Part shown: piece after piece, positions 1 through 64,000 of the stretch
Position numbering within the stretch: the first letter of the stretch is position 1
How the letters are laid out: the number at the start of each line of letters is the position of its first letter
IMG/VR virus record: IMGVR_UViG_2930438282_000003
Coordinates: 46,358-110,357 of that record
Source of the DNA: a virus
Lineage: Duplodnaviria; Caudoviricetes
Strand: one strand, 5' to 3'
DNA: 64,000 bases
Translations under genes and position numbers: made by a program
The notes under the pieces: model-generated
What the model was told of the DNA's origin: nothing
Databases searched by the model: none
Seen by the model: only the letters and a program-made list of their open reading frames with translations

Positions 1-2
1 AG

Positions 3-869
3 GAAGCTGTGAAACGGTTCGCGACCGGCCTGGAAGTCCCGGCGGAGATTCTCCTCGGCCTTGGCGACGTCAACCACTGGGGTTTGTGGGGGTTGACGGC
101 CGAAGCGATCCGTATGGGCATCGAGCCCAAGCTGGCCACCGTCTCGTACGCGCTCACCCAGCAGTGGCTGCGGCCTCTCCTGGAGGCGGAGAACGTCGAG
201 GACTGGCACCGCTGGCTCGTCTGGTACGACACCGCGGCCCTCCGCGTGCGCACCAACCGTGCCGAGACCGCCCTGCAGGCCTACGACCGGGGTGTCATCG
301 GTGCTGCCGCGCTGCGCCGGGAGACCGGCTTCGAGGAGTCCGACGCCCCCAGCGCAGAAGAGGAAGAGGCCCGCAACCAGCAGAACGACACCCGGGACCA
401 GGAGGAGCAGGACGGCCAGGAGCAGGCCCCGGAGAAGCCCACGCCGGACCTGCCGGTCGACGAGACCACCGACGAACCCGGCACCCTGCCCGCCTCCGCC
501 GGGGCCCGCACCACCCCGGGGCTGATCGCCGCGGCGGACGGCCTGATCTGGGCCGCCCTCTCCTCGGCCGGCGACAAGCTGCTGCGCACGCCGATCTGCC
601 CGCGCAGCGAACGCGCCCGGGCCCGCGAGATCCAGGCCGCCGCCCTGCACACCGAGCTGAAGGTCGAGCCCGGCCAGGTCGAGCAGTACCGGCTCCTGGA
701 AGGCGCCTGGACCCGCGTCCCCGAGATCGCGAAACGGTACGGCCTCGAAGCGTCCTGCCTGACGGCCGCGCTCGACGCGTACGCCCGCGAGTTGATCGCC
801 GCCGGGATCGAGCACTCCTATGAGGTGGTGCCCGCCGTCGTCACCTCATGCCTGGGCTTGGCCGCATGA
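3..869 (+). CDS. Phage portal protein, C-terminal part (5' truncated by window)
   Basis: Frame open from the window edge. LEVPAEILLG..NHWGLW and ALRRETGF segments resemble actinophage portals. Lies upstream of MuF and capsid genes. Confidence 0.75.
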   Translation, partial: EAVKRFATGLEVPAEILLGLGDVNHWGLWGLTAEAIRMGIEPKLATVSYALTQQWLRPLLEAENVEDWHRWLVWYDTAALRVRTNRAETALQAYDRGVIGAAALRRETGFEESDAPSAEEEEARNQQNDTRDQEEQDGQEQAPEKPTPDLPVDETTDEPGTLPASAGARTTPGLIAAADGLIWAALSSAGDKLLRTPICPRSERARAREIQAAALHTELKVEPGQVEQYRLLEGAWTRVPEIAKRYGLEASCLTAALDAYARELIAAGIEHSYEVVPAVVTSCLGLAA

Positions 870-888
870 GGCCGCAGGGAGAACCGGC

Positions 889-1083
889 ATGCAATCGGCC
901 CCACTCCGCGTCACCGTCGCCCCAGCCGACGTACGGGAGGACTGGTGCACGGTCTGCAAGGCGTACACCCGCCTCGTCGGCAGCCTCGCCCTCCTCACCC
1001 CGGCCGGCGTGTCCACCGTCGGCACGTGGGCGTGGTGCGAGATCTGCGATGACCCCGGCTACCGGGAGGCGACCCGTGGCTGA
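889..1083 (+). CDS. Small Zn-ribbon protein (CxxC...CxxC)
   Basis: ATG 889 after GGGAGA. CTVC and CEIC motifs. Overlaps the next gene start. Confidence 0.6.
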   Translation: MQSAPLRVTVAPADVREDWCTVCKAYTRLVGSLALLTPAGVSTVGTWAWCEICDDPGYREATRG

Positions 1084-1420
1084 CCCGCTCCTGTACCAAG
1101 CACCCCTCGGGCACTCCGTGTCCGCGCACCGCGTGCACGGCTGGTGCGCCATCGAACGCAGCCTCGACGAGGAACTCATCGCCTGGCGCACCCGCGAACG
1201 GTCCCGGTACGAGATCGCGAAGACCGTGTGCGCGGCCAGCCCCGCCATCGACACCACAGCCGAGTACGAGCGGCCCTGCCCGGCCTGCGGGCGGGAAGCC
1301 CTCACCGTCACCAGCGTGCGCGTGCAGCTCGACGACGCCCCCCGCCTGGCCGGCGGGTGGGCGCTGTGCCTCCACTGCAACGCCACCCCCCACCCCGTCA
1401 TGGAGGACCCCCGTGGCTGA
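1076..1420 (+). CDS. Small Zn-ribbon protein (CPAC...CLHC)
   Basis: GTG 1076 with GGGAGG RBS. Overlapping-gene chain with neighbours. C-terminal half resembles the preceding ORF. Confidence 0.6.
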   Translation: MADPLLYQAPLGHSVSAHRVHGWCAIERSLDEELIAWRTRERSRYEIAKTVCAASPAIDTTAEYERPCPACGREALTVTSVRVQLDDAPRLAGGWALCLHCNATPHPVMEDPRG

Positions 1421-4400
1421 CCCGCACCAGCTGTTGGAGCAGGCCGAGGAGACCGTCGCCGAAGAGGTCAGCGCCGTCCTGCAGGCGGTCGCCGACGAGT
1501 TCGCGGCGGCCCTGGAGAACGCCGACGAGATCGTGGCCGCCAGGTTCTCCGTCTCGCGGATCGCCCGCATGTTCACGGACCGCATGCCGCGCATCGTGCG
1601 CCGCCTCCTCCGCGTCTCCGAGCAGGCCGCCCAGCAGGCCGCCGACACGACCGAGGGTGAGTTGCCTCCGGAGTGGGAGGACCTGCCCGGCCGGTACGAC
1701 GACGGCCGCGACCTCCCCCCTGCCATGAGTGACTACGTCGACGTCACCGAGCACCTGCTGCGCGCCGTCGGCGACCGGCTGGCGGCCGTGGCCCGCGACG
1801 AGCTCGCCGCCGGTGTCGACGCAGGGGAGACCATCGAGCAGCTGAGGGCCCGCCTCCGCGAGGCGTTCGCCCGCGAGGGCGCCCAGCTCGGCGACATGCG
1901 TGAAGAGCGCATCGCCCGCACAGAAGCCGGCCGGGCCTGGAACACCGCCACGCTGGGCGCGGCCCGCGACGCCACCGGCACCCTGGCGCCGATCGTGAAG
2001 CAGTGGCTGTCCCGCCGCGACGACCGTGTACGCCACGATCATGCCGGGGCCAACGGGCAGATCCAGCTCCTCGACGACCCGTTCACCGTCGGCGGGATCG
2101 AGATGGACGCCCCGCACGACCCGACCGCACCGGCCTCCCAAGTCGTGAACTGCCGGTGCATCCTGGCCGTACATCCCGAAACCAGCGCATCTGCCTACGA
2201 ATCGCAAGCGCTAAAGTGCTCTGAAGGCTTCGAATCGCAGGAAACCCAGACCGCCGCTGCGGACGATGACCATCTGCAGGGCGCCATGGTCGCCCTCATG
2301 CCCAGCACTGAGGACGCCGCCCGCCTGGCCCTCGAAGGCGGCGAAGCGGCCGAAGAGCTGCACTGCACGATGTTCTTCCTCGGCGACGACGCCTCCCAGT
2401 GGAGCACCGGCGAGCGCACCGAGTTCATCCGCGCCCTGGAAGCGGCCGTCTCCGACCTTGGCGGGCCCGTCCTGGCCAAGGCCACCGGCACCGCCCATTG
2501 GAACACCGACAGCGACAAGCCGTCCTGGGTGTGGACTATCAGCGACCAGGCCGAGGACGGCCCCACCCTCGGCGACGCCCGAGCGGCCGTCACCGTCGCC
2601 CTGGAAGACACCCACCACCCCGAGCTGCCCCGCCAGCACTCGCCCTGGACCGCGCATACCTGCGGGGTCTACACGGCCGAAGCCTGGCCGTACGAGCCCA
2701 TGACCGAACGCGTCGGCCCGGTCACCTTCGACCGGCTGCGCGTCGCGTTCGGAGACGAGCACACGGACATCCCCCTCGGCCCCCAGCAGGAGGAAGAAGC
2801 CATGCCCGAAGCCGTACAGGCCGCCGCGGCCCTGTCGGTCCGCACCTGGTCCACGCCCGACGACACGGCGATCGCCTTCGAAGATCAGCAGACCGGTGAC
2901 GGCCGGATCTTCAAGTCCGGCGCCCTGAAGTGGGACCGCCGCCCGATGCCGCTGCAGTACGCCGACGAGATGCTGATGGGCCACGAGGGCGCCGAACTCG
3001 CCGGGGCCATCAAGACGGTGAAGCGGGACGGCAACCGCATCACCGCCTCCGGGGTGCTGTACGCGACCCGTTCGGCCGGGGCGGACGCCATCCAGCTCCT
3101 CGACGAGGACGCGCCCCTCGGCATCAGCGTCGACCTGGACGACGTGGACATCGAGTTCGTCGACAACACTCTCAGCCCGGAAGACGCCGACTGGCTGTTC
3201 GCGTCGGCCCGGCTCCCGCAGGCGAGCGTGCTGCGCCTCGACGACGGCTCCGTCATGCTGTCGGGTACGACCCGCGCCGAATGGACCGCATCCGAGGGGG
3301 CGTTCTCCCGGTCCCGCTACGACCTCCAGCTCATCACCGGCCCGGGCGGCGCCCTCAACGCGTCAGGCATCCAGAACGCGTTCGCCGGTATCGGTGTCCT
3401 CGCCGCGGCCGCCGGCGACGCCGACGACCCCGAGCAGGGCCTCGTCGTCTACTCGCAGAAGTCCGGCGAGTTCGTCATGCGGATCACCCGCGCCCGCCTG
3501 CGCGGCGCCACCCTCGTGGCCATGCCCGCCTTCAAGGACGCCCGGATCGTCCTCGACCCGGCCGAGGAGACCGCCGCGGTGGTGCCGCTCGTCACCGCGA
3601 CAGGCGACACCCGGGACCGCGTGGTCACCTACGTGTGCACGTCCCCGGCCGCCGTCGGCGCCCGCGACGTCTCCAAGGCCCTCGGCATGGCCATGAGCAC
3701 CGCCCGAGGACACCTCAACGCCGCAGCGAAGAGCGGCCGGATCATCCGGCTCGTCCCCGGCCTGTTCTGCGGCCCCTCCTCGATGCCCGAAGGTGAAGCC
3801 GCGGCGCCTGACGACGACCTGGAGGCCTCCGCGTGGACGGCGATGGAGGACGCGCCGCCCATGCCCGCCGCCTGGTTCCAGGAGCCCACCATGGAGGAGC
3901 TGCCGCCCGGCTCCGGGGGCGTCCACTACAAGGACGGCCGCGTATACGGCTGGGTCGCCCAGGCCGGGGATCCGCACGCCGGGTATCCCGGGAAGAACCT
4001 CACGATCGAAAGCCTCGGCGGGATCGACCTCACGCACTTCCTGCGCGCCCGGTTCCTCCTCGACGACGGCGCCTACGTGAAGGCGGGGGCGATGACGATG
4101 AACGTCGGCCACCACCGCGACGGCGCCGAATGCGAGACCGCCAGCTGCCAGTTCGACGACACCCGCACCGTCGCCGCGATCGTCACCGTCGGCATGAACG
4201 AGCGCGGCCTGTGGTTCTCCGGCGCGGCCGGCCCGTGGCTGTCCGACTGGGACCGCCGAGTGTTCTCCGCCTGCCAGCCCAGCTACCACATGAAGCAGGG
4301 CCGTGACGGGTGCTGGCAGCTCCGCGCCGTCCTCTCCGTGCCGGTGCCCGGGCACTCGTCGCCGCTCCTCGCCACCGCGGTCGCCGAACGCGCGAACCTC

Positions 4401-4703
4401 GCCCTGGCCGCGTCCGCAGCGTTCTCGGACACCATCCCCGGACAACGCCAGGACACTGCCCCGACGGTCCCCGCGAGCTCCGCCGAGGGCACCCCTGACC
4501 TGCCCGGACAGCGCCCGGACAGCGTGTCCGGACAGGTACCGGACATCGACGTGGACCGGCTGATCGCCGCCCTGACCGACGGGCCGTTCGTCGACCGGCT
4601 CGCCACGGCCATCGAGCGCCGAGAAGCAGAACGCCGCGACGAACTCGAAGCCATGGCCGCACTCGTGGCCGCCGACACCACCACGCAGAACGGAGCGAAC
4701 TGA
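1413..4703 (+). CDS. Minor head (MuF-like) / 2H phosphoesterase / prohead protease fusion
   Basis: MuF motifs RIARTE, KQWLS..DDRVRHDH, VNCRC. 2H-like LHCT and AHTC. TGDGRIF..GALKW..PMPL protease-like segment. Internal wHTH-like segment. Confidence 0.75.
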   Translation: MADPHQLLEQAEETVAEEVSAVLQAVADEFAAALENADEIVAARFSVSRIARMFTDRMPRIVRRLLRVSEQAAQQAADTTEGELPPEWEDLPGRYDDGRDLPPAMSDYVDVTEHLLRAVGDRLAAVARDELAAGVDAGETIEQLRARLREAFAREGAQLGDMREERIARTEAGRAWNTATLGAARDATGTLAPIVKQWLSRRDDRVRHDHAGANGQIQLLDDPFTVGGIEMDAPHDPTAPASQVVNCRCILAVHPETSASAYESQALKCSEGFESQETQTAAADDDHLQGAMVALMPSTEDAARLALEGGEAAEELHCTMFFLGDDASQWSTGERTEFIRALEAAVSDLGGPVLAKATGTAHWNTDSDKPSWVWTISDQAEDGPTLGDARAAVTVALEDTHHPELPRQHSPWTAHTCGVYTAEAWPYEPMTERVGPVTFDRLRVAFGDEHTDIPLGPQQEEEAMPEAVQAAAALSVRTWSTPDDTAIAFEDQQTGDGRIFKSGALKWDRRPMPLQYADEMLMGHEGAELAGAIKTVKRDGNRITASGVLYATRSAGADAIQLLDEDAPLGISVDLDDVDIEFVDNTLSPEDADWLFASARLPQASVLRLDDGSVMLSGTTRAEWTASEGAFSRSRYDLQLITGPGGALNASGIQNAFAGIGVLAAAAGDADDPEQGLVVYSQKSGEFVMRITRARLRGATLVAMPAFKDARIVLDPAEETAAVVPLVTATGDTRDRVVTYVCTSPAAVGARDVSKALGMAMSTARGHLNAAAKSGRIIRLVPGLFCGPSSMPEGEAAAPDDDLEASAWTAMEDAPPMPAAWFQEPTMEELPPGSGGVHYKDGRVYGWVAQAGDPHAGYPGKNLTIESLGGIDLTHFLRARFLLDDGAYVKAGAMTMNVGHHRDGAECETASCQFDDTRTVAAIVTVGMNERGLWFSGAAGPWLSDWDRRVFSACQPSYHMKQGRDGCWQLRAVLSVPVPGHSSPLLATAVAERANLALAASAAFSDTIPGQRQDTAPTVPASSAEGTPDLPGQRPDSVSGQVPDIDVDRLIAALTDGPFVDRLATAIERREAERRDELEAMAALVAADTTTQNGAN
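4427..4545 (+). repeat. Helically phased GGACA repeats inside the CDS
   Basis: GGACA at 4427, 4440, 4451, 4506, 4517, 4530, 4541 (spacings 13, 11, 55, 11, 13, 11). Confidence 0.5.
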
Positions 4704-4704
4704 C

Positions 4705-4920
4705 ATGGGATGCAACTGCGGGAGCAAGAACCGCCAGACGTTCGAGGTCGTCACCAACGGCGGGAGTGGACGAGTCGTCTTCTCCTCCGCCAGCAAGCCC
4801 ACCGCCGCCACCGTGTCCGGCCGGTACGCGGGCAGTGTCGTCCGTGACAAGGAGACCGGCGACATCGTGCACACCAACGGCGACGCGAAGACCGTTCAAG
4901 ACACTCCAGCCGACGCGTAG
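4705..4920 (+). CDS. Small phage protein (MGCNCG N-terminus)
   Basis: Coupled to the upstream stop, GGAG RBS. Similar small genes precede capsid genes in actinophages. Confidence 0.7.
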   Translation: MGCNCGSKNRQTFEVVTNGGSGRVVFSSASKPTAATVSGRYAGSVVRDKETGDIVHTNGDAKTVQDTPADA

Positions 4921-4942
4921 CGCGCATACGCGAAACGGTGGA

Positions 4943-4986
4943 CGCTCACCCCCTGAAGCTGATGTCCTAGCTTCAGGGGGTGAGCG
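4943..4986. terminator. Perfect 18-bp inverted repeat (terminator-like)
   Basis: CGCTCACCCCCTGAAGCT / AGCTTCAGGGGGTGAGCG with an 8-nt loop, directly after the head operon. Confidence 0.75.
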
Positions 4987-5496
4987 ATGTCAGACAGCTC
5001 CGAGAGCAGCCGCGATGCGAGGCCGCAGCAGCCCAGTCGCGTGCCGCGAAGCCGTGACGTGGCACCACGACCCGTGCCAGAGGACTTAAACACCGTCGCA
5101 GTGGCGCACCGCATGCCCACGGAAGCCATGCTCGCTGGTGCGCTCACTGCATACGTCGCAACGCCCCTGCTACAGGCATTCATCTCGCACTTGGGATCGG
5201 ACTCATACCAGACATTTCGCGGTTGGATGAGTTCCCTTTCGAAACGACTACGGCGACAGCCGCGCGAGCTTCAGGGAACTTGGCAGATCACGGTCTTCCT
5301 GGCCCGTAATCAGTACCGGGTCGAACTTCCCGGCGACTTGCCAGAGATCGCACACCAGGGACTGGTACGCGACTTTGAACGACTGATGGCAGAGAGCGAC
5401 GAGCAGTTCCCGTTGCGCATCGTCTGGAATACGGCCAAGCAGGAGTGGGTCAAGAAGCCCGAACCAGGTCCTCGACGACGTCCCGCCGGCCAATGA
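4987..5496 (+). CDS. Hypothetical cargo protein (lower GC, contains a TTA codon)
   Basis: 169-aa ORF with atypical codon usage. GAC TTA AAC near 5085. Confidence 0.55.
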   Translation: MSDSSESSRDARPQQPSRVPRSRDVAPRPVPEDLNTVAVAHRMPTEAMLAGALTAYVATPLLQAFISHLGSDSYQTFRGWMSSLSKRLRRQPRELQGTWQITVFLARNQYRVELPGDLPEIAHQGLVRDFERLMAESDEQFPLRIVWNTAKQEWVKKPEPGPRRRPAGQ

Positions 5497-5622
5497 AGAC
5501 ACGAAGTACATCAAGGGCCGGCAGCCGACCTGTGGCGCTCATCCCCCGAAACGGTGGACGCGCAGTAGCGGTGCCGCCCCTGGGACACGATGCTGCATCC
5601 CAGAGGCGACTACGCGCTGCCG

Positions 5623-5889
5623 CTACTTGTCGAGCCTGACGGGATCCTCCTCGTCCTGGGCCACCGCCGGGGTCCGGCGGAACACAGTGGCGAGGATGCC
5701 GATCGCGGCACTGCTCACGGTGGCGACTGCAGTCGCCGCGTCCGGCGTAACGGCGCCGGTCACGACGCTGACGCCCAGGGTGAGAGCCGCCGCCGCGACG
5801 CTCCCGGCGATGAGCCGATTGCGCTTTCGGAGCGTGAGGCTCGTCTCGTTCGTCTTGCGCTCAGTACGTCCAGCACTACGGTGGTGCAC
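5623..5889 (-). CDS. Small two-TM membrane protein (cargo)
   Basis: Two hydrophobic stretches. GAAAGG RBS upstream on the - strand. Confidence 0.5.
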   Translation of the reverse strand: MHHRSAGRTERKTNETSLTLRKRNRLIAGSVAAAALTLGVSVVTGAVTPDAATAVATVSSAAIGILATVFRRTPAVAQDEEDPVRLDK

Positions 5890-5925
5890 GGGTAGAGACC
5901 TTTCTGGTCCTCACGCATATGCCCG

Positions 5926-5953
5926 GCGGCCCCCTGTTCCAGCAGGGGGCCGC
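5926..5953. terminator. 11-bp inverted repeat
   Basis: GCGGCCCCCTG-ttccag-CAGGGGGCCGC. Confidence 0.5.
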
Positions 5954-6330
5954 AGCCATGCCGGGGCGCGGCTGCGGCCAAAGGCCTGTAGGAGCACCCC
6001 TGTTGGGTGCCACGAGAATTGCCTCACCCCGGTGACCGCAAAAGCAACAAACGTGGCCTCGGTCACAGTTGTTCAATCGACCGCTCCATTACCCGCGTCC
6101 GGGGGCTTACCGGCGTACGCTCACGACCTTTTCACGGCCTCCGACGTGCAGCGATGCGCGGCGACTTCGCCTACGCCATCACGAGATCGATGGCCAACAA
6201 ACCTACTTTCGACAGGTGTGCGACTGTGGGCCATGTCACGGCATCGGGGCGCGGAATAGCGCCCTCCGCCAACCCTCTTTTCCGCACTCCAACCGAAAGG
6301 ACGGGGGGACCACAACCGACACGGTGAGGC

Positions 6331-6370
6331 TAAGATCCTCGCTAGACGACTGCTGGTTATGGGCCGGGTC
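6331..6370 (+). promoter_or_regulatory. Late element 1: -10 TAAGAT + hairpin gact-GCTGGTTATGGGCCG-ggtc
   Basis: Repeated motif (core at 6352) upstream of the major capsid gene. Confidence 0.8.
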
Positions 6371-6399
6371 TTCCAGATCGATCGCTGGAGAACCTGCCC

Positions 6400-8055
6400 A
6401 TGGACGACTTCCAGATTCCCGAGGACATCCGCGCTCTCGACGACGCCCAACTCGCTGAGGCGCTCGCCGGCGCCACCCAGGCCTTCCAGGCCCTGTCGTC
6501 CCAGACCCGCATCGACGACTCGACGATGGGGCAGCTGCGTGCCCTGTCGACGTGCGTTCAGGACATCCGGCAGGAGCAGTCCGACCGTATCTCCGCCGCC
6601 GAGGCCGCCGCCGACGAGATCGAGCAGCTCGCCGCGCAGGTCCGTGGAGACGACCCGGCTGCCCACGTCGAGGAGACCCCGGCCGAGCCGACCACCGCCG
6701 CAGCCGAACCCGCGGCCGAGCCCGGCCCGGCCGCTTCCGAGCCGGCCAACGAGCCGCAGGCCACCGCGACCGCCTCCCTTGCCCGCCCCTCCCTCGACCT
6801 GTCCCTGGTGAGGCGCCGTCAGACACGCGTCCTCCCGGAGCCGCCCGCCCCGGGCACCGTCATCACCGCCGCCGTCGACGTCCCCGGCTACACGCCAGGC
6901 GCCGAACTCGACTTCAACCAGGTCACCGCGGGCGTCATCTCCCGCGCGAACGCCCTGAAGACCGCCGGTGGTGGCCTTGGACAGGTCATCAGCTACCACC
7001 ACCCGTACCCGGAGGAGCTGATCGTCACGGACTCCTCGTCGGCGCCCGAGGGCACCGAGGTGGCGCTCCGCGCGGCCGACCAGTCTCGCCTCCCCGAGAA
7101 GGACCTCGTGGCGTCCGGAGGCTGGTGCGCGCCGTCAGAGACCGTGTACGAGCTGACGTCGGTCGCCTGTCCCGACATGCTGTGGGACGCGCCGGAAATC
7201 CAGCTCGCCCGTGGCGGCCTGCGGTACTACAAGACGCCGTCGCTGGACGTCGCGGCGATGACGTTCGTGCACACCGAGGCCGACGACATCTCCGGTGCGA
7301 CGAAGCCGTGCTTCAAGATCCCGTGCCCGGACCCGGTGGAGATGCGCTGTGACGCGGTCGGTGTCTGCCTGGAGGCGGGCATCCTGACTCAGCGCCACTT
7401 CCCGGAGCTGGTCAACTGGTACCTGCGGAACGCGATGGTGGCGCACGAGATCCGCCTCCGCTCGGTCCTATTCTCGCAGGCCCTGGCCACCGCCACCCCC
7501 GTCACCCTCACGGAGACGTTCGGCGCGATCTCGGCGATCTTCGCGGCCGTCGCCCTACAGGCCGCCGACATGGTCGAGCGCCACTCGTTCTGTGACTCGA
7601 TCTCCCTGGAGGTCGTGTTCCCGTGGTGGTCGCGGAACCTGTTCCTCGCCGACCTGGCGCGCCGTAACGGCGTCAGCATCGACGAGGTCACCACCGCCGA
7701 CGTGCAGAGCGTATTCCGGCCGCTCGGGGTCCGCATCCAGTGGGCGCGGAACCTGATCGCCCCGAACGTCACCGGCGCGACGATGGGCCAGACCGCCCCG
7801 GCGACGGCCTGGCCTGCCGAGATCAAGTTCCTGATCTACCCGTCCGGCCAGCTGCAGATCGGCCGTGGCGAAGAGGTCAACCTCGGCGTCATCCACGACT
7901 CGACGAAGTTCTCCACCAATGACTACACCGCGCTGTTCTCGGAGGAGTGTGTCGGTCTCGTGGACCGCTCCGTCGACACCCGCGTCGTCACCGTTCCCGT
8001 CTGCCCGTCCGGTGAGACCGGCGCGCAGACCCTGATGGCCTGCCCCGCAGCCTGA
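6400..8055 (+). CDS. Major capsid protein with N-terminal scaffold-like domain
   Basis: Coiled-coil, Ala/Pro-rich N-terminus. LVASGGWCAPSETVY motif recalled from actinophage siphovirus capsids. Followed by a hairpin terminator. Confidence 0.85.
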   Translation: MDDFQIPEDIRALDDAQLAEALAGATQAFQALSSQTRIDDSTMGQLRALSTCVQDIRQEQSDRISAAEAAADEIEQLAAQVRGDDPAAHVEETPAEPTTAAAEPAAEPGPAASEPANEPQATATASLARPSLDLSLVRRRQTRVLPEPPAPGTVITAAVDVPGYTPGAELDFNQVTAGVISRANALKTAGGGLGQVISYHHPYPEELIVTDSSSAPEGTEVALRAADQSRLPEKDLVASGGWCAPSETVYELTSVACPDMLWDAPEIQLARGGLRYYKTPSLDVAAMTFVHTEADDISGATKPCFKIPCPDPVEMRCDAVGVCLEAGILTQRHFPELVNWYLRNAMVAHEIRLRSVLFSQALATATPVTLTETFGAISAIFAAVALQAADMVERHSFCDSISLEVVFPWWSRNLFLADLARRNGVSIDEVTTADVQSVFRPLGVRIQWARNLIAPNVTGATMGQTAPATAWPAEIKFLIYPSGQLQIGRGEEVNLGVIHDSTKFSTNDYTALFSEECVGLVDRSVDTRVVTVPVCPSGETGAQTLMACPAA

Positions 8056-8074
8056 CCCCTCGCCCGCCCCATCA

Positions 8075-8109
8075 CGTGCCGGGCCCGTTCCTGACGCGGG
8101 CCCGGCACG
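8075..8109 (+). terminator. Hairpin after the capsid gene
   Basis: CGTGCCGGGCCCG / CGGGCCCGGCACG 13-bp stem. Confidence 0.7.
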
Positions 8110-8137
8110 CCCCGATTTGAAGAGACGGAGGCGCGCA

Positions 8138-8980
8138 ATGGCTGCCGGCCTGCGGAAGTACGTCGAGGCCATCCCCGGCAGGCCTCTGCCGCACGGGATC
8201 CTCCTCAACACCTGTACTGACGTCCGTGACGTCACCGACGAACACGAGCTGCTCGGCATCGAATGGCTCGGCTTGGGCTGCTGCCCGGTCAACGTGTGGC
8301 GCGACCCGTGCACCGACGAGTCCCTCGGGGGCGAATCGCCGGGCCAGCCGCCGCAGAAGGAGTTCTGCAGGCCGACCGCTGAGCACGCCGACCCGATCAC
8401 GGTGTACGCGGGCGCCGAGTGCTCCACGATGGGCTGGACGTACGCGGAGGCCCGCACCCACGCCGAGGCGTCGTTGGAGCTCGGCGAGCAGGAAGCCGTC
8501 GAGGCCGGGTTCTGGACGAACACGTTGGCCATGACCGCGCAGGACCTCACCCCTGCGGCCGGGCCGGTGAACATCGCCCAGGGCGTGGCCGCGCTGGAGG
8601 GCTGCCTGGCCGAGCAGTACGGCGGCGTCGGCACACTCCACGTCCCGGCCGGCGCTGCCGCGGTGCTGGGCTGCTGCAACCTCGTCCACCGCGACGGGAA
8701 CGGCTCGTTGAGCACGCTCGCGGGGAACTGCGCGGTGATCGGCGCCGGATACAGCGCCATGAACACCGGCCCCGGGAACATCCCGGCCGATCCGGGCACG
8801 GCGTGGCTGTACATCACCGGGCCGGTCGTCGTGCGGCGCGGTCCGACCGTGACGATCCCGGACCGGCCGGGAGCGTCGGTGAACATCCGCACGAACGACC
8901 TCAGGGTTCTGGTCGAGCGGTCGTACGTCGTGGCCACGACCTGTGTGGTCTGCGCGATCCAGGTGGTGACTTGTCCATGA
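8138..8980 (+). CDS. Cys-rich virion protein (minor capsid/decoration candidate)
   Basis: ATG 8138 after GGAGG. Directly follows the capsid gene. High GC3. Confidence 0.7.
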   Translation: MAAGLRKYVEAIPGRPLPHGILLNTCTDVRDVTDEHELLGIEWLGLGCCPVNVWRDPCTDESLGGESPGQPPQKEFCRPTAEHADPITVYAGAECSTMGWTYAEARTHAEASLELGEQEAVEAGFWTNTLAMTAQDLTPAAGPVNIAQGVAALEGCLAEQYGGVGTLHVPAGAAAVLGCCNLVHRDGNGSLSTLAGNCAVIGAGYSAMNTGPGNIPADPGTAWLYITGPVVVRRGPTVTIPDRPGASVNIRTNDLRVLVERSYVVATTCVVCAIQVVTCP

Positions 8981-9411
8981 CAGATCTGATTCGTGTGCGG
9001 CCGATCCGGGCCCGCCTCGTCGACTTCGCCCGCTGGGCCGTCGCCCAGACCCCCAAGGTGCGCACCGTGTCGACGAACACTTTCGCCGTCCCACTGCACC
9101 TGTTCACCCACATGCCCGAGACGCTGCTGATCGACTCCATCGTCGACGGCCACCGCTACATCAGCCCCGACGAAGACCAGGAGTCCGCCCAGCCGGAACC
9201 GGCGACGATCCCCGGCCCGGACTCCACGCCGCTGCCACCGCCGGACTTCGCGCCCCTCGAGGACGCCCCCACCGACTACGGCGGCAGCGACCCGGACGAC
9301 GAGCTGGCCGAGGAGTCCGGCGGTCGGTACGCGTGCGGCGACTGCCCGCGCGACTTCTCCACGAAGCGGGGGCGGGACCTGCACCGCCGCCAGGCACACC
9401 GGGAGGATTGA
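8977..9411 (+). CDS. Hypothetical protein with C-terminal C2H2-like zinc finger
   Basis: ATGA overlap. CGDCPRDFSTKRGRDLHRRQAH. Confidence 0.7.
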   Translation: MTDLIRVRPIRARLVDFARWAVAQTPKVRTVSTNTFAVPLHLFTHMPETLLIDSIVDGHRYISPDEDQESAQPEPATIPGPDSTPLPPPDFAPLEDAPTDYGGSDPDDELAEESGGRYACGDCPRDFSTKRGRDLHRRQAHRED

Positions 9412-9415
9412 CGCC

Positions 9416-12400
9416 GTGGCCGTTGAGCCCATTCCGTGCAAGGACGGCGGAGGCGGCACGCCCGTCGACGTCACTACCTGCTGTTCTCCGTCGATCGCCT
9501 CAGCTCCCCTGTGCCGCGCGGATGGGACGGGCGTGCTCCTCGTCGTCCGCTCGGGCTGCGTCGAGTGCGGTCAGGCCGCCGAGGACCCGGCGGTCGTCGG
9601 CTGGATCGATCCGGCAAGCGGCGCGTTCACCGCAGGCCCGGCCCCCGCCGATGCCGGCCCGTGCGAGGCCGGATGCGTCGACACCGTCTGCCGCCAACTG
9701 TGCGACGACACCGATGGCGACGGCCAGGCCGACGCCACCTACTCGGAACTGTGGTGCATCCGCGCAGACGGCTCCGCCGAGCTGGTCCTCACCTACCAGG
9801 ACGACCCGTCCACGCCGTACACGCCCACGGCGCCCGTCGCCTGCACCTACGGCTGCCCCGAGTCCGAGACGGTGACCCTGTGCGACGCAAACGGCCCGTT
9901 CCTGCGCCGGTACAGCTTCCTCAACGGGACCGCCACGTACGAGGACGTCGCCCTCGACGGACAGACCCCGCACGTCGTCACCGGCACCGTCGGCGTCTGT
10001 CCGGCCGCCCCCGAGTGTGAGGCGCAGACGACCCCCGCTGCGACGCTCGGCCTGTGCCTCGCCGACGGCACACCCATCGCCGTGGTGGTCACCCGCGACT
10101 GCGACGGCGCCACGACCCAGGACGGATGGCTCAACCTCACCACCGGCGCCTACTCGGCCGGGGAACCACCGGCCGGAACGATGGCGTGCGGCAATCCGCG
10201 CAGCATCAGCACCACGGGCACCTTCTGCGACATCGACCCCAGCGGCGGGGTCCTCGGCCTGGTGCTGATCGAGTACACCTACGGCGCGGACGGCGCGGTC
10301 GCCGCGGTGCGCCTGGTCGACGCGACCACCGGCCAGACGTACACCCCGCAAGGCGAAGTGACGACGTGTCCGGCCGACGTCGAGCAACCCGAACGGGACC
10401 TCGTCCAGCTCTGCGACACCGCCGCCGACGGCACCGTGACCGCGTTCGTGCGGGACTACGCCCGCGACGAGAACGGCGCCATCACCGGCCACACGGACTA
10501 CTTGCTGGACGGCACCGCCTACACGCCGACCGGCTCTGTCGGCATCTGCCAGTCGGAGACGTGCGGGGCGTGCGAAACGCTGCTCCTGTGCGACGTCGAC
10601 GCCGCGTCCCCGTCCACCCTCGCCGGTACGGCCGCGTCCGGGACACTGGCCAACGGTGTCACCTGGACGTCCACGGGCCCTTCGGCCTTCCCGCCGGGCA
10701 CGCAGGGCGACGGCGCCGCCTGGTGGGGCCCGGCCCTCTTCCCCAACCCGAACGTCCCCCTGACAACGTTCACGTTCGACCAGCCCGTCACGGCCGAGTT
10801 CAGCGTCGTGATGGTCTATTCGACCGGCACCGGAGCCGGGGAGAACACCGTTCAGCTGCCGGCCGGGGCCGTCCCGCTCAGCCTGCCGCCCGGCTACACC
10901 TACAACCGGGCCACCGGCATCCTGCGCGCGGACGCCACCCTCACCGGCTGCACCACCCTCAACACCCCCACCCGCGCGGCCAGCGCACGTTTCCGCGTCA
11001 CGGGAGTGTCCTCCTTCGCGCTCAAGTACCTGGGCACAAGGACCCTCCTCGTCGACTGCCGGCGGTTCGGCAACTGGGTGTTCGGCGCCGTGGACGTCTC
11101 CATCGGCGGGCAGTTCCTGCGCACGGTGTGCCGGGACTGCACCGGGGCCGTCACCTCGACCACGGACACGCTCCTCGACGCGGCAACGCCGTATGCGCCG
11201 GTTGGCACGGTCGGACAGTGCCAGCCGGCACAGGCGTCCGGGGACACAGAGGTTGTCCAGCTGTGCGACCTCCAGTACAGCCCGGCCCCGCCGATCCCCA
11301 CCCCGTCGTCCTCGTTCACGCTCACCGGCTCGGTGCAGCTGCTCGGCGCGGCGCTGGTCTTCTCCGGCGGGAACCAGGCGGTAACTGGCGTCGCCACCAG
11401 GAGCGTCAGCGGCCTGGCGCCGACCGCCAGCTACGACCTGCTCTTCGACGCCGGGTGGAACGGGGTCGGCGCACCACCCGGAGCCGTGGATGCTATCTAC
11501 CGCGTGGAGGTCCTGGACGGCACGACCGTCCTGGCCACCCGGGACCGTAACCTCACCAACGGCAGCACCTCGGCCGGCCACGAGGGCATGGCCGCCCAGG
11601 ACCCGCTGTCGTTCGTCGCGCCAGCATCGGGCACGGTCACCGTGCGGTTCACGGACCTCACCACCGGCGGCGGCATCAACCGCGACCTGTACATCAACAC
11701 GCACACGGTTCAGACGTCCACACTGCAGCTCACCGCCGTGCCGTTCCTGCGTCTCCTCACCTTCCCGGCCGATGGCGGCGCCCCTACTGTCACGGACACC
11801 GGCCTCGACGGGACCACGCCGTACACCCCGGCCGGGACGGTCGGCGTGTGCCCGTCACCGGCAGAGGAGTCGCAGGAGCCCGTTCCGTGCCGGGACACCT
11901 CCAGCACCCTCCTGCGCGACACCGCCACAACCGACCTGATCACCGTCTTCGACCCGGCGAACCGAGCGAGTTCGGATGGGTGGGAGGTCGTCTCGTTTAC
12001 CGGCGCCAACCCGGGCAGTGGACCGCAGGCGGCAATGCCGTACCCGGCCCCGTATGGCACCCCGTTCGGGTATCCGGCGCTCGGCGCCCGCGCCGACCAG
12101 TCCGCGGGCACAGGCAGCGGCGGGCCTTGGAGCACCTACGACGCTGCCCCCGTGCGGTGGGTTCTCCGGAAGACGTTCAACGCCCCGGAGGACGGCGTCG
12201 CAGTCGCCCAGAGCGTGGGCTTCCGCGGCGACGGTGGCGCCCGCGTCCGGATCAACGGCATCGACGCCGGCATGTACGGGCAGTGGAACCAGCCCGCCAC
12301 CAGTGGTACCGCGCAGATCCCCGTGACGGCAGGACCGAACACGGTTGAGATCGAGGTCCGTGACGTCGGCGGGATCAACAACGTCGTAGGCCGCCTCGAC

Positions 12401-15046
12401 ATCCTGCTCCCGCACACCACCCAGTTCATGCGCCGGCAGACCGTGGACTGCGACACCGGCGACGTCATCGCCACGCACGACAGCACCCTCGACGGGCAGC
12501 CGTACACGGTCACGGGTGACGTCGGGCAGTGCGAGCCTGTCGCCGAGTGCTGCGAGCAGCCACCGCCGGAGGCCCGCGTCGATGTCGAGACCGGTCTCCT
12601 GTGCCTGGTCGACGACGCCAGCGGTGACGTCCTCGGCCGCGTCCTGGCCGAGCGGGTCTATGACGACCAGGCAGGCGACCGCATCGAGCAACGGCTTGTC
12701 GACCCGGTCACTGGCGATCCGGTCACCGTCCCGGCCGGGGCGAGCCTCACCGTGTGTCCGGCACCAGAGCACGAGCCGTGTGGGGACACCGAACTCGCCG
12801 AGCTGTGCGACCTGACCTACGACCCGCAGGCCCCGATTCCTACCCCAGCGGGCGACTTCACCCTGACCGGGAACGTGGTCGCCGCCAATGACGGCACAAC
12901 CCTGTGGTTCGCGCAGGCCAACCAGGAGGCCAACGGTGTAGCTGAGCTGACCGTCAGCGGGCTGCTCCCCACCGTCCTATACGAGTTCCGGTTCGCGTCC
13001 GCGTGGATCGGTGCAGGAGCGCCCACCCCGGCCACCAACAACGCCATCTACCTGCTGGAGATCCTCGACGGCACGACGGTGCTCGCCACGAGGACCCGGA
13101 ACACGTCCAACGGGTCGAGCGTGTTCCCGGGCGGGGTGCTGTCCGAGGACCTGCCGCCGCTGGCGTTCATCGCCCCTGCCACTGGCGCGGTCACGATCCG
13201 GTTCACCGACCAGACGACCGGCGGGCCGATCAACGACCGTGACCTGTTCCTGATGCCGTTTGAGGTGCGCACGGCGGTGCTGACCCTCAACAGCACACCG
13301 TTCCTGCGGCGCTTCACCTTCGACTGCAACGGCGGCCTCACCTCGACCCAGGACCTCGCATTGGACGGCACCACGCCGTACGAGGTGCAGGGCGAGGCAG
13401 GCACTTGCGCAGGAGACGGCAGCAGCGGCGTGGCTGCGCCCGGCCCGGACACGGAGGTCGTGCAGCTCTGCGACGTCGCCACGGACGGCACGAGCACCCC
13501 GTTCCTTCGGGCCCTCACGTGGCAGCCAGGCGCAGACACCCCGACCGTCGCAGACACCGCACTCGACGGCGTCACGGCCTACACGCCGGCCGGGACGGTC
13601 GGCCTGTGCCAGGGCGCAGCAGCGGCCGAGGGCCGGGACGTCGAGATCACGCCCATGTGCGTGATCGACGACAACAGCGGCGGCGTGATCCAACGGATCC
13701 TTGCCGAGGTCACCTACGACACCGCCACCGGCGCCCGACTCGGCGTCAACTACGTGGACCCCACCACCTGGGGGCCGGTCGCGTTGCCCGGCGGCACGCA
13801 CCTGGACCTGTGCCCCTCGGAGCAGCCGACGCCGGAGCCGTGCCGCAACTCCAGCACGCTCCTGCTGTGCGACCTGCCCACCGACGGCACCCCAACGGCG
13901 ACCGTCACGGACACCAGCCCCACGCCCTACTACCCGTACGCCACCGGCTCCCCGGTGGCTGGCGCCCAGGCGCTGTGGGACGGCGGCACGCTGGACCTGC
14001 CGCCCGGCACCGGTCCGCAGCCGGGCACCACCGGCAGTGTCAACAGCCTGGCCGCCACCATCGCGGCGCCGCGCCCGGCCTGTGACACCGGCATCGCCCA
14101 CGTCACCGTCTCGCTCACGGTGCAGCAGACCGGCCCGGACGACGGGTGCGGCCCCACCGGCCATCTGCGCCTGTTCAACGGCACCACACAGGCGGCGCTG
14201 ACCGTGCTGCCGGCCAACACCCCGAACGGGTACTTCGGCACCCTCACGGTGGAGGCGGACATCCCGGCCGCCGACCTGGCCGCCGGGAACGTCGCCGTGG
14301 CGCTCGCCCTGGATGCCTACGACGACAGCCCGGCATCGTGCACGCCGAGCCCCCGTCACACCGGCTGGCAGCTCTCCGCGTTCACCATCACCGCGGCGTA
14401 CGACCAGGCTGGATGCGCGGCCCAGGTCCTCGCGAACGTGGTCACGGACTGCGAGAGCAGACAGGTCGAGTCGGTCACGTACACGACGCTGGACGGGGCG
14501 CCCTACACGCCGACCGGCGAGATCGGCCAGTGCCAGAGCGCAGGCGGCGGCTCATGCTGCCCCGAACAAACCTGCCCGGCACAGAACATCATCGAGACGT
14601 GCAGGTGCGACGACACCGACGGCGACGGCATTCCCGACACCGGGTATGTGGAGCTGCTCGCCGTCGACTGTCAGGGCACGCTCACAAGCCTCGGCACCTA
14701 CACCGACGGGCTCACCCACCCGTATACGCCCGTCTCGCCAGTCGCCTGCGATACCGGGGACGAGGGCGCCGACCCGGCCACCGGAGCTCAGGCCCACCGC
14801 CTCGAGCTCGCCGCCGGCCAGTCCTGGGACCTGTCCACCTACGTCCTCGTCCAGTCGGTCACCGCCGTCGCCCACGGAGGCGCGGGAACGGTGTCCACAG
14901 CCGACGGACAAAGCACCCTGCACACCAGCGAGGCGGCCACCTGGAGCCTGGCCCGCGATGTCGACGCCGCCGTGACCGGGCCACTCATCATCACCGCTGA
15001 CACCGGCACAGTCACGATCACTTGGACCCAAGGAGTCACGCTGTAA
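9416..15046 (+). CDS. Giant Cys-rich modular virion protein (1876 aa; fibre/decoration candidate)
   Basis: Repeated LCD...FLR...LDGxxPYxPxGxVGxC modules with inserted domains. GGAGG RBS. Confidence 0.8.
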   Translation: MAVEPIPCKDGGGGTPVDVTTCCSPSIASAPLCRADGTGVLLVVRSGCVECGQAAEDPAVVGWIDPASGAFTAGPAPADAGPCEAGCVDTVCRQLCDDTDGDGQADATYSELWCIRADGSAELVLTYQDDPSTPYTPTAPVACTYGCPESETVTLCDANGPFLRRYSFLNGTATYEDVALDGQTPHVVTGTVGVCPAAPECEAQTTPAATLGLCLADGTPIAVVVTRDCDGATTQDGWLNLTTGAYSAGEPPAGTMACGNPRSISTTGTFCDIDPSGGVLGLVLIEYTYGADGAVAAVRLVDATTGQTYTPQGEVTTCPADVEQPERDLVQLCDTAADGTVTAFVRDYARDENGAITGHTDYLLDGTAYTPTGSVGICQSETCGACETLLLCDVDAASPSTLAGTAASGTLANGVTWTSTGPSAFPPGTQGDGAAWWGPALFPNPNVPLTTFTFDQPVTAEFSVVMVYSTGTGAGENTVQLPAGAVPLSLPPGYTYNRATGILRADATLTGCTTLNTPTRAASARFRVTGVSSFALKYLGTRTLLVDCRRFGNWVFGAVDVSIGGQFLRTVCRDCTGAVTSTTDTLLDAATPYAPVGTVGQCQPAQASGDTEVVQLCDLQYSPAPPIPTPSSSFTLTGSVQLLGAALVFSGGNQAVTGVATRSVSGLAPTASYDLLFDAGWNGVGAPPGAVDAIYRVEVLDGTTVLATRDRNLTNGSTSAGHEGMAAQDPLSFVAPASGTVTVRFTDLTTGGGINRDLYINTHTVQTSTLQLTAVPFLRLLTFPADGGAPTVTDTGLDGTTPYTPAGTVGVCPSPAEESQEPVPCRDTSSTLLRDTATTDLITVFDPANRASSDGWEVVSFTGANPGSGPQAAMPYPAPYGTPFGYPALGARADQSAGTGSGGPWSTYDAAPVRWVLRKTFNAPEDGVAVAQSVGFRGDGGARVRINGIDAGMYGQWNQPATSGTAQIPVTAGPNTVEIEVRDVGGINNVVGRLDILLPHTTQFMRRQTVDCDTGDVIATHDSTLDGQPYTVTGDVGQCEPVAECCEQPPPEARVDVETGLLCLVDDASGDVLGRVLAERVYDDQAGDRIEQRLVDPVTGDPVTVPAGASLTVCPAPEHEPCGDTELAELCDLTYDPQAPIPTPAGDFTLTGNVVAANDGTTLWFAQANQEANGVAELTVSGLLPTVLYEFRFASAWIGAGAPTPATNNAIYLLEILDGTTVLATRTRNTSNGSSVFPGGVLSEDLPPLAFIAPATGAVTIRFTDQTTGGPINDRDLFLMPFEVRTAVLTLNSTPFLRRFTFDCNGGLTSTQDLALDGTTPYEVQGEAGTCAGDGSSGVAAPGPDTEVVQLCDVATDGTSTPFLRALTWQPGADTPTVADTALDGVTAYTPAGTVGLCQGAAAAEGRDVEITPMCVIDDNSGGVIQRILAEVTYDTATGARLGVNYVDPTTWGPVALPGGTHLDLCPSEQPTPEPCRNSSTLLLCDLPTDGTPTATVTDTSPTPYYPYATGSPVAGAQALWDGGTLDLPPGTGPQPGTTGSVNSLAATIAAPRPACDTGIAHVTVSLTVQQTGPDDGCGPTGHLRLFNGTTQAALTVLPANTPNGYFGTLTVEADIPAADLAAGNVAVALALDAYDDSPASCTPSPRHTGWQLSAFTITAAYDQAGCAAQVLANVVTDCESRQVESVTYTTLDGAPYTPTGEIGQCQSAGGGSCCPEQTCPAQNIIETCRCDDTDGDGIPDTGYVELLAVDCQGTLTSLGTYTDGLTHPYTPVSPVACDTGDEGADPATGAQAHRLELAAGQSWDLSTYVLVQSVTAVAHGGAGTVSTADGQSTLHTSEAATWSLARDVDAAVTGPLIITADTGTVTITWTQGVTL

Positions 15047-17832
15047 TGTCCGGTTGCTGCGGGCAGGGGCCCGTCATCGTTTCCGGGGCTGCCGCCACGC
15101 CCCGACTGGATGCAGAGGGCACGCTCCTCTGCGATGTGTTGTCAGACGGCACGGTGGCCGGGGTCGCGCTGGTTGAGGCCCTGTACGACACGGGGAGCGG
15201 CGAGCGTGTCGGCACGCGCACCGTGGATCCGGTCACCGGGGCCGCGTACACGGCCACGGGCACGTTGCAGCCCTGCTCGACGTCTTCGGACTGCGAGTCC
15301 CCGACCACCCCGCTTACCTCGGTCGGGCTGTGCCTGGCCGACGGCACCCCGATCGCCGTCACGGTCATCCGGGACTGCAGCGGTGCGGTGACGTCCGAGG
15401 GCTGGATCAACCTCAGCACCGGGGCATGGTCGACCGGTGCCCCGCCGGCCGGCACCGTGGGTGCCTGCCAGCCGACGCCCCAGCCGGACCGGGAAGTCGT
15501 CTGCTACCGCTCGCCAACGGCGTTCGGCGCGTGCACCAACGTGCAGATCACCGACCTGCCGCAGCCAAAGTTCGCATCCGCGTCCGTCGTCGCGAACCCG
15601 CAGAACTGGCCGGTCAATCAGGCCAACCTCGCCAGCACAATCAACGGCAACGTGTCCGGGGCTGGCGGCCCGAACGCGCCCGAGGGGGTGATCAACTGCG
15701 ACGCTTTCCAAGGGGACACGGGTGTCGTCATTGACTACCTGCTCGCGGCGCCTCGGGACAACGTCACGGCCGTCCGGTTGTGGAACTGCTTCGGCAGCGT
15801 CGTCACCGACAACGACGGCATCGGGTCTGCCACCGTCACCCTGTACGACGAGGCCGGTGCGGTCCTGTTCACGGGCCCCCTGGTTGCATGCCAGTACGTC
15901 ACCAGCAGTGCGTACGCCACACCATGCGTCACCCCGGTCGGGAACCTCGACGGTGTGGCACGTATGCGGCTGGAGAACCTGGCGAAGTTCCCGCCGTCCG
16001 TGGGGACGGTGGCGCCCGATGTCGGCTGGCGTGAGATCGACCTGTTCTCCACCTACGAGGCGACCCTGACCGTGGACTGCGGCGGCGCCCCAGTGTCCGC
16101 ACTCGTCGAGGGCAAACAGCCCGGCCTCACGTACGCCGACGGCAAGCTGACCCAGGTCAACGGGCCGCACACGCTGACGTTCACGGTGCCGGGCGGCGGC
16201 ACTGGCCGGATCATCACCGACAACCCAGCGGCTTTCTCCGCGCTCGACTTCGCGGACGGGTCGGTCATCACCGTGACCGGGGACGGCGCGGTCGACTTCG
16301 CCACCGAGATCGTCTCGGGCGCGGCGACGAAAAGCGGTTACGTCACGTGGGACCCGGTTAACGGCGAACCCACAGTGCGTGACGCGAACAGCGGTGAGAC
16401 CATCGCGGATGCCGAGGTCGTGCCATGCGCATCGACCTGCTGCACCGGCAGCAGCCCGGACGGGGTCACACAGCCAGAGCAGGACGTGATCCAGCTCTGC
16501 GACACCGCCACAGACGGCACCGTGACCTCCTTCGTACGGGACTACGCCCGTGACGAGTCCGGGGCCATCGTCGGTCACAGTGACTACGACCTGGACGGCA
16601 CGGCCTACACCCCAGCCGGAACCGTCGGCATCTGCGGCGGGGACTGCTGCGAGCCCGTCCAAGTCTGCGTCCAGGCCACCGCCACGGAGACGATCGAGTT
16701 CATCTCCAACGAGGCGCAGGTCGATGACGACAGCATCGACACGGTATGGACGTGGACCAACGACGGCGACGCCAGCGGTCCTGCCGCGGCGGCGACCTGG
16801 TACCAGATGTACCGGGCCCGCTACGGGTTCAACCCGGCCGCCTGGTCGGTGGTCGACTCCGCGCCGACCCGTAAGGCCGGCTGGATCTCCCCCCATCCCA
16901 ACGGCGCCACGACCAGCACCGGAGCACCTGGCGAGGGCCCCACGCTGAGCGGCACGCCCGCCAACCCGATGCGCTGGTGGGCGAAGGCGGCGTTCAGCCT
17001 GCCCGCCGCGGCAGACCCGGACTCGATCCGCGTACAGATCACCGTCCTCAACGCCGACCAGATCGCCTCCAGGTTCCGGCTCAACAGCGGCGCGTGGACG
17101 GCCCTCCCGGGCTCGGCCACCTACAACGGCACCCCGTACACGTTCGGTCCGGGCATCGTCGCCGGGGCACAACCGGGAACCAACACCCTGATCTTCGAGG
17201 TGCTGGAGACCGTCGACGACAACCCGGGCAACGGTGCCGGGGTGATGGCGCACTTCATCGTCACTTACGACGTGCCCGGCCTCGGGCAGCGGTCATGGAC
17301 CCGGATGATGTGCTGTGACGGGTCGATCTACTACATCGACGAGTTCGGGGAGCGGCGGGACGAACTACCGCTGTCGTCGGCGGTCGTGCCCTGCGGCAGC
17401 GCTGCGGAGCCGTTGACGCTGTGCGACGACAATGGCGCCTTCCTGCGCCACGTGTCCTACGTCGGGGACCAGGTCCTCACCATGGACACCGACCTGAACG
17501 GGTCGGCGTACGAGGCGACAGGCCGTGTCGGCAACTGTGCGACGGACGGCAGTAGCGCTCGCGGGCCCGTCGACACCGGCATCCGCTCCGTCACCGGCAC
17601 GACAGTCGAGGACCTCACCGCGGAGTTCCCGGACTTGCAGAGCGTCAGCCTGGCTGTCCTCGCAGACACGGTCGACGTGACCATGAGTGACGGGACGAGC
17701 GTGCCGATCCCGGCCGGTGTCACGCTCACCTGGTCCGTCTCGAAGGACACCGACAGCGCACTCGCCGCGGCCTCCTTCGCCGGGGCCGACTCCTCCGCCT
17801 CCTACCTCCTGAACTGGACGTACCTGTCATGA
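15046..17832 (+). CDS. Cys-rich modular virion protein, paralogous to the upstream gene
   Basis: TAATG coupling. Shares near-identical modules with 9416..15046. Confidence 0.8.
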   Translation: MSGCCGQGPVIVSGAAATPRLDAEGTLLCDVLSDGTVAGVALVEALYDTGSGERVGTRTVDPVTGAAYTATGTLQPCSTSSDCESPTTPLTSVGLCLADGTPIAVTVIRDCSGAVTSEGWINLSTGAWSTGAPPAGTVGACQPTPQPDREVVCYRSPTAFGACTNVQITDLPQPKFASASVVANPQNWPVNQANLASTINGNVSGAGGPNAPEGVINCDAFQGDTGVVIDYLLAAPRDNVTAVRLWNCFGSVVTDNDGIGSATVTLYDEAGAVLFTGPLVACQYVTSSAYATPCVTPVGNLDGVARMRLENLAKFPPSVGTVAPDVGWREIDLFSTYEATLTVDCGGAPVSALVEGKQPGLTYADGKLTQVNGPHTLTFTVPGGGTGRIITDNPAAFSALDFADGSVITVTGDGAVDFATEIVSGAATKSGYVTWDPVNGEPTVRDANSGETIADAEVVPCASTCCTGSSPDGVTQPEQDVIQLCDTATDGTVTSFVRDYARDESGAIVGHSDYDLDGTAYTPAGTVGICGGDCCEPVQVCVQATATETIEFISNEAQVDDDSIDTVWTWTNDGDASGPAAAATWYQMYRARYGFNPAAWSVVDSAPTRKAGWISPHPNGATTSTGAPGEGPTLSGTPANPMRWWAKAAFSLPAAADPDSIRVQITVLNADQIASRFRLNSGAWTALPGSATYNGTPYTFGPGIVAGAQPGTNTLIFEVLETVDDNPGNGAGVMAHFIVTYDVPGLGQRSWTRMMCCDGSIYYIDEFGERRDELPLSSAVVPCGSAAEPLTLCDDNGAFLRHVSYVGDQVLTMDTDLNGSAYEATGRVGNCATDGSSARGPVDTGIRSVTGTTVEDLTAEFPDLQSVSLAVLADTVDVTMSDGTSVPIPAGVTLTWSVSKDTDSALAAASFAGADSSASYLLNWTYLS

Positions 17833-18503
17833 GTGGAACCAACGCCGGACTCGGCTCGGCAGCGGGCAGCGCCGCCGTCACGATCGACCCCCAGTCGTGC
17901 AACGCCCTCACGCAGGGGCCCAACGGCCTCCTCGTGCCCGCTACCGCCGTGGAGGGGGTCGCCCCGGGCACAGCGGTCGGAACCGGCCGTTCCGTCGATG
18001 TGGACGTGACCGCGCCGGCCGCCGGGGACTGCCCGCAGGAGTGGCAGGTCGGGGCCCGCCTCACCCCTGCGTTCGGAGAGGAGTTCCTGCCCTCCTTCGT
18101 GGACCTCGTCGCCACGGCAAGCGGGGACTGGATCAACACCGGACTGTCGGTTGTCCTCCCGGAGGCGGGTGTCTACGAGGTCACAGCCGCCGTGCACACG
18201 GTGATCACGACCAACCCGACGAGCGGCTCCTTCAGCATCGGCATCGTGGCCCGCCTGTTCGACGTGACGGCTGGCGGCCCCATCGCGGACACGCTGTACA
18301 CGATCCAGCAGAACGCCAACAACAACCCCACGAGCGCCGTCGCCGACTCCGACATGGGCACCTTCCAGAAGTTCGTCCAGGTCGTCGGGGCTACGACAGT
18401 GCGTCTGGAGGCTGCGCGGATCGACGGCTCCGGGACTCCCATCGCCACCACGGGCGTCCAAGTCCAGACCACCCGTTTGGCCTTCAAGAAGATCGCCGAC
18501 TAG
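17829..18503 (+). CDS. Virion-associated beta-rich protein
   Basis: ATGA overlap. NALTQGPNGLLV segment like the fibre repeats. C-terminal beta-sandwich-like region. Confidence 0.7.
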   Translation: MSGTNAGLGSAAGSAAVTIDPQSCNALTQGPNGLLVPATAVEGVAPGTAVGTGRSVDVDVTAPAAGDCPQEWQVGARLTPAFGEEFLPSFVDLVATASGDWINTGLSVVLPEAGVYEVTAAVHTVITTNPTSGSFSIGIVARLFDVTAGGPIADTLYTIQQNANNNPTSAVADSDMGTFQKFVQVVGATTVRLEAARIDGSGTPIATTGVQVQTTRLAFKKIAD

Positions 18504-18546
18504 CGCGGACCACCCTGCCTCACCCCACGCCGCCCGAGGAGGGCTC

Positions 18547-19031
18547 ATGTCCGGTACCAGCGGGAGCGTTTCAGCAGCGGCTACGGCCCCGACGCCGAGT
18601 ACGAGATCCTGTGCGACGTCGCTGCCAGCGGTGTCAGCACGCCGTTCCTCCGCCACTACACCACCGGCGGATCCGGCGCCCCGTCCGTGTCGGACACAGC
18701 CCTCGACGGCACCACGCCGTACACCGCGACCGGCACGGTCGTCAGGTGCGGCACGAGCCCGAATCCGGCGATCGACAGCAAGGCCGCCCGGCAGACCGGG
18801 GCGGGCACGGTCACGATCGCGGCCGGGGCCCGCTCGGTGACTCTGCTCGTGTTCGCCGGCGCTCCCACCGTGGCGATCGGCGGCGACCCGGCCGTGCCGT
18901 TCCCTGCGGGCTCCTCGGGCACCTGGTCCGTGGACCAGGGCGGCAAGTCGGGCGAGCAGCTCGCGGACGCGTTCGTGTTCACGGGGGTCGCCGGGTCGGA
19001 CTTCCTCGTCCTGTCGACGCGCGAGATCTGA
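18547..19031 (+). pseudogene. Small LCD/PFLR-module protein with a -1 frameshift near 18587 (or sequencing error)
   Basis: GAGGAGG + ATG at 18547, but the module PDAEYEILCD..PFLRHY..LDGTTPY is in the -1 frame. One extra C in GGCCCCGAC would restore it. Confidence 0.65.
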
Positions 19032-19034
19032 CCA

Positions 19035-19340
19035 GTGCCGACCCGAGCCGACTACACCCCGCCGACGACCCGCCTGGAGCGGGCCACCGGCGTGACGGAC
19101 GGCTCGGGCAACGTCACCTTCACCTGGCCGGCCGGGGCGTTCTCGGCGCCGCCCGTCGTCACGATCGGCGTGCAGGGCACGAGCGTGTTCCGCTCGCACT
19201 CCATCACCGCCAACACCGCGACGGCGACCACGGTCAACGTGCTCGCGGCGGCCGGGGTCACGCTCCTCGGCATCGGCGTCCTGGCCGTCGGGGCGCCCGC
19301 GTCTGGGGTCACCGTCCACGCCCACGCCGCCGCCCCCTGA
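19035..19340 (+). CDS. Small beta-rich virion protein (H-type-lectin-like FSAPPVV)
   Basis: GVTDGSGNVTFTWPAGAFSAPPVV, similar to the motif in 39087..39530. Confidence 0.65.
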   Translation: MPTRADYTPPTTRLERATGVTDGSGNVTFTWPAGAFSAPPVVTIGVQGTSVFRSHSITANTATATTVNVLAAAGVTLLGIGVLAVGAPASGVTVHAHAAAP

Positions 19341-19349
19341 CAACACAGC

Positions 19350-19384
19350 AAGACTTCACGACGCCGCTGGTTATGGGCCGGGCG
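19350..19384 (+). promoter_or_regulatory. Late element 2: degenerate -10 AAGACT + cgcc-GCTGGTTATGGGCCG-ggcg
   Basis: Repeated motif, core at 19366. Confidence 0.75.
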
Positions 19385-19411
19385 ACCCCCTTCACCACAA
19401 GGAGCCTGCTC

Positions 19412-22300
19412 ATGGCTGCATGCTGCGGAGCACCGCGCTGCAACTGCCGCGTCACCGCCGGCCCGGGCGTCACCGTGGACGGCAACGGTTCCGCGGCGAC
19501 CCCGTACGTCATCTCTGCCGACTCAACAACACCGACTGCGGTCCAGGCCGCCGACACCGCGACCGTGGACACCACCGTCGCAGGGAGCGGAACGACGGCC
19601 GATCCGTACATCGTCAGCTCGGACGTCATCCTCGACCCTGCGCCGCCCGGAGGCGGCAGCAACCTCCTCCAGCCCGGCGCGGACGGCCTGTACGTCGAGT
19701 GCGCTGACGTCCGGACGTGCTTCTCGGCCGGGGACGGCGCCACCTACGACCCGGCCACCGGGGAGTTCGCAGCCCGTCCCTCGACGGATGCCGGGAACCT
19801 CGTCACCTTCGGCACCGACGGCGGACTCCTGGCGACCGCCACGGCTGCCGACCCGACCGCGGTCGACGGAGGGGACACCCCGACCGCGCACACCAGCGTG
19901 ACCGGCACCGGCACAGCCGGGGACCCGTACGTCGTCACCACAGACGTCGTCCTGGACCCTGCCCCACCCGGTGGGGGAAGCAACCTCGCGCATGCCGGGG
20001 CTGACGGCCTGTACGTCGAGTGCGCCGACGTCCGGTCCTGCCTGTCCGCCGGGGACGGCATCACCTACGACCCCGCGACCGGTGAGATCGCCGCGAACAT
20101 CTCCGGCGACGCCGACAACACCACGGTGATCGGCACAGACGGCGGGATCTACACCCCTGCCGCCTCGACCGCCGTCCAGGCAGGCGACACCGACACGGTC
20201 GACGTCACCGTGGAGGGCACCGGCACCGCGGCCGACCCGTACGTGGTCAGCTCCGACGTCAAGCTCGACTCCAACCCGCCGCAGGGCGGCACGAACCTGA
20301 TCGGCTCCGGTCCCGACGGCCTGTTCGTCGAGTGCGCCGATGTCCGGACGTGCTTTACGGCTGGCGACGGCGCCACCTACGACCCAGTCACAGGGGAGAT
20401 CGGCGCACACGTCTCCACCGACTCGGGTAACCAGGTCACGATCGGCAGCGACGGCGGCCTCTACGCGGCAGGCGGAGGAGGTGGCACGACCACCGTTGTC
20501 ACGGCCGGGGACACCCCGACGGCGAACAACACCGTGAGCGGCACCGGCACCTCCGGGGACCCGTACGTCGTCAGTACGGACGTCGTCCTGGACTCGGCCC
20601 CGCCCGGCGGTGGCTCCAACCTGCTGCAGTCCGGTACCGAGGGCCTGTTCGTGGAGTGCGCGGACGTCCGGACGTGCTTCACAGCTGGCGACGGCGCCAC
20701 CTACGACCCGTCGACCGGCGAGATCGGCGCGAACATTTCCGGCGACACCGGCAACACCACGGTGATCGGGACGGACGGCGGGATCTACACCCCAGCCGCC
20801 GCGACGGTACTCGAGGCCGCCGACACTCCGACCGTCGACGTCACTGTGAGCGGCACGGGCAGCACCGCTGACCCGTACCAGGTGGCCGCTGCCGTCATCC
20901 TCGACCCGACGCCTCCGCAGGGCGGCACGAACCTTCTGCAGGCGGGCCCCGAGGGGCTGTTCGTGGAATGCGCCGACGTGCGCGGCTGCCTCACGGCGGT
21001 GGACGGCATCGCCTACGACCCTGCCACCGGGGAAATCGAGGCGCGCCCGTCGACCGATGCAGGCAACATCGTCACCTTCGGGACGGACGGCGGCCTCTAC
21101 GCCACTGGGGGAGGCGGGACGGCCACGGTCGTGCAGGCCGGAGACACCCCGACGGCGAACAACACCGTGAGCGGCACCGGCACCTCTGGGGACCCGTACG
21201 TCGTCAGCACGGACGTCGTCCTGGACCCCGCCCCACCCGGCGGTGGCTCCAACCTGCTGCAGTCCGGTGCCGACGGCCTGTTCGTGGAATGTGCCGACGT
21301 GCGCAGCTGCCTCACAGCCGGGATCGGCATCACCTACGACCCGGCCACCGGCGAGATCGCCGCGAACATCTCGACCGATGCCGGGAACACCACGGTGATC
21401 GGCACGGACGGCGGCCTCTACACCCCGGCCGGCTCAACTGCCCTCGTGTCCGCCGACACGAGCACCATCGACACCACCATCACCGGCAATGGCACGGCCG
21501 GGGACCCGTACACGATCGAGGCCGACGTGATCGTGGCGCCGGACCCGAACGGCGTGGAGGTGGCCGCGAACGGCCTCCTCGTCGCCCCGTCGGCCGACGC
21601 CGGTAACCAGCTCGCGTTCGGCGCCGACGGCCGCCTGTTCGTCCCGGAGGACCCGCCGCTGGAGATCGGCTGCGGTCTCCAGGGCGACGGCACGGCTGCT
21701 GCCCCGCTCGCCGCGTTCCCGATCGCCGGGCTGACCGCGTGGGCAGACAGCTGGGCCTGCACCGACACCGACCACTCCACGCTCAAGTGCGACCCCGACA
21801 CGGGCGCCCTGTGGACGCCGCCAGAGCACTTCTCGGCCGCCGACCACCTGTACCAAGAGCACATGAACCCGGTCGTGGCCAACCAGGGCCCGACGGGAGG
21901 CTGGGCGTTCCTCCAGCCGGGCGGCGCCGCCGCGGTCCTCTCGTTCAACGTGCCGGGCAACTTCCTGGGCAACCAGTGCCGCAAGTGGTCCTACTCGTCG
22001 CACTGCCACGGCTCCATCGACATCAGCTACAGCTCCACGGCGACGTTCCAGGTCGGCTACATCTACCAGGAGAACGGCGCCGCGCTGCAGATCCGCCCCC
22101 TGTGGGGCATCCTCACGGCGGCCGGATCTGCCCGCCGAGAGCGGTACTCGGGCAGCACCGCCGAGACCGCCTTCGACGTTCTCCCGGCCAACGGCGTCAC
22201 CCTGAACTACTTCGCAGCGATCAACGTCACCGCCGGGACGATCACGATCAACAGCTGGACGTCCGACGGCACGATCCACACCACCACGCAGTCCAGCTAG
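19412..22300 (+). CDS. Tandem-repeat fibre-like protein (about 6.5 x ~100 aa)
   Basis: AAGGAG RBS before ATG 19412 (MAACCG). Repeats GTGT..DPY..LDPAPPGGGSNLL..GLFVECADVR.C..GDG.TYDP.TGEI. Confidence 0.85.
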   Translation: MAACCGAPRCNCRVTAGPGVTVDGNGSAATPYVISADSTTPTAVQAADTATVDTTVAGSGTTADPYIVSSDVILDPAPPGGGSNLLQPGADGLYVECADVRTCFSAGDGATYDPATGEFAARPSTDAGNLVTFGTDGGLLATATAADPTAVDGGDTPTAHTSVTGTGTAGDPYVVTTDVVLDPAPPGGGSNLAHAGADGLYVECADVRSCLSAGDGITYDPATGEIAANISGDADNTTVIGTDGGIYTPAASTAVQAGDTDTVDVTVEGTGTAADPYVVSSDVKLDSNPPQGGTNLIGSGPDGLFVECADVRTCFTAGDGATYDPVTGEIGAHVSTDSGNQVTIGSDGGLYAAGGGGGTTTVVTAGDTPTANNTVSGTGTSGDPYVVSTDVVLDSAPPGGGSNLLQSGTEGLFVECADVRTCFTAGDGATYDPSTGEIGANISGDTGNTTVIGTDGGIYTPAAATVLEAADTPTVDVTVSGTGSTADPYQVAAAVILDPTPPQGGTNLLQAGPEGLFVECADVRGCLTAVDGIAYDPATGEIEARPSTDAGNIVTFGTDGGLYATGGGGTATVVQAGDTPTANNTVSGTGTSGDPYVVSTDVVLDPAPPGGGSNLLQSGADGLFVECADVRSCLTAGIGITYDPATGEIAANISTDAGNTTVIGTDGGLYTPAGSTALVSADTSTIDTTITGNGTAGDPYTIEADVIVAPDPNGVEVAANGLLVAPSADAGNQLAFGADGRLFVPEDPPLEIGCGLQGDGTAAAPLAAFPIAGLTAWADSWACTDTDHSTLKCDPDTGALWTPPEHFSAADHLYQEHMNPVVANQGPTGGWAFLQPGGAAAVLSFNVPGNFLGNQCRKWSYSSHCHGSIDISYSSTATFQVGYIYQENGAALQIRPLWGILTAAGSARRERYSGSTAETAFDVLPANGVTLNYFAAINVTAGTITINSWTSDGTIHTTTQSS

Positions 22301-22313
22301 GGAGGACACCCCC

Positions 22314-22586
22314 ATGCCGCGCTACTACGTTTCCCCCGACGGTGGTTCCTTCCTCACCGCCTCTGGTGGCCCGTTCTCCACGCCACCCGAGGGCTGGTCG
22401 GAGATCACGCCCGAGGACTACGAGACCCGCATCGAGGCCGCCCGCCAGGAGGCAGAGGCACGTTCGGCCGAGTTCCTCGCCAACGACGGAGCCCTGCCGT
22501 CGCAGGACGGCGAGGAGCGGCCACCGTCTGTCGCCCCGATTTCCGAACTGCGCAAGCTGCTCGACGAGGCCAAAGCTGGAAGGTAG
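22314..22586 (+). CDS. Small fibre-associated/chaperone-like protein
   Basis: GGGAGG RBS. EITPEDY motif similar to LITEGEY in 43915..44280, which also follows a fibre gene. Confidence 0.65.
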   Translation: MPRYYVSPDGGSFLTASGGPFSTPPEGWSEITPEDYETRIEAARQEAEARSAEFLANDGALPSQDGEERPPSVAPISELRKLLDEAKAGR

Positions 22587-22695
22587 CAAGTCCACTTCGT
22601 TGCCTGTACGTGATTGACCTTTGGTCAGTTCGGTGTGCAGGCTAAGCCGCCCCCTCCACATCTTCCCATTCGCATCTCGAAGATGGACCTACCCC

Positions 22696-23388
22696 ATGCG
22701 TAACCTCATCCGCGCCGGCGCGCTGACCGCCGGCGTTTCGACCGCACTGCTCCTCGGGCCGGTCGCGCACGCCACCGCTCCCGGGGACAACGGGACGGTG
22801 AAGATCCACGACGCCAAGACCGGCGAAGAGCTGCGCCGCAACGAGCCGCACGTCTGCACGTTCTACCTCGACGCCTTCGGTTTCGACGCGGTCCAGGAGG
22901 TCGACTGGCACATCGAAACCTGGGCGCCGACCGCTGCCACCAAGGGCGACACCGTGAAGTCCGGGGCCATCACCCTGGATGGCAAGGGCCACGGCCGTAC
23001 GGCGGACCTGTCGCTGCCCGACGGTCACTACAAGCTGTTCTGGAACTTCAACGGCGAGAACGGGGACGCCAAGCAGAAGGTGTTCTGGACCGACTGCAAG
23101 GGCTCCGAGGGCGGTGGTGGCGGCACGACACCGACCACCCCGGGGTCGCCCTCCTCGTCGGAGTCAACCTCTCCGTCCGGTTCTTCGGGTGCGACCGACG
23201 AGCCAAGCGCCTCCTCGAGTGGCGAAGCGGCCCCAACAGCCGCTGCCCCTCCGTCCCCGCAGGGCGGCGGTGATCTGGCCGAGACCGGTAGCAGCGCCCC
23301 GGTAGGCCTGCTGTCGGGCGTCGCGGCGGCGCTAGTGGCCGCGGGCGGTTACATGGTGCTGCGGCGTCGCAAGGCCTCCCGAAGCTGA
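22696..23388 (+). CDS. Sortase-anchored (LAETG) surface protein (cargo)
   Basis: Signal peptide, Ser/Thr/Pro linker, LAETG, TM helix, RRRK tail. Confidence 0.85.
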   Translation: MRNLIRAGALTAGVSTALLLGPVAHATAPGDNGTVKIHDAKTGEELRRNEPHVCTFYLDAFGFDAVQEVDWHIETWAPTAATKGDTVKSGAITLDGKGHGRTADLSLPDGHYKLFWNFNGENGDAKQKVFWTDCKGSEGGGGGTTPTTPGSPSSSESTSPSGSSGATDEPSASSSGEAAPTAAAPPSPQGGGDLAETGSSAPVGLLSGVAAALVAAGGYMVLRRRKASRS

Positions 23389-23425
23389 GTCACGTCCTAC
23401 GTGAAGGTCCTTTGACGTGCTGCCA

Positions 23426-23454
23426 GGACATTCAGCGCGGTCGGCTGAATGTCC
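23426..23454. terminator. Bidirectional hairpin between convergent genes
   Basis: GGACATTCAGC / GCTGAATGTCC. Confidence 0.6.
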
Positions 23455-23469
23455 CGGCGGTCAGCACGG

Positions 23470-23985
23470 TCAGCCGATTCCGGTGACCTGCAGGGCCGTC
23501 GTCCAGTTGCTCTTGATGGCACTGCGGGCAGCGGACAGGGTGACGGTGCCGGCGCAGACGGCGTTCTTCAGCTTCGTCTCCACGCCGTCCTTGGAGTAAG
23601 CGGTCTGGGAGCCGGAGTACGGCTCGGGCCACAGGTTCCCGGTGGCACGAGGCGCGCCGCCGAGTTCCAGGGGGACGAGGTGGTCTTCCTCGTAGTCCGC
23701 CATGTTGGTGTCGGAGTAGCCGTAGTCAATGATGCCCTGGGCCTTGAGAGGGTTGGTGTAAGACGTCGGGGGGCGCACGGTGGCGGTCCAGCCGGACACG
23801 CAGATGGTGCTGTGGATGTTCGACTGGGTGACGTCCGGGTTGTAGGCGCCGGGCGTGCAGGAAGAGTCGGGCAGCGGCAGACGGGCGTGGGAGCAGGTCG
23901 AGGCCTGGGCGGTTCCGGCCGTGGCGGTGATCAGACCGGCGGCTCCGAGAGCCAGGACGCTGATGGTGGCGGTGAAGCGACGCAT
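23470..23985 (-). CDS. Secreted HNH-like (His-Me finger) protein (cargo)
   Basis: Signal peptide. YEEDHLVPLELGG...NLWPE motif. Confidence 0.75.
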   Translation of the reverse strand: MRRFTATISVLALGAAGLITATAGTAQASTCSHARLPLPDSSCTPGAYNPDVTQSNIHSTICVSGWTATVRPPTSYTNPLKAQGIIDYGYSDTNMADYEEDHLVPLELGGAPRATGNLWPEPYSGSQTAYSKDGVETKLKNAVCAGTVTLSAARSAIKSNWTTALQVTGIG

Positions 23986-24258
23986 AGGGGTTCTCCCGCA
24001 GGGTCGGCCCGGACAGTGGGGCGCCGGGCGGCTGACGGCATGACACCACTACCCCGGTCTATGCGAGTAGACCCGGCGGGTGAATAACAGGCGACCTGCG
24101 CAATCCTTACCCCTGCCTGACCAAGGCTTTCCGAAGTGCCCTGTTTCGCCGACGAGTTGTGCAGCATTTCAACGGCCGAGAATGAATGCGGCCCTGGTTG
24201 CGACGGTCGGCGGCGAACCGTTGCATCTGAGCTCGACAAACTTCCCCAGATGCGACAC

Positions 24259-24338
24259 TAGAATCCGTACTAGGTAAGCCGCTGGTTCTGGGCCGGGCTC
24301 CCCACCACGTTTCACGCTGCTGGTTGTGGGCCGAGGCG
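24259..24338 (+). promoter_or_regulatory. Late element 3 (tandem): -10 TAGAAT + two hairpin copies
   Basis: Cores at 24281 (agcc..ggct flanks) and 24319 (cgct..aggcg flanks). Confidence 0.8.
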
Positions 24339-24361
24339 ACACCTTGGTGTTGGAGGGCCCC

Positions 24362-25057
24362 ATGAGCTGTCCCCTGATCAGCAACCTGGACACCGTCCGC
24401 GTGACCCGGCTGGACTCTTGCGGTCGCCCGGTCTGCGGCGAGGACAACGGCTTCGTCTTCGACTGCCTGGCGTCCATCGCGATGAACCCCAATGTCGACG
24501 AGGGCGACGACATCTCGTACAAGGCCGCCAACGGGCGGCAGTGCGGGTTCCGCAAGGGCTGCCCGACGTTCAACGGCTACGACCTGGAGATCAACTTCTT
24601 TTCGGTGTCGCCCGAGTTCATTGAGATCACGACCGGCAACCCGGTCGTGTTCGGCTTCGACGGCAAGCCGATCGGCTACGACGACTGCTCCGTGCAGTGC
24701 CGCACCGGTTTCGCCCTGGAGTTCTGGGCGGACGCCCTCGGCGAGGACGTCTGTGAGGCCGAAGGCACCGGCGGGGCCTGGCTGTATTACCTGATCCCCT
24801 GGGTGACCAACGGCCTGCTCGGCGACCTGGAGATCGGCAGCGAGGCCGTCACGCTCCAGCTGACCGGTGCCAGCCGCTCCGGTGGCGGCTGGGGCACGGG
24901 CCCGTACGACGTGATGCCGACCGACATGGCCGGAACCCCCGGCAAGATGCTCACCCCGGTCGGATCGTCCTGCCACCGACGCTACTTCCTCACGTCGGTA
25001 CCGCCGCCCGAGCCGGTCTGCGACTACACGCCGGTTCTCTGCTCGACATCGCCGTGA
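24362..25057 (+). CDS. Major tail (tube) protein
   Basis: GGAGG RBS. VRVTRLDSCGRPV N-terminus recalled from actinophage tail tubes. WGTGPYDV motif. Confidence 0.7.
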   Translation: MSCPLISNLDTVRVTRLDSCGRPVCGEDNGFVFDCLASIAMNPNVDEGDDISYKAANGRQCGFRKGCPTFNGYDLEINFFSVSPEFIEITTGNPVVFGFDGKPIGYDDCSVQCRTGFALEFWADALGEDVCEAEGTGGAWLYYLIPWVTNGLLGDLEIGSEAVTLQLTGASRSGGGWGTGPYDVMPTDMAGTPGKMLTPVGSSCHRRYFLTSVPPPEPVCDYTPVLCSTSP

Positions 25058-25770
25058 CCGTGGAACTCCCGGACATCGTTGTGCCGGTGCGTGAGGGGGC
25101 CGTCAACCAGCAGCTCAGGTACGCCCTGCGCTCCTGGGAGGCGAACCTCCCGCACCGGCGCGTGTGGATCATCGGCTACCGGCCGCAATGGCTCGGTGGT
25201 GTCGGCTTCATCCCGACCCGGCAGGCCGGCCGGACGAAGTACGCCAACACCACGCTGGCGATGCGGCACGCCTGCAGGAGCACGGAGATCTCCGACCCGT
25301 TCCTGTACGCCAACGACGACATGTTCGTCATGGAGCCCCTCGAGTCCATGCCGGTCCTGCACCGGGGGCCGGTCCGCGAGGTGGAGGAGTACTACGCGGC
25401 CTGGGCCTCCGGGTCGTACCTGCGGGGCATGCGGGAGACCCGCGACCTCCTCGTCCAGTACGGGCACGAGGACCCGCTCTCGTACGAACTCCACGTCCCG
25501 CTCCTCGTCGACAAGCCGGGCATGCTCCACGCCCTGGAGAGCGGCCGCCGCCTGGACGTGCTCCACAAGCGCACGGCCTACGGGAACCTCGCCCAGGTCG
25601 GCGGGGAGCGGATCGCCGACGTGAAGGTCCTGCACCGCGGGCCCCGCTTCGACAGGTCAACGCCGTTCCTGTCGACCATGCCCGACAGCTTCACCAACGG
25701 CGAGGTCGGGCGCCTGATCCGCACCTCGTTCCCGAAGGCCTCCAGATACGAGACGACTCGGAGGCGCTGA
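25054..25770 (+). CDS. Stealth-like sugar-phosphotransferase / glycosyltransferase
   Basis: LRYALRSWEANLPHRRVWIIGYRPQWL and FLYANDD resemble Stealth conserved region 2. Coupled on both sides. Confidence 0.6.
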   Translation: MTVELPDIVVPVREGAVNQQLRYALRSWEANLPHRRVWIIGYRPQWLGGVGFIPTRQAGRTKYANTTLAMRHACRSTEISDPFLYANDDMFVMEPLESMPVLHRGPVREVEEYYAAWASGSYLRGMRETRDLLVQYGHEDPLSYELHVPLLVDKPGMLHALESGRRLDVLHKRTAYGNLAQVGGERIADVKVLHRGPRFDRSTPFLSTMPDSFTNGEVGRLIRTSFPKASRYETTRRR

Positions 25771-26576
25771 TGCCACTCCAGACAGGCCCGTGCGAACCCT
25801 GGGGCCCCTTGGAACTGTGCTGCGACGTCGCCGACGTCGACGAGGCGGTCATCGATCGGTGGCACCGCGTCGCCTCACAGATCCTCTTTGCCCTGTCCGG
25901 CCGACGCTATGGCCCGTGCCCGGTCACGGTGCGGCCGTGCCGCCGGGCCTGTCTGGAGTCCGCCCCGGTCTCCTTCCAGGCTGGCGTGGGGACGGGCCCG
26001 TGGATCCCGTACATCGGTGTCGACGGGCAGTGGCGCAACGCGTCGGTGTGCGGCTGCCGATCCGACTGCTCTTGCGGGGAGCTGTGCGAGGTACAGCTGC
26101 CCGGGCCGGTCTTCGACGTGACCGAGGTAAGCGTCGACGGCCAGGTCCTCGACCCCGAGCAGTACCGCGTCGACGCCCCGAACAAGCTGGTGCGAGTCGG
26201 TGGCGGCTGCTGGCCGGACTGCCAGGACATGGCCGCCATGCCCGGCGAACCAGACACCTTCGTCGTCACGTACCGGCTGGGCCTGCCCCTCGACGAGGCG
26301 GCGATCGCAGCCGTCAGCGAGCTGACCTGTCACCTCTTGAAGGGCTGCGGCGGAGGCTCGTGCGGCTGCAAGGCCACCCCGCGCGCCGCCACCCGCTTCA
26401 TCCGGCAAGGCGTCGAGCTGGACTTCACCGACCCGGCCGTCATGTACAAGGAAGGCCGCACCGGCCTTCCGCTCACAGACCTGTGGTTGATGACCACCAA
26501 TCCCTACCGGCTTGCGTCGCCGTCCCGTGTGTACTCGCCAGACTGGAAGCCACCCAGGACGACGACATGGCCCTGA
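25770..26576 (+). CDS. Head-tail adaptor-like protein (Cys-rich)
   Basis: ASQILFALSGRRYG, RQGV and TGLPLTDLWL..NPY..VYSPD motifs. TGATG coupling. Confidence 0.7.
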   Translation: MPLQTGPCEPWGPLELCCDVADVDEAVIDRWHRVASQILFALSGRRYGPCPVTVRPCRRACLESAPVSFQAGVGTGPWIPYIGVDGQWRNASVCGCRSDCSCGELCEVQLPGPVFDVTEVSVDGQVLDPEQYRVDAPNKLVRVGGGCWPDCQDMAAMPGEPDTFVVTYRLGLPLDEAAIAAVSELTCHLLKGCGGGSCGCKATPRAATRFIRQGVELDFTDPAVMYKEGRTGLPLTDLWLMTTNPYRLASPSRVYSPDWKPPRTTTWP

Positions 26577-26578
26577 CT

Positions 26579-27319
26579 TCAGCTCAGGTGGGCCCAGCGC
26601 TTCCCGTTCACGATCATGGACAGGAGCGCGCGGCTCACGCCGTGCTCGGCTGCGAGGGCTTTCTGCGTGACGTCCCTCGCCGCCCACCGCTCCCTGATGG
26701 TGCGCACCTGCCTTTCCGTCAGGACAGCGCTGGTGCACTCCTCGCCACGGCGCGGCTTGATGACCAAGCGTCCAGCCTGGACGGCGTCCAGCCTGTTTTG
26801 CGCCTTGTCACCCAGGTAGAGATGCCGGATGTTGATGCATCCGTGCGCGCCCGACCCGCCATTGCAGCGGTGCAAGACGTGCGCCTCTCCGGGGTCGCCG
26901 TGTCGGATGATCCACACGACTCGCGAGGCGAACATGATCTTGCCTTCGAACGGGACGCTGGGACGGATGGCGTACCCGTCGAGGAACACGCACTCGTCGG
27001 TGGTGGCGTAGGCGGCGGCTCGGAGGTCGTTGACCAGGGTGCGCTTGGCGCGCGTTGCGGTGATCAGTGGATCTCCGTGGATCCGGCCACGCCTGAAGTG
27101 CATGTTGCACATCCCCCGTGCGACGTGGGCCTTGGTGCACTTGGCTCCGCGCTCGACCACTGTGCATTTGCCGTCAACGGGCGGCTTGGAGAGGCGCTGT
27201 CGTCCCGCTGGATCCTTCCCCGGGTTCTTCTGCGACCACTGCCAGCAGGCGGAGCAGAGGCTCCGTCGAAGGCGTCCGGTGTTGGTGCAGTCAGAGACGC
27301 TGCACGTACCCTGTGGCAA
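26579..27319 (-). CDS. Freestanding HNH homing endonuclease
   Basis: HVLHRC..GCINIRHLYLG..QN motif. Two N-terminal Zn modules and a C-terminal HTH. AGGAG RBS before TTG. Confidence 0.85.
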   Translation of the reverse strand: MPQGTCSVSDCTNTGRLRRSLCSACWQWSQKNPGKDPAGRQRLSKPPVDGKCTVVERGAKCTKAHVARGMCNMHFRRGRIHGDPLITATRAKRTLVNDLRAAAYATTDECVFLDGYAIRPSVPFEGKIMFASRVVWIIRHGDPGEAHVLHRCNGGSGAHGCINIRHLYLGDKAQNRLDAVQAGRLVIKPRRGEECTSAVLTERQVRTIRERWAARDVTQKALAAEHGVSRALLSMIVNGKRWAHLS

Positions 27320-27416
27320 GTCGACTCCTACTCAGTCGGCGTGACCCCCGGGCTGGCGCCCATCGCCGCCTGGGGGTCGGTGCGTTACACCCCAAATCGT
27401 ACGGAAGGGGTGTGAC

Positions 27417-27998
27417 ATGGCTCTGAGTCTGGATGCCGTCCACGGGACGGCCGAGAAGATCCTGGCCTGTGTCTGCGCGACGCTCGCGGAGACTTCGGCG
27501 AAGGACCCGGATCAGCCGGGCTGCCCGGACTGCACGACGTGCGTGGTGCCGGGCACGCCGGCGTGGGACAACTGCACCGGCGACTGCTCGGGCGCCCAGA
27601 CGCCAGGCCAGCTCACCGTCAACCTGGCCCGGCTCACCCCGACGTCCTCGTTCCCGAACGAGTCCCGCGACGTCATCGGAAGCCGGAACTGCCAGCCCGT
27701 CAGGACCTCAGCGGAGTACGTCATCACGCTGCTGCGGTGCGCGCCGACCTATAACGAGCAGGGCTGCCCGCCCACCTGCGAGGAGCAGGCGGCAGCCGCG
27801 CGGATCCTCCACACGGACGCGGCGTCGATCTGGAATGCCGTGATGTGCTGCTTCCCGGAGACGAGCGACGCGCGGCGCGGCCAGCAGTTCGTGATGGGCC
27901 AGCAGCGCGTCGTCGGCCCCGAGGGGCAGTGCGTCGGCATCGAGCAGCGGCTGACGGTGCTGCTGCCTTCCTGCGGATGCCCGGAGGAGTCGTCGTGA
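27417..27998 (+). CDS. Tail completion/terminator-like protein (Cys-rich)
   Basis: Position. AWDNC, ITLLRCAP and GPEGQCVG motifs. Confidence 0.65.
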   Translation: MALSLDAVHGTAEKILACVCATLAETSAKDPDQPGCPDCTTCVVPGTPAWDNCTGDCSGAQTPGQLTVNLARLTPTSSFPNESRDVIGSRNCQPVRTSAEYVITLLRCAPTYNEQGCPPTCEEQAAAARILHTDAASIWNAVMCCFPETSDARRGQQFVMGQQRVVGPEGQCVGIEQRLTVLLPSCGCPEESS

Positions 27999-28372
27999 GC
28001 GTCGACGTGCGGATCGAGCAAGGCCGGCTGTCACGGTTCCTGCGACTGCGCGGCGGCATCGTGGAACGCCGGCTCGCCACGCGTACGGCCCGGGTCGCCG
28101 ACTATGCCCGAGCCGAAGCCCCCGGGCACATGGGCGAGTACGTCGACTGGCACATCACCGAAGGTGCCCGCGGCCTGGAGGGTGTCATCACCTGCGATCA
28201 CCCTGCGGTCCGATTCGTCATCGAGGGCACCCGCCCCCACATCATCCGTCCCCGAAGTGCCAAGGCCCTGCGTTTCGAGGTCGACGGCCAGGTGGTGTAT
28301 TCGGCGCTCGTCCGGCACCCAGGGACGAGGGCGAATAATTTCCTGGCGAGGGCACTCCGCCTTGGGCGTTGA
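27995..28372 (+). CDS. Head-tail/neck protein
   Basis: GTGA overlap. EGTRPHIIRP..KALRF..HPGTRANNFL motif typical of phage neck proteins. Confidence 0.7.
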   Translation: MSVDVRIEQGRLSRFLRLRGGIVERRLATRTARVADYARAEAPGHMGEYVDWHITEGARGLEGVITCDHPAVRFVIEGTRPHIIRPRSAKALRFEVDGQVVYSALVRHPGTRANNFLARALRLGR

Positions 28373-29123
28373 GATCTCTATACGCGGCCATCACAAACTC
28401 CGCACGGGCCGCCGTGAGGGACGTGCTCACTTGCGTCATGTTAATCGGTTGAATCGTCATGGCCACGATTGAGCCGATGTAATCGGCATCCAGCCCAGAG
28501 ACTAGCGACAGTGCCTGCTGCGCATCACGCTTGGCTTCTTCCACTTCGGGGGGCAGTTCGGACCCCTGGTCAAACTGACCACGGGCAACCACCCGAAGAC
28601 GGTTGATGGAGACACGGACGTGTGTGACGAGCGAGTGCTCCGCCTCGCTTGCCCATCGATCAAAGATGCTATGCGCGCGTTGATATTCTGACCACTTAAC
28701 CTTGTCTGTGGCGTACTGCACTACTGCCGATAGCAAATCGACAGCAGGGCCATACAGGTCGGCCGATTCGAGGCGCACGACCCAGCACGCAATCTCTGCC
28801 CGTAAGAGCGTTTCTTTTAGCGTCGACTCGGCCTCCCGAATGGTTTCATCTGCCGTGGACGATTCCTCTGTCGGCAGAGTGAGCCGTTCTATGTTCGACG
28901 TGACAACCAAGTACTCCACGTACGCGTCCCGCCGAACAGTGCGACGCCATTGATCAAGGTTGGCAGCTGCCGTTGCCTCCGCAGCGTCGACGGCCGCCCG
29001 ATACGTCGACTCCGCTGTACGTATCCCCGCCTTCATCTGCCAACGACCGACGACCATCGCTGCCGGTATGCCGAATAACGTGACCGCCGCTGCCGATACC
29101 GCTCCGATGCCCGCTAGATCCAC
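28242..29123 (-). CDS. Lower-GC membrane-anchored hypothetical protein (cargo)
   Basis: N-terminal TM, then a helical QWRRTVRRDAYVEYL domain. Its 3' end runs into the neck gene. Confidence 0.6.
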   Translation of the reverse strand: MDLAGIGAVSAAAVTLFGIPAAMVVGRWQMKAGIRTAESTYRAAVDAAEATAAANLDQWRRTVRRDAYVEYLVVTSNIERLTLPTEESSTADETIREAESTLKETLLRAEIACWVVRLESADLYGPAVDLLSAVVQYATDKVKWSEYQRAHSIFDRWASEAEHSLVTHVRVSINRLRVVARGQFDQGSELPPEVEEAKRDAQQALSLVSGLDADYIGSIVAMTIQPINMTQVSTSLTAARAEFVMAAYRDLNAQGGVPSPGNYSPSSLGAGRAPNTPPGRRPRNAGPWHFGDG

Positions 29124-29194
29124 GGTCGCATCCTGCCGTACTACTAGCTGTGTCGTGAGCCTTCCTGGCAAGGTCTCCAGACACGGCTTGCAGC

Positions 29195-29233
29195 TACTCT
29201 TGCTCGGCACGCCGCTGGTTTTGGGCCGGGCGT
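29195..29233 (+). promoter_or_regulatory. Late element 4: -10 TACTCT + acgcc-GCTGGTTTTGGGCCG-ggcgt
   Basis: Repeated motif, core at 29214. Confidence 0.8.
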
Positions 29234-29258
29234 TCGCGCGGGAGACAAGGGCACGCCC

Positions 29259-29813
29259 GTGGCAGAGAAACTGTTCAGCTTCAACACCCAGCCGCACGTG
29301 GCGAAGCTCGGCGACAGCGCCGAGCTCCACTTCATCCCGGAAGTGTTCGGGGACCAGTTCCTGGACGGCTACAAGAAGATCCAGGACGCCCGGGAGAAGA
29401 TCAGCGGCCAGACGGACCTGACGGCCCTGTCGTCGGAGGAGCTGCGGTCGCTGTACGCGGCGATGCGGACTTTCCTGGCCGGGCTGATGACGCCCGAGTC
29501 GGCGGCGGAGTTCCTCCGCTTCGAGGTCATCAAGGGCGGCAAGACGGTCGCGGACTTCCGGTCCCGGGACGAGGCCGACGCCCACGCGGCCACCGTCACC
29601 GGGGCGAGGGTGGAGGACAAGTCGATGCGGCTGCCGGACCGCGTCCTCACCGAGCTGCTGGAGTGGGTCACCGAGCTGTACGGGGGCGGTGATAGCCGCC
29701 CTACTGGACCGTCGAGCGGATCCTCGCGAGCGTCGCGGAGGGCTGGGGCTCCTTCGAAGGCCAGCTCGCGCTCCAAGGGGTCGACGTCCACGCGTGGCGC
29801 CTCCGCACGCTGA
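29259..29813 (+). CDS. Tail assembly chaperone (G-type)
   Basis: Precedes the tape measure. ELYGG..RPT followed by a low-complexity tail. Confidence 0.75.
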   Translation: MAEKLFSFNTQPHVAKLGDSAELHFIPEVFGDQFLDGYKKIQDAREKISGQTDLTALSSEELRSLYAAMRTFLAGLMTPESAAEFLRFEVIKGGKTVADFRSRDEADAHAATVTGARVEDKSMRLPDRVLTELLEWVTELYGGGDSRPTGPSSGSSRASRRAGAPSKASSRSKGSTSTRGASAR

Positions 29814-30028
29814 TCAACGCGGCTGAGGCGGCGATGTACATGGCCGCCGACGACGACGCCGAGCGGAACAGGATCCGGGCGAAGCTGTACGCGCCTCCGA
29901 AGACGAGACGGCAGCCGAACCCGAACGGGCCACGCCCCCAGCGGCCGGGCACGGGCATGAAACGCGGCGACGCGATGGCCCTGATGGCGCAGCTGGCGGC
30001 ACAGGACGCCCAGCTCGGCGCGGGGTGA
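29696..30028 (+). CDS. Tail assembly chaperone -1 frameshift extension (GT-type)
   Basis: The -1 frame opens right after TGA-TAG at 29690-29695 and reads PYWTVERILAS...AQLGAG with high GC3. No start with an RBS near its 5' end. Confidence 0.7.
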   Translation, partial: PPYWTVERILASVAEGWGSFEGQLALQGVDVHAWRLRTLINAAEAAMYMAADDDAERNRIRAKLYAPPKTRRQPNPNGPRPQRPGTGMKRGDAMALMAQLAAQDAQLGAG

Positions 30029-30034
30029 ACCGGC

Positions 30035-30070
30035 TAGTCTGAGATCGCCGCTGGTTCTGGGCCGGGCATC
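30035..30070 (+). promoter_or_regulatory. Late element 5: -10 TAGTCT + gcc-GCTGGTTCTGGGCCG-ggc
   Basis: Repeated motif, core at 30050. Confidence 0.8.
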
Positions 30071-30095
30071 ATCACGACCTTCGTGAGGGTGCCCG

Positions 30096-33000
30096 ATGGC
30101 CGGCGAGGATATCGACTACGGCCGCGCGGTCATCCGGATCGACGTCGACGACCGCGACGCCGAATCCGATGGCCGGGTTGCCGGAACGCAGCTCCAGCGG
30201 GCGCTACTCCGCTCGACGCGGCGCATCGGCGAGCAGATCCACCGCCAGATCCAGCGGGGTCTGAACGCCACGGCGCTCACGGTGCGGGTCGAGCCGGATC
30301 TGCGGCGCTTCGATGCGCAGTTGCTGAACGGGCTGCGGGGGATCGATTCCCTGAACGTCCCGGTGGTGCCGGACGTCACCGGGTTCGAGGAGCGGCTCCG
30401 TGCCCTGCTGGCGGGCATTGAGATCCCGGTCCGTGTCGTCCCCGACCTCGATGACTTCGACGCGCGTATCCGGGCGCACAGGCCGCCGGATGTCACGGTC
30501 CGCGCGAACGTCGACGTCGATTCCGACCGGCTCACCCGCTCTCTCGCCCGCCTGGGCGGGATCGCGAGCCGCGTCGGTGGGGCCCTGAGCGGCCTGCTGC
30601 GCCTGGGGGCGATCGGTATCGCTGCGGCGAGCGCCGCCCAGGGCGTTGCGGTGTTGGGGGCGGCGCTCGCCCCGGCCCTGGGGATCATCGCCGCGGGTCC
30701 GGCTGCGATCGCCGGGTTCCAGGCCGCGCTGGGTGCGTTGAAGCTCGCGCTGATGGGCGTCAGTGACGCCTTCTCCGCCGCACTGACCGGTGCCGCCGAT
30801 GAGTTCCAGAAGTCGCTGGAGAACCTGTCGCCCGCCGCGCAGGCAGCGGCCCGCGAGGTCCGCGCTCTCAAGCCCGCTTTCGACAACCTCCGTAACAGCG
30901 TCCAGGACGCGTTCTTCGAGAAGATCGAAGGGGACATCACCCGCACCGCGAACGCCCTGAAGGGGCCGCTGAAGTCGGGGCTGACGAGCATCTCCGCCGC
31001 GTGGGGTGCCGCCGCCAAAGGTGCTCTCGGCTACGTGCAGGGCGCCCAGGGCGTCGCCAACGTCAAGTCGATCCTGGGCGGCACCGCGCAAGCCGTCAAC
31101 GGCCTGTCGCAGACGACGAACAAGCTCACCGCGGGCCTTCTGCAGGTGGCCGCCGTCATCTCCCAGCGGTTCGGCGGTGAACTCGAAAGCGGCATCTCCC
31201 GGCTCGGTGAGCGCTTCGGCACCTTCCTGCAGGAAGCGGCCCAGGGCGGCGACGCGGTCCGCTGGGTCGACAACGCGCTCACCGTGTTCGCGCAGCTCGG
31301 CGGTATCGCGCAAAACGTCGGGAGCATTCTGAGCGGCGTCTTCCAGGCCGCCAACACCTCTGGCGGGGGCCTGCTCAACAACATCCAGACGATCACCGGC
31401 GCGTTCTCCGACTTCGTCAACTCGGCCGCCGGTCAGACGGCGATCACGAACGTCCTCCGCACCGTCGCCCAGATCGCGGCGCAGCTCGGCCCGATCCTGT
31501 CGGCGCTGGTCACACAGCTCGGGGGGATCGCTCCCGCTCTCGGCCCGATCTTCACCGCGCTCGGGCCCGTCTTGGTCAACCTCATCAACGCGCTCGGCCC
31601 GGCCCTTGCGCAGATCGCGCCCGCGCTGGCGACGGTTGGCCAGGCCCTCGCCGAAGGCCTCGGCCAGATCGACTTCGGGCCGCTGGGGACGGCGATCGCC
31701 TCCGCCGTCAGCGCCCTGGCGCCTCTTCTGCCGCTCGCCGGGCAGCTCGTGACCGTCCTGGCCCAGGCCCTCGCTCCAACCCTTCAGGTCCTGGCTGCTG
31801 CTCTCGCGCCGGTCATCTCCTCGCTGGTCGACGCGCTGATGCCGGTTCTTCCGCCCCTGACGCAGGCGTTCGTGACGCTGGTTCAGGCTCTGATGCCGCT
31901 GGCCACGGGCATCGGCCAGGCGCTGGCGTCGCTGATCGGCGGTCTCGCCCCGGTGATGCTCAGCCTGGGTCAGGCCCTCGCTCAGGTCGCGACCGCTCTG
32001 GCACCGGTCATCACGCAGCTCGTCGGCGCGCTGCTGCCCGCTCTACCGCCCATCGTCGACGCTCTGAACGCGCTGCTCCAGGCGCTGATCCCGCTCCTGC
32101 CGTCCCTGGCCGGACTGATCGCTGCTGTGGCGCCACTGGTCGTCATGATCATCCGGCTTGTGGCGCCGGTCCTGCAGATCGCCGCGGCGTTCGCCTCGTG
32201 GGTCGTGATCAACGCGGTCGTGCCGATCATCCAGGGCGTCGTCGGGGTCCTCACCGGCCTGGTGTCCGGCGTCTCCTCGGTGATCACGTTCATCACCCAG
32301 CTGCCCGGCCTGATCATGTCCGGGCTGTCCTCGTTGGGCTCGCTGCTGGCGTCGTTCTTCTCCGGCCTCTTCACGACCGTCGGCACGTACCTGACCACCG
32401 GATTCCAGGCCGTGGTCGGTTTCTTCACCCAGCTCCCGGGGCTGATCCTCGCCGGACTGCAGGCCCTGCCCGGGCTGCTGATCAACGCGTTCACCACTGC
32501 CATCGCCGCCGTGGGAATCGCCATCCTCACCGCGATCGCCGCGATCGTGTTCATCTTCACCGAGCTGCCTGGCCGGATCGCCAGCGCCCTCGTATCGCTG
32601 GGCGCCACGATCATCAGCGCCTTCACCTCCGGGTTCAGCGCGGCGACATCGGCGATTGGCTCGTTCATCTCCTCCGCCGCGTCGTTTTTCGCCCCACTGC
32701 CCGGGCGGATCGCCGGTGTGCTGGCCGCCCTCCCGGGCCGGCTGGCGTCCATGTTCCGGTCGGCGGGCTCGTCCGCGCTGGGCGCCGCCCAGTCGTTCGG
32801 CTCGTCGGTCGTCAGCTTCTTCTCCGGGCTGCCCGGCAGGATCGCGAGCGCCCTGTCCAGCGTCGGCAGCCGCCTCGCTGGCGTCTTCCGAAGTGCTGCC
32901 GGTTCCGCGCGCAGCGCCGTATCGAGCCTGATCTCAGGCATCGTGTCGCTGTTCTCCGGGCTCGGTAGCCGGATCGTGGGGGCGCTCGGCAACATCGGCG

Positions 33001-33341
33001 GCCAGATCGTCAGCAAGATCAAGAGCGGACTGCCATCGGCGGTACGGAAGTACCTGCCGTTTGCCGAGGGAGGCATCGTCTACGGCCCCACCCACGCCCT
33101 GGTCGGTGAGGCCGGGCCGGAGGTCATCATCCCGCTGACGAAGCCGCAACGCGCCCGGCAACTGGCGGAGCGCTCCGGGCTCCTGGACATGCTCGGCGCC
33201 GCCCCGAAGGGCGGCGGCTCCTCGAGCGCCCCTGAGGGGACGGTCATCCACCAGACGTTCCACATCACCGAGGTCGGCAACGCCCGCACGACGGCGCACC
33301 GTGTCTCGACCCGGCTCGCGCTTGAAGCAGGAGTGATCTGA
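30096..33341 (+). CDS. Tape measure protein
   Basis: 1081 aa, Ala/Leu/Gly-rich helical repeats. C-terminal FAEGGIV.GPT.ALVGEAGPEVIIPL. Confidence 0.9.
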   Translation: MAGEDIDYGRAVIRIDVDDRDAESDGRVAGTQLQRALLRSTRRIGEQIHRQIQRGLNATALTVRVEPDLRRFDAQLLNGLRGIDSLNVPVVPDVTGFEERLRALLAGIEIPVRVVPDLDDFDARIRAHRPPDVTVRANVDVDSDRLTRSLARLGGIASRVGGALSGLLRLGAIGIAAASAAQGVAVLGAALAPALGIIAAGPAAIAGFQAALGALKLALMGVSDAFSAALTGAADEFQKSLENLSPAAQAAAREVRALKPAFDNLRNSVQDAFFEKIEGDITRTANALKGPLKSGLTSISAAWGAAAKGALGYVQGAQGVANVKSILGGTAQAVNGLSQTTNKLTAGLLQVAAVISQRFGGELESGISRLGERFGTFLQEAAQGGDAVRWVDNALTVFAQLGGIAQNVGSILSGVFQAANTSGGGLLNNIQTITGAFSDFVNSAAGQTAITNVLRTVAQIAAQLGPILSALVTQLGGIAPALGPIFTALGPVLVNLINALGPALAQIAPALATVGQALAEGLGQIDFGPLGTAIASAVSALAPLLPLAGQLVTVLAQALAPTLQVLAAALAPVISSLVDALMPVLPPLTQAFVTLVQALMPLATGIGQALASLIGGLAPVMLSLGQALAQVATALAPVITQLVGALLPALPPIVDALNALLQALIPLLPSLAGLIAAVAPLVVMIIRLVAPVLQIAAAFASWVVINAVVPIIQGVVGVLTGLVSGVSSVITFITQLPGLIMSGLSSLGSLLASFFSGLFTTVGTYLTTGFQAVVGFFTQLPGLILAGLQALPGLLINAFTTAIAAVGIAILTAIAAIVFIFTELPGRIASALVSLGATIISAFTSGFSAATSAIGSFISSAASFFAPLPGRIAGVLAALPGRLASMFRSAGSSALGAAQSFGSSVVSFFSGLPGRIASALSSVGSRLAGVFRSAAGSARSAVSSLISGIVSLFSGLGSRIVGALGNIGGQIVSKIKSGLPSAVRKYLPFAEGGIVYGPTHALVGEAGPEVIIPLTKPQRARQLAERSGLLDMLGAAPKGGGSSSAPEGTVIHQTFHITEVGNARTTAHRVSTRLALEAGVI

Positions 33342-34657
33342 TGGCCCTGACCGACTACCTGACCGTGGGCGGCGTCGAGGTCGCCAACCACGCCCGGCTG
33401 AACACCTACTTGCAGACGGTCGGCTCGCCGCTGGACAGCACGTCGATCTGCTCGTGCGAGACGCTCACCGCGGAGGTCTTCGGCGAGCTGCCGTACACGA
33501 CGCCCGAAGAGGACGAGGCGCCCTGGTACGACGCGGACGTGCCCGAGAGTAATGAGTTCGCTGGTCTGCTGGTGCTGTCCGTCGAGGGCCTGGACGAGAA
33601 CCCGGTGAAGCGCAGCGTCACCAACTCCGTCGCCGGGGGCGGGTCGATCGGCCCGGCTCGCGTGATGCCGCGCACCATTACCGTCACCGGAGTCCTTCTC
33701 GGCTCCACCTGTTGTGGCGTCGAGTACGGCTTCCACTGGCTCACCGAGGCTCTGCAGGGTTGCACGGGCGGCCAGTGCGACGGCGACTGCGTGACGCTCT
33801 ACAGCTGCTGCCCGGGCGCAGGCATGGACGCGGACACCTTCAACGCCAAGCATCGGCGCACCCTTCGCCGTGTCGCCCTCGTCGACGGCCCCCGTGTCAT
33901 CTCCCGCGCCGGGGACGGCTGCACCTCGGGGGAGTGCCAGACCGGCGCCGACCTCCTCACCGTGGAGTTCAGCCTCGTCGCGGCCACGCCGTGGCTGTGG
34001 ACCGACGCCATGGAGGTCATGCAGGTGGTGCCGCCTGTCGACCTGGACGGCGGCTGCGTCACCTGGTGCCTGCACCCGCCCGGCGGCGCGGGCTGTGACG
34101 GGCCGTGCAGGTTCGCACCCTGCGTCGACGCCACCGCGCACTGCGCAGACCCGCGCTGCCAGCCGCCCGCACCGCCCGTGCCAGTCGCGCCCGATACCTG
34201 CTTCTGCCTGCCGCTGGCGGTCGAGACGTCGTTCTACGACGTGGATCTGACAAGCCGGCCGAGTTGGTCGGTCGACGCCCCCGTCATCACGCTGTCGGCA
34301 GGCTCGACCGACCTGCGGAACATCACGATCGAGTTCTTCGAACGCAGCCCCAACGACACGGGCCTGACCTGCGAAGAAGCCGCCGCCCAGTACCGGTGCT
34401 CGCCGCACTCGACGTACCACGTTGCGTTCGTCCCCGCGGGCGGCGCGGTCACGCTGGACGGGCAGGTCGGCCGGGCCTTCGTCGAATGCGGCGGCACCTG
34501 CGAGGCCAGCCCCGACGTGTACGGCCGTGATGGACAACCACCGTCCTGGGCAATGCTGGGCTGCGCAACGTACTGCCTGGCGATCTCCAGCGACGTCGCG
34601 AACCCACCGTCCCCGGAGGCACTCATCACCGTCAACGTCTCTGGCAGGGGCTACTAA
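33341..34657 (+). CDS. Distal tail/minor tail protein (Cys-rich)
   Basis: TGATG-coupled to the tape measure. YL.VGGVEVAN and RTITVTG motifs. Confidence 0.75.
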   Translation: MALTDYLTVGGVEVANHARLNTYLQTVGSPLDSTSICSCETLTAEVFGELPYTTPEEDEAPWYDADVPESNEFAGLLVLSVEGLDENPVKRSVTNSVAGGGSIGPARVMPRTITVTGVLLGSTCCGVEYGFHWLTEALQGCTGGQCDGDCVTLYSCCPGAGMDADTFNAKHRRTLRRVALVDGPRVISRAGDGCTSGECQTGADLLTVEFSLVAATPWLWTDAMEVMQVVPPVDLDGGCVTWCLHPPGGAGCDGPCRFAPCVDATAHCADPRCQPPAPPVPVAPDTCFCLPLAVETSFYDVDLTSRPSWSVDAPVITLSAGSTDLRNITIEFFERSPNDTGLTCEEAAAQYRCSPHSTYHVAFVPAGGAVTLDGQVGRAFVECGGTCEASPDVYGRDGQPPSWAMLGCATYCLAISSDVANPPSPEALITVNVSGRGY

Positions 34658-34881
34658 GACCGTGTCGTACTTCTTGCACGAGCTGCGCAACCGTGTCCGC
34701 ACCCAGGTCATCCAGACGATCGAAGTGAACGGGTACTTCGCGGTAACGAAGTACACCCGAAGCTTCCTGTGCCGTTGATCATCAAGGATGGGGGGACGGG
34801 TTATCGCGTGCAGGATCCATTGCTAGCGTCGGCATATGCCGTGCCGACCGGTACGGCGTGTCGTCCGACCGAGAGAGACTG

Positions 34882-35814
34882 ATGTCCCCGACGATCCGCA
34901 GGGCTGTGATCCCCGCCGCCGGACTGGGCTCCCGCCTGCTGCCGCTGACCAAAGCCACGCCGAAGGAAATGCTCCCGGTCGGCGACAAGCCGGTGATCGA
35001 GCACACCGTGCGCGAGCTGGTGGACTCCGGCATCACCGACATCACCATCGTCGTCTCCGGCGGCAAGAGCTTGATCCAGGATCACTTCCGGCCCAACCCC
35101 GCCCTCGTAGAACAGCTGCGCAGCGATGGGAAGGCGGCGTACGCGGCCGCGGTGGAGGAGGTCGCCGAGCTAGCCCGCAAGGGCCACATCACTTACCTCG
35201 ACCAGCACGGCCCGTACGGCAACGGCACGCCTGTGCTGAACGCCGCCCGCTCCTTCGGCGACGAACCGGTACTGGTGCTGTGGCCGGACGACGTGTTCGT
35301 GGCCGAGGTCCCCCGAGCCCAGCAGCTGGTCCGCGCCTACGAACAGACAGGCTGCCCCGTCCTGGCTCTGATGCCGGTGGACCCCGCCGAGTCCCGGCGC
35401 TACGGCGTGCCCGTTGTCAAGGAAGATCTCGGTGACGGCCAGTTGCGCATCACCGGCCTGATCGAGAAGCCGAAACCGGCTGATGCGCCATCCCCGTACG
35501 CGGCCATCGGCGGCTATGTGATCACTCCCGGCATCGTTGACGAGCTGCGCGAACAGACTCGCCGCTGGTACGAGCACAAGACCGGCGAGGTGTACCTGAC
35601 CGACGCCATCAACGCCTACGCTTCTACCCGGGCGGTGTACGGGCAAGTCATCCAAGGCCGCTGGTACGACACCGGCAACCCGGCCGACTACCTCGTCGCC
35701 CAGATGGCCTTCGCCCTCGCCCACCCTGAGTACGGGCCCGTCCTGCGCGGCCTCGTCCGGGAACTCGACGACGACCGCGCCGACTCCAGCGTGGACGCCA
35801 CATCCATGCCCTGA
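34882..35814 (+). CDS. galU: UTP-glucose-1-phosphate uridylyltransferase-like nucleotidyltransferase
   Basis: RAVIPAAGLGSRLLPLTKATPKEMLPV, EKP, YLTDA and WYDTGN motifs. Confidence 0.8.
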   Translation: MSPTIRRAVIPAAGLGSRLLPLTKATPKEMLPVGDKPVIEHTVRELVDSGITDITIVVSGGKSLIQDHFRPNPALVEQLRSDGKAAYAAAVEEVAELARKGHITYLDQHGPYGNGTPVLNAARSFGDEPVLVLWPDDVFVAEVPRAQQLVRAYEQTGCPVLALMPVDPAESRRYGVPVVKEDLGDGQLRITGLIEKPKPADAPSPYAAIGGYVITPGIVDELREQTRRWYEHKTGEVYLTDAINAYASTRAVYGQVIQGRWYDTGNPADYLVAQMAFALAHPEYGPVLRGLVRELDDDRADSSVDATSMP

Positions 35815-35873
35815 GCTGTCGGTCTACTTGTGTGCCGCCTGGCCACGGCGGGCGGCACACAAGGAGAGCACCC

Positions 35874-36025
35874 ATGGCACGCCAACGCCTCTTCGAACCC
35901 TCATCGACCAGCGTGACACTTGGCTGGCCATCAACCCAGTTCAAGGCTGCCCCAAAGGCCGCGGCTACTGCTACCTGCCGGACCTCGGACTCACCCACAC
36001 CGCCCGCTTGATCGCCATCCGCTGA
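35874..36025 (+). pseudogene. Radical SAM protein remnant
   Basis: AAGGAG + ATG, a frameshift, then INPVQGCPKGRGYC (CxxxCxxC with one Cys mutated). Truncated. Confidence 0.55.
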
Positions 36026-36169
36026 TCATGTCAACCACCAGCGCAGAGCCCTCACCCGCTATCACGCACAACTCGTAAGGGACTGTCACGCAAGAGCTGG
36101 CGGCCATAAGGGTGTCGAGTTACGCCTGCAAGTTTGACTTGTCTGGTTGCCCCCGAGCGATCATGATCC

Positions 36170-36754
36170 ATGACTCGCGCACTATCGACGCCGCCAGCAG
36201 TCTCTGCGGAGGTAATCTCCCGCTCTGAGCAGCCTGTGCTGTCCGTTGCCCAGGGTTTGGAGTTGCGGCCTTGGGAACCGGCTGACGCTCCCGTATTCCT
36301 GGGGGCTTACCAGGACGAAGAGATCCGCCGCTGGCATACGCGGCGCCCCCAGTCAGGGGCCCAGGTTCGAGAGTGGTTCGCCGGCTACCGCCAGGACTGG
36401 CAAAGTGCTACGGGCGCCCATTGGGCCATCGCCCGTCGCGACGGTGAAGTCCTCGGCAGGATATCCACACGTAGCTGGAACTTCGACGACGGCGTCGCCG
36501 GTGTCGGCTACTGGGTACTTCCAGCGGCCCGCGGCGCCGGTGTTGCGACCTGCGCCGTCATCGCCCTCTCAGCCTGGGCTTTGTATGAGATTGGCTTCTA
36601 TCGCCTGCACTTGGACCACTCGATCCGCAACCATGCCTCCTGCCGGGTTGCTACGAAGTCCGGATACCTACTCGAAGGCACCATGCGCAGCGCCGCAGTG
36701 CATGACGACGGTCGACACGACATGCACTTGCACGCTCGAATCCGGAACACCTGA
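36170..36754 (+). CDS. GNAT acetyltransferase (RimJ/RimL family)
   Basis: LRPW, GYWVLPAARGAGVA and NHASCRVATKSGY..EG motifs. Confidence 0.9.
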   Translation: MTRALSTPPAVSAEVISRSEQPVLSVAQGLELRPWEPADAPVFLGAYQDEEIRRWHTRRPQSGAQVREWFAGYRQDWQSATGAHWAIARRDGEVLGRISTRSWNFDDGVAGVGYWVLPAARGAGVATCAVIALSAWALYEIGFYRLHLDHSIRNHASCRVATKSGYLLEGTMRSAAVHDDGRHDMHLHARIRNT

Positions 36755-36815
36755 ACCGGCGTGATGGGCCGATCATGGCTAGGCGGACGCCGCGACAGTT
36801 GGGAGGGGACAGTTA

Positions 36816-37984
36816 CTGACTTCGGCGTCGTAGGGTCTGGGTATTCGTCGGGCCTGGTGACGGTGTCCGCTTTGGCTGGTACCCCGGAGGTATGCGGTAC
36901 GCAGATGGGGGCGGGCTGACCGCCGAGCAGCGCAAGCGCCGCGAAGAGATAAGGATGCAGGCCGTCGAACTCTTCGAGGAGCGTGTGAAAGTCCCGCGCA
37001 TCGCCCGGGAGTTACGGGTGAGCGAGAAGTCCGTCTACCAATGGCGCCGTGCCTGGAAGACAGGCGGGCGGGAAGCCCTGCGGTCCAAGGGGGCCCCGGG
37101 CTACGACTGTCGGCTCGGACCCCACCTTCAGGCCAGACTCGCCGCCTGGCTGGACGAAGGACCGGCCGCACACGGCTGGACGGAGGACCAGGTGTGGACC
37201 GCCGCCCGGGTACGCACACTGATCGGGCGGAGGTTCCACATCTCCTACAGCGTCTCCGGGGTGACCCGGCTGCTGCACCGGATGGGCTACAGCGTGCAGA
37301 TGCCTGCCCGGCCCGCCGCCGAGCGCGACGAGGACGCGATCACCGCATGGCGGGAGGCGACCTGGCAGGAGGTAAAACCCTTAGGGCGGCGACCGGCGCC
37401 TTCATCTGCTTCGAGGACGAAGCAGGCGTGACCGGCCGTCCGCCCAAGGGCCGCACCTGGGGCCGACGCGGGATCACCCCGACGGTGCGCGTTCCCGGGC
37501 GCAGCCGTGGCCGCCTGTCGGTGGCCGGGTTGCTGTGCTTCAAGCCGGGCCTTCCCGCCCGCCTGTGCTACCGGCTACGCCGGCACACCGGCCGCAAGGA
37601 CGAGCGCCGCTCGCTGGGCGAGAGCGACTACATCCACCTGCTGGATGGCGCCCACCACCTGCTCAAAGCCCCACTGATCGTGGTGTGGGACCGGCTGAAC
37701 ACTCACATCTCCAAGACGATGCAGATGCTCGTGGCGCAGCGCGAGTGGCTGACGGTGGTGCTGCTGCCCGGATACGCGCCCGAGCTCAATCCGGTCGAGG
37801 GCATGTGGGCACACATCAAACGGAGCCTGGCCAACCTGGCCGCCCGCCCCCTCAGCAACCTCGAGACCCTGCTCCGCAGACGGCTCAAGGCACTGCAGTA
37901 CCGGCGCGCCCTCCTTGACGGATTCCTCGCCGGAACGGGCCTCACTCTCGACAGACCGGACTGACCCTACGACGCCGAAGTCAG
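36816..37984 (+). mobile_element. IS630-family element, apparently complete, with TA target duplication
   Basis: Perfect 22-bp IRs CTGACTTCGGCGTCGTAGGGTC (36816-36837 and 37963-37984). TA at 36814-15 and 37985-86. Confidence 0.92.
36892..37964 (+). CDS. IS630 transposase (wHTH ORF + DDE ORF joined by a -1 frameshift near GGTAAAACC, ~37372)
   Basis: FEDEAG, VVWDRL and LPGYAPELNPVEGMW motifs. Confidence 0.85.
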
Positions 37985-38017
37985 TAACCTGGTTGTGCTG
38001 CTGGTTCTGGGCCGGGC
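37985..38017 (+). promoter_or_regulatory. Late element 6: -10 TAACCT + gct-GCTGGTTCTGGGCCG-ggc
   Basis: Core at 38000. The TA of the -10 box is the IS630 target duplication. Confidence 0.8.
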
Positions 38018-38044
38018 TGCCACCCACTTCGGGGAGGTCCCGTC

Positions 38045-39085
38045 TTGGCCGTTGCAGGGTGCGGAAGCCACACGTACCGCGTGGTAGACCGGTCGGGGGC
38101 GACCGTCGCCACTGGGTCTGTCCTGGCCGAAGTGGAATGGGTGCGCCTGCTGGACGACACGTCTACGGCGCGCGTCGTCATCAATCCGGACGGCGACTGC
38201 TGCGAAGCTCTGGGCCGGGTCCGGTCGTGGAGGCACCGGCTGCTGATCTACCGGGACGGCGAGTTCGTGTGGGACGGGCCGATCATCACGCCGTCCTGGT
38301 CGCTGGGGCAACTGGAGATCCGGGCCGCTGACATCGGCGCGTGGCTCGACCGCAGGGTGCCGCACGAGTCGATTACCTTCGGCTCCACCGATCTGGCCGA
38401 CATCGCCGAGTGGCTGATCGAGGATGCCTTCGCACCCGACGACCCGGGGTACCAGGTTGTGAAGATGGCCCCGGCCGGGGTGACCGGCGGGCGCCGCTAC
38501 ATCAAGGACGTCGGTCAGTCCGGCGACCACCTGCGGGCGCTGGCGGAGACCGGCCTCGACTACACCATCGTCGGCCAGTCGATCATCCTGCTGCCCGAGG
38601 ACTGGCGGGAGAGCGTCGGCCGCCTGTCGGACGCCGACCTGCCCGAGGGCCTGGAAGTCACCGAGGACGGCACGAACCTGGCGACCCGCTGGGTCGTCGC
38701 CGGCGACGACGAAGGCGACGTCCTCGGCGAGGCAGGCGACGCGGACGAGTACTACGGGTTGCTGGAGCGGTACGTGGAGGACACCTCGATCACGGACGAC
38801 GCGTCGGCGACGTCGGCGGCCCGGGTCAAGGTCCGCACGAGTCTGCCCGTGCCGGTGTTCATCGACAGCCAGGACGTCACCCTGTCCCCGGAGGCAGCCA
38901 TCGACGTGCCGAAGCTCGTACCGGGCTGGTGCCTGGACGTCACCAGCAACACGACCTGCCGCACGATCACCCAACGCCTCAAGATCGTCGGCGTGAAGGT
39001 GACCGAGGAAGGCGGCACAGACGCCCAGCCGGGCGCGGAGCGCGTACAGGTGCAGTTGGCGGCAGCCGGATCGGAGGCGTCCTGA
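38045..39085 (+). CDS. Minor tail (Tal/baseplate hub-like) protein
   Basis: GGGGAGG + TTG. WVRLLDDTS.A, LIYRDGEFVWDGPI and YGLLERY motifs of siphovirus tail proteins. Confidence 0.75.
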   Translation: MAVAGCGSHTYRVVDRSGATVATGSVLAEVEWVRLLDDTSTARVVINPDGDCCEALGRVRSWRHRLLIYRDGEFVWDGPIITPSWSLGQLEIRAADIGAWLDRRVPHESITFGSTDLADIAEWLIEDAFAPDDPGYQVVKMAPAGVTGGRRYIKDVGQSGDHLRALAETGLDYTIVGQSIILLPEDWRESVGRLSDADLPEGLEVTEDGTNLATRWVVAGDDEGDVLGEAGDADEYYGLLERYVEDTSITDDASATSAARVKVRTSLPVPVFIDSQDVTLSPEAAIDVPKLVPGWCLDVTSNTTCRTITQRLKIVGVKVTEEGGTDAQPGAERVQVQLAAAGSEAS

Positions 39086-39086
39086 C

Positions 39087-39530
39087 ATGGGGCTGCGAGG
39101 AGGGCCGACCAGGCGGCTCCCAGGCAACGCGCTCGGCGGGATGCTGCGCGACCTGGACAGGCGCAGCCGGATGCCGAGCCCGGGACGAGGCCGACGCAGG
39201 GAACAGGAAGCCCAGGAGGGCGAGCCGGGAATAGCCCCCAGGACGGCGGCCGCGGTCCCGGCCGCGTCCGTCGCCGTGACCGGTGAGGATGGCCGCGCAC
39301 GCTGGAAGTTCCCCACGCCGTACGCCGCGCCACCGGTCCTGACCGCCCTGCCCGTCGACCCCGACCCCAGCGACGACGAGCGGACCGTCACGGTGGCCGT
39401 GGAGGAGATCACCACCTGGTACGCCGTCGTCCGGGTGTGGCAGACGCGGCCACGGCGCGGCCACGGCGTCGCCTCCCCGGTCGGCGAGGGCGTCCGCGTG
39501 CAGTTGGTCGCGGTCGACTCTGCCTCCTGA
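39087..39530 (+). CDS. Minor tail-associated protein
   Basis: GGAGG RBS. GRARWKFPTPYAAPPV motif. Confidence 0.65.
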   Translation: MGLRGGPTRRLPGNALGGMLRDLDRRSRMPSPGRGRRREQEAQEGEPGIAPRTAAAVPAASVAVTGEDGRARWKFPTPYAAPPVLTALPVDPDPSDDERTVTVAVEEITTWYAVVRVWQTRPRRGHGVASPVGEGVRVQLVAVDSAS

Positions 39531-39538
39531 CGCCCAGC

Positions 39539-39575
39539 TACCCTGCTTGGCGTCGCCGCTGGTTGTGGGCCGGGC
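39539..39575 (+). promoter_or_regulatory. Late element 7: -10 TACCCT + gcc-GCTGGTTGTGGGCCG-ggc
   Basis: Repeated motif, core at 39558. Confidence 0.8.
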
Positions 39576-39604
39576 CGCAGTCTCCTCGAAGGAGCGGCCC
39601 CGCC

Positions 39605-40330
39605 ATGGCCTCATCAGTTTGTGTGTGCGACACGTACTTCACCGTCGACGACGACGGTTCGCTCTGCCTGATCCCCGGACAGCAGGGCCTGCGGGAGATC
39701 TTGTACTTCAAGAACCCAGGCAACTTCCAGTTCAAGAAGGCCGACTACCCGTGGCTTGCCCGCGTGCGGGTCAAGGTCCAAGCCGGTGGCGGCGGAGCAC
39801 CGGGAGCAGCGTCCGCCGCGAACCAGATGGTGGCCCAGATCGGTGGTACGGGCGGCGGCTACTCCGAATCCCTCCTCGACGTCTCCGCTCTCGGCGCGGT
39901 CGAGACCATCGTGGTCGGCGCGGGCGGATCCGCCGGTTCGGCCAACACGGACGGCGGCTCGGGCGGCAACTCGAGCTTCGGCGGTCTCGTCTCCGCCAAC
40001 GGAGGAGGCGGCGCACCACAGACCATGGAGTCCGGCTCGGACGTGGGCGCATTCTCGGGCATCGCCGGGGCCCCTCCCGGGACCGGCCAGCTCGCCATCG
40101 GCGGCGGCCCCGGTGGTGGCTCGCTCCGCCTCTCCGGTTTCCAAGGCCAGTCCGGCGAGGGCGGCAGCAGCCAGCTCGGGCACGGCGGCCAGCAGCGGTC
40201 GTCGTCCAACCCTGGCGGCGCGCCACGCGGATACGGCGCCGGCGCGGCCGGAGCTCTAGCGCGCGCAGGGGACAGCGTGGGCGGCACCGCGGGCAGCGGA
40301 GGCATCGTCATCATCGAGCTGTATGGATGA
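39605..40330 (+). CDS. Glycine-rich tail fibre-type protein
   Basis: AAGGAG RBS. QAGGGGA..GGGYSE..VGAGG..GGNSSFG..GIVIIE Gly-rich domain. Confidence 0.8.
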   Translation: MASSVCVCDTYFTVDDDGSLCLIPGQQGLREILYFKNPGNFQFKKADYPWLARVRVKVQAGGGGAPGAASAANQMVAQIGGTGGGYSESLLDVSALGAVETIVVGAGGSAGSANTDGGSGGNSSFGGLVSANGGGGAPQTMESGSDVGAFSGIAGAPPGTGQLAIGGGPGGGSLRLSGFQGQSGEGGSSQLGHGGQQRSSSNPGGAPRGYGAGAAGALARAGDSVGGTAGSGGIVIIELYG

Positions 40331-40438
40331 TCCGGACACTGTCCGTGCAGGTCTGAGCCGTGCAGCCGGGTTGCCCGGGCACGGCTGGCCCGTTGTCCGG
40401 GCGGTGTCCGGACAGTGATCCGCGGCGTCCTGAACTGA

Positions 40439-40690
40439 TTAGCGGAGGATTATGGCGTTCAGCCTTCGGGAGAGCTCTTCGCGGATGTCGGCCGCGAGGG
40501 AGCCGGTCGTACCCCACGCAACGATCAGCTCGGCTACGTCTCGCAGCCTGATGTTGGTGAACATGGATGTCTCGGGGATAAGGTCCCAGACTTGGGCTCG
40601 TGTCATGCGTGCCACAGCGGCGATGACGCCGATTGCCTGGTCGATCACGGCATGCGACTTCACTGCTGTCTGGAGCTGGGCGACTTTGGT
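40439..40690 (-). pseudogene. ANTAR-domain fragment
   Basis: QLQTAVKSHAVIDQAIGV..WDL...SMFTNIRLRDVAE. No convincing start. Confidence 0.6.
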
Positions 40691-40830
40691 TGGGCGGGGC
40701 CTTGCGGCCCGGCGGGAACACCAGGCCGCAATGCTCTTTCTGGTGCCAGGAAAAACCGCTCGAGGGACTGTGCCCAGTCCGGCGATCACCGTGATCACTC
40801 TCGTAACACCCTCCTATAGCGTTAACGGTC

Positions 40831-42827
40831 ATGCATCGAACATTCCGTCACTTTGCTGTCGTCATAGCAGTTTTGCTGGCATCCGTACTACCGAGCGTCT
40901 CTGCCTCCGCTCACACCTCCGCTCCCGCCGACCCACAGGCCGATGCAGCAGCCGTCCAGACCCTGGACTGGCTCGCCCACCTGCCCGGTCGGGCGGGCAA
41001 CCGAGTGGTGTCCGGCGCCTTCGGCGGCCACAGCGGGCTGACCTTCTCACTCACCCAGACCGAAGCGCTCAGGAACCAGACCGGTCAGTACCCCGGGCTG
41101 CTCGCCTGCGACTACGGCGTCAACGCCGCCACCATCGACCACTCCTGCAACGCCACCCTCAAGCAGTGGTGGGCCGACGGCGGCCTGGTCTCCGTCAGCG
41201 CCCATGTCCCCAACCCGGTCAAGCCCGGCTGGGATGGCTTCTGGACGCGGCTGGAGACCTTCGATCAGCTGACCGACCCCTCCACCGCCACCGGGGCGGC
41301 CTGGCGCGCGACTCTGGACCAGATCGCGGACGGGCTCGAGGACCTGAACGCCGCAGGCGTACCGGTACTGTTCCGGCCGCTGCACGAGATGAACGCGCAG
41401 GGGTCCAAGACCTTCTGGTGGAGTTCCCAGAGCCGGTCGGCTTACAAGGCCGTGTGGCGTGACATGTTTCAGTACCTGACTGAGAACAGAGGCCTGCACA
41501 ACCTGTTGTGGGTCTACTCACCGGGGTGCTGGTCCGGCGACCGGGCGGGGTACTACCCCGGCGACGCATACACCGATATCGTCGGCCTCGACTGCTACAT
41601 CGGCAATCCCGCCGCCGCCCAGGGGTACGCCGAGCTCACCGCGCTGGACAAGCCCTTTGCCTTCTCGGAGATCGGTCCGCCGATCCCGTCCGGCAGCAGC
41701 GTCCCGGCGACCGGAAGTTTCGACTACGCTCAGTGGCCCGAGGCCATCCGCGCCCAGTTCCCGGCCACCACGTACTTCCTGACTTGGAGCAGCTCCTTCA
41801 GTCCCGTCAACCAGCTGGGCGGGACGAGCTGATTAACGACCCCTGGACCGTCAACCGGGGCGAGATCAACCTCAGCGCACGCACCGAGGCCGCCGGACCC
41901 GCTCGCCCACCGGCCCCCGTCGAGGAACTGTACGGCTTCGAGGACGGCACCAGTGACTGGAACGGCTACCTTACGCTCCACGGCCCCTGGTCAGTGACCG
42001 AGTGGGCCTCGCAGGGCACCTACTCCCTCAAGGCCGACATCGACCTCGCCTCCCCCGAGAGCTACCTCAACTGGACCGGCACCACGGACCTGAGCAGCTA
42101 CGGCACCCTCACCGCGGCAGTGCGCACCGCTCCCTGGGGGAACCATGCTGCCGGCACCCACGCCAAGCTTTACCTGCGTACTGGATCGGCCGGGACCTGG
42201 TACGACAGCGGAGAGACGGTCATCGATACGAACGGGGCGATGCTCACTATCGACCTGTCCAAGGTCAGGGACCTCAACGACGTCCGTGAGATCGGCGTCC
42301 GGATCACCCCCGCCACCGGTGCGTCCGGCCAGTCGGCCGTCTACGTGGACGACGTGTCGGCAACCCGGCCGCCGACCACTTTTGCCGACTTCGAGGACGG
42401 CGCGGACAGCTGGATCGGCTACCGGACAAAGGCCGGTCCTTGGTCGGTAACCGAATGGGCCGCCATGGGCACCCACTCCTTCAAGGCCGATGTCGATCTC
42501 ACGGCGGGCAGCAGCATTCTCTACCGGTACTTCTCCACGCCAGTCGACTGGAGCGGCCGGACCACCTTCGCCGCCGTAGCCCGCACCGCTCCCTGGGGCA
42601 ATCACGCCGACGGCACCCGGGCCAAGCTGTATGTCAGGTCCGGCCCCGACTGCACCTGGCACGACGGCGGAACCCATCCCGTGGACTCCGCAGGAACCGC
42701 GCTCTCTTACAACCTGACCGGCGTCGCCGGCCTCAACCACGTCTGCGAGGCCGGGGTCCAGTTTATCTACGCCTCCGGGGCCTCGGGCGGCTCCGCGGTG
42801 TACGTGGACCACGCGACGTTGCGCTGA
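40831..42827 (+). pseudogene. Secreted GH26 beta-mannanase with two tandem mannan-binding (CBM59-like) modules, frameshift near 41823
   Basis: Signal peptide. VLFRPLHEMN, YYPGD and FAFSEIG. Two FEDG..GPWSVTEWA..SLKAD repeats. One G missing at GGC GGG ACG joins the frames. Confidence 0.8.
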
Positions 42828-43001
42828 GCCCTGCCCAACTGCGTGCAGCAGCCGCCCGCACCGCGTCGCGGGTGCGGGCGGCCGCCGATAAGGCCAGAGC
42901 GGTTGGTTCAACGCGAATCGAGCGCGCAGTTGTGCCGGACCCCGGCGAGTTCGACGCTTCCAGCATGATCAACCCCCGAAGGACTTCGAGCGCCGACCAC
43001 T

Positions 43002-43037
43002 TAGACTCAATGGTGCGCCGCTGGTTGTGGGCCGGGC
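43002..43037 (+). promoter_or_regulatory. Late element 8: -10 TAGACT + gcc-GCTGGTTGTGGGCCG-ggc
   Basis: Repeated motif, core at 43020. Confidence 0.8.
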
Positions 43038-43067
43038 CAAGACAAATCCCCGAGGACGGTGGGCACC

Positions 43068-43904
43068 TTGGCCAGATGCGGATGCGGCGGCGGGCAATGC
43101 AGCTGCTCGATCGCCGCCGGCGACAACGTGGCACTCAGCGGTTCCGGCAGCGTCGCCAACCCCTACGTGCTCTCCGCCTCGCTAAGCTGCGAGGAGGTGC
43201 GCCAGTGCCTGTCCGGCACGGGCGGGGTCGAATACAACCCGGGTACCGGCGCCATCAGCGCAGACCTGTCCGGGCAATCTGGGAACAACCTGACCCTCGG
43301 CCCGGACGGCGGGCTGTTCGTGCCGACCGGTGCCGCCACGGTGAGCGTGGGGTGTGGCCTGACCGGCAACGGCTCCGGAGGTACCCCTCTGGAGGTATCG
43401 ACGGGTACGTGGCCGTACGCGTGCGGCGCGGACACTAGCGGCGGGGTCGTCGTCTGCGACAGCAGCGGCCAGCTTCGGTCTGAGCCGCGAGGGCGGGTTT
43501 CCTACCAGCAGTTCTTCGACTCGAGGGATTACTCGGACATCACGGTCCCCACCGCGCAGAACACGACTGCCGACACCTTCTCGATGACGGTCACCAACCC
43601 GGACCCGTGCCGGGACGCCTTCGTGCTGGTCGAACGTGAAGCGGACGTCTTCTTCGTCCTCCCCGCCGGGGGTGGCGCCGGGTGCGGCTACGAGGGCGAC
43701 GAGATGTATTACACCCGCAACACTGGCTCTTCCAGCATTGTCGGCGCGCACGCCCAGACCACCAAGGTGCTGGCCAACCCGGGGCTTCTGGCCCCGGGCG
43801 CGAGTACTCCTATCGGGTTCGCTGTGACAGTGGGCCGTGGCAGCGGCGGCGCCTACTACTACCGGATTGAGGTCGCCATCCGGGCCATGATCATCAGCCT
43901 GTGA
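43068..43904 (+). CDS. Short fibre-like protein, paralogue of 19412..22300
   Basis: MARCGCGGGQCSC..GSGS..NPYVLS, CEEVRQCLS..YNPGTG.I, GCGL.GNG. Start is TTG 43068 or GTG 43059. Confidence 0.75.
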   Translation: MARCGCGGGQCSCSIAAGDNVALSGSGSVANPYVLSASLSCEEVRQCLSGTGGVEYNPGTGAISADLSGQSGNNLTLGPDGGLFVPTGAATVSVGCGLTGNGSGGTPLEVSTGTWPYACGADTSGGVVVCDSSGQLRSEPRGRVSYQQFFDSRDYSDITVPTAQNTTADTFSMTVTNPDPCRDAFVLVEREADVFFVLPAGGGAGCGYEGDEMYYTRNTGSSSIVGAHAQTTKVLANPGLLAPGASTPIGFAVTVGRGSGGAYYYRIEVAIRAMIISL

Positions 43905-43914
43905 GGAGTGCACG

Positions 43915-44280
43915 ATGCTAGAACTTCCCCTCCCGCTGCCGGGCGCCGAGCCCGCATCCGAGCCACGCAAGCATTGGGTGGTGTACGAGGACGGCACCCT
44001 TGGCCAGTTCGGGGCAACTGGGGAGGGCGAGCCGGCGCTGCCCCGGCCGGGACGGCTGATTACGGAAGGCGAATACAATCAGCTCTCCGCTGGGATGACG
44101 GCCGCTCACAACCGGCGGGTAGCCGAGCTGCTGGCTGCCGAGGACCTGCAGCAGCGGGGGGACTATGAGGACCTGCTCGCCTGCGGCATTCCAGAACGGA
44201 TGGCCAGCCGTCTGTCCGGTCACACGCCTTTGGCTGCGCCCGCCTGTGATCCAGCCGTAGATCAGAATCTTCAAGTTTGA
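43915..44280 (+). CDS. Small fibre-associated protein
   Basis: GAGGAG RBS. Similar to 22314..22586. Confidence 0.65.
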   Translation: MLELPLPLPGAEPASEPRKHWVVYEDGTLGQFGATGEGEPALPRPGRLITEGEYNQLSAGMTAAHNRRVAELLAAEDLQQRGDYEDLLACGIPERMASRLSGHTPLAAPACDPAVDQNLQV

Positions 44281-44381
44281 GATGCAGCTTGGCGTCGGGA
44301 TGACTGGCCCGCGGTCGAGAACGGGGGTGAACCGCGGGCCGTCAACTCCAGTAGAAGTACTCGTCTCCGGGACCCAGCCGG

Positions 44382-45746
44382 TCAGTGGGCGTGGATCGAG
44401 CCCCAGGCGAAGTTCTGTCCGAACCCGGTGCCGGAGCCGCCCGTATACACCTGGTTTGTGGCGTAATAGGTGGCCTTCACGTCTGCGTTCGTGTTGTAGT
44501 CCGTTTTGGTAAGTCCAGAGCCCCAGGTGCTCCAGATGACCCATGGGCTGCGGGTCAGCGCGTTCGAACCGCTTGCTGTGATGGGCACGTTGTACGACTC
44601 AGCGAGCATCCGCGGCTTCCCGTAGTTCACCAACCCTGTGTAGTACACGTTCGTGAGGTTCGAAGTAGCCGGGTTGTAGTCGTCGACGGCGACGATGTCG
44701 ACGACGTCGGCCCCGGGGTAGTAGTCCCACGGTACGTCGGTCCCCTGGGGGTTCCAGGCGTTGGGCGACCAAACGAAGATCAGATTGTGCAGGCCCTTCG
44801 TCTTCACCAGATAGTCATATGTGATTCGCCATAGCTTTTTGTAGGAGGCTGAGGTCTTCCCGCCCCACCAGAACCAGGCGCCGTTCATCTCGTGGTACGG
44901 CCGCAGTAGTACAGGAACGTCCCAGGCAGCAAAGTACGAAAGCGCGGCCGCTAGAAAGCTCAGGTCCGAGAGCAGTGTTCGGTACTCGGGCGTGTCCGAT
45001 TCCCAGTCGACCACGCGGTCGAACCACGCCTGGTCGGTGGTGAGTGTTGCCAGTGGGTTGGACTCGTCACCACCTGGGTGTTGTCCTTCGACCTGAGTGA
45101 GCACCCCACTCCAGGCTTTCAGCGAGGAACCTGGGTACGGCTGGTGGAAGCTCATGCCCACGATGCCAGAAGCAGCGCCGCCGTTGGTGAGGGTCGCTGT
45201 GCTCCCGTCGAGCCGGATCATGGTGCCGTCCGGGTTATACGTGCCGTCCTCCGCGCGCGGCAGCCCCTTCCACACACCGAAGGCGAGGTCGATGGCGTCA
45301 TCCGCGTATTGCCACTGCTTCTGCCCAGTGGGCAGGCCCAATGGCCGGTTGTAGGACCGGTCACCGTACGTTCCCCAGCCGGTGGCACCGTACCCAGGCC
45401 CGAGGTCGACTTCGATGAAGCCGGAAAGCTTACCTGTTATGTCATGAGCCTTCTTGTAGTAGTAACCGGAGAACGTCGTGCCACCCGTGTCTCCGTAGGT
45501 TCTGTTGTACAACTCCTGCTGCGTTTCGATGTGCTGCCCGATGATCGTCATTGGGCGGGTCCCGGAACGCGCAGCGTTCTCCAGCGACACCAGGTGCTTA
45601 TACACCGCCTGGGCGTTCATCGACGCCGACGGATCCCGGCCTGTCAGGCTGGGAGCGATGAGTGGCGTGGCTGCCTGCGCCACTCTCGGTACGACGGACG
45701 TGGCGGCTGCGGCGCCGAGGGCGGTGACAAACGTACGTCTTCGCAA
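44382..45746 (-). CDS. Tat-secreted GH26-family glycoside hydrolase
   Basis: RRTFV Tat motif. VLLRPYHEMNGAWFWWG, YYPG.DVVDIV.VDDY and MLAE. Confidence 0.85.
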   Translation of the reverse strand: MRRRTFVTALGAAAATSVVPRVAQAATPLIAPSLTGRDPSASMNAQAVYKHLVSLENAARSGTRPMTIIGQHIETQQELYNRTYGDTGGTTFSGYYYKKAHDITGKLSGFIEVDLGPGYGATGWGTYGDRSYNRPLGLPTGQKQWQYADDAIDLAFGVWKGLPRAEDGTYNPDGTMIRLDGSTATLTNGGAASGIVGMSFHQPYPGSSLKAWSGVLTQVEGQHPGGDESNPLATLTTDQAWFDRVVDWESDTPEYRTLLSDLSFLAAALSYFAAWDVPVLLRPYHEMNGAWFWWGGKTSASYKKLWRITYDYLVKTKGLHNLIFVWSPNAWNPQGTDVPWDYYPGADVVDIVAVDDYNPATSNLTNVYYTGLVNYGKPRMLAESYNVPITASGSNALTRSPWVIWSTWGSGLTKTDYNTNADVKATYYATNQVYTGGSGTGFGQNFAWGSIHAH

Positions 45747-45859
45747 GATGCAACCTCCAATGAGGGGATGGACCTTCGTCAGGTTAAGGCTGGGATGGCT
45801 TCTGGAATAGTGATGTGATCTTCATGCGGTTCACGACGGCTAGCAGTACGCCGAAGGGG

Positions 45860-46575
45860 AGCCATGCCCCGTCCTCCGCATGGGATAGCCCTGCTGTGCG
45901 GGGGCTCGGTACGCCGGAAGCCCGCCGCGCGCGATCCAGCATGGCCGACCGGACCGCGTGGCGGATCTGCCGGGACAACAGCTGGTGGAGCGTGTTCGGC
46001 AAGAAGCGCGGCCGTATCAAAAAGGCCGGCCCGCCGGTGCACGACGACCTCGTCCGCCGTGACTCACCGCGACCGGCCCGAACCGGCTGTGGCTCACCGA
46101 TGTCACCGAACACGCCGCCCACGAAGGCAAGTTGTATCTCTGTGCGGTCAAGAACGTCTTCAGCAACAGGATCGTCGGCTACCTCGATTGACACGTGAAT
46201 GAAGTCCCGCCTGGCCGTCACAGCCCTGAACAAGCTGTTGCCCGGCGTGGACACGTCGCCGGGTCCATCGTGCACAGCGATGCGGATCGCAGTTTCGGTC
46301 ACGGAAGTTCGTCCGGGCGCTCGATCGGCACCGGATCGCCGGCTCGATAGGGAGGGTCGGGGCGGCGGGCGACAACGTGACCGGATGGATGCCGAGGTCA
46401 ACGGCGGTCTGCTTCTGTTCTTTTCCTGCCCGCACCAACACGATGGCGCGGGCGCGGAACTCAGCGGGGTAGGCGCGGGGCATGTCCGGCAGCCTTTCGT
46501 GAAGGCCGTCAGTTAGCCAGCAGAACTGGAACCTGAGAGGTGGGGCAGGTCAACCTGTCACCCAAACCTGCAGCA
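45860..46575. mobile_element. Degenerate IS3-family remnants (orfB fragment on +, orfA fragment and end on -)
   Basis: HDDLVRRD..PNRLWLTDVTEH..GKLYLCAVK split across frames. MPRAYPAEFRARA on the - strand. TG-type end near 46575. Confidence 0.75.
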
Positions 46576-46746
46576 GACTCAACCGTCAGGGATCTCACTC
46601 AACTCTTGCCGAGCGGCGATGACGACCGGGCACGCGTCGCGGACTTCGATGTGGACGTAGCCGTAGTGGTGGCGTCCGAGAGTGCCATAGGCAGAAGCAC
46701 GCATGGCGTCGCTGGCTGAAGACGTGCAACCTTTCGGAGGGGACGG

Positions 46747-47082
46747 TCACAAGGTTTCCTTGAGGAGCTGATCGATGCCGTCGCGGACAGAAGCGAGTTG
46801 ACGGAGGAGCGGAGCCAGCCGTGCTTGGTCTTCGGCAGGCAATGGAGCTGGAGCTTCGTGACCAGCGAGAGCTCGAGAGATAGCGTCGGCCGGGTCGATG
46901 CCGAGCGCACGGCAGGCTGTGATGAGGGTGTGGACCTGGATGCGCTGGCGACCGGCTTCGAGGTTGGCGATGGAGCCGCGGGTGAGTTTGACGGCGCGGG
47001 CGAGGTCCTCTTGTGCTATGCCTCGCGATTGGCGGGCGTTACGAATGTAGGCGCCGAGCCGACGGTAGAGATCGTCGTTCAT
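46747..47082 (-). CDS. XRE-family HTH regulator
   Basis: IRNARQSRGIAQEDLARAVKLTRGSIANLEAGRQ. Confidence 0.85.
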   Translation of the reverse strand: MNDDLYRRLGAYIRNARQSRGIAQEDLARAVKLTRGSIANLEAGRQRIQVHTLITACRALGIDPADAISRALAGHEAPAPLPAEDQARLAPLLRQLASVRDGIDQLLKETL

Positions 47083-48036
47083 TCTATTCTCCGTCCCCCG
47101 CGTGACCGGGCGCACCGGGTTCCGCGGCTCAAGGTGGGGATCTCCGGACGCCGCCAGCCGGAGTGGCTACGAACTGCGATCTCAGCGGTGAAGAAGGCAG
47201 TATCTCACTACCAACTGGGGTACCACCGCGTCGGTGAGAGTCCTGGCTAGTGGCTCCTCCCGCAACCTTGACCCGGTGATCGGTTCCGTCGGTGGATTGA
47301 GTCTCAGCTTGGGGAGCGGACACCGGGATACGCGCCACTGCTCTTGTTTTTGGCGGATAGCGCGAGCCGTTGTATGGACGGCCAGCCATGCGGTGACTGC
47401 AACCGAGAACGCGGAGATCAGTACGGCATGCGAGCCCACCGTAGGGGCCGTGCAGCAGCGCCCACTCCCGTGTAGTTGCTTGAGTACCTGCTTCCGGATG
47501 AAGACTCGTTGAGAGCGGGCGGCCAGTGTCCGCAGTAGTCGGCTCTTTCCAGGTGAGGATTCGACCGGCGGCCGCTCCCAAAGAGATTGAATAAGTGCGG
47601 GTTCCGTCCTTGTCGCCGTCGTGTCGGAGCAGTGCACGCGGAGGTATAGGTGCGCTGGTCGGCAAGTCGGACGGGAGGCGGCGCGGGCAGTTCGAGGAAC
47701 TCGCCGAACCGGGGTGAAGTGCATCGAATGCACCGAGTCCCGCAGTGAGTGTCTCGGCGCTCCTATCGCCGGGGAACCGAACGACGTGTCGATCGGTGTT
47801 GTGGTGCAGGCTGAGCTGGTGGATACCCATCCTCCGAAAACCACGATCGAGAACCCACACTGAGCCCAGTAGCGTCATGAAGCGGTCCGCATAGTGGATG
47901 CACCGTCCACGTCGAGGTTCTGGGCCGTCTCACGAAGGGTGAGGGCAGGGTGGGTAAGTGGGGTTGATCAGGCGACCCCTCGTTCGTGCACGCACTCGTG
48001 CAAGTGGTCGATGCTGGCTGGTGCGGGTGTCGTGAG

Positions 48037-49707
48037 TCAGTTCTTGCCGAAGCCCGGGGCAAAGTAGATCGTGTAGGTGCCGTCGCCGGTTTGGGTGCTC
48101 TTGACGACCTTGTGGACCCGGTAGCCGGCCTGCTTGAGGGCTGGCTGGAGGGCTACGTCGATGTCCGCGGTCTGGGTGAAGTCCAGGACGACGATTGAGT
48201 AGACGTGATCCTTCACGGCGGCCTGGAGAGCGGGGGCGCCCGTGAGGGTCTTCTTGGTCTCCGGGTCGGTGTAGCTCTTGCCAATGAGGTCCTGCCACTG
48301 CGGCCAATTGGTGGACGTGCGCAGGTAGTAGGCCGGGACATCGTAGTTTTCGACCAAGTACTCGTCCTTGCCCTTGTGGACGTAGGGGCGGAGAGCGGAG
48401 ACCAGGCCGGAAGAGTCGGGCCATTCGCCGAACATGTGCGTGGCCTGGCTCGCGCCGAGGTAGCCGAGGGGCGCGACCACGGCCGCAGTGACCAGGACCC
48501 CGATGGCGACGTGGAACTTGGTGCGCAGGACCATGAAGATGCGGGCAAGAAGCAGGCCGGCCACGATGCAGGCGAACCAGGCACCGAAGTCGACGTGCTT
48601 CTGGAGCGAGAGCCAGGTATGGATGCGGACCTGGTTGACGGGGGCCAGGACACCGCCGATGAACAGGACCAGGGCGAGCCAGATCTCCGCCTTGCCGGAT
48701 TTGCCGCGGAGAGAGATCACTACGGTCACCAGCACGCCGATCAGGGCGATCACCAGCAGGGGTCCGACCCACTTGGCGGCCTCCTCCGCGACGTAGGACG
48801 CGGCGTCCGTGCCCTCCTTGCGCATCAAAGTCGTGTGAGTGAAGCCATCGATGTGGGCCTTCGCGCCGACCGCCGGGATCAGCAGGGCGACCAGCCAGAC
48901 GACGGTGAGCTCGATGCCGCGGCGCCAGCGGGCTCTGTCCCAGGGACCGCTGCCATGGCCGGCGAAGATCGCGATGCCGACGACGACCGGAGTCCAGAGC
49001 AAGGACGCGTACTTGGTCCAGTCGGCCAGTGCCATCAGCACGGCGGCGGCGGCCATGCTGGGGTAGCCGCCGCTGGTCGTGAGGCGGACCGTCCAGTAGG
49101 CGGCCCAGGCGAGCAGGGCGAGCGCCATCGCGTCGTACGTGGAGTAGCCGCCGAGGAACTGGGTGGGGCCGAGCGCGGCGAACAGTGCCGCCGCGAAGAA
49201 CGCCGCCACGGAGCCGTACATTCGCCGTGTGGAGAGATGGACCGCGAGCGTGGAGGAGAGCATGAAGACCAGGCTCAGTAGGCGGGTGCCGCGCAGGCCG
49301 CCGACGATGTCCGCGATCGCGACTACGACCGGGTAGATCAGGGGCGAGCCGGAGAAGAAGCTCGCGTAGTCGGCGACCGGGTGGCCGTGCACTAGGTGGC
49401 CGAGCTCCTGGTAGCCGGAGTAGATGTACGTGCCCTCGTCCACGAACGCCGTGTTGGAGCCGGTGAGGCGGAAGGAGAGTGCGCCCTGGACCAGGAGAAC
49501 CATCAGCAGGGGCAGCCAGTCCGTGCGGAAGACGGCCTTGGGCGGTCGGGGCGGCGGTTCCAGACGTCGGCGGGCGAGCCGGGCGGCGGCCTTGCGGGCG
49601 GCAACGTCCTCGGCGACCGTTCCCAGGGCCATGGTGGTGTCATGGCGAGGCCCGGTGGGCGCCGGGCGGGCGCCTTCGGGTCGAATCCAGGTGCCATCCG
49701 CCGTCAT
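48037..49707 (-). CDS. GT-C fold membrane glycosyltransferase (PMT/ArnT-like)
   Basis: Multi-TM. AFVDEGTY loop, RLLSL and TKYA motifs. Confidence 0.8.
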   Translation of the reverse strand: MTADGTWIRPEGARPAPTGPRHDTTMALGTVAEDVAARKAAARLARRRLEPPPRPPKAVFRTDWLPLLMVLLVQGALSFRLTGSNTAFVDEGTYIYSGYQELGHLVHGHPVADYASFFSGSPLIYPVVVAIADIVGGLRGTRLLSLVFMLSSTLAVHLSTRRMYGSVAAFFAAALFAALGPTQFLGGYSTYDAMALALLAWAAYWTVRLTTSGGYPSMAAAAVLMALADWTKYASLLWTPVVVGIAIFAGHGSGPWDRARWRRGIELTVVWLVALLIPAVGAKAHIDGFTHTTLMRKEGTDAASYVAEEAAKWVGPLLVIALIGVLVTVVISLRGKSGKAEIWLALVLFIGGVLAPVNQVRIHTWLSLQKHVDFGAWFACIVAGLLLARIFMVLRTKFHVAIGVLVTAAVVAPLGYLGASQATHMFGEWPDSSGLVSALRPYVHKGKDEYLVENYDVPAYYLRTSTNWPQWQDLIGKSYTDPETKKTLTGAPALQAAVKDHVYSIVVLDFTQTADIDVALQPALKQAGYRVHKVVKSTQTGDGTYTIYFAPGFGKN

Positions 49708-49773
49708 CAGGCGGTCCCCCTTGCTAGGACTTCGGAGCCTGACCCGACGGCCCCCCGCAGGTCTATCGCTCGT

Positions 49774-49797
49774 ATGTGTGGACGAATGTGTGGACGA
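49774..49797. repeat. 12-bp tandem repeat in the intergenic region
   Basis: ATGTGTGGACGA x2, upstream of the GT-C gene. Confidence 0.5.
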
Positions 49798-49819
49798 TGT
49801 GCCGGATGATAGGCCATTT

Positions 49820-50989
49820 TCAGGAGGGCCGTCCGTTGTAGGGCGGTGTCCAGCGTTGCGACGTTCCTCCGGTGCAGGTGTGGAGGGCGGCCGTGACCCC
49901 GACGGCCAGGGAGCCCTTGTCCGTGTCCAGGCAGCGACCCGACGCGGTGTGCACGAGGTGCCGTCCCGGGCCGGTCGTCCAGCGCTGAGCGCTGTTTTCA
50001 GAGCTACAGGCGGCCAACACGACCGTCGCCGCGGCGGGCTGGAGGCAGCGGTCTCCCGTCCGCAGCGAGCCGTCGTTCGTCACCGTCCAAGTCGTCCGGC
50101 CGCCGCTGCCGCCGCAGGAGCCCGTGACCGCCCTGTTGCCGTCTGCCCGCAGGCAGATGCCCGGGGCGCCGGAGCGTAGGGCCCCGGCCGGCAGGCCTCT
50201 GCGGGCCCGGAAAGCGAAGGAGAAAGTGCGCAGGCCGTCGCCGCCGCTCCAGATCTCGAAGCCGGCCGCGACCTTGCAGAGGTAGGACGAGGTGGGGACG
50301 TATCGACGCTGAAGGGCGTCCGCGGTGAACAGGCGCAGGTCGAGGGCGTGGACCGTGCGGGTGGGGTTCGCGCGGACATAGCTGATCACGGTGTGGGAGC
50401 CCGTCTTTGCTGCCTGGTACACCTCGTATGCCGCGTCCCCGAGGGTCACGGTGCCGGGCACACGGTTGCCCGCCGGCGCGATGTTGTCGGTGGCGTCCAG
50501 CCAGATCATCAGCTCGGCGCTATGGGCGGGGGAGCAGTCGGTTTGGCTCGGCCCGTACCAGAGGTCGTACGCCATGTTGTACGAGCCCTTGGCAGCGGGC
50601 CAGGCTGACCAGTCGCTGGTCGCGTCACCCAGGGCCGCGACTGGGACGGGCAGTCCTCCCGTACCGGGGACCGTTGCGATATTGGGGTAGGCGCGCGGGG
50701 CCCGCGGGTCTTTGGCGGCCAAGCCCCGCACCTCGGAGACGGTGAAGCGAGTGCCGCCGGGGGTGTCGAGGCAGAGGGTGCCGTCAGTGGCGTTCCAGCG
50801 GTTGGGTTCGATGCTGTACCGGTCTGCCTCCACCAGGCGTTGGGGGTACGGCTTCTCGGCGGATGTGCAGAGCGCGGAACTCGTCGTGGCCTTCGCGTCG
50901 GGGGCGGTCCTGGGGACCGAAGGGCCTGAGCAGGCCGCTAGCAAGGCGAGGGCTGTCCAGCACGCCGCAATGCGGAACCGGGCGTTCAT
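49820..50989 (-). CDS. Lipoprotein GH12 endoglucanase with C-terminal ricin-B lectin
   Basis: LLAAC lipobox. YNMAYDLW, AELMIWL and AGFEIW. QRW ricin repeats. Confidence 0.85.
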   Translation of the reverse strand: MNARFRIAACWTALALLAACSGPSVPRTAPDAKATTSSALCTSAEKPYPQRLVEADRYSIEPNRWNATDGTLCLDTPGGTRFTVSEVRGLAAKDPRAPRAYPNIATVPGTGGLPVPVAALGDATSDWSAWPAAKGSYNMAYDLWYGPSQTDCSPAHSAELMIWLDATDNIAPAGNRVPGTVTLGDAAYEVYQAAKTGSHTVISYVRANPTRTVHALDLRLFTADALQRRYVPTSSYLCKVAAGFEIWSGGDGLRTFSFAFRARRGLPAGALRSGAPGICLRADGNRAVTGSCGGSGGRTTWTVTNDGSLRTGDRCLQPAAATVVLAACSSENSAQRWTTGPGRHLVHTASGRCLDTDKGSLAVGVTAALHTCTGGTSQRWTPPYNGRPS

Positions 50990-51170
50990 TGAGAGGTAAA
51001 TCACTCCTCGTAACCTGTCACGATCTTGTGTCCTACACGTTTCCGTGCCGGATAGATGGCGATTTGCCCAAATCTTCTCGCAAGCCCTCACGAAAGACCG
51101 AAAAAAATCCGTACTATCTTCACTCGGTCGAAGGAAGTTTTAATCATCAACCGCCCGGGGGGGCACAGGA

Positions 51171-52784
51171 ATGACCGTCATGGACGGGCCCACGGTTGCG
51201 GACGGGGGCAGGGGGGCCGCCTCCCATCGCAGACTGAAGCGCGGGCAGCCCGCACGCAAGTGGAGGGGGCTGCTGCCGCAGCCGCCGGACAACGAGGAGA
51301 AGTTCTCCTACACAAGCCGCAACCTGTGGGTGCTCACCTGCTGCTCGATCATCAGCTTCTGCTGTCTGGTGGCCAGCCAGGTGGCCCTTGCCCAGTCATC
51401 CCCATGGCTCTGGGTCTACCTTCCGTTTCTGCTGTTCACGGTCGTGTACTACCTGGTCTCGCTCAAGGTGAACGGTTTCACCAAGAACTTCGACCTCGAG
51501 GCACACCGCGAGCTCGTGCGGAGCTGGCGGCCGCAGCGCTACCCGACCGTCGACGTGTTCCTGCCGGTGTGCGGCGAGCCGATCGAGGTGCTGCACAACA
51601 CCTGGACCCATGTGGCCCGGCTGCGTGACCGCTACCCCGGTGTGGTGACGCCGTACGTCCTCGACGACGCGGCCAACCCGCAACTCGCAGCGATGGCTGT
51701 GGACTTCGGCTTTGTGTACGGCACCCGCAGCAATCGGGGCTGGTTCAAGAAGGCTGGCAATCTGCACTTCGGGTTCCAGAATTCCGACGGCGATTACATC
51801 CTCATCCTGGATGCCGACTTCGCCCCCCGTGAGGACCTTCTGGAGGAACTCCTCCCGTACATGGAGAAGGACCCGGATGTCGGAATTGTGCAGAGTCCGC
51901 AATTCTTCCGGATTCTCGACTCTCAGAACTGGATCGAGCGCGGCGCGGGCGCGGTGCAGGAGCTCTTCTACCGCTCCGTCCAGGTCTCCCGGCAGAGCAA
52001 CGACGGCGCGATCTGTGTCGGCAGTTGCGCGATCTACCGGCGTGCCGCGTTGGAGACCAACGGCGGCACCACGCTGATCGAGCACTCCGAGGACGTCCAC
52101 ACCGGCTTCGACCTGCGGGGCCTGGGCTGGGACCTGCGCTATGTGCCGGTCGCGCTCTCCACCGGAGTCTGCCCGGACACCGCAGGTGCCTTCTTCAACC
52201 AGCAGTACCGCTGGTGCTCCGGGTCGATGTCCCTGCTAGGTAGCAAGAAGTTCTGGCAGGCCAACCTCCGACCGGAATCCCGTTTGTGCTATATGTCCGG
52301 GTTCTTCTACTACATCCACACGGCGCTGTTCACCCTCATCTCGCCTCTGATCCCGATCGTGCTGCTGTTGGCCCTGCCCCACATGTTGAAGATCGAGTAC
52401 ATGGGCCTGGTGCTGCCGAGCCTGATCTACACCACGCTGATCTTTCCGCTCTGGCACCGCAACCCGTACCGCCTGGAGGCCTGGGCGGCCCGGATGATGT
52501 ACGGCTGGGCGCACCTGTTCGCCATCTGGGACATCCTCCGCAAGAACCGCATGGGCTGGCAGCCGACCGGCTCCAGTGGCGCCAAGAAGAACAAGACCCG
52601 GCGCTTTTGGATCGGTATGACCGTCTGGGGCGGCGGCACGGCCGCCGTCTGGGTCGGCGCCGCGACCTGGCGCATGCTCACCATGAACCCCCTGGACTTC
52701 GCCCTAGTGCTGGCCTCCGGGCTCTTCTACGCCGTGGTCGTCGGCCGCGTTCTGGTGCAGCCCCGCAGCCGGGAAGGGGTGTGA
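51171..52784 (+). CDS. Processive GT2 glycan synthase (cellulose synthase-like)
   Basis: DVFLP..GEP, KAGNL, LDADF, QSPQ, SED and QQYRW motifs. TM helices. Confidence 0.9.
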   Translation: MTVMDGPTVADGGRGAASHRRLKRGQPARKWRGLLPQPPDNEEKFSYTSRNLWVLTCCSIISFCCLVASQVALAQSSPWLWVYLPFLLFTVVYYLVSLKVNGFTKNFDLEAHRELVRSWRPQRYPTVDVFLPVCGEPIEVLHNTWTHVARLRDRYPGVVTPYVLDDAANPQLAAMAVDFGFVYGTRSNRGWFKKAGNLHFGFQNSDGDYILILDADFAPREDLLEELLPYMEKDPDVGIVQSPQFFRILDSQNWIERGAGAVQELFYRSVQVSRQSNDGAICVGSCAIYRRAALETNGGTTLIEHSEDVHTGFDLRGLGWDLRYVPVALSTGVCPDTAGAFFNQQYRWCSGSMSLLGSKKFWQANLRPESRLCYMSGFFYYIHTALFTLISPLIPIVLLLALPHMLKIEYMGLVLPSLIYTTLIFPLWHRNPYRLEAWAARMMYGWAHLFAIWDILRKNRMGWQPTGSSGAKKNKTRRFWIGMTVWGGGTAAVWVGAATWRMLTMNPLDFALVLASGLFYAVVVGRVLVQPRSREGV

Positions 52785-53812
52785 TGCAGATGTCCGCCCA
52801 CCGTCCGAACGTGGTTTTGCGCCGCACCATGCCGCTCCTTGCCGTGCTTACCGCCGGCCTGATGCTGCTGACCGGCTGCAGTCTGACCGCTGGCTCCGGC
52901 AACTCTGCGGCCGAGCCCGGCATGACCTCCGGCGCCGACAAGGCGGAGCCGGTCACTCCGTACGACGTCACCCCGCTGATCAAGCCGAATGGCAAGTACA
53001 TCGGGGTCGCGCTGGAGGGCGTGCCCGAGTCGCTGAAAGCGGTCAGCCCGTACAAGGAGAAGATCGGCAAGCAGCCCAACGTCCTGGAGTTCTACTCGGC
53101 GTTCGGCGACGGCTTCGACACCAGCGGGGTCCGCCGCATCTACCAGACGGGAGCGCTCCCCTTCATCGCATGGGAACCTTTCAAGCCATCACTGAAGGCT
53201 ATCGCCGACGGTACACAGGACGCGTACATCAAGAAGTACGCGCGCGACCTCGTCCAACTCAATCTGCCCGTCGCCATCAGCTTCGGGCACGAGATGAATG
53301 GCGACTGGTACGCCTGGGGCCGCACCAAGGCCACCCCCGCCCAGTACGTGGCGGCTTGGCGGCACATACACGACCTGTTCCAGGACGCGGGCGCCACCAA
53401 CGTGATCTGGGTGTGGACGCCAAACGTCATCACCCCGATGCCGAACGTCGGTCTCAAGCAGTACTACCCCGGTGACGCGTACGTGGACTGGGCCGGGATG
53501 ATCGGCTACTACGCCCTCACCGGGCCACACACCTTCGACACCTTGTACGGCCCGACGATGGACCAGATCAGGACCTTCACCAAGAAGCCGATCTTCATCG
53601 CCGAGACGGCCGCCCAGGAGGGACAGCGCCGGCGGGCCGACGTCGACGACCTCTTCGACGGCGTCAAGGCTCACGACGATGTTCTCGGCTTCGTCTGGTT
53701 CAACATCCCCAAGCGTGCCGACTGGCGGATTGAGATCAGCCCGCTCGCTCTCGCGGAGTACCGCAAGCGTGCGACCGACCCAGGCTTCGGCTTCGACATC
53801 AGGAAGCAGTAG
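52784..53812 (+). CDS. GH26-family lipoprotein hydrolase
   Basis: LTGC lipobox. FGHEMNGDWY.W, YYPGDAYVDW and FIAET. Confidence 0.85.
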   Translation: MQMSAHRPNVVLRRTMPLLAVLTAGLMLLTGCSLTAGSGNSAAEPGMTSGADKAEPVTPYDVTPLIKPNGKYIGVALEGVPESLKAVSPYKEKIGKQPNVLEFYSAFGDGFDTSGVRRIYQTGALPFIAWEPFKPSLKAIADGTQDAYIKKYARDLVQLNLPVAISFGHEMNGDWYAWGRTKATPAQYVAAWRHIHDLFQDAGATNVIWVWTPNVITPMPNVGLKQYYPGDAYVDWAGMIGYYALTGPHTFDTLYGPTMDQIRTFTKKPIFIAETAAQEGQRRRADVDDLFDGVKAHDDVLGFVWFNIPKRADWRIEISPLALAEYRKRATDPGFGFDIRKQ

Positions 53813-55593
53813 TGAACGAGCAGACTGACTCCTGGTTCAGCCCGGCCAGCCCGCCGCCCCACTGGGACCCCGCGCAGGCCGACCCGAACCGCTACGCCGA
53901 CCCCTCGCTGCAGCAGGTCCAATACCAGCCGCCCGCCGACTTCCAGCACTACTACCAAGCCGCTCCGGACCAAACCCACGCACGCCCCCTGGCCACGGCA
54001 CCCGTGCCGACCGCCCCGCCTGCCGCAGTGCCTGGGACGGAGAGCGACCGGTACGAAGGCCAGTTCGGCAAGCCGTACAAAGAGGCATCGGCCTTTGAGA
54101 CGGCCCCGTACGAGATCCCCGAGACCCCCGAGACCGGCTGGTCCGCGGCCCCCAGCCGCCGACGCCGCTGGATCGGCCGCATCCTGCTGATCGGCGTGCT
54201 GGCCATGCAGGCACTGCTCTCCTTCGGCCTGAGCAGCGGCGCCAGTCCGGAGGAGGCCATCAACCTCGTCGTGGGCCGCCAGGAGTACGCCCACCTTGCA
54301 GACGGAACTGCCGTCACCACTGACCTCGTCGACCGCGTGCCGGGCTCGGCCTCGCTGTACCCGGTGCTGGCCGGTGCCGTCGACAAACTCGGTGGCCTTT
54401 CGGCGGTACGACTGCTCAGCCTGCTGTTCGCCCTGGCCGCGACGGCACTGCTGTACTCGCTGACACGCCGAATGTTCAACGAGCGCGTGGCCGCCTGCGC
54501 CGCCGCTGCGTACGCCGTCCTCCAGTCAACTATCGTCGTCGGTTACTACGCCTCGCCGGACGCACTCGCGCTCATGCTGGTCGCCCTTGCCGCGTGGATC
54601 GTCGTCTACACCGACCGGGCGAACGGGTTCGTCGTGCTGGTTGCGGCCCCGGTGGCCGCGCTCGCGGCTGCCGTGGACCATACCGCGGTGCTGGTCCTAC
54701 CCACGGTGTTGCTGCTGGCGGTGCACACGGCCTGGCCATACAAGGGCCCCGCCAAGGGTCTCTTGCGCGGCATCGTGCTCGGCGTCGGCATCGCCGCTCC
54801 GCTGCTGGTGACCGGTGCTTTCGGCGCGATCAAGGACAGCACGCTCACGCGCGGCCAGGGTGATGAGGGTGCCTGGGACATCCTGACCACCTCCGCACAG
54901 TGGAGCGGGCTGTTCCTGCTGCTTGCCTGCGGTGGAGCGGTTGCCTGGGTCAGGCGCGAACGGATGAACGAGGCCGTTGACATGGACAGCGTTCCTGGTT
55001 CGCCGCTGCGCCGTGCGGCGCTCGGCCTGACATTGTGCGCCACGGCTGCCCTGATCCCGCTGCTCCAGGCTCAGCTGCACACGTCGGAGGGCATGTTCCG
55101 GCATATCGCGTTCGGCCTGCTGCTTGCAGCCCCGCTCACCGGGCTCGGCATCACCCGCATGATCGGCGCCCATTTCCGGCACCCGCAACTGGGCATCCTT
55201 GCCTGGGTGTTGATGCTCGCACTGGGCATCTCCCAGTCGGGGCAGCGGTTCGAGAGCTGGCCCGACTCCAACAACCTGGCAGAGGTTCTGCGCCCCCACG
55301 TCAACGCGAGGGGCACCTACCTGTCGGAGGTGGAGGGCGTGCCTGAGTACTACCTGGGCTCGCGAACCAGCCCCGGCCAGTGGGTCTCCCTCGCTGACGG
55401 CCGCGTCGGTGACGTCACCAAGGGCCGCTACGGCGCGATCGTCCTCGACACCGTCACGTCCGGCGCACAGTCGGCCCGCGAGAAGGCCGTCACCCAGGCC
55501 GTTCGGATCGGCGGCCACTACCGCCTGATCGCGCAACTGCCCTACCGGGACAACGGCAAGCACCGCGTCTACCGGGTCTACGTCAAGCAGTAG
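53812..55593 (+). CDS. GT-C fold membrane protein, paralogue of 48037..49707 (degenerate catalytic loop)
   Basis: Multi-TM. LYPVL, RLLSL, WPDS and VPEYYL. ASPEEA in place of AFVDEG. Confidence 0.75.
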   Translation: MNEQTDSWFSPASPPPHWDPAQADPNRYADPSLQQVQYQPPADFQHYYQAAPDQTHARPLATAPVPTAPPAAVPGTESDRYEGQFGKPYKEASAFETAPYEIPETPETGWSAAPSRRRRWIGRILLIGVLAMQALLSFGLSSGASPEEAINLVVGRQEYAHLADGTAVTTDLVDRVPGSASLYPVLAGAVDKLGGLSAVRLLSLLFALAATALLYSLTRRMFNERVAACAAAAYAVLQSTIVVGYYASPDALALMLVALAAWIVVYTDRANGFVVLVAAPVAALAAAVDHTAVLVLPTVLLLAVHTAWPYKGPAKGLLRGIVLGVGIAAPLLVTGAFGAIKDSTLTRGQGDEGAWDILTTSAQWSGLFLLLACGGAVAWVRRERMNEAVDMDSVPGSPLRRAALGLTLCATAALIPLLQAQLHTSEGMFRHIAFGLLLAAPLTGLGITRMIGAHFRHPQLGILAWVLMLALGISQSGQRFESWPDSNNLAEVLRPHVNARGTYLSEVEGVPEYYLGSRTSPGQWVSLADGRVGDVTKGRYGAIVLDTVTSGAQSAREKAVTQAVRIGGHYRLIAQLPYRDNGKHRVYRVYVKQ

Positions 55594-55630
55594 ACCGTAG
55601 GGGTTCGTCTGCAAGGAGGTGCCGCACATC

Positions 55631-56947
55631 ATGCGGCTCACTGTCATCGGCACCGGCTATCTAGGTGCCACCCACGCCGCCTGTATGGCGGAGCTCGGCC
55701 ACGAAGTGCTCGGCGTCGATGTCGACCCCGACAAGGTGGCGGCGCTACGGGCAGGGCGTGTGCCCTTCCATGAGCCGGGTCTGCCCGAGCTGATCGCAAA
55801 GCACACTGCGACCGGACAGCTACGGTTCACGACCTCATACGAGGAGGCCGGTGCTTTCGGCGAGGTGCATTTCGTGTGTGTGGGCACTCCGCAGCTCAGG
55901 GACTCCATGGGCGCGGACCTTACGTACGTCGACACTGCCTTCGCGGCGATTGCGCGGCACGCCGAGCCCGACGCTCTACTGGTCGGCAAGTCCACCGTGC
56001 CAGTGGGGACGGCGGGGCGGCTAGCGGCCGCGTACGGCGATGTCGAGATCGCATGGAACCCTGAGTTCCTGCGCGAGGGATTCGCGGTCGACGACACACT
56101 GCGCCCGGACCGGTTGGTGTTCGGGGTTGAGTCCGACCGCGCCGAAACGATCCTTCGCAAAGTGTACGAACCTGTCCTCGCGTCCGGGACCCCGCTGGTG
56201 ACAGCCGACTTTCCGACCGCCGAGCTGGTCAAGACGGCCGCCAATGCCTTCCTCGCCACCAAAATCTCCTTCATCAATGCGATGGCGGAAGTGTGTGAGG
56301 CGGCAGGCGCCGACGTCTCAGTGCTAGCCCGCGCCATCGGCCATGACGAGCGGATTGGTGCGAAATTCCTGCGCGCCGGGATTGGCTTCGGCGGCGGCTG
56401 CCTACCCAAGGACATCCGCGCCTTCGCTGCACGTGCCGAGGAGCTGGGCACCGGCCGGTCGCTGACCTTCCTACGCGAGGTTGATGCCATCAACCTGCGA
56501 CGCCGTGAGCGGACCGTGGATCTGGCCCGCGAACTGTGTGCCGGCGATGTTCAAGGGAAGCGGGTCGCCGTGCTGGGCGCAGCTTTCAAGCCCGACTCGG
56601 ACGACATCCGCGACTCCCCGGCCCTGGACATCGCCTCTCGCCTCCACCTCCAAGGCGCGGAGGTCACCGTCTTCGACCCGCAGGCCATGGACAACGCCCG
56701 CAAGCACTACCCGACGTTGAGCTACGCACTCTCGGCCCCGGACGCGGTGCGGGGCGCCGACGTAGTGCTGCACCTGACCGAGTGGCCGCAGTTCGCGGCA
56801 CTAGACCCGGCCGCACTGATCGACCTCACCTACCGCCCCCGGATCATCGATGGCCGGGGCACGCTGGACGGCGCCCGTTGGGCCGCCGCCGGTTGGGACT
56901 TCCATGCCCTGGGCCGTCCGGCCCGGCCAAGACAGGAGAGACCGTGA
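55631..56947 (+). CDS. ugd: UDP-glucose 6-dehydrogenase
   Basis: GTGYLG, VGKSTVPVGT, WNPEFLREG, GFGGGCLPKD and FKPDSDDIRDSP. Confidence 0.92.
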   Translation: MRLTVIGTGYLGATHAACMAELGHEVLGVDVDPDKVAALRAGRVPFHEPGLPELIAKHTATGQLRFTTSYEEAGAFGEVHFVCVGTPQLRDSMGADLTYVDTAFAAIARHAEPDALLVGKSTVPVGTAGRLAAAYGDVEIAWNPEFLREGFAVDDTLRPDRLVFGVESDRAETILRKVYEPVLASGTPLVTADFPTAELVKTAANAFLATKISFINAMAEVCEAAGADVSVLARAIGHDERIGAKFLRAGIGFGGGCLPKDIRAFAARAEELGTGRSLTFLREVDAINLRRRERTVDLARELCAGDVQGKRVAVLGAAFKPDSDDIRDSPALDIASRLHLQGAEVTVFDPQAMDNARKHYPTLSYALSAPDAVRGADVVLHLTEWPQFAALDPAALIDLTYRPRIIDGRGTLDGARWAAAGWDFHALGRPARPRQERP

Positions 56948-57726
56948 ACGCCCTGGTACCGGACCACTTTCCCCCGTCCTGGGGAGAGGCGCCGCTGACG
57001 GTTGTCATGCCGACCTACAACGAGGTGGCGAACCTGCCGCGGATCACCGACCTCGTTCTGCGGCAACCGCTTCCCGGCCTGCATCTGAAGATCGTGGACG
57101 ATTCGAGCCCGGACGGCACAGGCGTGCTCGCCGAGCAGCTGGCCGAGAAGTACAACGACCTGGCCGGCTGGCGGCGGATGAGCGTGCTGCACAGGACCGC
57201 CAAAGATGGTCTGGGCCGGGCGTACACCGAGGGAATGCTGGCCGCGCTGGATGAGGGTGCCGAGTTCGTGGTCCAAATGGACGCCGACGGCAGCCACCCA
57301 GCCGATGTCATCCCCCAGATGCTGGGCACCGCGCTGTCCACCGGTGCCGGCTTCGTCGTGGGCAGTAGATATGTGGACGGCGGTTCCCTGGACGAGGAGT
57401 GGGGAAAGCACCGGCAACTGCTCTCCCGCTTCGCGAACCGCTACGCACGGACCGTTCTCGACACCAAGATTCGTGACATTACCGCTGGCTTCAACCTCTG
57501 GCGGGCAGAGACGTTGCGCGACGTCGACCTCAGAACGCTGGACAGCGCGGGCTACAGCTTCCAGGTGGAGCTGAAGTTTCTTGCGGCGCGGAATGGCCAC
57601 AACGGCGTGGAGATCCCGATCCGTTTCGAGGAGCGTACCGAGGGTGTATCCAAGATGAACCTCGCGACGCAAATCGAGTCGGCACTGGTGCCGTTGCGAC
57701 TGCGGCTGCGAAACCGACGGGGCTGA
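56944..57726 (+). CDS. Polyprenol-phosphate glycosyltransferase (Ppm1/GtrB-like GT2)
   Basis: MPTYNE, VDDSSPDGTG, QMDADGSH, GSRY and YSFQVE. Confidence 0.88.
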   Translation: MNALVPDHFPPSWGEAPLTVVMPTYNEVANLPRITDLVLRQPLPGLHLKIVDDSSPDGTGVLAEQLAEKYNDLAGWRRMSVLHRTAKDGLGRAYTEGMLAALDEGAEFVVQMDADGSHPADVIPQMLGTALSTGAGFVVGSRYVDGGSLDEEWGKHRQLLSRFANRYARTVLDTKIRDITAGFNLWRAETLRDVDLRTLDSAGYSFQVELKFLAARNGHNGVEIPIRFEERTEGVSKMNLATQIESALVPLRLRLRNRRG

Positions 57727-57734
57727 GCGGGACG

Positions 57735-58241
57735 GTGGGTGGACGTCATGCGCTTCCCACGCGGTCGGGGAAGCTGTCCCGTGAGATCGCAAAGTTCGGC
57801 CTGGTGGGGGCATCGGGGTTCGTGGTCAATCTGGGAGTCTTCAACCTCGTCAGAGCCGCCACCGACTGGCAGCCTGTCCGGGCGAGCGTCCTAGCGACGG
57901 CTGTCGCGATCATGACCAATTATCTCGGCCTGCGCTACTTCACCTACCGGCATCACACTCGGGATGACCGGGCCGACCGGAAGAAGGAGTTGGGGCTCTT
58001 CCTCTTCTTCAGTGCAGTCGGTCTGGTCATCGAGAACGGGATCCTCTATGTGATCACCTACGGATTTGGCTGGGACGGCACGCTTGCCAACAACGCTGGC
58101 AAGTTCATCGGCATCGGCATAGCGACTCTCTTCCGCTTCTGGTCCTACCGGACGTGGGTCTTTGCCGCATCTGCCTCCGCTACCCGGTTGCCGGAGCCAG
58201 CGCCTGTGCCTCTTCCCGGTGGAGGGTCTGGCGTAAGGTGA
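57735..58241 (+). CDS. GtrA-family flippase-like membrane protein
   Basis: KFGLVG...NY...FTY...FRFWSYRTWVF. Confidence 0.88.
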   Translation: MGGRHALPTRSGKLSREIAKFGLVGASGFVVNLGVFNLVRAATDWQPVRASVLATAVAIMTNYLGLRYFTYRHHTRDDRADRKKELGLFLFFSAVGLVIENGILYVITYGFGWDGTLANNAGKFIGIGIATLFRFWSYRTWVFAASASATRLPEPAPVPLPGGGSGVR

Positions 58242-58345
58242 ACTCGGTCAGATCGTCACTAACCTTGAAGACCGACGTGTTCGGCTATGGCCTCTTTCTA
58301 AGCAGGCGACTTGCACGTGTCAGTGGATATTTCCTTGTGTGATGC

Positions 58346-58810
58346 TCAGACCCCGATCACGATTTTCTCGATCACTCGGCCAAGCTCGCTGTCATCTACG
58401 TTTTTAGACAGGTGCACGGTCGCCTTGACGGTCGGAATCCTGAACTGGACGCCAGAAGCCGATGTGTCGACGAGGACAGCGTTCTCTCGAACTTCGAGCG
58501 ACAGTTGCTCCCAGGTGATTATCCCGGAGAATTCGAGAGCGAATCCTTTTTCACACTCCTCGGCGAGACCGGGGACCTCGACCAGTCGATGCGGATGCAC
58601 GGCCAGCCAGTGGCACGCCCAGTCGGGTTCATCACCGAAGGTGACTTCTACCAGCCCGAAGTCGAGCCTCAGATAGCGGTGTTTGCTGCCATGCAACTGC
58701 CGCACATGGGCTCCAAGACGTTCCTCAACGTCCTCTAGCAACGACCCGGCACCTACACCCAGGAATCTCCCGGTTACGAGGGCACGCGAGATATCTTCCC
58801 TACCGAACAT
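58346..58810 (-). CDS. Hypothetical protein, orphan immunity-like
   Basis: Lower GC. LRLDFGLVEVTF motif. Upstream decayed ORF on the same strand. Confidence 0.5.
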   Translation of the reverse strand: MFGREDISRALVTGRFLGVGAGSLLEDVEERLGAHVRQLHGSKHRYLRLDFGLVEVTFGDEPDWACHWLAVHPHRLVEVPGLAEECEKGFALEFSGIITWEQLSLEVRENAVLVDTSASGVQFRIPTVKATVHLSKNVDDSELGRVIEKIVIGV

Positions 58811-59154
58811 GCAATCACCCCAGCGCTTTCAGGGCCCGGATCCCGCCTTCTCGAGAGGGGTGTTCATGATTTCATCGCTTGGGTCGCCTTGGCGATGAAG
58901 TTGGCTCGCAGCGCAGGGCTGACCTTGATCGCCTCGATTGTGGCGCCGATTTCGGCCTGAGTGGTGAGACCCGCCGTCACGTTGCTGGCCTGACCCGCTT
59001 GACCTTCTTCTCTACCTTCAGCAGGAGAGTCGTCAGCATCGGATTGGTCAAGTCGTGTACGCGTCCCTCGCGTGACACGACTCGACACGCGGCGCGATCG
59101 CCCAACTCCCTCGCTGGCCAGCTCATGTAGTCAGCCGTGGACAGTGCGGAAAGC

Positions 59155-59193
59155 TAGACTCTCTCGAAGCCGCTGGTTCTGGGCCGGGCGAGA
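59155..59193 (+). promoter_or_regulatory. Late element 9: -10 TAGACT + gcc-GCTGGTTCTGGGCCG-ggc
   Basis: Core at 59172, upstream of the lysis genes. Confidence 0.8.
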
Positions 59194-59218
59194 CCTCTCA
59201 TGTTCGGGAGTGATCGCC

Positions 59219-60313
59219 TTGTCCCCTCCGATGACGCCCGCCCTGTGGCGGGCCGCCCTCACCGCTGAGGGCGTGCCGTTCACCGAGTTCCCCGGCTGGA
59301 CCGAACGCGGGCGCGACGCCGCGACGGGGAAAGTCTTCGGTCCCGTGAACGGGGTGCTCAACCACCACACCGCCGGGACGAACAGCCTGGCCACGATCGC
59401 CGTCAACGGCCGCCCTGGCCTGCCGCCGCCGCTGGCGCACGCCTACTTGCCGAAGTCCGGTGTCCTGGCCCTGGTCGCCGACGGCCGCGCCAACCACGCT
59501 GGTCTGGCCGCGAAGAACTCCTTCGACGCGATCGTCGCCGAGATGCCGCTCCCCAAGCCCGACGCGAGCTCGGGCACGGTCGACGGGAACGACGTCCTCT
59601 ACGGGCTCGAGGTCGAGAACCTCGGCGACGGCGTCGACGTCTACACGCGCGCCCAGTACGACACGTGGGTCCGGTTCAACGCGGCGATCTGCCGTCACCA
59701 CCAGTGGGGCGCGGGCAGTTGCGCCGGCCACCTGGAGACGTCCGTCGAGGGCAAGGTCGACCCCCGGGGCCGCGTCGAGGGCTACGGCAGTCGCGGCCCG
59801 TTCTCGTTCACCATGGCGCAGTTCCGCGCCGACGTCGCCGAGCGCCTGGCGCACCCGGCGAGCTGGAGCCCGAGTGCACAGGAAGACGACACCGACATGC
59901 CGCAGTACGCGAACCTCGGCCTGGTCCACCCGTACACGCTGGCCCCCGGCGCGTGGCACGACGTCCAGTTCACGCAGGAGTGGACCGACGAGACCGGCGA
60001 CCACGCCCCCAACAGCGAGGTGTTCGTGGAGGGCCCGGCCAGGTTCACGGGCTCGCTGAGCCTCAGGTTCGAGGACCTGCCGGTCGGGGACGTCGTCCAG
60101 GTCCGCATGAGCGAGTGGGAGGGCGACGAGCTTCAGCAGGTGCACCCCATCCACGAGGTGATCGGCACTCCGGGTGGTGCCTACGGGATCGTGCCGCTGA
60201 CCAAGCGGATCGGCTCGGGCCGCAGCATTCGGGTCCGGCTCCTCAACCAGAGCCCGGCCGAGATCGAGGTCGCGAGCGCCGTCCTCACGGCGCTGGTGTG
60301 GAAGGAGAGCTGA
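59219..60313 (+). CDS. Endolysin (N-acetylmuramoyl-L-alanine amidase)
   Basis: GVLNHHTAG, GRANHAG, YGLEVEN and GHLE..KVDP. GGGAG + TTG start. Confidence 0.88.
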   Translation: MSPPMTPALWRAALTAEGVPFTEFPGWTERGRDAATGKVFGPVNGVLNHHTAGTNSLATIAVNGRPGLPPPLAHAYLPKSGVLALVADGRANHAGLAAKNSFDAIVAEMPLPKPDASSGTVDGNDVLYGLEVENLGDGVDVYTRAQYDTWVRFNAAICRHHQWGAGSCAGHLETSVEGKVDPRGRVEGYGSRGPFSFTMAQFRADVAERLAHPASWSPSAQEDDTDMPQYANLGLVHPYTLAPGAWHDVQFTQEWTDETGDHAPNSEVFVEGPARFTGSLSLRFEDLPVGDVVQVRMSEWEGDELQQVHPIHEVIGTPGGAYGIVPLTKRIGSGRSIRVRLLNQSPAEIEVASAVLTALVWKES

Positions 60314-60316
60314 GCT

Positions 60317-60553
60317 GTGGGAGCCCAGAACGCGCCTGTTGAGGCCAAGGTCACCGCGGCCACCGCCACCTCCTACCTGACATCGGCCGGGCTTCTCGCG
60401 GTCCTCGCAGCAGTCCAGGACAACACGCGCCTGCTCGATCCGCTGCCGGACTGGATCAGCCCGCTGGTTCTGTCGATCATTCCGGGCATCCTCACCTTCG
60501 CCGCCGGGTGGAAGGTCCGGCACTCGCCCCGGTTGGGCGGGGAGCGAGGGTGA
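60317..60553 (+). CDS. Holin
   Basis: Two TM helices. APVEAKV..A and FAAGW..RHSPR. Follows the endolysin. Confidence 0.8.
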   Translation: MGAQNAPVEAKVTAATATSYLTSAGLLAVLAAVQDNTRLLDPLPDWISPLVLSIIPGILTFAAGWKVRHSPRLGGERG

Positions 60554-60924
60554 TCGAGACCGGCAACGCGACTCTGGACAGCGTCCTGACGGTGGGTGGT
60601 GTGCTCACGGCACTCGTGGGCGTTGTTGCCGCCGTCTGGCGGGTCGTCCGGGCCGGGTTGCGGTTCTTCCGCCGGGTGGAGCTGTTCATGGACGACTGGT
60701 ACGGGGAGGAGGACCGGCCCGGCGTTCCCGGCCGGCCGGGCGTCCTCGAGCGCATGCACGGCTTCGACGCCCGGCTGAGCCGAGTCGAACACGAGCTGCA
60801 GCCCAACAGCGGCCAGTCGCTGCGTGATGCCGTCGACCTCGCGAACCAGCGGCTGGCGTGTCTGTGCCCGGACCCCGACCTCACCGAGCCGCCGGATTTG
60901 CCAGGCAAACCGAGCGACTCCTGA
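60550..60924 (+). CDS. Lysis-cassette membrane protein
   Basis: N-terminal TM. DDWYGE..RPGV and EL.PNSG.SLRDAV, typical after actinophage holins. Confidence 0.7.
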   Translation: MIETGNATLDSVLTVGGVLTALVGVVAAVWRVVRAGLRFFRRVELFMDDWYGEEDRPGVPGRPGVLERMHGFDARLSRVEHELQPNSGQSLRDAVDLANQRLACLCPDPDLTEPPDLPGKPSDS

Positions 60925-60935
60925 TCGAGCGTTGT

Positions 60936-60973
60936 ACTGCTGCCCCGCCGGTAGGTTCCGGCGGGGCAGCAGT
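60936..60973 (+). terminator. Terminator ending the late region
   Basis: ACTGCTGCCCCGCCGG / CCGGCGGGGCAGCAGT 16-bp stem. Confidence 0.8.
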
Positions 60974-61478
60974 CCCCGAGCGGTAGTCAGCTGGAAGGAC
61001 TACGGGAGTGTTCAGGCATTGGATCTGGTCTGCTCTCATTGACGAAGCCAGTGCCCATGCCGCCTTCGATACTGCTTTCCCAGCACATCGCCGAGGAACG
61101 TCTGGCGCAACCTCTCAGCTGATGGCGCCTTCCCAGCGCTTGACCGGCGCCCCGGGGCCGGAGCTGGTGCTCACTCCCGATCGGGTCAAGCATGAAAATC
61201 TGGTACAGGGATAAAACTGGGTATTGCAAGATATGTTGATCGACGGGCGAGCAATAGAATAGCCCAGAGAGTCGAACCCTGCCGCCGGTCCTCCTGGAAT
61301 CCCTGGCGGACCGGCGCCGACCTGGTCGGGCAGGAAAATCGCAGATCCGCAACCTAGTGAATATTTTGGCGACCTAGTATGGCGATTTCACCTAGAGTAT
61401 AATTTCACGCCGCGCACTCGTCTCGCTGTGTAGTGTTGACATGATTCGCACATCAGACTGGAATGGATATCTCAAGAA

Positions 61479-61991
61479 ATGCTACTCGATCCAGAGGTGA
61501 AGAGCGATGCGGAACGACTTCGCTGGGATTTCGTTCCGTTTATAAGCGTTGGGCCGCTGCATTTTGGCATGTCCCGAGATCAAGTGATCGACGCTCTCTC
61601 TGCAGGCAAGCCAACCTACGGTGAAGGTTCTACCGCAAGTGGATTCGATTTCTTCTACGAGGGCGGTGTAACGGTATATTACAGCGCTCAGGGTGAATTG
61701 GCCTGCGCAGCAGTCGACCCTTTCCAGGGTCCTCTTGTTTTCATCGGGGGCTTCCAGCTCACCCACCGTCTTCCCTCAGAAATTGAGGCCTGGATGAGGC
61801 GAGGGGAGGCATGGGAATTCCGCTTGAATCGGCGATGTGAACCGACTTTCGAAGAGGTTGGACTGGTGATTCGCGGGAAGCAGGGAGGCGACTTGATTCG
61901 CAGTCGCCCAGTCTTCGTCTCGCGCGAATGGGCTGCAGGTTTCGCTAACGAAGACGGAGGATTCATTCCGTTGCGGGAATGGCAAGAATAG
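61479..61991 (+). CDS. Lower-GC hypothetical protein (immunity-like)
   Basis: WDFVPFISVGPLHFGMS motif. AT-rich upstream region. Confidence 0.6.
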   Translation: MLLDPEVKSDAERLRWDFVPFISVGPLHFGMSRDQVIDALSAGKPTYGEGSTASGFDFFYEGGVTVYYSAQGELACAAVDPFQGPLVFIGGFQLTHRLPSEIEAWMRRGEAWEFRLNRRCEPTFEEVGLVIRGKQGGDLIRSRPVFVSREWAAGFANEDGGFIPLREWQE

Positions 61992-62499
61992 AAATCGAAT
62001 TCCGAATTATCAGGCTGGATAGACTTCAGGGCGGGTCGGTCAGTCGATGGCGCTGTCGTGCGCCAGGCCCCTGCCTCTGTACGAGCGGCTTGCAGCGCAC
62101 CGAGGTAGAGACGTTGGCCGACAGCGGACTGACCGCGTCGCTGTCAGCTGAAGCGACGGCGCGCGGCCTGCTCACCGAGCTGGTTTGAGGTATCGCTGAA
62201 GCCCGCTAACTGGCTCCGTGGTGGTCGAGGATGTGGCCTACGATGGCATCGGCCGCACCCCTTCCGCAGCGCCCAACTCAAAGCATGGACCAAGGACTTT
62301 TGGGACCAGTGTCTTTTCAGCTACCGACAAAGGTGTCTGAATATTTCACAAGCCGCTGAACCGCAGAAGTGCTTGACAACCCTAACTTGACTGAGCCTTT
62401 TTTCAACCTCAGTTTGAGCAGCTGAGGTGGAGGGTGAATCAACGGGCATGCTGGGGGCTGTTCTCCCTGCGATTGTCGAGGTGCTCGTTGTCCCTCCGT

Positions 62500-62950
62500 C
62501 CCCGTTCCGGTGAGCAAGTCCCGTCTCTGACCGAGCAGATCGCACGGGCGAGCGACCCGGCCGGCACGGTGATGTGGGTGAGAGACCGGCTGAACGAGGC
62601 TGTGGCATGACGAGGACTTCGGCGGCTGGTACTCGCGTGATGGGCGCCCCGGTCTCTCGCCCGCCCAGTTGGCCACCGTCTGCGTGTTGCAGTTCCTGCT
62701 CGGTCTGTCGGACCGGCAGGCAGCCGAGGCGATCCGCTGCCGCATCGACTTCAAGTACGCCATGGCCCTGGAGCTGGACGATCCGGGATTCCACCACAGC
62801 GTGCTGGCCGATTTCCGCGAGCGCCTCGCCGAAGGCCACGGGGCCGACCGCCTCCTGGACCTCGCACTGGCCCGGCTCAAGGAGGCCGGTCTCGTAGGCG
62901 AGCGCAGCACGCAGCGCACGGGGGCGCGAGTTCGGTCTCAGGCGGGCTGA
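62500..62950 (+). pseudogene. IS1182-family transposase remnant
   Basis: LATVCVLQFLLGLSDRQAAEA..RIDFKYAMALELDDPGFHHSVL. Truncated, with a frameshifted 5' part. Confidence 0.8.
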
Positions 62951-63440
62951 GCGGGAACGCTGAAGGAGATCCACGCATCCGGTGGGAGGTCCGCCCGGTT
63001 CGGCACCGGCCTGTGCTCCTCCGTCCATGCCTCGCCGGCGATATCTGCGGCGACGCGACGCCAGAAGCGGACCGCGTTCACGTTGGCGTCCTGGAAGGCG
63101 ACTTCCCACGTGCCGGGGTACTTGGCTGTGACTTCCCGGACGGCCTGCAGGCCGATGCCTTTCCGTCTTGCCCCGCGTACGACGAAGAAGGCGTTCAGGA
63201 CGCGCGTGCGGGCGAGTAGGCCCCGGACGACGACGAAGCCGACGGGCTGTTGTCACTCATCAGGAGGTGGGGCGCCCGGTCGGCATCGGTGAAGGCGGTG
63301 TGCAGTCGGTTGCCGCCGAACGCCCCGTCCGGGTTGGGCAGCAGCTCGGTGAACTCCGAGAGGTCGTGGCGGAACAGTTGCCACAGCCTCTCCATGATCG
63401 GGAGGTCGGCAGCGTCTACGGGGCGTACCAGGTCTGGCAT
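62938..63440 (-). pseudogene. GNAT acetyltransferase, frameshifted near 63255
   Basis: RLWQLFRHDLSEF, then in another frame FFVVRGARRKGIG..WEVAFQDAN..AVRFWRRVA. Confidence 0.7.
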
Positions 63441-63649
63441 GAGGCTCCCTAAGAATGGTCAGCGGTCGGGGAGGACCGGGTGTGGCTGATGAGGTTCTGC
63501 CGTTGATGGCTTCCAAGGAATGGCCGCCCGGTCCTCCGGGACGCTCCGACCACTGATTGAGAACTGCGGTCATCGCTGGTTAGGGACCTGTCGGCGGAGT
63601 GTTCTTCGGGCCACGAGAGTGCTGGTCACGGTGGAACGGAAGCGACGGG

Positions 63650-64000
63650 TTGAGTACTCGACAGGGCCGGATATGGGTCGGCATCGACGCAGGCAAGGGG
63701 CACCACTGGGCGGTGGCCCTGGACGCAGACGGTGGGACGCTGTTCTCGACGAAGGTGATCAACGACGAGGCCCAGATCCTCGCTCTCATCGAGACCGCCC
63801 GGGAGCGGGCTGACGAGATCCGCTAGGCGGTGGACATCTCCGGCCGAGCCTCCACGCTCCTGCTGGCCTTGCTGGTTGCCCAAGGGCAGAGCGTGGTCTA
63901 CGTGCCGGGCCGCACGGTCAACCGGATGACCGGCGCCTACAAGGGCGAGGGGAAGACCGACGCCAAGGACGCGCGGGTCATCGCCGATCAGGCACGCATG
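63650..64000 (+). pseudogene. IS110-family transposase, 5' part with in-frame TAG at 63824 (runs off the window)
   Basis: WVGIDAGKGHH, EIR*AVD and GEGKTDAKDARVIADQAR. Confidence 0.85.

Follow-up and report, generated by a model that had tools for sequence, protein, structure and literature searches.

Accessory genes in the late region of a TurkishDelight-like Streptomyces prophage lie mostly in spacers ahead of a conserved repeated element

Our analysis of the late half of a TurkishDelight-like temperate Streptomyces siphovirus (a 64,000-nucleotide stretch, hereafter the window, of an IMG/VR provirus record of 110,357 b) confirmed a repeated element at the head of late gene modules; almost all of the foreign genes, 25 kb that mainly encode enzymes of sugar modification, lie in the small gaps before this element. 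These gaps are probably slots of the kind occupied by phage morons (extra genes lodged among the late genes of lambdoid and other temperate phages), placed before autonomous module promoters, filled by ordinary routes and kept by selection. Judged from its sequence, the structural and lysis region appears to be a chain of about nine expression modules with putative promoters, and not one operon.

Anatomy and conservation of the element

The sequence GCTGGTTNTGGGCCGRG has ten exact matches in the window, all on the plus strand (positions 6352, 19366, 24281, 24319, 29214, 30050, 38000, 39558, 43020, and 59172), where 0.19 were expected from shuffled sequence and none of 100 shuffles reached ten; the other 46 kb of the record holds no copy. 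The element has three parts: a TANNNT hexamer is followed by an invariant 21-nt core (GCCGCTGGTTNTGGGCCGGGC), and this by a leader of about 28 nt that contains a Shine-Dalgarno site and ends at the start codon. The copies in the window are the following:

6331-6399, plus strand: element 1, with hexamer TAAGAT (6331), core 6349-6369, and leader; then the major capsid gene (start 6400)
19363-19411, plus strand: element 2, with core 19363-19383; empty slot; then a 962-aa fibre-like gene (19412-22300)
24259-24361, plus strand: elements 3 and 4, with hexamer TAGAAT and tandem cores 24278-24298 and 24316-24336; then the major tail protein gene (start 24362)
29195-29258, plus strand: element 5, with TACTCT and core 29211-29231; then the tail assembly chaperone gene
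30035-30095, plus strand: element 6, with TAGTCT and core 30047-30067; empty slot; then the tape measure gene (30096-33341)
37985-38044, plus strand: element 7, with TAACCT and core 37997-38017; then a minor tail protein gene (38045-39085)
39539-39604, plus strand: element 8, with TACCCT and core 39555-39575; empty slot; then a tail-fibre-assembly-like gene (39605-40330; PHROG 863, E = 4.9e-39)
43002-43067, plus strand: element 9, with TAGACT and core 43017-43037; then a fibre gene (about 43068 to 43904)
59155-59218, plus strand: element 10, with TAGACT and core 59169-59189; then the endolysin amidase gene (about 59219-60313; Pfam Amidase_2)

The window was compared with nine relatives chosen via the motif itself (phage TurkishDelight and eight IMG/VR records), making ten genomes in all. 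TurkishDelight carries the element on the same genes (capsid, major tail protein, chaperone, tape measure, minor tail protein, gp32, and tailspike), as do the eight fetched proviruses, and the capsid-gene element occupies an orthologous site in all ten genomes. The tandem core pair was also found in TurkishDelight, G004, G005, and G008, the fibre module at the place of element 2 is present in 4 of the 10 genomes (the window, G001, G005, and G009), and G001 shows the same arrangement as element 10, 395 b past its fibre gene. The element is confined to one strand per record in the ten relatives scanned, bar one match with a single mismatch. In the outgroup phage YDN12 (52% capsid identity), whose genes follow the same order over about 19 kb, a scan for repeats found no multi-copy element of this kind.

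Across 247 distinct sites drawn from the window, TurkishDelight, and IMG/VR loci, a TANNNT hexamer ends 6-12 nt 5' of the core in 183, compared with 0.8% at random places (about 90-fold enrichment); 64 sites lack TANNNT at the expected spacing, nine of which are the downstream copy of a tandem pair. The initial annotation described a "-10+hairpin" element with its conserved information from the -10 box downstream. The latter description agrees with our data, as information content is about zero upstream of the hexamer (-60 to -20, 86 sites), near maximal from -3 to +17 with the sole exception of a free N at +7, and peaks again at the Shine-Dalgarno site (+33 to +38). The hairpin was not recovered, since the core does not fold into one (MFE -5.3 kcal/mol, z = +0.97). 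The start codon, callable in 218 of the 247 sites, lies 18-48 nt past the core, with a mode of 28.

Cargo blocks and their confinement to slots

Conservation depth was obtained by tblastn of all window ORFs of at least 50 aa against the nine relatives. Depth falls to 0-1 at 4879-6351, 22491-24255, 28385-29159, 34658-37969, 40328-43002, and 44254-59185, and past the cargo it returns to 7-9 at the element for the first five blocks and to about 4 at the last. These six unshared blocks sum to 24,932 b (24.9 kb), matching the roughly 25 kb noted earlier, and each begins at a backbone-gene stop codon and continues until the hexamer or core of the element that follows. The block ends first noted (6330, 24258, 29190, 37984, 43000, and 59150) indeed lie 1-5 nt before hexamers. 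The blocks contain the following (those with no strand given are unstranded):

4921-6330: cargo block 1; GC 0.646, small ORFs, depth 0-1
22587-24258: cargo block 2; GC 0.669, ORFs on both strands, depth 0
28373-29194: cargo block 3; GC 0.594, depth about 1
34658-36812, plus strand: cargo block 4a; NTP_transferase gene 34858-35811 (Pfam, E = 2.7e-30) and GNAT acetyltransferase gene 36170-36751 (E = 3.1e-26)
36813-37987, plus strand: cargo block 4b; IS630-type insertion sequence of 1175 b with a DDE_3 transposase (Pfam, E = 1.5e-17), 25-bp terminal inverted repeats, and flanking TA
40331-43001: cargo block 5; a hairpin, then a GH26 mannanase and a mannanase galactose-binding domain in two overlapping ORFs (Pfam, E = 9e-61 and 3e-82)
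44281-59154: cargo block 6; 14.9-kb glycan island on both strands, depth 0, encoding (by Pfam) GH26, two PMT_2, GH12 with a ricin lectin domain, two GT2, a GH26-like protein, UDP-glucose dehydrogenase, and GtrA

The ORFs of blocks 1 and 2 gave no family match (Pfam and PHROG for block 1); one ORF of block 1 (5623-5889, minus strand) also occurs in G001, again in this slot. Two pieces of block 4a (34669-35996 and 36121-36759) are about 90-97% identical to sequences on separate contigs from other organisms, and contigs of X2 and X3, with unlike flanks, match the insertion sequence of block 4b over precisely 36813-37987. The GC content of the cargo is 0.59-0.69 overall and 0.653 in block 6, versus 0.67-0.72 for backbone genes. 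Strong hairpins lie 3' of the upstream backbone gene in two of the six occupied slots, namely a perfect 19-bp hairpin directly 3' of the stop codon of gene f8 in block 1 (z = -6.5) and a long hairpin at 40325-40424 that opens block 5 (z = -5.8); a third slot has a 10-bp GC stem, and the lysis cassette is likewise trailed by a strong hairpin.

Virion genes were expected to resume after each block; this holds for five of them, and the last is followed by the lysis amidase. The slots at 19366, 30050, and 39558 are empty as proposed, the upstream ORFs stopping 19-25 nt ahead of the core. The same slots in the relatives hold different cargo or none.

Confinement of variable content to the slots held for most segments. 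Of the 26 intergenic accessory segments in the ten genomes, 20 have their end no more than 120 nt from an element (40,232 of 48,524 b; binomial p = 1.3e-4, the null being the element-bearing share of junctions, 72/181, in counts that rest on crude GC3-based gene calls made for this analysis). Junctions that have an element (72) show a median gap of 220 nt, and those that lack one (109) a median of 15 nt. Two junctions carry the element optionally, one between the tape measure and the next minor tail gene and one between two minor tail genes: without it the genes abut or overlap (gaps of -1 to 39 nt, one of 229 nt), and cargo of 1.3-3.3 kb occurs there only in genomes with the element.

The other six segments lie off-slot and comprise the following gene and parts of the capsid-to-tail region in TurkishDelight, G003, G007, and G008:

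26582-27319, minus strand: HNH-endonuclease-like gene of 246 aa (PHROG endonuclease/HNH families, E = 5e-11 and 1.4e-10), between two backbone genes, with no element downstream and depth of at most 1

This locus (26589-27392) is a seventh unshared block, without an element, and L098 and L099 differ by an 830-b indel that is a homolog of the gene. Near the portal gene, an insertion of 17 kb also lacks the element, and the variable head-decoration region is a further exception to the slot rule.

Boundaries and origin of the slots

The boundaries of the cargo can be placed at nucleotide resolution. Pairs with at least 84% identity gave 39 distinct left ends of homology, of which 10 fall at -47 to 0 from the GCTGG of the core, a span that makes up 3.1% of the sequence (-47, -44, -39, -29, -23, -6, -5, -5, -4, and 0). 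G009 and L122, which share 98% identity past the core, differ in the slot: it holds 1.3 kb of cargo in the former and is empty in the latter. A prophage about 87% identical to the window, from other sequencing runs, has 510 other letters in place of 2335 b of cargo, and homology restarts at 43002, the first base of the hexamer TAGACT (joint of 40666 to 43002 in runs X3 and X4; -18). At the right end of the insertion sequence (37987, about -13), the flanking TA is that of the hexamer TAACCT of element 7, which the insertion regenerated. Right-hand cargo boundaries are scattered over -47 to 0 nt and show no one fixed nucleotide. It should be noted that an empty spacer, from the previous stop codon or terminator hairpin to the hexamer, measures just 13-100 nt, so clustering of breakpoints is expected under any gene-preserving model and is by itself no proof of selection.

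These data are consistent with the following scheme. Every module would open with the -10-type hexamer TANNNT, which may fire as a promoter; the core, beginning 6-12 nt past it, would lie where hexamer-driven transcription starts and may form the mRNA 5' end, recognised by a factor; and the leader of about 28 nt, with its Shine-Dalgarno site, would run through to the start codon. Since no conserved sequence lies upstream of the hexamer, the spacer would be the sole late-region DNA in which an insertion disrupts neither a gene, nor a coupled gene pair, nor a start signal. As the initial annotation proposed, insertion there may leave the next module unsilenced. Foreign DNA could enter by illegitimate recombination, by transposition (the IS630-type element at the hexamer TA), or by homologous exchange with relatives via the flanking backbone, and would survive chiefly in the spacers, where it could accumulate to the present amount. 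This is the logic of phage morons, and selection, not targeting, would account for the slot pattern.

Shuffling of the kind associated with the promoter-plus-stem-loop cassettes (PeSLs) of T4-like phages is an unlikely source of the pattern. The invariant core would serve as a portable homology patch, at which recombination swaps the upstream cargo and hexamer or moves core-headed modules, and the slots would be produced by recombination as well as tolerated by selection. PeSLs are described as a composite of a sigma-70 promoter and a terminator stem-loop that flanks small non-essential genes in hyperplastic regions, marks sites of indels and replacements, and undergoes documented recombination with other copies (PMC2839356, PMC4122927). 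Consistent with such shuffling, five of the ten high-identity left boundaries fall at -6 to 0 from GCTGG, the 5' edge of the core, with unrelated hexamers beyond, and the core-headed fibre module varies from one to three per genome, four of the ten genomes having one before the tail-protein element with cores flanking both sides. However, a sharp edge is also expected from the core being the first constrained base, none of 44 right ends of homology falls at its 3' edge (the five nearest are at -27 to -68), and five of the six window blocks have the element on their right side only. Core variants also stay with orthologous sites across genomes (ACC...GGGT at capsid, CCGAC or CCGTC at some tape-measure sites, ...CCGAGC at second tail-protein copies), which speaks against frequent exchange between sites.

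A second alternative, which we regard as quite improbable, is that the element is no promoter and acts on RNA within longer transcripts, as a translational activator site, processing site, or stabiliser, with cargo preceding it merely because few intergenic gaps are uncoupled. The narrow core-to-start distance persists when the hexamer is about 36 nt off, or when hexamer and core are separated by a hairpin of about 29 nt or by a second core; a role at the RNA level fits this constancy better than a pure promoter part does. The 3' half of the core also pairs with the region 5' of the start codon in 70-80% of minimum-energy folds, but the mean leader-fold z is just -0.75, versus -0.18 in controls. 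The enrichment of TANNNT at the right spacing argues for a promoter, and cargo of up to 15 kb with opposite-strand genes and strong hairpins would be polar in a single transcript. An RNA contig of a related prophage stops at 43026, inside the core, a weak hint in the same direction from a single run.

We consider it highly improbable that the element is a stoperator-like roadblock, at which a repressor bound to the asymmetric core would keep transcription of cargo expressed in the lysogen from running on into the virion and lysis genes. The single orientation of all ten window copies, like the restriction to one strand in the relatives, would suit such a site, as would the position of element 10 directly between cargo and the lysis amidase, and systems of this type are described for mycobacteriophages and Streptomyces phage R4 (PMC9283540, PMC10276819). 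Against it, the nine copies in the complete TurkishDelight genome all lie within 12.9-30.5 kb, with none at or near the repressor/cro region or elsewhere; a core BLAST against 50,697 phage records gave repeated matches only in TurkishDelight and not in R4 or phiJoe; and the fixed distance to the start codon is left unexplained.

Integron-like capture at attC-type sites by a dedicated recombinase, proposed as an alternative in the initial annotation, would suit an element repeated in one orientation at the 3' end of each cargo block, but is already contradicted and hardly credible: the core does not fold, neither a tyrosine nor a serine recombinase is present in the 110-kb record (no Phage_integrase or Resolvase match), the boundaries fall on no common nucleotide, the element is retained where slots are empty and keeps a fixed distance from the start codons of backbone genes, and block 6, with about 12 genes on both strands, has no internal element (the nearest being a single 4-mismatch match inside a coding region).

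Comparison with known systems

Block 4b alone resembles IS630/Tc1-type insertion sequences: it encodes a DDE_3 transposase, is bounded by 25-bp terminal inverted repeats with TA on either side, and has copies in other genomes. The site that it entered, a TA within a -10 hexamer of a genome with about 70% GC, is notable in its own right.

In Cluster K mycobacteriophages, start-associated sequences measure 13 bp and contain the ribosome-binding site, a few bases ahead of the start codon. Like them, the present element is a conserved actinophage sequence that precedes the start codons of some genes by a short, fixed distance; unlike them, its core lies apart from the Shine-Dalgarno site, ends 18-34 nt before the start, and occurs at late modules only.

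The repressor-stoperator sites of L5-type mycobacteriophages and of Streptomyces phage R4 are also asymmetric, 13-21 bp long, and present in many copies within short intergenic gaps, in one orientation relative to transcription (PMC9283540, PMC10276819). In contrast to those sites, our element is absent from the early lytic promoter and from the early region as a whole, and is tied to a -10 hexamer and a fixed start-codon distance.

As in the PeSL cassettes, a short conserved regulatory motif with a (here putative) promoter marks the places of insertion, deletion, and replacement among relatives. In contrast to PeSLs, the element lacks a stem-loop of its own, lies in the virion-gene region of temperate actinophages, and bounds cargo on one side only, and recombination within it would be an unlikely reading.

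Like phage morons, the cargo genes are missing from relatives, lie between conserved virion genes, and differ from the backbone in composition, and their predicted functions, including GtrA, GT2, and PMT_2 in the surface-glycan island, may plausibly serve the lysogen. The present case differs from morons in that the permissive sites are marked by a dedicated invariant element heading every downstream module, and in that blocks reach 15 kb and about 12 genes. The pattern is best seen as a well-marked variant of a known phage habit, that of carrying extra genes between transcription units.

Cargo blocks and the prophage backbone

Our analysis identified six cargo blocks in the window, each lying directly upstream of a repeated element (a TANNNT hexamer, a 21-nt core and a leader with a Shine-Dalgarno sequence) that heads late-gene modules. 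A conservation depth profile built with nine relatives falls to 0-1 at these blocks, which add up to 24,932 b, and the right ends of all six lie no more than 55 nt from an element.

Cargo blocks in the window (each at a depth of 0-1 of 9 relatives)
Block 1, 4879-6351: small ORFs
Block 2, 22491-24255: small ORFs
Block 3, 28385-29159: small ORFs
Block 4, 34658-37969: sugar nucleotidyltransferase, GNAT acetyltransferase and an IS630-type element
Block 5, 40328-43002: GH26 mannanase and galactose-binding domain
Block 6, 44254-59185: 14.9-kb island with GH26, GH12-ricin, two PMT_2, two GT2, UDP-glucose dehydrogenase and GtrA

The initial annotation had placed cargo in these positions and had described the slots (the gaps upstream of elements) at 19366, 30050 and 39558 as empty, as indeed they are; the cargo slots are also empty in the Streptomyces phage TurkishDelight. 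The small ORFs of blocks 1-3 have no Pfam or PHROGs match. GC content is 0.594-0.686 in the cargo blocks versus 0.672-0.716 in seven backbone genes, and the cargo ORFs lie on both strands in multi-gene blocks, the 15-kb block 6 holding ~12 genes and no internal element. The predominance of glycan enzymes in the cargo suggests that the slots benefit this lineage through modification of surface or virion glycans. The mannanase catalytic domain (40831-41829) and the galactose-binding domain (41508-42824) of block 5 lie in two overlapping frames at 40831-42827, which may represent a single frameshifted gene. Scans for E. coli-type signals were uninformative: the promoter scan, whose consensus is E. 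coli-type, returned no promoters, and the terminator scan returned fewer terminators than were found in shuffles.

The small matches found in other sequencing runs correspond to an IS, cargo genes and one related prophage; parts of the window without cover in these runs were given no weight. In block 4, the nucleotidyltransferase (34669-35996) and GNAT (36121-36759) genes are 90-97% identical to genes that other organisms (runs X2, X3 and X4) carry apart from each other, on contigs without linkage, and this block is therefore a mosaic put together recently from three or more pieces of separate origin.

The record is a 110,357-b IMG/VR provirus of ~70% GC, in which the window occupies bases 46358-110357, and the backbone of the window is syntenic with TurkishDelight (NC_073473.1, 93.6 kb, temperate), the common order being portal, MuF/protease fusion, major capsid, major tail protein, chaperone, tape measure, minor tail proteins and fibre-region genes; one gene downstream of the lysin also matches. 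In a collection of 50,697 cultured phage records, no phage other than TurkishDelight is closely related, the next ones (YDN12, TP1604 and others) having capsid identities of 50-55%; the minor tail protein, used to look for closer relatives among viral contigs, gave identities of just 57-58%. Late regions were fetched for eight of ten IMG/VR records (G001 and G003-G009, with G002 and G010 left out), the relatives having been picked through the element motif itself, and nucleotide identity of the fetched loci to the window is never above ~74%. In the outgroup YDN12, an identical gene order is packed in ~19 kb, and a repeat scan found in this phage no multi-copy element of this kind. It does carry an intergenic two-copy repeat (2375-2557 and 14611-14788; 61 nt at 82% and 43 nt at 98% identity), unrelated to the window element, with one copy following the tape measure gene, which is oddly placed, and the second preceding gp21.

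Several other features of the record were observed. Between the capsid module and the second element (9416-19340) there are three very large ORFs of 1876, 936 and ~500 amino acids, made of repeated Cys-containing units, with homologs in nine of ten genomes and variable internal domains; the 1876-amino acid ORF has no Pfam match, and the sole match of the 936-amino acid ORF is PHROG 18824, of unknown function (E 4e-105). The probable late-region terminator is a perfect 16-bp GC-rich hairpin at 60935-60975 (100-nt stretch, z -4.2), right after the last gene of the lysis cassette; past it no relative has matching sequence up to ~63.5 kb. Searches of the window found no Rfam family at gathering thresholds and, with ARAGORN, no tRNA gene. 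Elsewhere on the record, positions 5322-9665 (minus strand) encode a 1448-amino acid protein with caspase (Peptidase_C14), STAND/AAA and FtsK/SpoIIIE domains, which looks like a defence protein, and positions 14703-17813 a C-5 DNA methylase split by an intein (Hint and LAGLIDADG domains).

Anatomy and distribution of the late-module element

The pattern GCTGGTTNTGGGCCGRG occurs in ten copies in the window, all on the + strand, against 0.19 expected, and is absent from the rest of the 110,357-b record. An alignment of 86 sites from ten genomes delimits a conserved block of 21 nt, GCCGCTGGTTNTGGGCCGGGC, with a Shine-Dalgarno peak at +33 to +38; upstream of this core, the alignment holds no information apart from a diffuse AT signal, and no conserved -35. 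The AT signal corresponds to the hexamer, as TANNNT ends 6-12 nt before the core in 183 of 247 distinct sites, compared with 0.8% of random places (~90-fold enrichment), and nine of the 64 sites that lack it are downstream members of tandem pairs. Promoters of actinobacterial housekeeping sigma factors have a -10 hexamer TANNNT, with A at position 2 and T at position 6, at a plausible distance from the transcript start; we infer promoter activity for the hexamer of the element.

The label given to the element by the initial annotation, a -10 box plus a hairpin, was half right. The -10 hexamer is present in most sites; the core is not a hairpin (MFE -5.3 kcal/mol, z +0.97, with 172 of 200 shuffles folding equally well or better), and the stability of entire leaders barely exceeds that of controls (mean z -0.75 versus -0.18). 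The idea that the core is a sigma-54-like or bipartite -35/-10 promoter was dropped by eye, since conservation forms one contiguous block. A start codon is callable in 218 of the 247 sites, 18-48 nt past the core with a mode of 28. Some genomes have a ~29-nt hairpin or a second core between the hexamer and the core, and there the last core keeps its spacing to the start codon, which suggests that the core may act with the translation start or at the RNA level.

In another organism (run X17, ~86% identical), a 570-nt RNA contig of a related prophage, at window positions 43026-43596, covers the fibre gene and stops at 43026, inside the core; the DNA contig of run X3 extends further upstream, to 43002. 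The end of the RNA contig is a weak hint, and the sole one from expression, of a transcript 5' end at the core. As a separate observation, the element-headed genes at 19412, 24362, 38045, 39605 and 43068 encode Cys-rich N-termini, with CC, CxC or CGCGG-type runs in the first 15 residues, and these recur in the orthologous fibre, f7 and minor-tail genes of relatives.

In the whole genome of TurkishDelight, all nine copies lie within 12.9-30.5 kb, upstream of seven genes: capsid, major tail protein and tape measure (the last two with a tandem pair each), chaperone, minor tail gp30, gp32 and tailspike gp33. The annotated start of gp33 (30557) falls inside an element core (30547-30567), and the true start looks like the ATG ~24 nt past the core, which has a Shine-Dalgarno-like GAGAGG in front of it. 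Scanning IMG/VR for the exact pattern gave at least 115 stretches carrying the element, and ten records searched whole have 3-10 copies each, on one strand per record except for a single 1-mismatch hit (G009). BLAST of the core against the 50,697 records of the cultured-phage collection gave repeated matches in TurkishDelight only, making it the sole cultured member carrying an element that is otherwise present in dozens of proviruses. Literature searches yielded no paper that names TurkishDelight and, on late promoters or repeat elements of Streptomyces phages, no description of this element, which is apparently undescribed.

Confinement of accessory DNA and position of breakpoints

Accessory segments, defined as stretches of at least 300 b with a depth of at most 1 inside the late region of ten genomes, number 34, eight of them being variable domains within large conserved ORFs (MuF, tape measure and giant repeat proteins). 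Among the 26 intergenic segments, 20 end no more than 120 nt from an element, accounting for 40.2 of 48.5 kb (binomial p 1.3e-4 against 72 of 181 junctions with an element; junction counts use our own GC3-based gene calls, and some element-free junctions are artefacts of missed genes). The observation of slots upstream of elements is accurate and statistically solid, and the expectation that variable content is confined to them holds for these 20 segments and breaks down for six. One exception is an HNH-endonuclease-like gene (26582-27319) whose homolog is an indel between two close relatives; the other five belong to the variable head-decoration stretch, from capsid to tail genes, of TurkishDelight, G003, G007 and G008. 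At two junctions that have an element in some genomes only, cargo is restricted to the element-bearing genomes, and in element-free genomes the genes abut or overlap.

Upstream of the window, the record holds a 1042-b direct repeat (94.6% identical; copies at 26816-27857 and 44870-45910) that spans a gp10-like gene and the portal N-terminus. The two copies enclose ~17 kb that encode a transposase of the IS4 type and contain two ORFs, of 1399 and 2316 amino acids; there is no element at this insertion, and one portal copy stays intact.

Breakpoints cluster in a 50-nt interval bounded by the core, with no single shared nucleotide. Between fetched loci with pairwise identities of at least 84%, 10 of the 39 distinct left homology ends fall inside this interval, which makes up 3.1% of the sequence, at offsets from the GCTGG reference point of -47, -44, -39, -29, -23, -6, -5, -5, -4 and 0. 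Nearby right homology ends are five of 44, at -27 to -68, and none of the 44 lies at the 3' edge of the core. The slots also differ between close pairs of loci: past the core, G009 and L122 share 98% identity, with 1.3 kb of cargo in G009 and an empty slot in L122, and G009 and L041 are 98.6% identical, with a tail-protein slot of ~1 kb in L041 and of 63 nt in G009.

Two further boundaries were located by contigs of other sequencing runs, where joints with a short side of 18-24 nt were left out as chance or repeat matches. A related prophage, ~87% identical (X3 and X4), matches 39312-40666 and 43002-43737 of the window, with 510 other letters between its two matches versus 2335 b in the window, and its homology restarts at 43002 (offset -18), the first base of the hexamer TAGACT. 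The mobile element of block 4 is bounded exactly at 36813-37987 by X2 and X3 contigs. The IS630 family is characterized by a DDE_3 transposase, terminal inverted repeats and a TA target duplication, and this element has all of these features, with inverted repeats of 25 bp and flanking TA. Its right-hand TA (right end at 37987, offset ~-13) is the TA of the hexamer TAACCT, indicating that a TA-targeting IS landed in the -10 box and rebuilt the hexamer; the older cargo to its left likewise ended at this hexamer.

A probable moron logic and comparison with known systems

The simplest account of this pattern is moron logic. Every module would carry its own start signals and the sequence upstream of the hexamer would not matter, so that the short spacer would be the only harmless place for insertions; cargo would come by unrelated routes and be kept in this spacer. 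Separate transcription units would fit the strong hairpins right after the preceding backbone gene at slots 1 (z -6.5) and 5 (z -5.8), the 10-bp GC stem in the same position at slot 6, the strong hairpin after the lysis cassette and the opposite-strand cargo genes. The putative insertion tolerance put forward by the initial annotation is, as comparative anatomy, well supported. The sites of foreign genes inside the virion-gene region of a temperate phage, and the reason for them, can be read at nucleotide resolution across about ten genomes, and a practical rule would be that a phage should tolerate DNA inserted after a module stop codon and ahead of the hexamer that follows, which would be useful for engineering Streptomyces phages.

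It is possible that the core contributes to the pattern as a recombination anchor, in the manner of the PeSL cassettes of T4-like phages. PeSL cassettes are described as a strong promoter and a terminator stem-loop combined in one small unit, with copies on both sides of variable genes and indels ending inside the repeats (PMC2839356, PMC4122927). The 5' edge of the core is where half of the sharp boundaries lie, and both copy number and position vary for the core-headed fibre module, the only one flanked by copies on both sides. However, cargo is bounded by the element on one side only (the right side only in five of the six window blocks), orthologous sites retain site-specific core variants, and no right homology end lies at the core. 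Compared with PeSL as described there, the element has a -10 hexamer in most sites and a core without its own stem-loop; hairpins follow some upstream genes, with cargo intervening before the element.

We regard as doubtful a broader role in which the core would be a dedicated late-module handle, forming the 5'-terminal leader of all virion-gene transcripts, read by a putative phage factor and turning modules into autonomous plug-ins, and would also be a portable homology anchor that swaps cargo-plus-hexamer units or whole fibre modules at its 5' edge. If true, this would represent PeSL-like shuffling inside the structural region of temperate actinophages, enabling a siphovirus to hold a 15-kb glycan island between tail fibre and lysin.

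Repressor stoperators are asymmetric sites, oriented with transcription and bound by the immunity repressor, that are also found at the early lytic promoter and over the early region. The element resembles them in its asymmetry and in its single orientation within the window and, bar one mismatched hit, within each record, but a stoperator role fails because TurkishDelight has no copy at the immunity region, its repressor/cro genes lying at 47-48 kb.

Integrons combine an IntI tyrosine recombinase with an imperfect palindromic hairpin site at the 3' end of each cassette and one fixed crossover nucleotide, and their cassettes are single-gene, co-oriented and promoterless. The attC-like capture and the dedicated recombinase raised by the initial annotation fail every defining test: the site forms no hairpin, crossovers share no fixed point, no recombinase is encoded (no PF00589 match in the 110,357-b record, with 14 of 14 control genomes matched, and no PF00239 match, in a record that may be truncated ~3 kb past the lysis genes), and the cargo is multi-gene and lies on both strands, unlike integron cassettes.

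Morons are extra DNA among conserved late genes, absent in relatives, with their own promoter and terminator, prophage expression and a composition unlike that of the backbone. The window blocks are like morons in that these 24.9 kb are unshared and lie between conserved late genes, and in that their GC content differs from that of the backbone. The pattern is clearly a new form of the known moron and hyperplastic-site behaviour, marked by the late-module element.

Follow-up and report, generated by a model that had tools for sequence, protein, structure and literature searches.

A 15-nt motif is repeated in front of separate late genes of this provirus, a Streptomyces-type prophage, which raises the question of whether it is read as DNA or as RNA, and of what it controls. 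In the window, i.e. the whole 64,000-nt stretch of phage DNA analysed here, a search for the core GCTGGTTNTGGGCCG returned ten exact copies, all at the coordinates and on the strand that the original prediction had listed:

6352, 19366, 24281, 24319, 29214, 30050, 38000, 39558, 43020 and 59172, + strand: core copies, exact matches

Matches were absent from each of 100 dinucleotide shuffles, and allowing two mismatches adds just one site, at 367 on the - strand. The 110,357-bp provirus record holds the same ten copies and no others, all in its late half; the search of the whole record found none in the first 46 kb. The variability announced for position 8 is indeed observed, with the four nucleotides represented (A 2, C 4, G 3, T 1), and all copies lie outside called genes, as had been described. 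Each is placed between a TAnnCT-type -10 box and a start codon, 28-33 nt 5' of the latter in the window, the first core of the tandem pair lying 66 nt 5' of it.

The nine leaders and their distribution

The ten copies belong to nine leaders, which supports the proposal that the element heads many separate late units. These leaders, with the hairpins predicted in them, and the neighbouring cargo and IS segments are as follows (SD, Shine-Dalgarno sequence):

6331..6402, + strand: leader 1, major head protein; -10 box TAAGAT at 6331-6336; hairpin 1 at 6349-6369 (+), flanks act/ggt, -7.1 kcal/mol; SD-occluding hairpin 2 at 6366-6395 (+), -12.2 kcal/mol; ATG at 6400
19350..19414, + strand: leader 2, 962-aa protein in a cargo region; imperfect -10 box AAGACT; hairpin 1 at 19363-19383 (+), flanks cgcc/ggcg; ATG at 19412
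24259..24364, + strand: leader 3, major tail protein, tandem; -10 box TAGAAT at 24259; first hairpin at 24278-24298 (+); second hairpin at 24316-24336 (+), flanks gct/agg; ATG at 24362
29195..29261, + strand: leader 4, TurkishDelight gp26-like protein; -10 box TACTCT; hairpin 1 at 29211-29231 (+), flanks acgcc/ggcgt; hairpin 2 present; GTG at 29259
30035..30098, + strand: leader 5, tape measure protein; -10 box TAGTCT, 9 nt to the core; hairpin 1 at 30047-30067 (+); strong hairpin 2, GGGCAUCA...GGGUGCCC, -21.1 kcal/mol, z -4.9; ATG at 30096
37985..38047, + strand: leader 6, minor tail protein; junction -10 box TAACCT; hairpin 1 at 37997-38017 (+), flanks gct/ggc with a U.G pair; TTG at 38045
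39539..39607, + strand: leader 7, tail-fibre-like, TurkishDelight gp32-like protein; -10 box TACCCT; hairpin 1 at 39555-39575 (+); hairpin 2, -17.7 kcal/mol, z -2.0; ATG at 39605
43002..43070, + strand: leader 8, 281-aa protein; -10 box TAGACT; hairpin 1 at 43017-43037 (+); weak hairpin 2; TTG at 43068
59155..59221, + strand: leader 9, amidase endolysin (Amidase_2); -10 box TAGACT; hairpin 1 at 59169-59189 (+); hairpin 2, -15.7 kcal/mol, z -2.3; TTG at 59219
9416-24258: cargo 5' of the major-tail leader, breaking the homology with TurkishDelight
34858-37988: cargo 5' of the minor-tail leader (nucleotidyl transferase, GNAT, IS)
36812..37988, + strand: IS630-type insertion sequence with HTH and DDE_3 ORFs

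The gene after leader 1 matches the major head protein family phrog_777 and is 64% identical to gp17 of phage TurkishDelight, that after leader 3 matches the major tail family phrog_792, and that after leader 4 is called a tail assembly chaperone according to the annotation of the TurkishDelight record. The statement that the copies precede structural or lysis genes thus holds for seven of the nine units, but not for the 962-aa protein of leader 2, for which family searches gave no informative family, nor for the 281-aa protein of leader 8 (N-terminus MARCGCGGG if its TTG start is read as Met), both being without assigned function. The tandem arrangement is also found 5' of TurkishDelight gp21 and at the major-tail loci of several relatives (e.g. 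L284, L286, L290, L302, L307, L312 and L314).

At leader 6 the cassette is abutted by the IS630-type element, which is not part of it. The element ends in 26-bp perfect inverted repeats (36812-36837 and 37963-37988) and sits at the TA of the -10 box, so that in TAACCT, at 37985, the TAAC lies inside the terminal repeat as called and only CT is native. We read the element as probably flanked by a TA duplication, in which case the -10 box of leader 6 would be regenerated by the insertion.

Leader-type sites occur in records of Streptomyces, Kitasatospora, Embleya, Nonomuraea, Sphaerisporangium, Planomonospora and Planotetraspora. Occurrence throughout the host genome had been named as an objection to a phage function; in five whole host genomes (7-13 Mb) we count 8, 5, 7, 3 and 1 copies, on one strand in each genome, and where there are several they fall within 5-49 kb of one another in one prophage-sized cluster, with none elsewhere. 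The leader is present in 41 of 41 relatives of the major tail protein with at least 52% identity (one being cut by a contig end) and in none of the 20 with 40% identity or less. The window and TurkishDelight share virion-module proteins only, no non-virion protein being common to both at E<=1e-8 bar two marginal cases, and their homology is broken by unrelated cargo that ends at a leader. The cassette has a fixed geometry, is restricted to phage late genes and is widely conserved; it belongs to a temperate actinomycete siphophage family with a TurkishDelight-like virion module. An Rfam search gave no match of any kind and the core string had no match in a literature search, in line with the initial impression that this is not a described family: the cassette is apparently a previously undescribed control tag common to many related phages.

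Promoter box, transcript start and hairpin 1

We surveyed -10/core homologues at about 100 sites, selected by criteria that make no use of the stem. Position 5 of the hexamer, which played no part in the selection, is C in 78 of 92 sites, and information content upstream of the box is about zero, which agrees with the reported lack of a shared -35. Hexamers and spacings (9-16 nt) at the nine leaders are those of the original prediction; among these boxes, AAGACT (19350) lacks the first T and TAACCT (37985) is the IS junction described above. The spacing from -10 box to core ranges from 9 to 17 nt with a sharp floor at 9 nt (21 sites, none at 6-8), and the predicted 5' overhang before hairpin 1 is at most 4 nt in 82% of 95 sites. 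Hairpin 1 would thus be at, or no more than a few nucleotides from, the start predicted for the transcript. The idea that it is the first thing transcribed is consistent with this for most copies, but not for the second copies of tandem pairs, which are far from the 5' end; besides, tape-measure leaders often have an extra hairpin between the -10 box and hairpin 1. From these two exceptions, a purely 5'-terminal role cannot hold for all copies.

The flanking pairs that were first noticed are all present, and their covariation was measured on an alignment of 104 sequences (100 distinct rows, so that the three flanking pairs make 300 cells). These pairs are 96-98% paired, with 17 double-sided compensations, 22 G.U and 8 unpaired cells among the 300; none of 500 shuffles covaried to the extent observed, and the pairing is lost once the partner column is slid. 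The first flanking pair is T:G 17-18 times versus C:A twice, C-A being the wobble of the other strand. A fourth outer pair exists in only 39 of the 100 distinct sites, the outer stem being essentially of 3 bp. Sequence comparison thus establishes that the hairpin 1 structure is that of the + strand RNA, as expected of the structured RNA signal first postulated, with flanks that covary and G.U outnumbering C-A. While the stem flanks vary freely, 14 of the 15 core positions, bulges and loop included, are invariant over about 100 sites.

The fold first drawn, UGGUU against GGCCG with a 5' GC bulge, stands as a hairpin but needs revision at the bulge, because position 2 pairs with position 15. In diverged leaders of orthologous major-tail genes this pair is C:G, G:C or U:A, and position 6:12 changes from U.G to C:G; in tape-measure leaders a 1-nt insertion enters the G1 bulge while gcc/ggc is kept. 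The revised hairpin would consist of the 3-bp covarying outer stem, the inner pairs C2:G15, G4:C14, G5:C13 and U6.G12, the single bulged nucleotides G1 and U3, and an apical loop UNUGG. Folded alone, it reaches about -7 kcal/mol.

Hairpin 2 and the possible roles of the cassette

A second, gene-specific hairpin, absent from the original prediction, is predicted to occlude the SD. Over 84 leaders its mean z is -1.48, versus -0.20 for upstream controls of the same length (Mann-Whitney p = 2e-6), and duplexes between the 5' arm and the SD region average -11.8 kcal/mol for cognate versus -9.7 kcal/mol for non-cognate combinations (Wilcoxon p = 6e-4). At least three of the four nucleotides of the SD tetramer are paired in 67% of leaders. 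In the window z is -1.0 or below in only five of the nine leaders, three of these being at -2 or below. Hairpin 2 uses nucleotides +1 to +3 in 79-85% of the 84 leaders. When the outer stem of hairpin 1 is forced in the full leader, thermodynamic modelling gives a mean cost of about 9 kcal/mol, and the predicted accessibility rises from 0.24 to 0.34 for the SD and from 0.34 to 0.54 for the start codon: in the model the two hairpins are weakly coupled, and no clean switch is seen.

The cassette would then comprise a host-type -10-only promoter (TAnnCT, without -35), a 21-23-nt RNA hairpin about 0-4 nt after the predicted transcript start, and an adjoining gene-specific hairpin 2 carrying the SD in its 3' arm, followed by the start codon 24-36 nt past the core. 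We consider it probable, if by a small measure, that this is a cis-acting late-mRNA tag, read by a candidate factor and controlling translation and/or 5' stability in a manner similar to Com/mom. The invariant nucleotides of bulges and loop would be the docking site of a sequence-specific factor, most likely a protein, which would act at once on all the separately promoted virion and lysis mRNAs. In the preferred, Com/mom-like form, binding would stabilise hairpin 1; as the 3' arm of the latter (GGC) may double as the base of hairpin 2, the hairpin over the ribosome site would be loosened and translation turned on. The 5'-proximal hairpin might also shield the end of the mRNA. No gene for such a factor was found among the proteins shared by the window and TurkishDelight. 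A family of CCCC zinc-ribbon proteins in the portal operon is a candidate, but not a universal one: 12 motif-bearing elements were searched, and of the ten with a portal-protease region open to examination eight encode it; it is missing, profile search included, from two complete motif-bearing proviruses.

A stabiliser without reader, the hairpin capping the late mRNA against 5'-end-dependent RNases (e.g. RNase J, RNase E) and hairpin 2 tuning translation passively, is unlikely. Stem-loops at the 5' terminus make bacterial mRNAs more stable, the base of the hairpin falls on the predicted +1, and the 9-nt floor, the short overhangs, the energy of hairpin 1 alone and the lack of a reading factor all speak for it. 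A stabiliser needs the stem only, and yet the core is invariant and the flanks free across phages of several genera; moreover longer -10 spacings are not matched by longer stems (Spearman 0.16, p = 0.13), and hairpin 1 is not 5'-terminal in second tandem copies, nor in tape-measure leaders where another hairpin precedes it. The distance from core to start codon, constrained to 24-36 nt in 84 of 95 sites, and the adjoining SD-occluding helix rather point to translation. They weigh against a nut/boxB-like or put-like signal of the nascent RNA, which would load a factor or act directly on RNA polymerase for terminator read-through or promoter escape, as do the 21-23 nt of the conserved part, far below the size of put RNA, and a simple scan of 22-41 kb that gave 4 intrinsic terminators versus 6.5 expected, hence no excess of them. 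Such a signal seems to us improbable, even if the promoter-proximal position, the strict orientation and the presence of an own copy at each of nine to ten units suit it, and if phages without common regulatory genes would suit a factor-independent, put-like RNA acting on the conserved host polymerase.

That the site is asymmetric, very invariant and in one orientation to transcription, in many copies within short intergenic gaps, and overlaps the +1 of -10-only promoters that need silencing in the lysogen, could also evoke a stoperator-type dsDNA operator for a phage repressor or late regulator, just 3' of each late promoter. However the double substitutions of the flanks keep pairing and not sequence, wobble appears only in the + strand RNA sense, position 2:15 flips from C:G to G:C and U:A, the -10 spacing varies, no copy lies outside the late region, and no repressor-like protein is common to the window and TurkishDelight; we hold this operator very improbable. 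Just as little credence goes to a recombination joint, the promoter-plus-hairpin serving as homology patch for swaps of gene cassettes. Cargo segments such as the two listed do end at leaders, the genes after the 19366, 43020 and 59172 leaders have no TurkishDelight counterpart, and PeSLs are composite terminator/promoter motifs that mediate indels, according to the accessible part of their description (PMC4122927). But recombination needs sequence identity, and neither RNA covariation, a fixed start-codon distance nor SD-occluding helices, so that swapping at leaders is more plausibly a side effect of the repeated regulatory unit than its function. The invariance of the single-stranded loop and bulges could finally designate a target for a base-pairing small RNA or for 16S rRNA (toehold/enhancer model), which we find the hardest to believe: pieces of 9-10 nt revealed no core-complementary stretch shared by the window provirus and TurkishDelight, the best duplexes with a Streptomyces 16S rRNA (-22 to -24 kcal/mol) do not improve on shuffled cores (means of -21 to -22 kcal/mol), and the rRNA operon is not mimicked, its best match having 4 mismatches, as for shuffles. 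ARAGORN found no tRNA in the provirus.

Comparison with known systems

The favoured factor-read tag can be set beside several described elements. With the lambda nut (boxB/N) and HK022 put sites, too, the nascent phage transcript carries a structured RNA signal near its promoter. They number one or two per genome and belong to early operons; boxB has a stem of 5 bp and a pentaloop and comes with boxA, and put is a double hairpin of about 70 nt, whereas here a bulged hairpin of 21-23 nt abuts the ribosome site at 9-10 late units. Stoperators are dsDNA sites for the immunity repressor, spread over early and late arms. Like the element studied here, they are asymmetric sites (13 bp) in many copies, in short intergenic gaps and in one orientation to transcription; they differ by the RNA-type pairing found here and by the confinement of our copies to the late region. 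A role of stoperators in the regulation of transcription is recorded in the available part of PMC3203893.

The same text describes the SAS/ESAS of Cluster K mycobacteriophages, also repeated asymmetric actinophage motifs just 5' of gene starts: SAS is short, occurs 11-19 times per genome in one orientation, is absent from the host genome and, in the portion available, has no function or reader assigned (PMC3203893). It includes the SD, is 3-7 bp away from the start codon and precedes non-structural genes only, whereas the core is found 24-36 nt before the start codon, leaves the SD outside, comes after a -10 box and precedes virion and lysis genes; the ESAS inverted repeats, as far as that portion goes, are without RNA-type compensation, in contrast to the compensatory changes of the cassette. 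The PeSLs of T4-type phages are likewise repeated composites of promoter and stem-loop, found at the edges of variable gene cassettes (PMC4122927, part available), and in the window the cargo is directly 5' of leaders. They combine a terminator with an early promoter and occupy hyperplastic regions of lytic myoviruses; in our leaders the hairpin is 3' of the promoter, has no U-tract, stands before core virion genes and is linked to the ribosome site.

The parallel behind the preferred mechanism is offered by Com and mom of phage Mu, where, too, a small conserved hairpin stands directly 5' of a helix masking the signals for translation start in a late gene. In the accessible part of the source, Com is a 62-aa CCCC zinc-finger protein that binds a hairpin next to a translation-inhibition structure and activates translation, the hairpin being read sequence- and structure-specifically (PMC6483171). 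Mu has one site for one gene, against the 9-10 units of the genome studied here; CC(N)2-3GAG, the Com motif, is absent, the loop here being UNUGG; the candidate CCCC zinc-ribbon is present in only eight of ten elements, and the modelled coupling of the hairpins is weak.

Distribution of the late-leader core and the genes behind it

The pattern GCTGGTTNTGGGCCG, the 15-nt core of the late leaders, occurs ten times in the window, on the + strand only, and not once in 100 dinucleotide shuffles; the ten coordinates and the strand given by the original prediction, made from the sequence without databases, are all exact. When two mismatches are allowed, one further, unrelated site appears on the - strand. 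The 110,357-bp provirus record has the same ten copies and no others, at 52,709-105,543, so that its first 46 kb are devoid of any copy. Genes were called from GC3 and by protein comparison with TurkishDelight, a Streptomyces phage that is the nearest named relative. All copies proved intergenic by both approaches, as had been proposed, with 28-33 nt from core to start codon (66 nt for the first copy of the tandem pair). The claim that each copy stands before a structural or lysis gene holds for seven of the nine units; the other two are headed by the 962-aa and 281-aa proteins, without known function.

Leaders of the window (core position, strand, downstream gene)
6352, +, major head protein
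19366, +, 962-aa protein without known function
24281 and 24319, +, tandem leader, major tail protein
29214, +, gp26-like protein (tail assembly chaperone)
30050, +, tape measure protein
38000, +, minor tail protein
39558, +, tail-fibre-like protein
43020, +, 281-aa protein without known function
59172, +, Amidase_2 endolysin

The proteins encoded behind leaders commonly have Cys-rich N-termini, e.g. MARCGCG, MSCPLIAN, MAVAGCG, MASSVCVC and MAACCG (at 19412, 24362, 38045, 39605 and 43068 of the window and in the loci of relatives). Among 84 leader-preceded genes, 40 have a Cys in residues 2-9 and 24 a CxC or CC; the Cys share of these residues is 9.5%, versus about 2% in the gene calls of the window. 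The small gp16-like protein (4705-4920) likewise opens with MGCNCG.

Large blocks of cargo genes interrupt the virion module immediately before leaders, at 9416-22300, 34858-36754 and 44000-59000. They contain a 1876-aa repeat protein (phrog_18824), a 928-aa and the 962-aa protein, both without known function, a nucleotidyl transferase with a GNAT protein, and a polysaccharide set made of GH12 with a ricin lectin, GT2, GH26 and two PMT_2-like proteins. The leader cassette (-10 box, hairpin 1 over the core and hairpin 2 over the Shine-Dalgarno sequence, SD) seems to flag the sites at which cargo genes come into the virion module. The gene that follows the major tail gene (25054-25770) encodes the best-conserved protein of the module, 64-80% identical in most relatives. 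Its weak resemblance to Stealth CR2 sugar-phosphate transferases, with the glycosyltransferases nearby, hints at a glycosylation of the virion. Two places in the provirus record, one at about 27.0-27.9 kb (27039-27856, before the window) and one at 45.1-47.2 kb (the region of window 1-869), each carry the gene of a gp10-like membrane protein together with the 5' part of the portal gene, a pattern suggestive of a rearrangement or of two neighbouring elements.

TurkishDelight, whose DNA is only 72% identical over the tape-measure region, has seven exact copies and two with one mismatch, all on the + strand of its structural module (12.9-30.6 kb) and at orthologous positions, including the tandem pair that precedes the gene of the major tail protein. 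An exact scan of IMG/VR returned at least 119 stretches which, with the window and TurkishDelight, give at least 171 unique sites having enough flank. Among the matches listed, a TAnnnT hexamer lies 6-22 nt upstream of the core in 100 of 171 sites, where chance predicts about 7% at 68% G+C, and 95 of the 171 combine the hexamer with an SD and an open start codon downstream; the remaining sites are single hits inside coding DNA and were used as a negative set. Scanning one genome per prokaryote species gave at least 120 stretches; among the matches listed, leader-type sites belong to Streptomyces, Kitasatospora, Embleya, Nonomuraea, Sphaerisporangium, Planomonospora and Planotetraspora, and chance hits also fall in unrelated phyla. 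Five whole genomes of 7-13 Mb carry 8, 5, 7, 3 and 1 copies, on one strand each and, in the multi-copy genomes, within one stretch of 5-49 kb, without any motif outside the cluster or any match to the reversed control pattern. The motif is thus specific to phages and no regulatory word of the host: checked for a host-wide motif unrelated to phage genes, these genomes show a single prophage-sized cluster only.

Relatives anchored by their major tail protein show the leader in 41 of 41 loci at 52% protein identity or more (one copy being cut by a contig end) and in none of 20 at 40% or less, where tight coupling joins the gene to its upstream neighbour. A third variant of the core, GCTGGTG(C/T)TAGGCCG with acc/ggt flanks, was observed in two proviruses (G014, at L344 9082, and G015, at L346 8477), about 1.5 kb upstream of a match to the portal gene; from these sequences the portal unit may be tagged too in some relatives.

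Structure of the leader: hairpin 1, promoter box and hairpin 2

Covariation was analysed on 104 sites (alignment A1, 100 distinct rows) chosen by promoter box and start context, not by their stem. The three flank pairs adjacent to the core are mostly G:C, C:G and C:G; they are replaced by A:U (6 cells), U:A (3) and U:A (8) respectively and by G.U in 22 cells, and only 8 of 300 cells are unpaired. None of 500 shuffles matched this covariation or this paired fraction, and shifting the 3' partner by one column lowers the pairing from 92% to 51-56%. The flanks thus do covary to keep an outer stem, as originally predicted; a fourth outer pair forms in just 39 of 100 sites. At the first flank pair the wobble T:G occurs 17-18 times versus twice for C:A, and this strand specificity fits a pairing in the + strand RNA, not a palindrome of double-stranded DNA.

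As the core is invariant among exact-match sites, variants of the inner stem were sought in the relatives' loci anchored by the major tail protein. In the diverged leaders GGTGGCGTTAGGCCC and GTTGGTGATAGGCCA the pair 2:15, elsewhere C:G, becomes G:C and U:A; in "class B" cores (GCTGGCGGTAGGCCG and similar) the pair 6:12 is C:G in place of U.G; and positions 7 and 10 shift jointly in diverged leaders, from U/G to G/A. Tape-measure leaders have G(A/T)C for GC at the start of the core, i.e. a 1-nt insertion in the bulge, and keep the gcc/ggc stem. For most leaders RNAfold predicts one common structure of the isolated 25-mer, with an energy of about -7 kcal/mol: the outer stem (-3 to -1 with +1 to +3), G1 bulged, C2:G15, U3 bulged, then an inner stem G4:C14, G5:C13, U6.G12, with or without U7.G11, and the apical loop. 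The 5' "GC bulge" first proposed has consequently to be revised, since C2 pairs with G15—as C:G, G:C or U:A in diverged leaders—and the bulged bases are G1 and U3. A covariance model built on the invariant alignment (R1) did not pick up the diverged variants, which were recovered through the protein-anchored loci instead, and an exact scan with variant cores returned only three already known leaders and chance hits.

The hexamers, spacings and flank pairs initially described were all found on reading the flanks. When sites are aligned on the hexamer, C occupies position 5 in 78 of 92 (TAnnCT); as this C had no part in the selection of sites, the -10 box is real. The 36 nt upstream of it hold about 0 bits, so that there is no shared -35, in line with the prediction. 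Among the matches listed, the distance from hexamer to core in 95 sites is 9 nt in 21, 10-13 nt in 55 and longer in 19; spacings of 6-8 nt, a range included in the search, never occur. Assuming that transcription starts 7 nt after the hexamer, the 9-nt minimum would make the outer stem begin exactly at +1, and the predicted 5' overhang would be 4 nt or less in 82% of the 95 sites, among the matches listed. A hairpin that stabilises the 5' end of an mRNA would have its stem within a few nt of that end, a placement which this prediction would allow. Longer promoter spacings are not offset by an extension of the stem, and a scan for terminators and promoters over 22-41 kb of the window found nothing exceeding chance. 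In the minor-tail leader, the TA of the -10 box (37985-37990) is where an IS630-type element is located (36812-37988), with HTH and DDE_3 ORFs and with perfect inverted repeats of 26 bp at its two ends. If the target duplication is TA, it regenerates TAACCT at the right junction, and a promoter reduced to its -10 may in this way survive the insertion.

Between the end of the core and the start codon lie 24-36 nt in 84 of 95 sites, among the matches listed, a space taken by hairpin 2, which begins at G15/+1. Compared with dinucleotide shuffles, the leader segment that runs from G15 up to the start codon has a mean z of -1.48 in 84 leaders (42% below -2), versus -0.20 for upstream controls of the same length (p = 2e-6). 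The 12 nt after the core fold at -11.8 kcal/mol with their own SD region and at -9.7 with those of other leaders (p = 6e-4), and at least three of the four bases of the SD tetramer are paired in 67% of the 84 leaders. Orthologous major-tail leaders pair their SD through differing sequences, for example CCUCC...GGAGG or CCAAC...GUUGGAGG. In the window hairpin 2 reaches a z of -1.0 or below in five of nine leaders: it is strongest at 30050 (-4.9), 59172 (-2.3) and 39558 (-2.0), moderate at 6352 (-1.4), marginal at 29214 (-1.0) and weak at the remaining four. The bases +1 to +3, which make the 3' arm of hairpin 1, are also taken up by hairpin 2 in 79-85% of leaders, so that both helices compete for GGC. 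Forcing the outer stem in the model costs about 9 kcal/mol and raises the accessibility of the SD from 0.24 to 0.34 and that of the start codon from 0.34 to 0.54. This modelled coupling is modest, which counts against a simple two-state switch.

Candidate readers and a possible mode of action

The bulges and the loop are invariant over about 100 sites beside stems that covary freely. This argues, from sequence comparison, for a sequence-specific recognition of hairpin 1 by some factor, the reader. The proteins common to the window provirus and TurkishDelight are the virion set from portal to gp32, a gp37-like protein of the holin region and a partial gp49-like match; a phage-encoded reader must therefore belong to the virion module, or the reader is a component of the host. 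Two paralogous small zinc-ribbon proteins (CxxC-x26-CxxC) are encoded in the portal operon, between the portal and protease genes: a gp12-like protein of 64 aa (889-1083) and a larger, gp13-like one (1049-1420); the small CCCC zinc-ribbon proteins of the operon map to 889-1083 and 1262-1420. TurkishDelight gp13 has the halves of this larger protein in the opposite order (L009 8151-8775). The gp12-like protein exists in eight motif-bearing elements (the window provirus, TurkishDelight, G001-G003 and G011-G013); it was not found, even with profile A3, in the complete motif-bearing proviruses G014 and G015, both of which lack zinc-ribbon genes. Five motif-negative relatives have no zinc-ribbon protein either, an uninformative absence since they are distant in everything. 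As for the gp13-like protein, it occurs in two of the five whole genomes, and the portal operon of G001 does without it. The gp18-like protein is present in all five motif-negative relatives, hence not specific; the gp22-like protein is absent from them, but several motif-bearing loci do not have it beside the major tail gene, and it resembles sugar-phosphate transferases of the Stealth type. These two proteins are excluded, and neither zinc-ribbon candidate has so far a distribution that would qualify it as the reader.

RNA partners were discarded as well. The best duplexes of the core with 16S rRNA do not exceed those of shuffled cores. Mimicry of a protein site on rRNA is rejected, as the class A core has at best four mismatches in a Streptomyces rRNA operon, within the range of its shuffles; one variant core reaches two mismatches there. 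A phage antisense or small RNA would require complementarity, and no complementary 9-10-mer is common to the window provirus and TurkishDelight; the one match in TurkishDelight is the tRNA-derived attP region, within chance expectation. A T-box-like interaction with a phage tRNA is set aside as ARAGORN finds no tRNA in the provirus.

Altogether, the element is real and widespread, a cis-acting RNA leader cassette for late genes, whose RNA nature, geometry and phage-specificity are established at the level of sequence. We infer that it acts through a reader-dependent control of translation and/or of the stability of the 5' end. One tentative and rather unlikely version is a translational ON-switch of the whole regulon: the reader would dock on the invariant 5' hairpin, and the gene-specific ribosome-site hairpins of the virion and lysis mRNAs would open at once. 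Since the motif-bearing phages share no regulatory genes, this reader would be either a small protein encoded within the virion module or some component conserved in the hosts. Promoter, tag and lock would move as one unit of about 70 nt, so that a cargo gene placed behind any copy would join the late programme; if true, this mobility would account for both the slots that hold cargo and the shuffling of modules.

To our knowledge, the timing and balance of late-gene expression in actinomycete phages are largely unknown. The 21-nt RNA tag offers a concrete and testable handle on them, with clear mutational predictions. Hundreds of copies exist among the prophages of Streptomyces and of antibiotic producers related to it, in front of exactly the genes for virion building and cell lysis. 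If one reader alone controls the tag, that reader would be a master switch of the late programme, and the cassette—promoter, tag and lock—could serve as a compact part for synthetic biology in Streptomyces.

Comparison with described regulatory elements

The cassette is undescribed as far as searched, in agreement with the initial impression. Covariance models of Rfam 15 gave no match at gathering score over the whole window, and at E<=1, in seven motif-centred loci, three chance microRNA hits only, none at the motif (position 1501-1515); in the absence of an Rfam entry the tag would be a new RNA family. Searchable literature text contains neither the exact motif strings nor the name TurkishDelight, and a keyword search on late-gene motifs of Streptomyces phages returned nothing relevant; subscription journals, supplements and PhagesDB notes could still describe the element.

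Among antitermination sites, the nut site of lambda consists of boxA and boxB, with the N protein, and put of HK022 is a double hairpin of about 70 nt acting on RNA polymerase; both occur as one or two sites in early operons, and by inspection the leader hairpin differs from them in size, copy number and location. A dsDNA operator like the stoperator of Cluster A phages is excluded by the flank covariation that keeps pairing, the strand-specific wobble and the flips at 2:15; besides, stoperators are spread over early and late regions, whereas the copies of the window and TurkishDelight are late/structural only.

In genomic pattern, the SAS/ESAS repeats that Cluster K mycobacteriophages carry come nearest. 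SAS is a 13-bp motif located 3-7 bp from the start codon of non-structural genes and contains the SD (PMC3203893); here, on the contrary, the core lies 24-36 nt from the start codon and does not include the SD, and the genes belong to virion and lysis. RNA compensation, present in our leaders, is lacking in SAS/ESAS (PMC3203893). The PeSL cassettes of T4-type phages are described as a promoter and a stem-loop bordering swapped gene cassettes (PMC4122927). The leaders also associate a promoter box with a hairpin, and cargo ends at leaders when the window is compared with TurkishDelight, but their hairpin is not a terminator and is placed after the promoter; the abutting of cargo on leaders is probably a side effect.

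The nearest system in logic is Com/mom of phage Mu, where a zinc-finger protein binds a hairpin adjoining a translation-inhibition structure (PMC6483171). The leaders likewise have a hairpin directly 5' of an SD-occluding helix, and the CCCC zinc-ribbon proteins of the portal operon, candidate readers by their sequence, recall Com. Com recognises the loop motif CC(N)2-3GAG (PMC6483171), whereas the loop of the leaders is UNUGG or GNUAG, without CC..GAG; and here a whole regulon is tagged.
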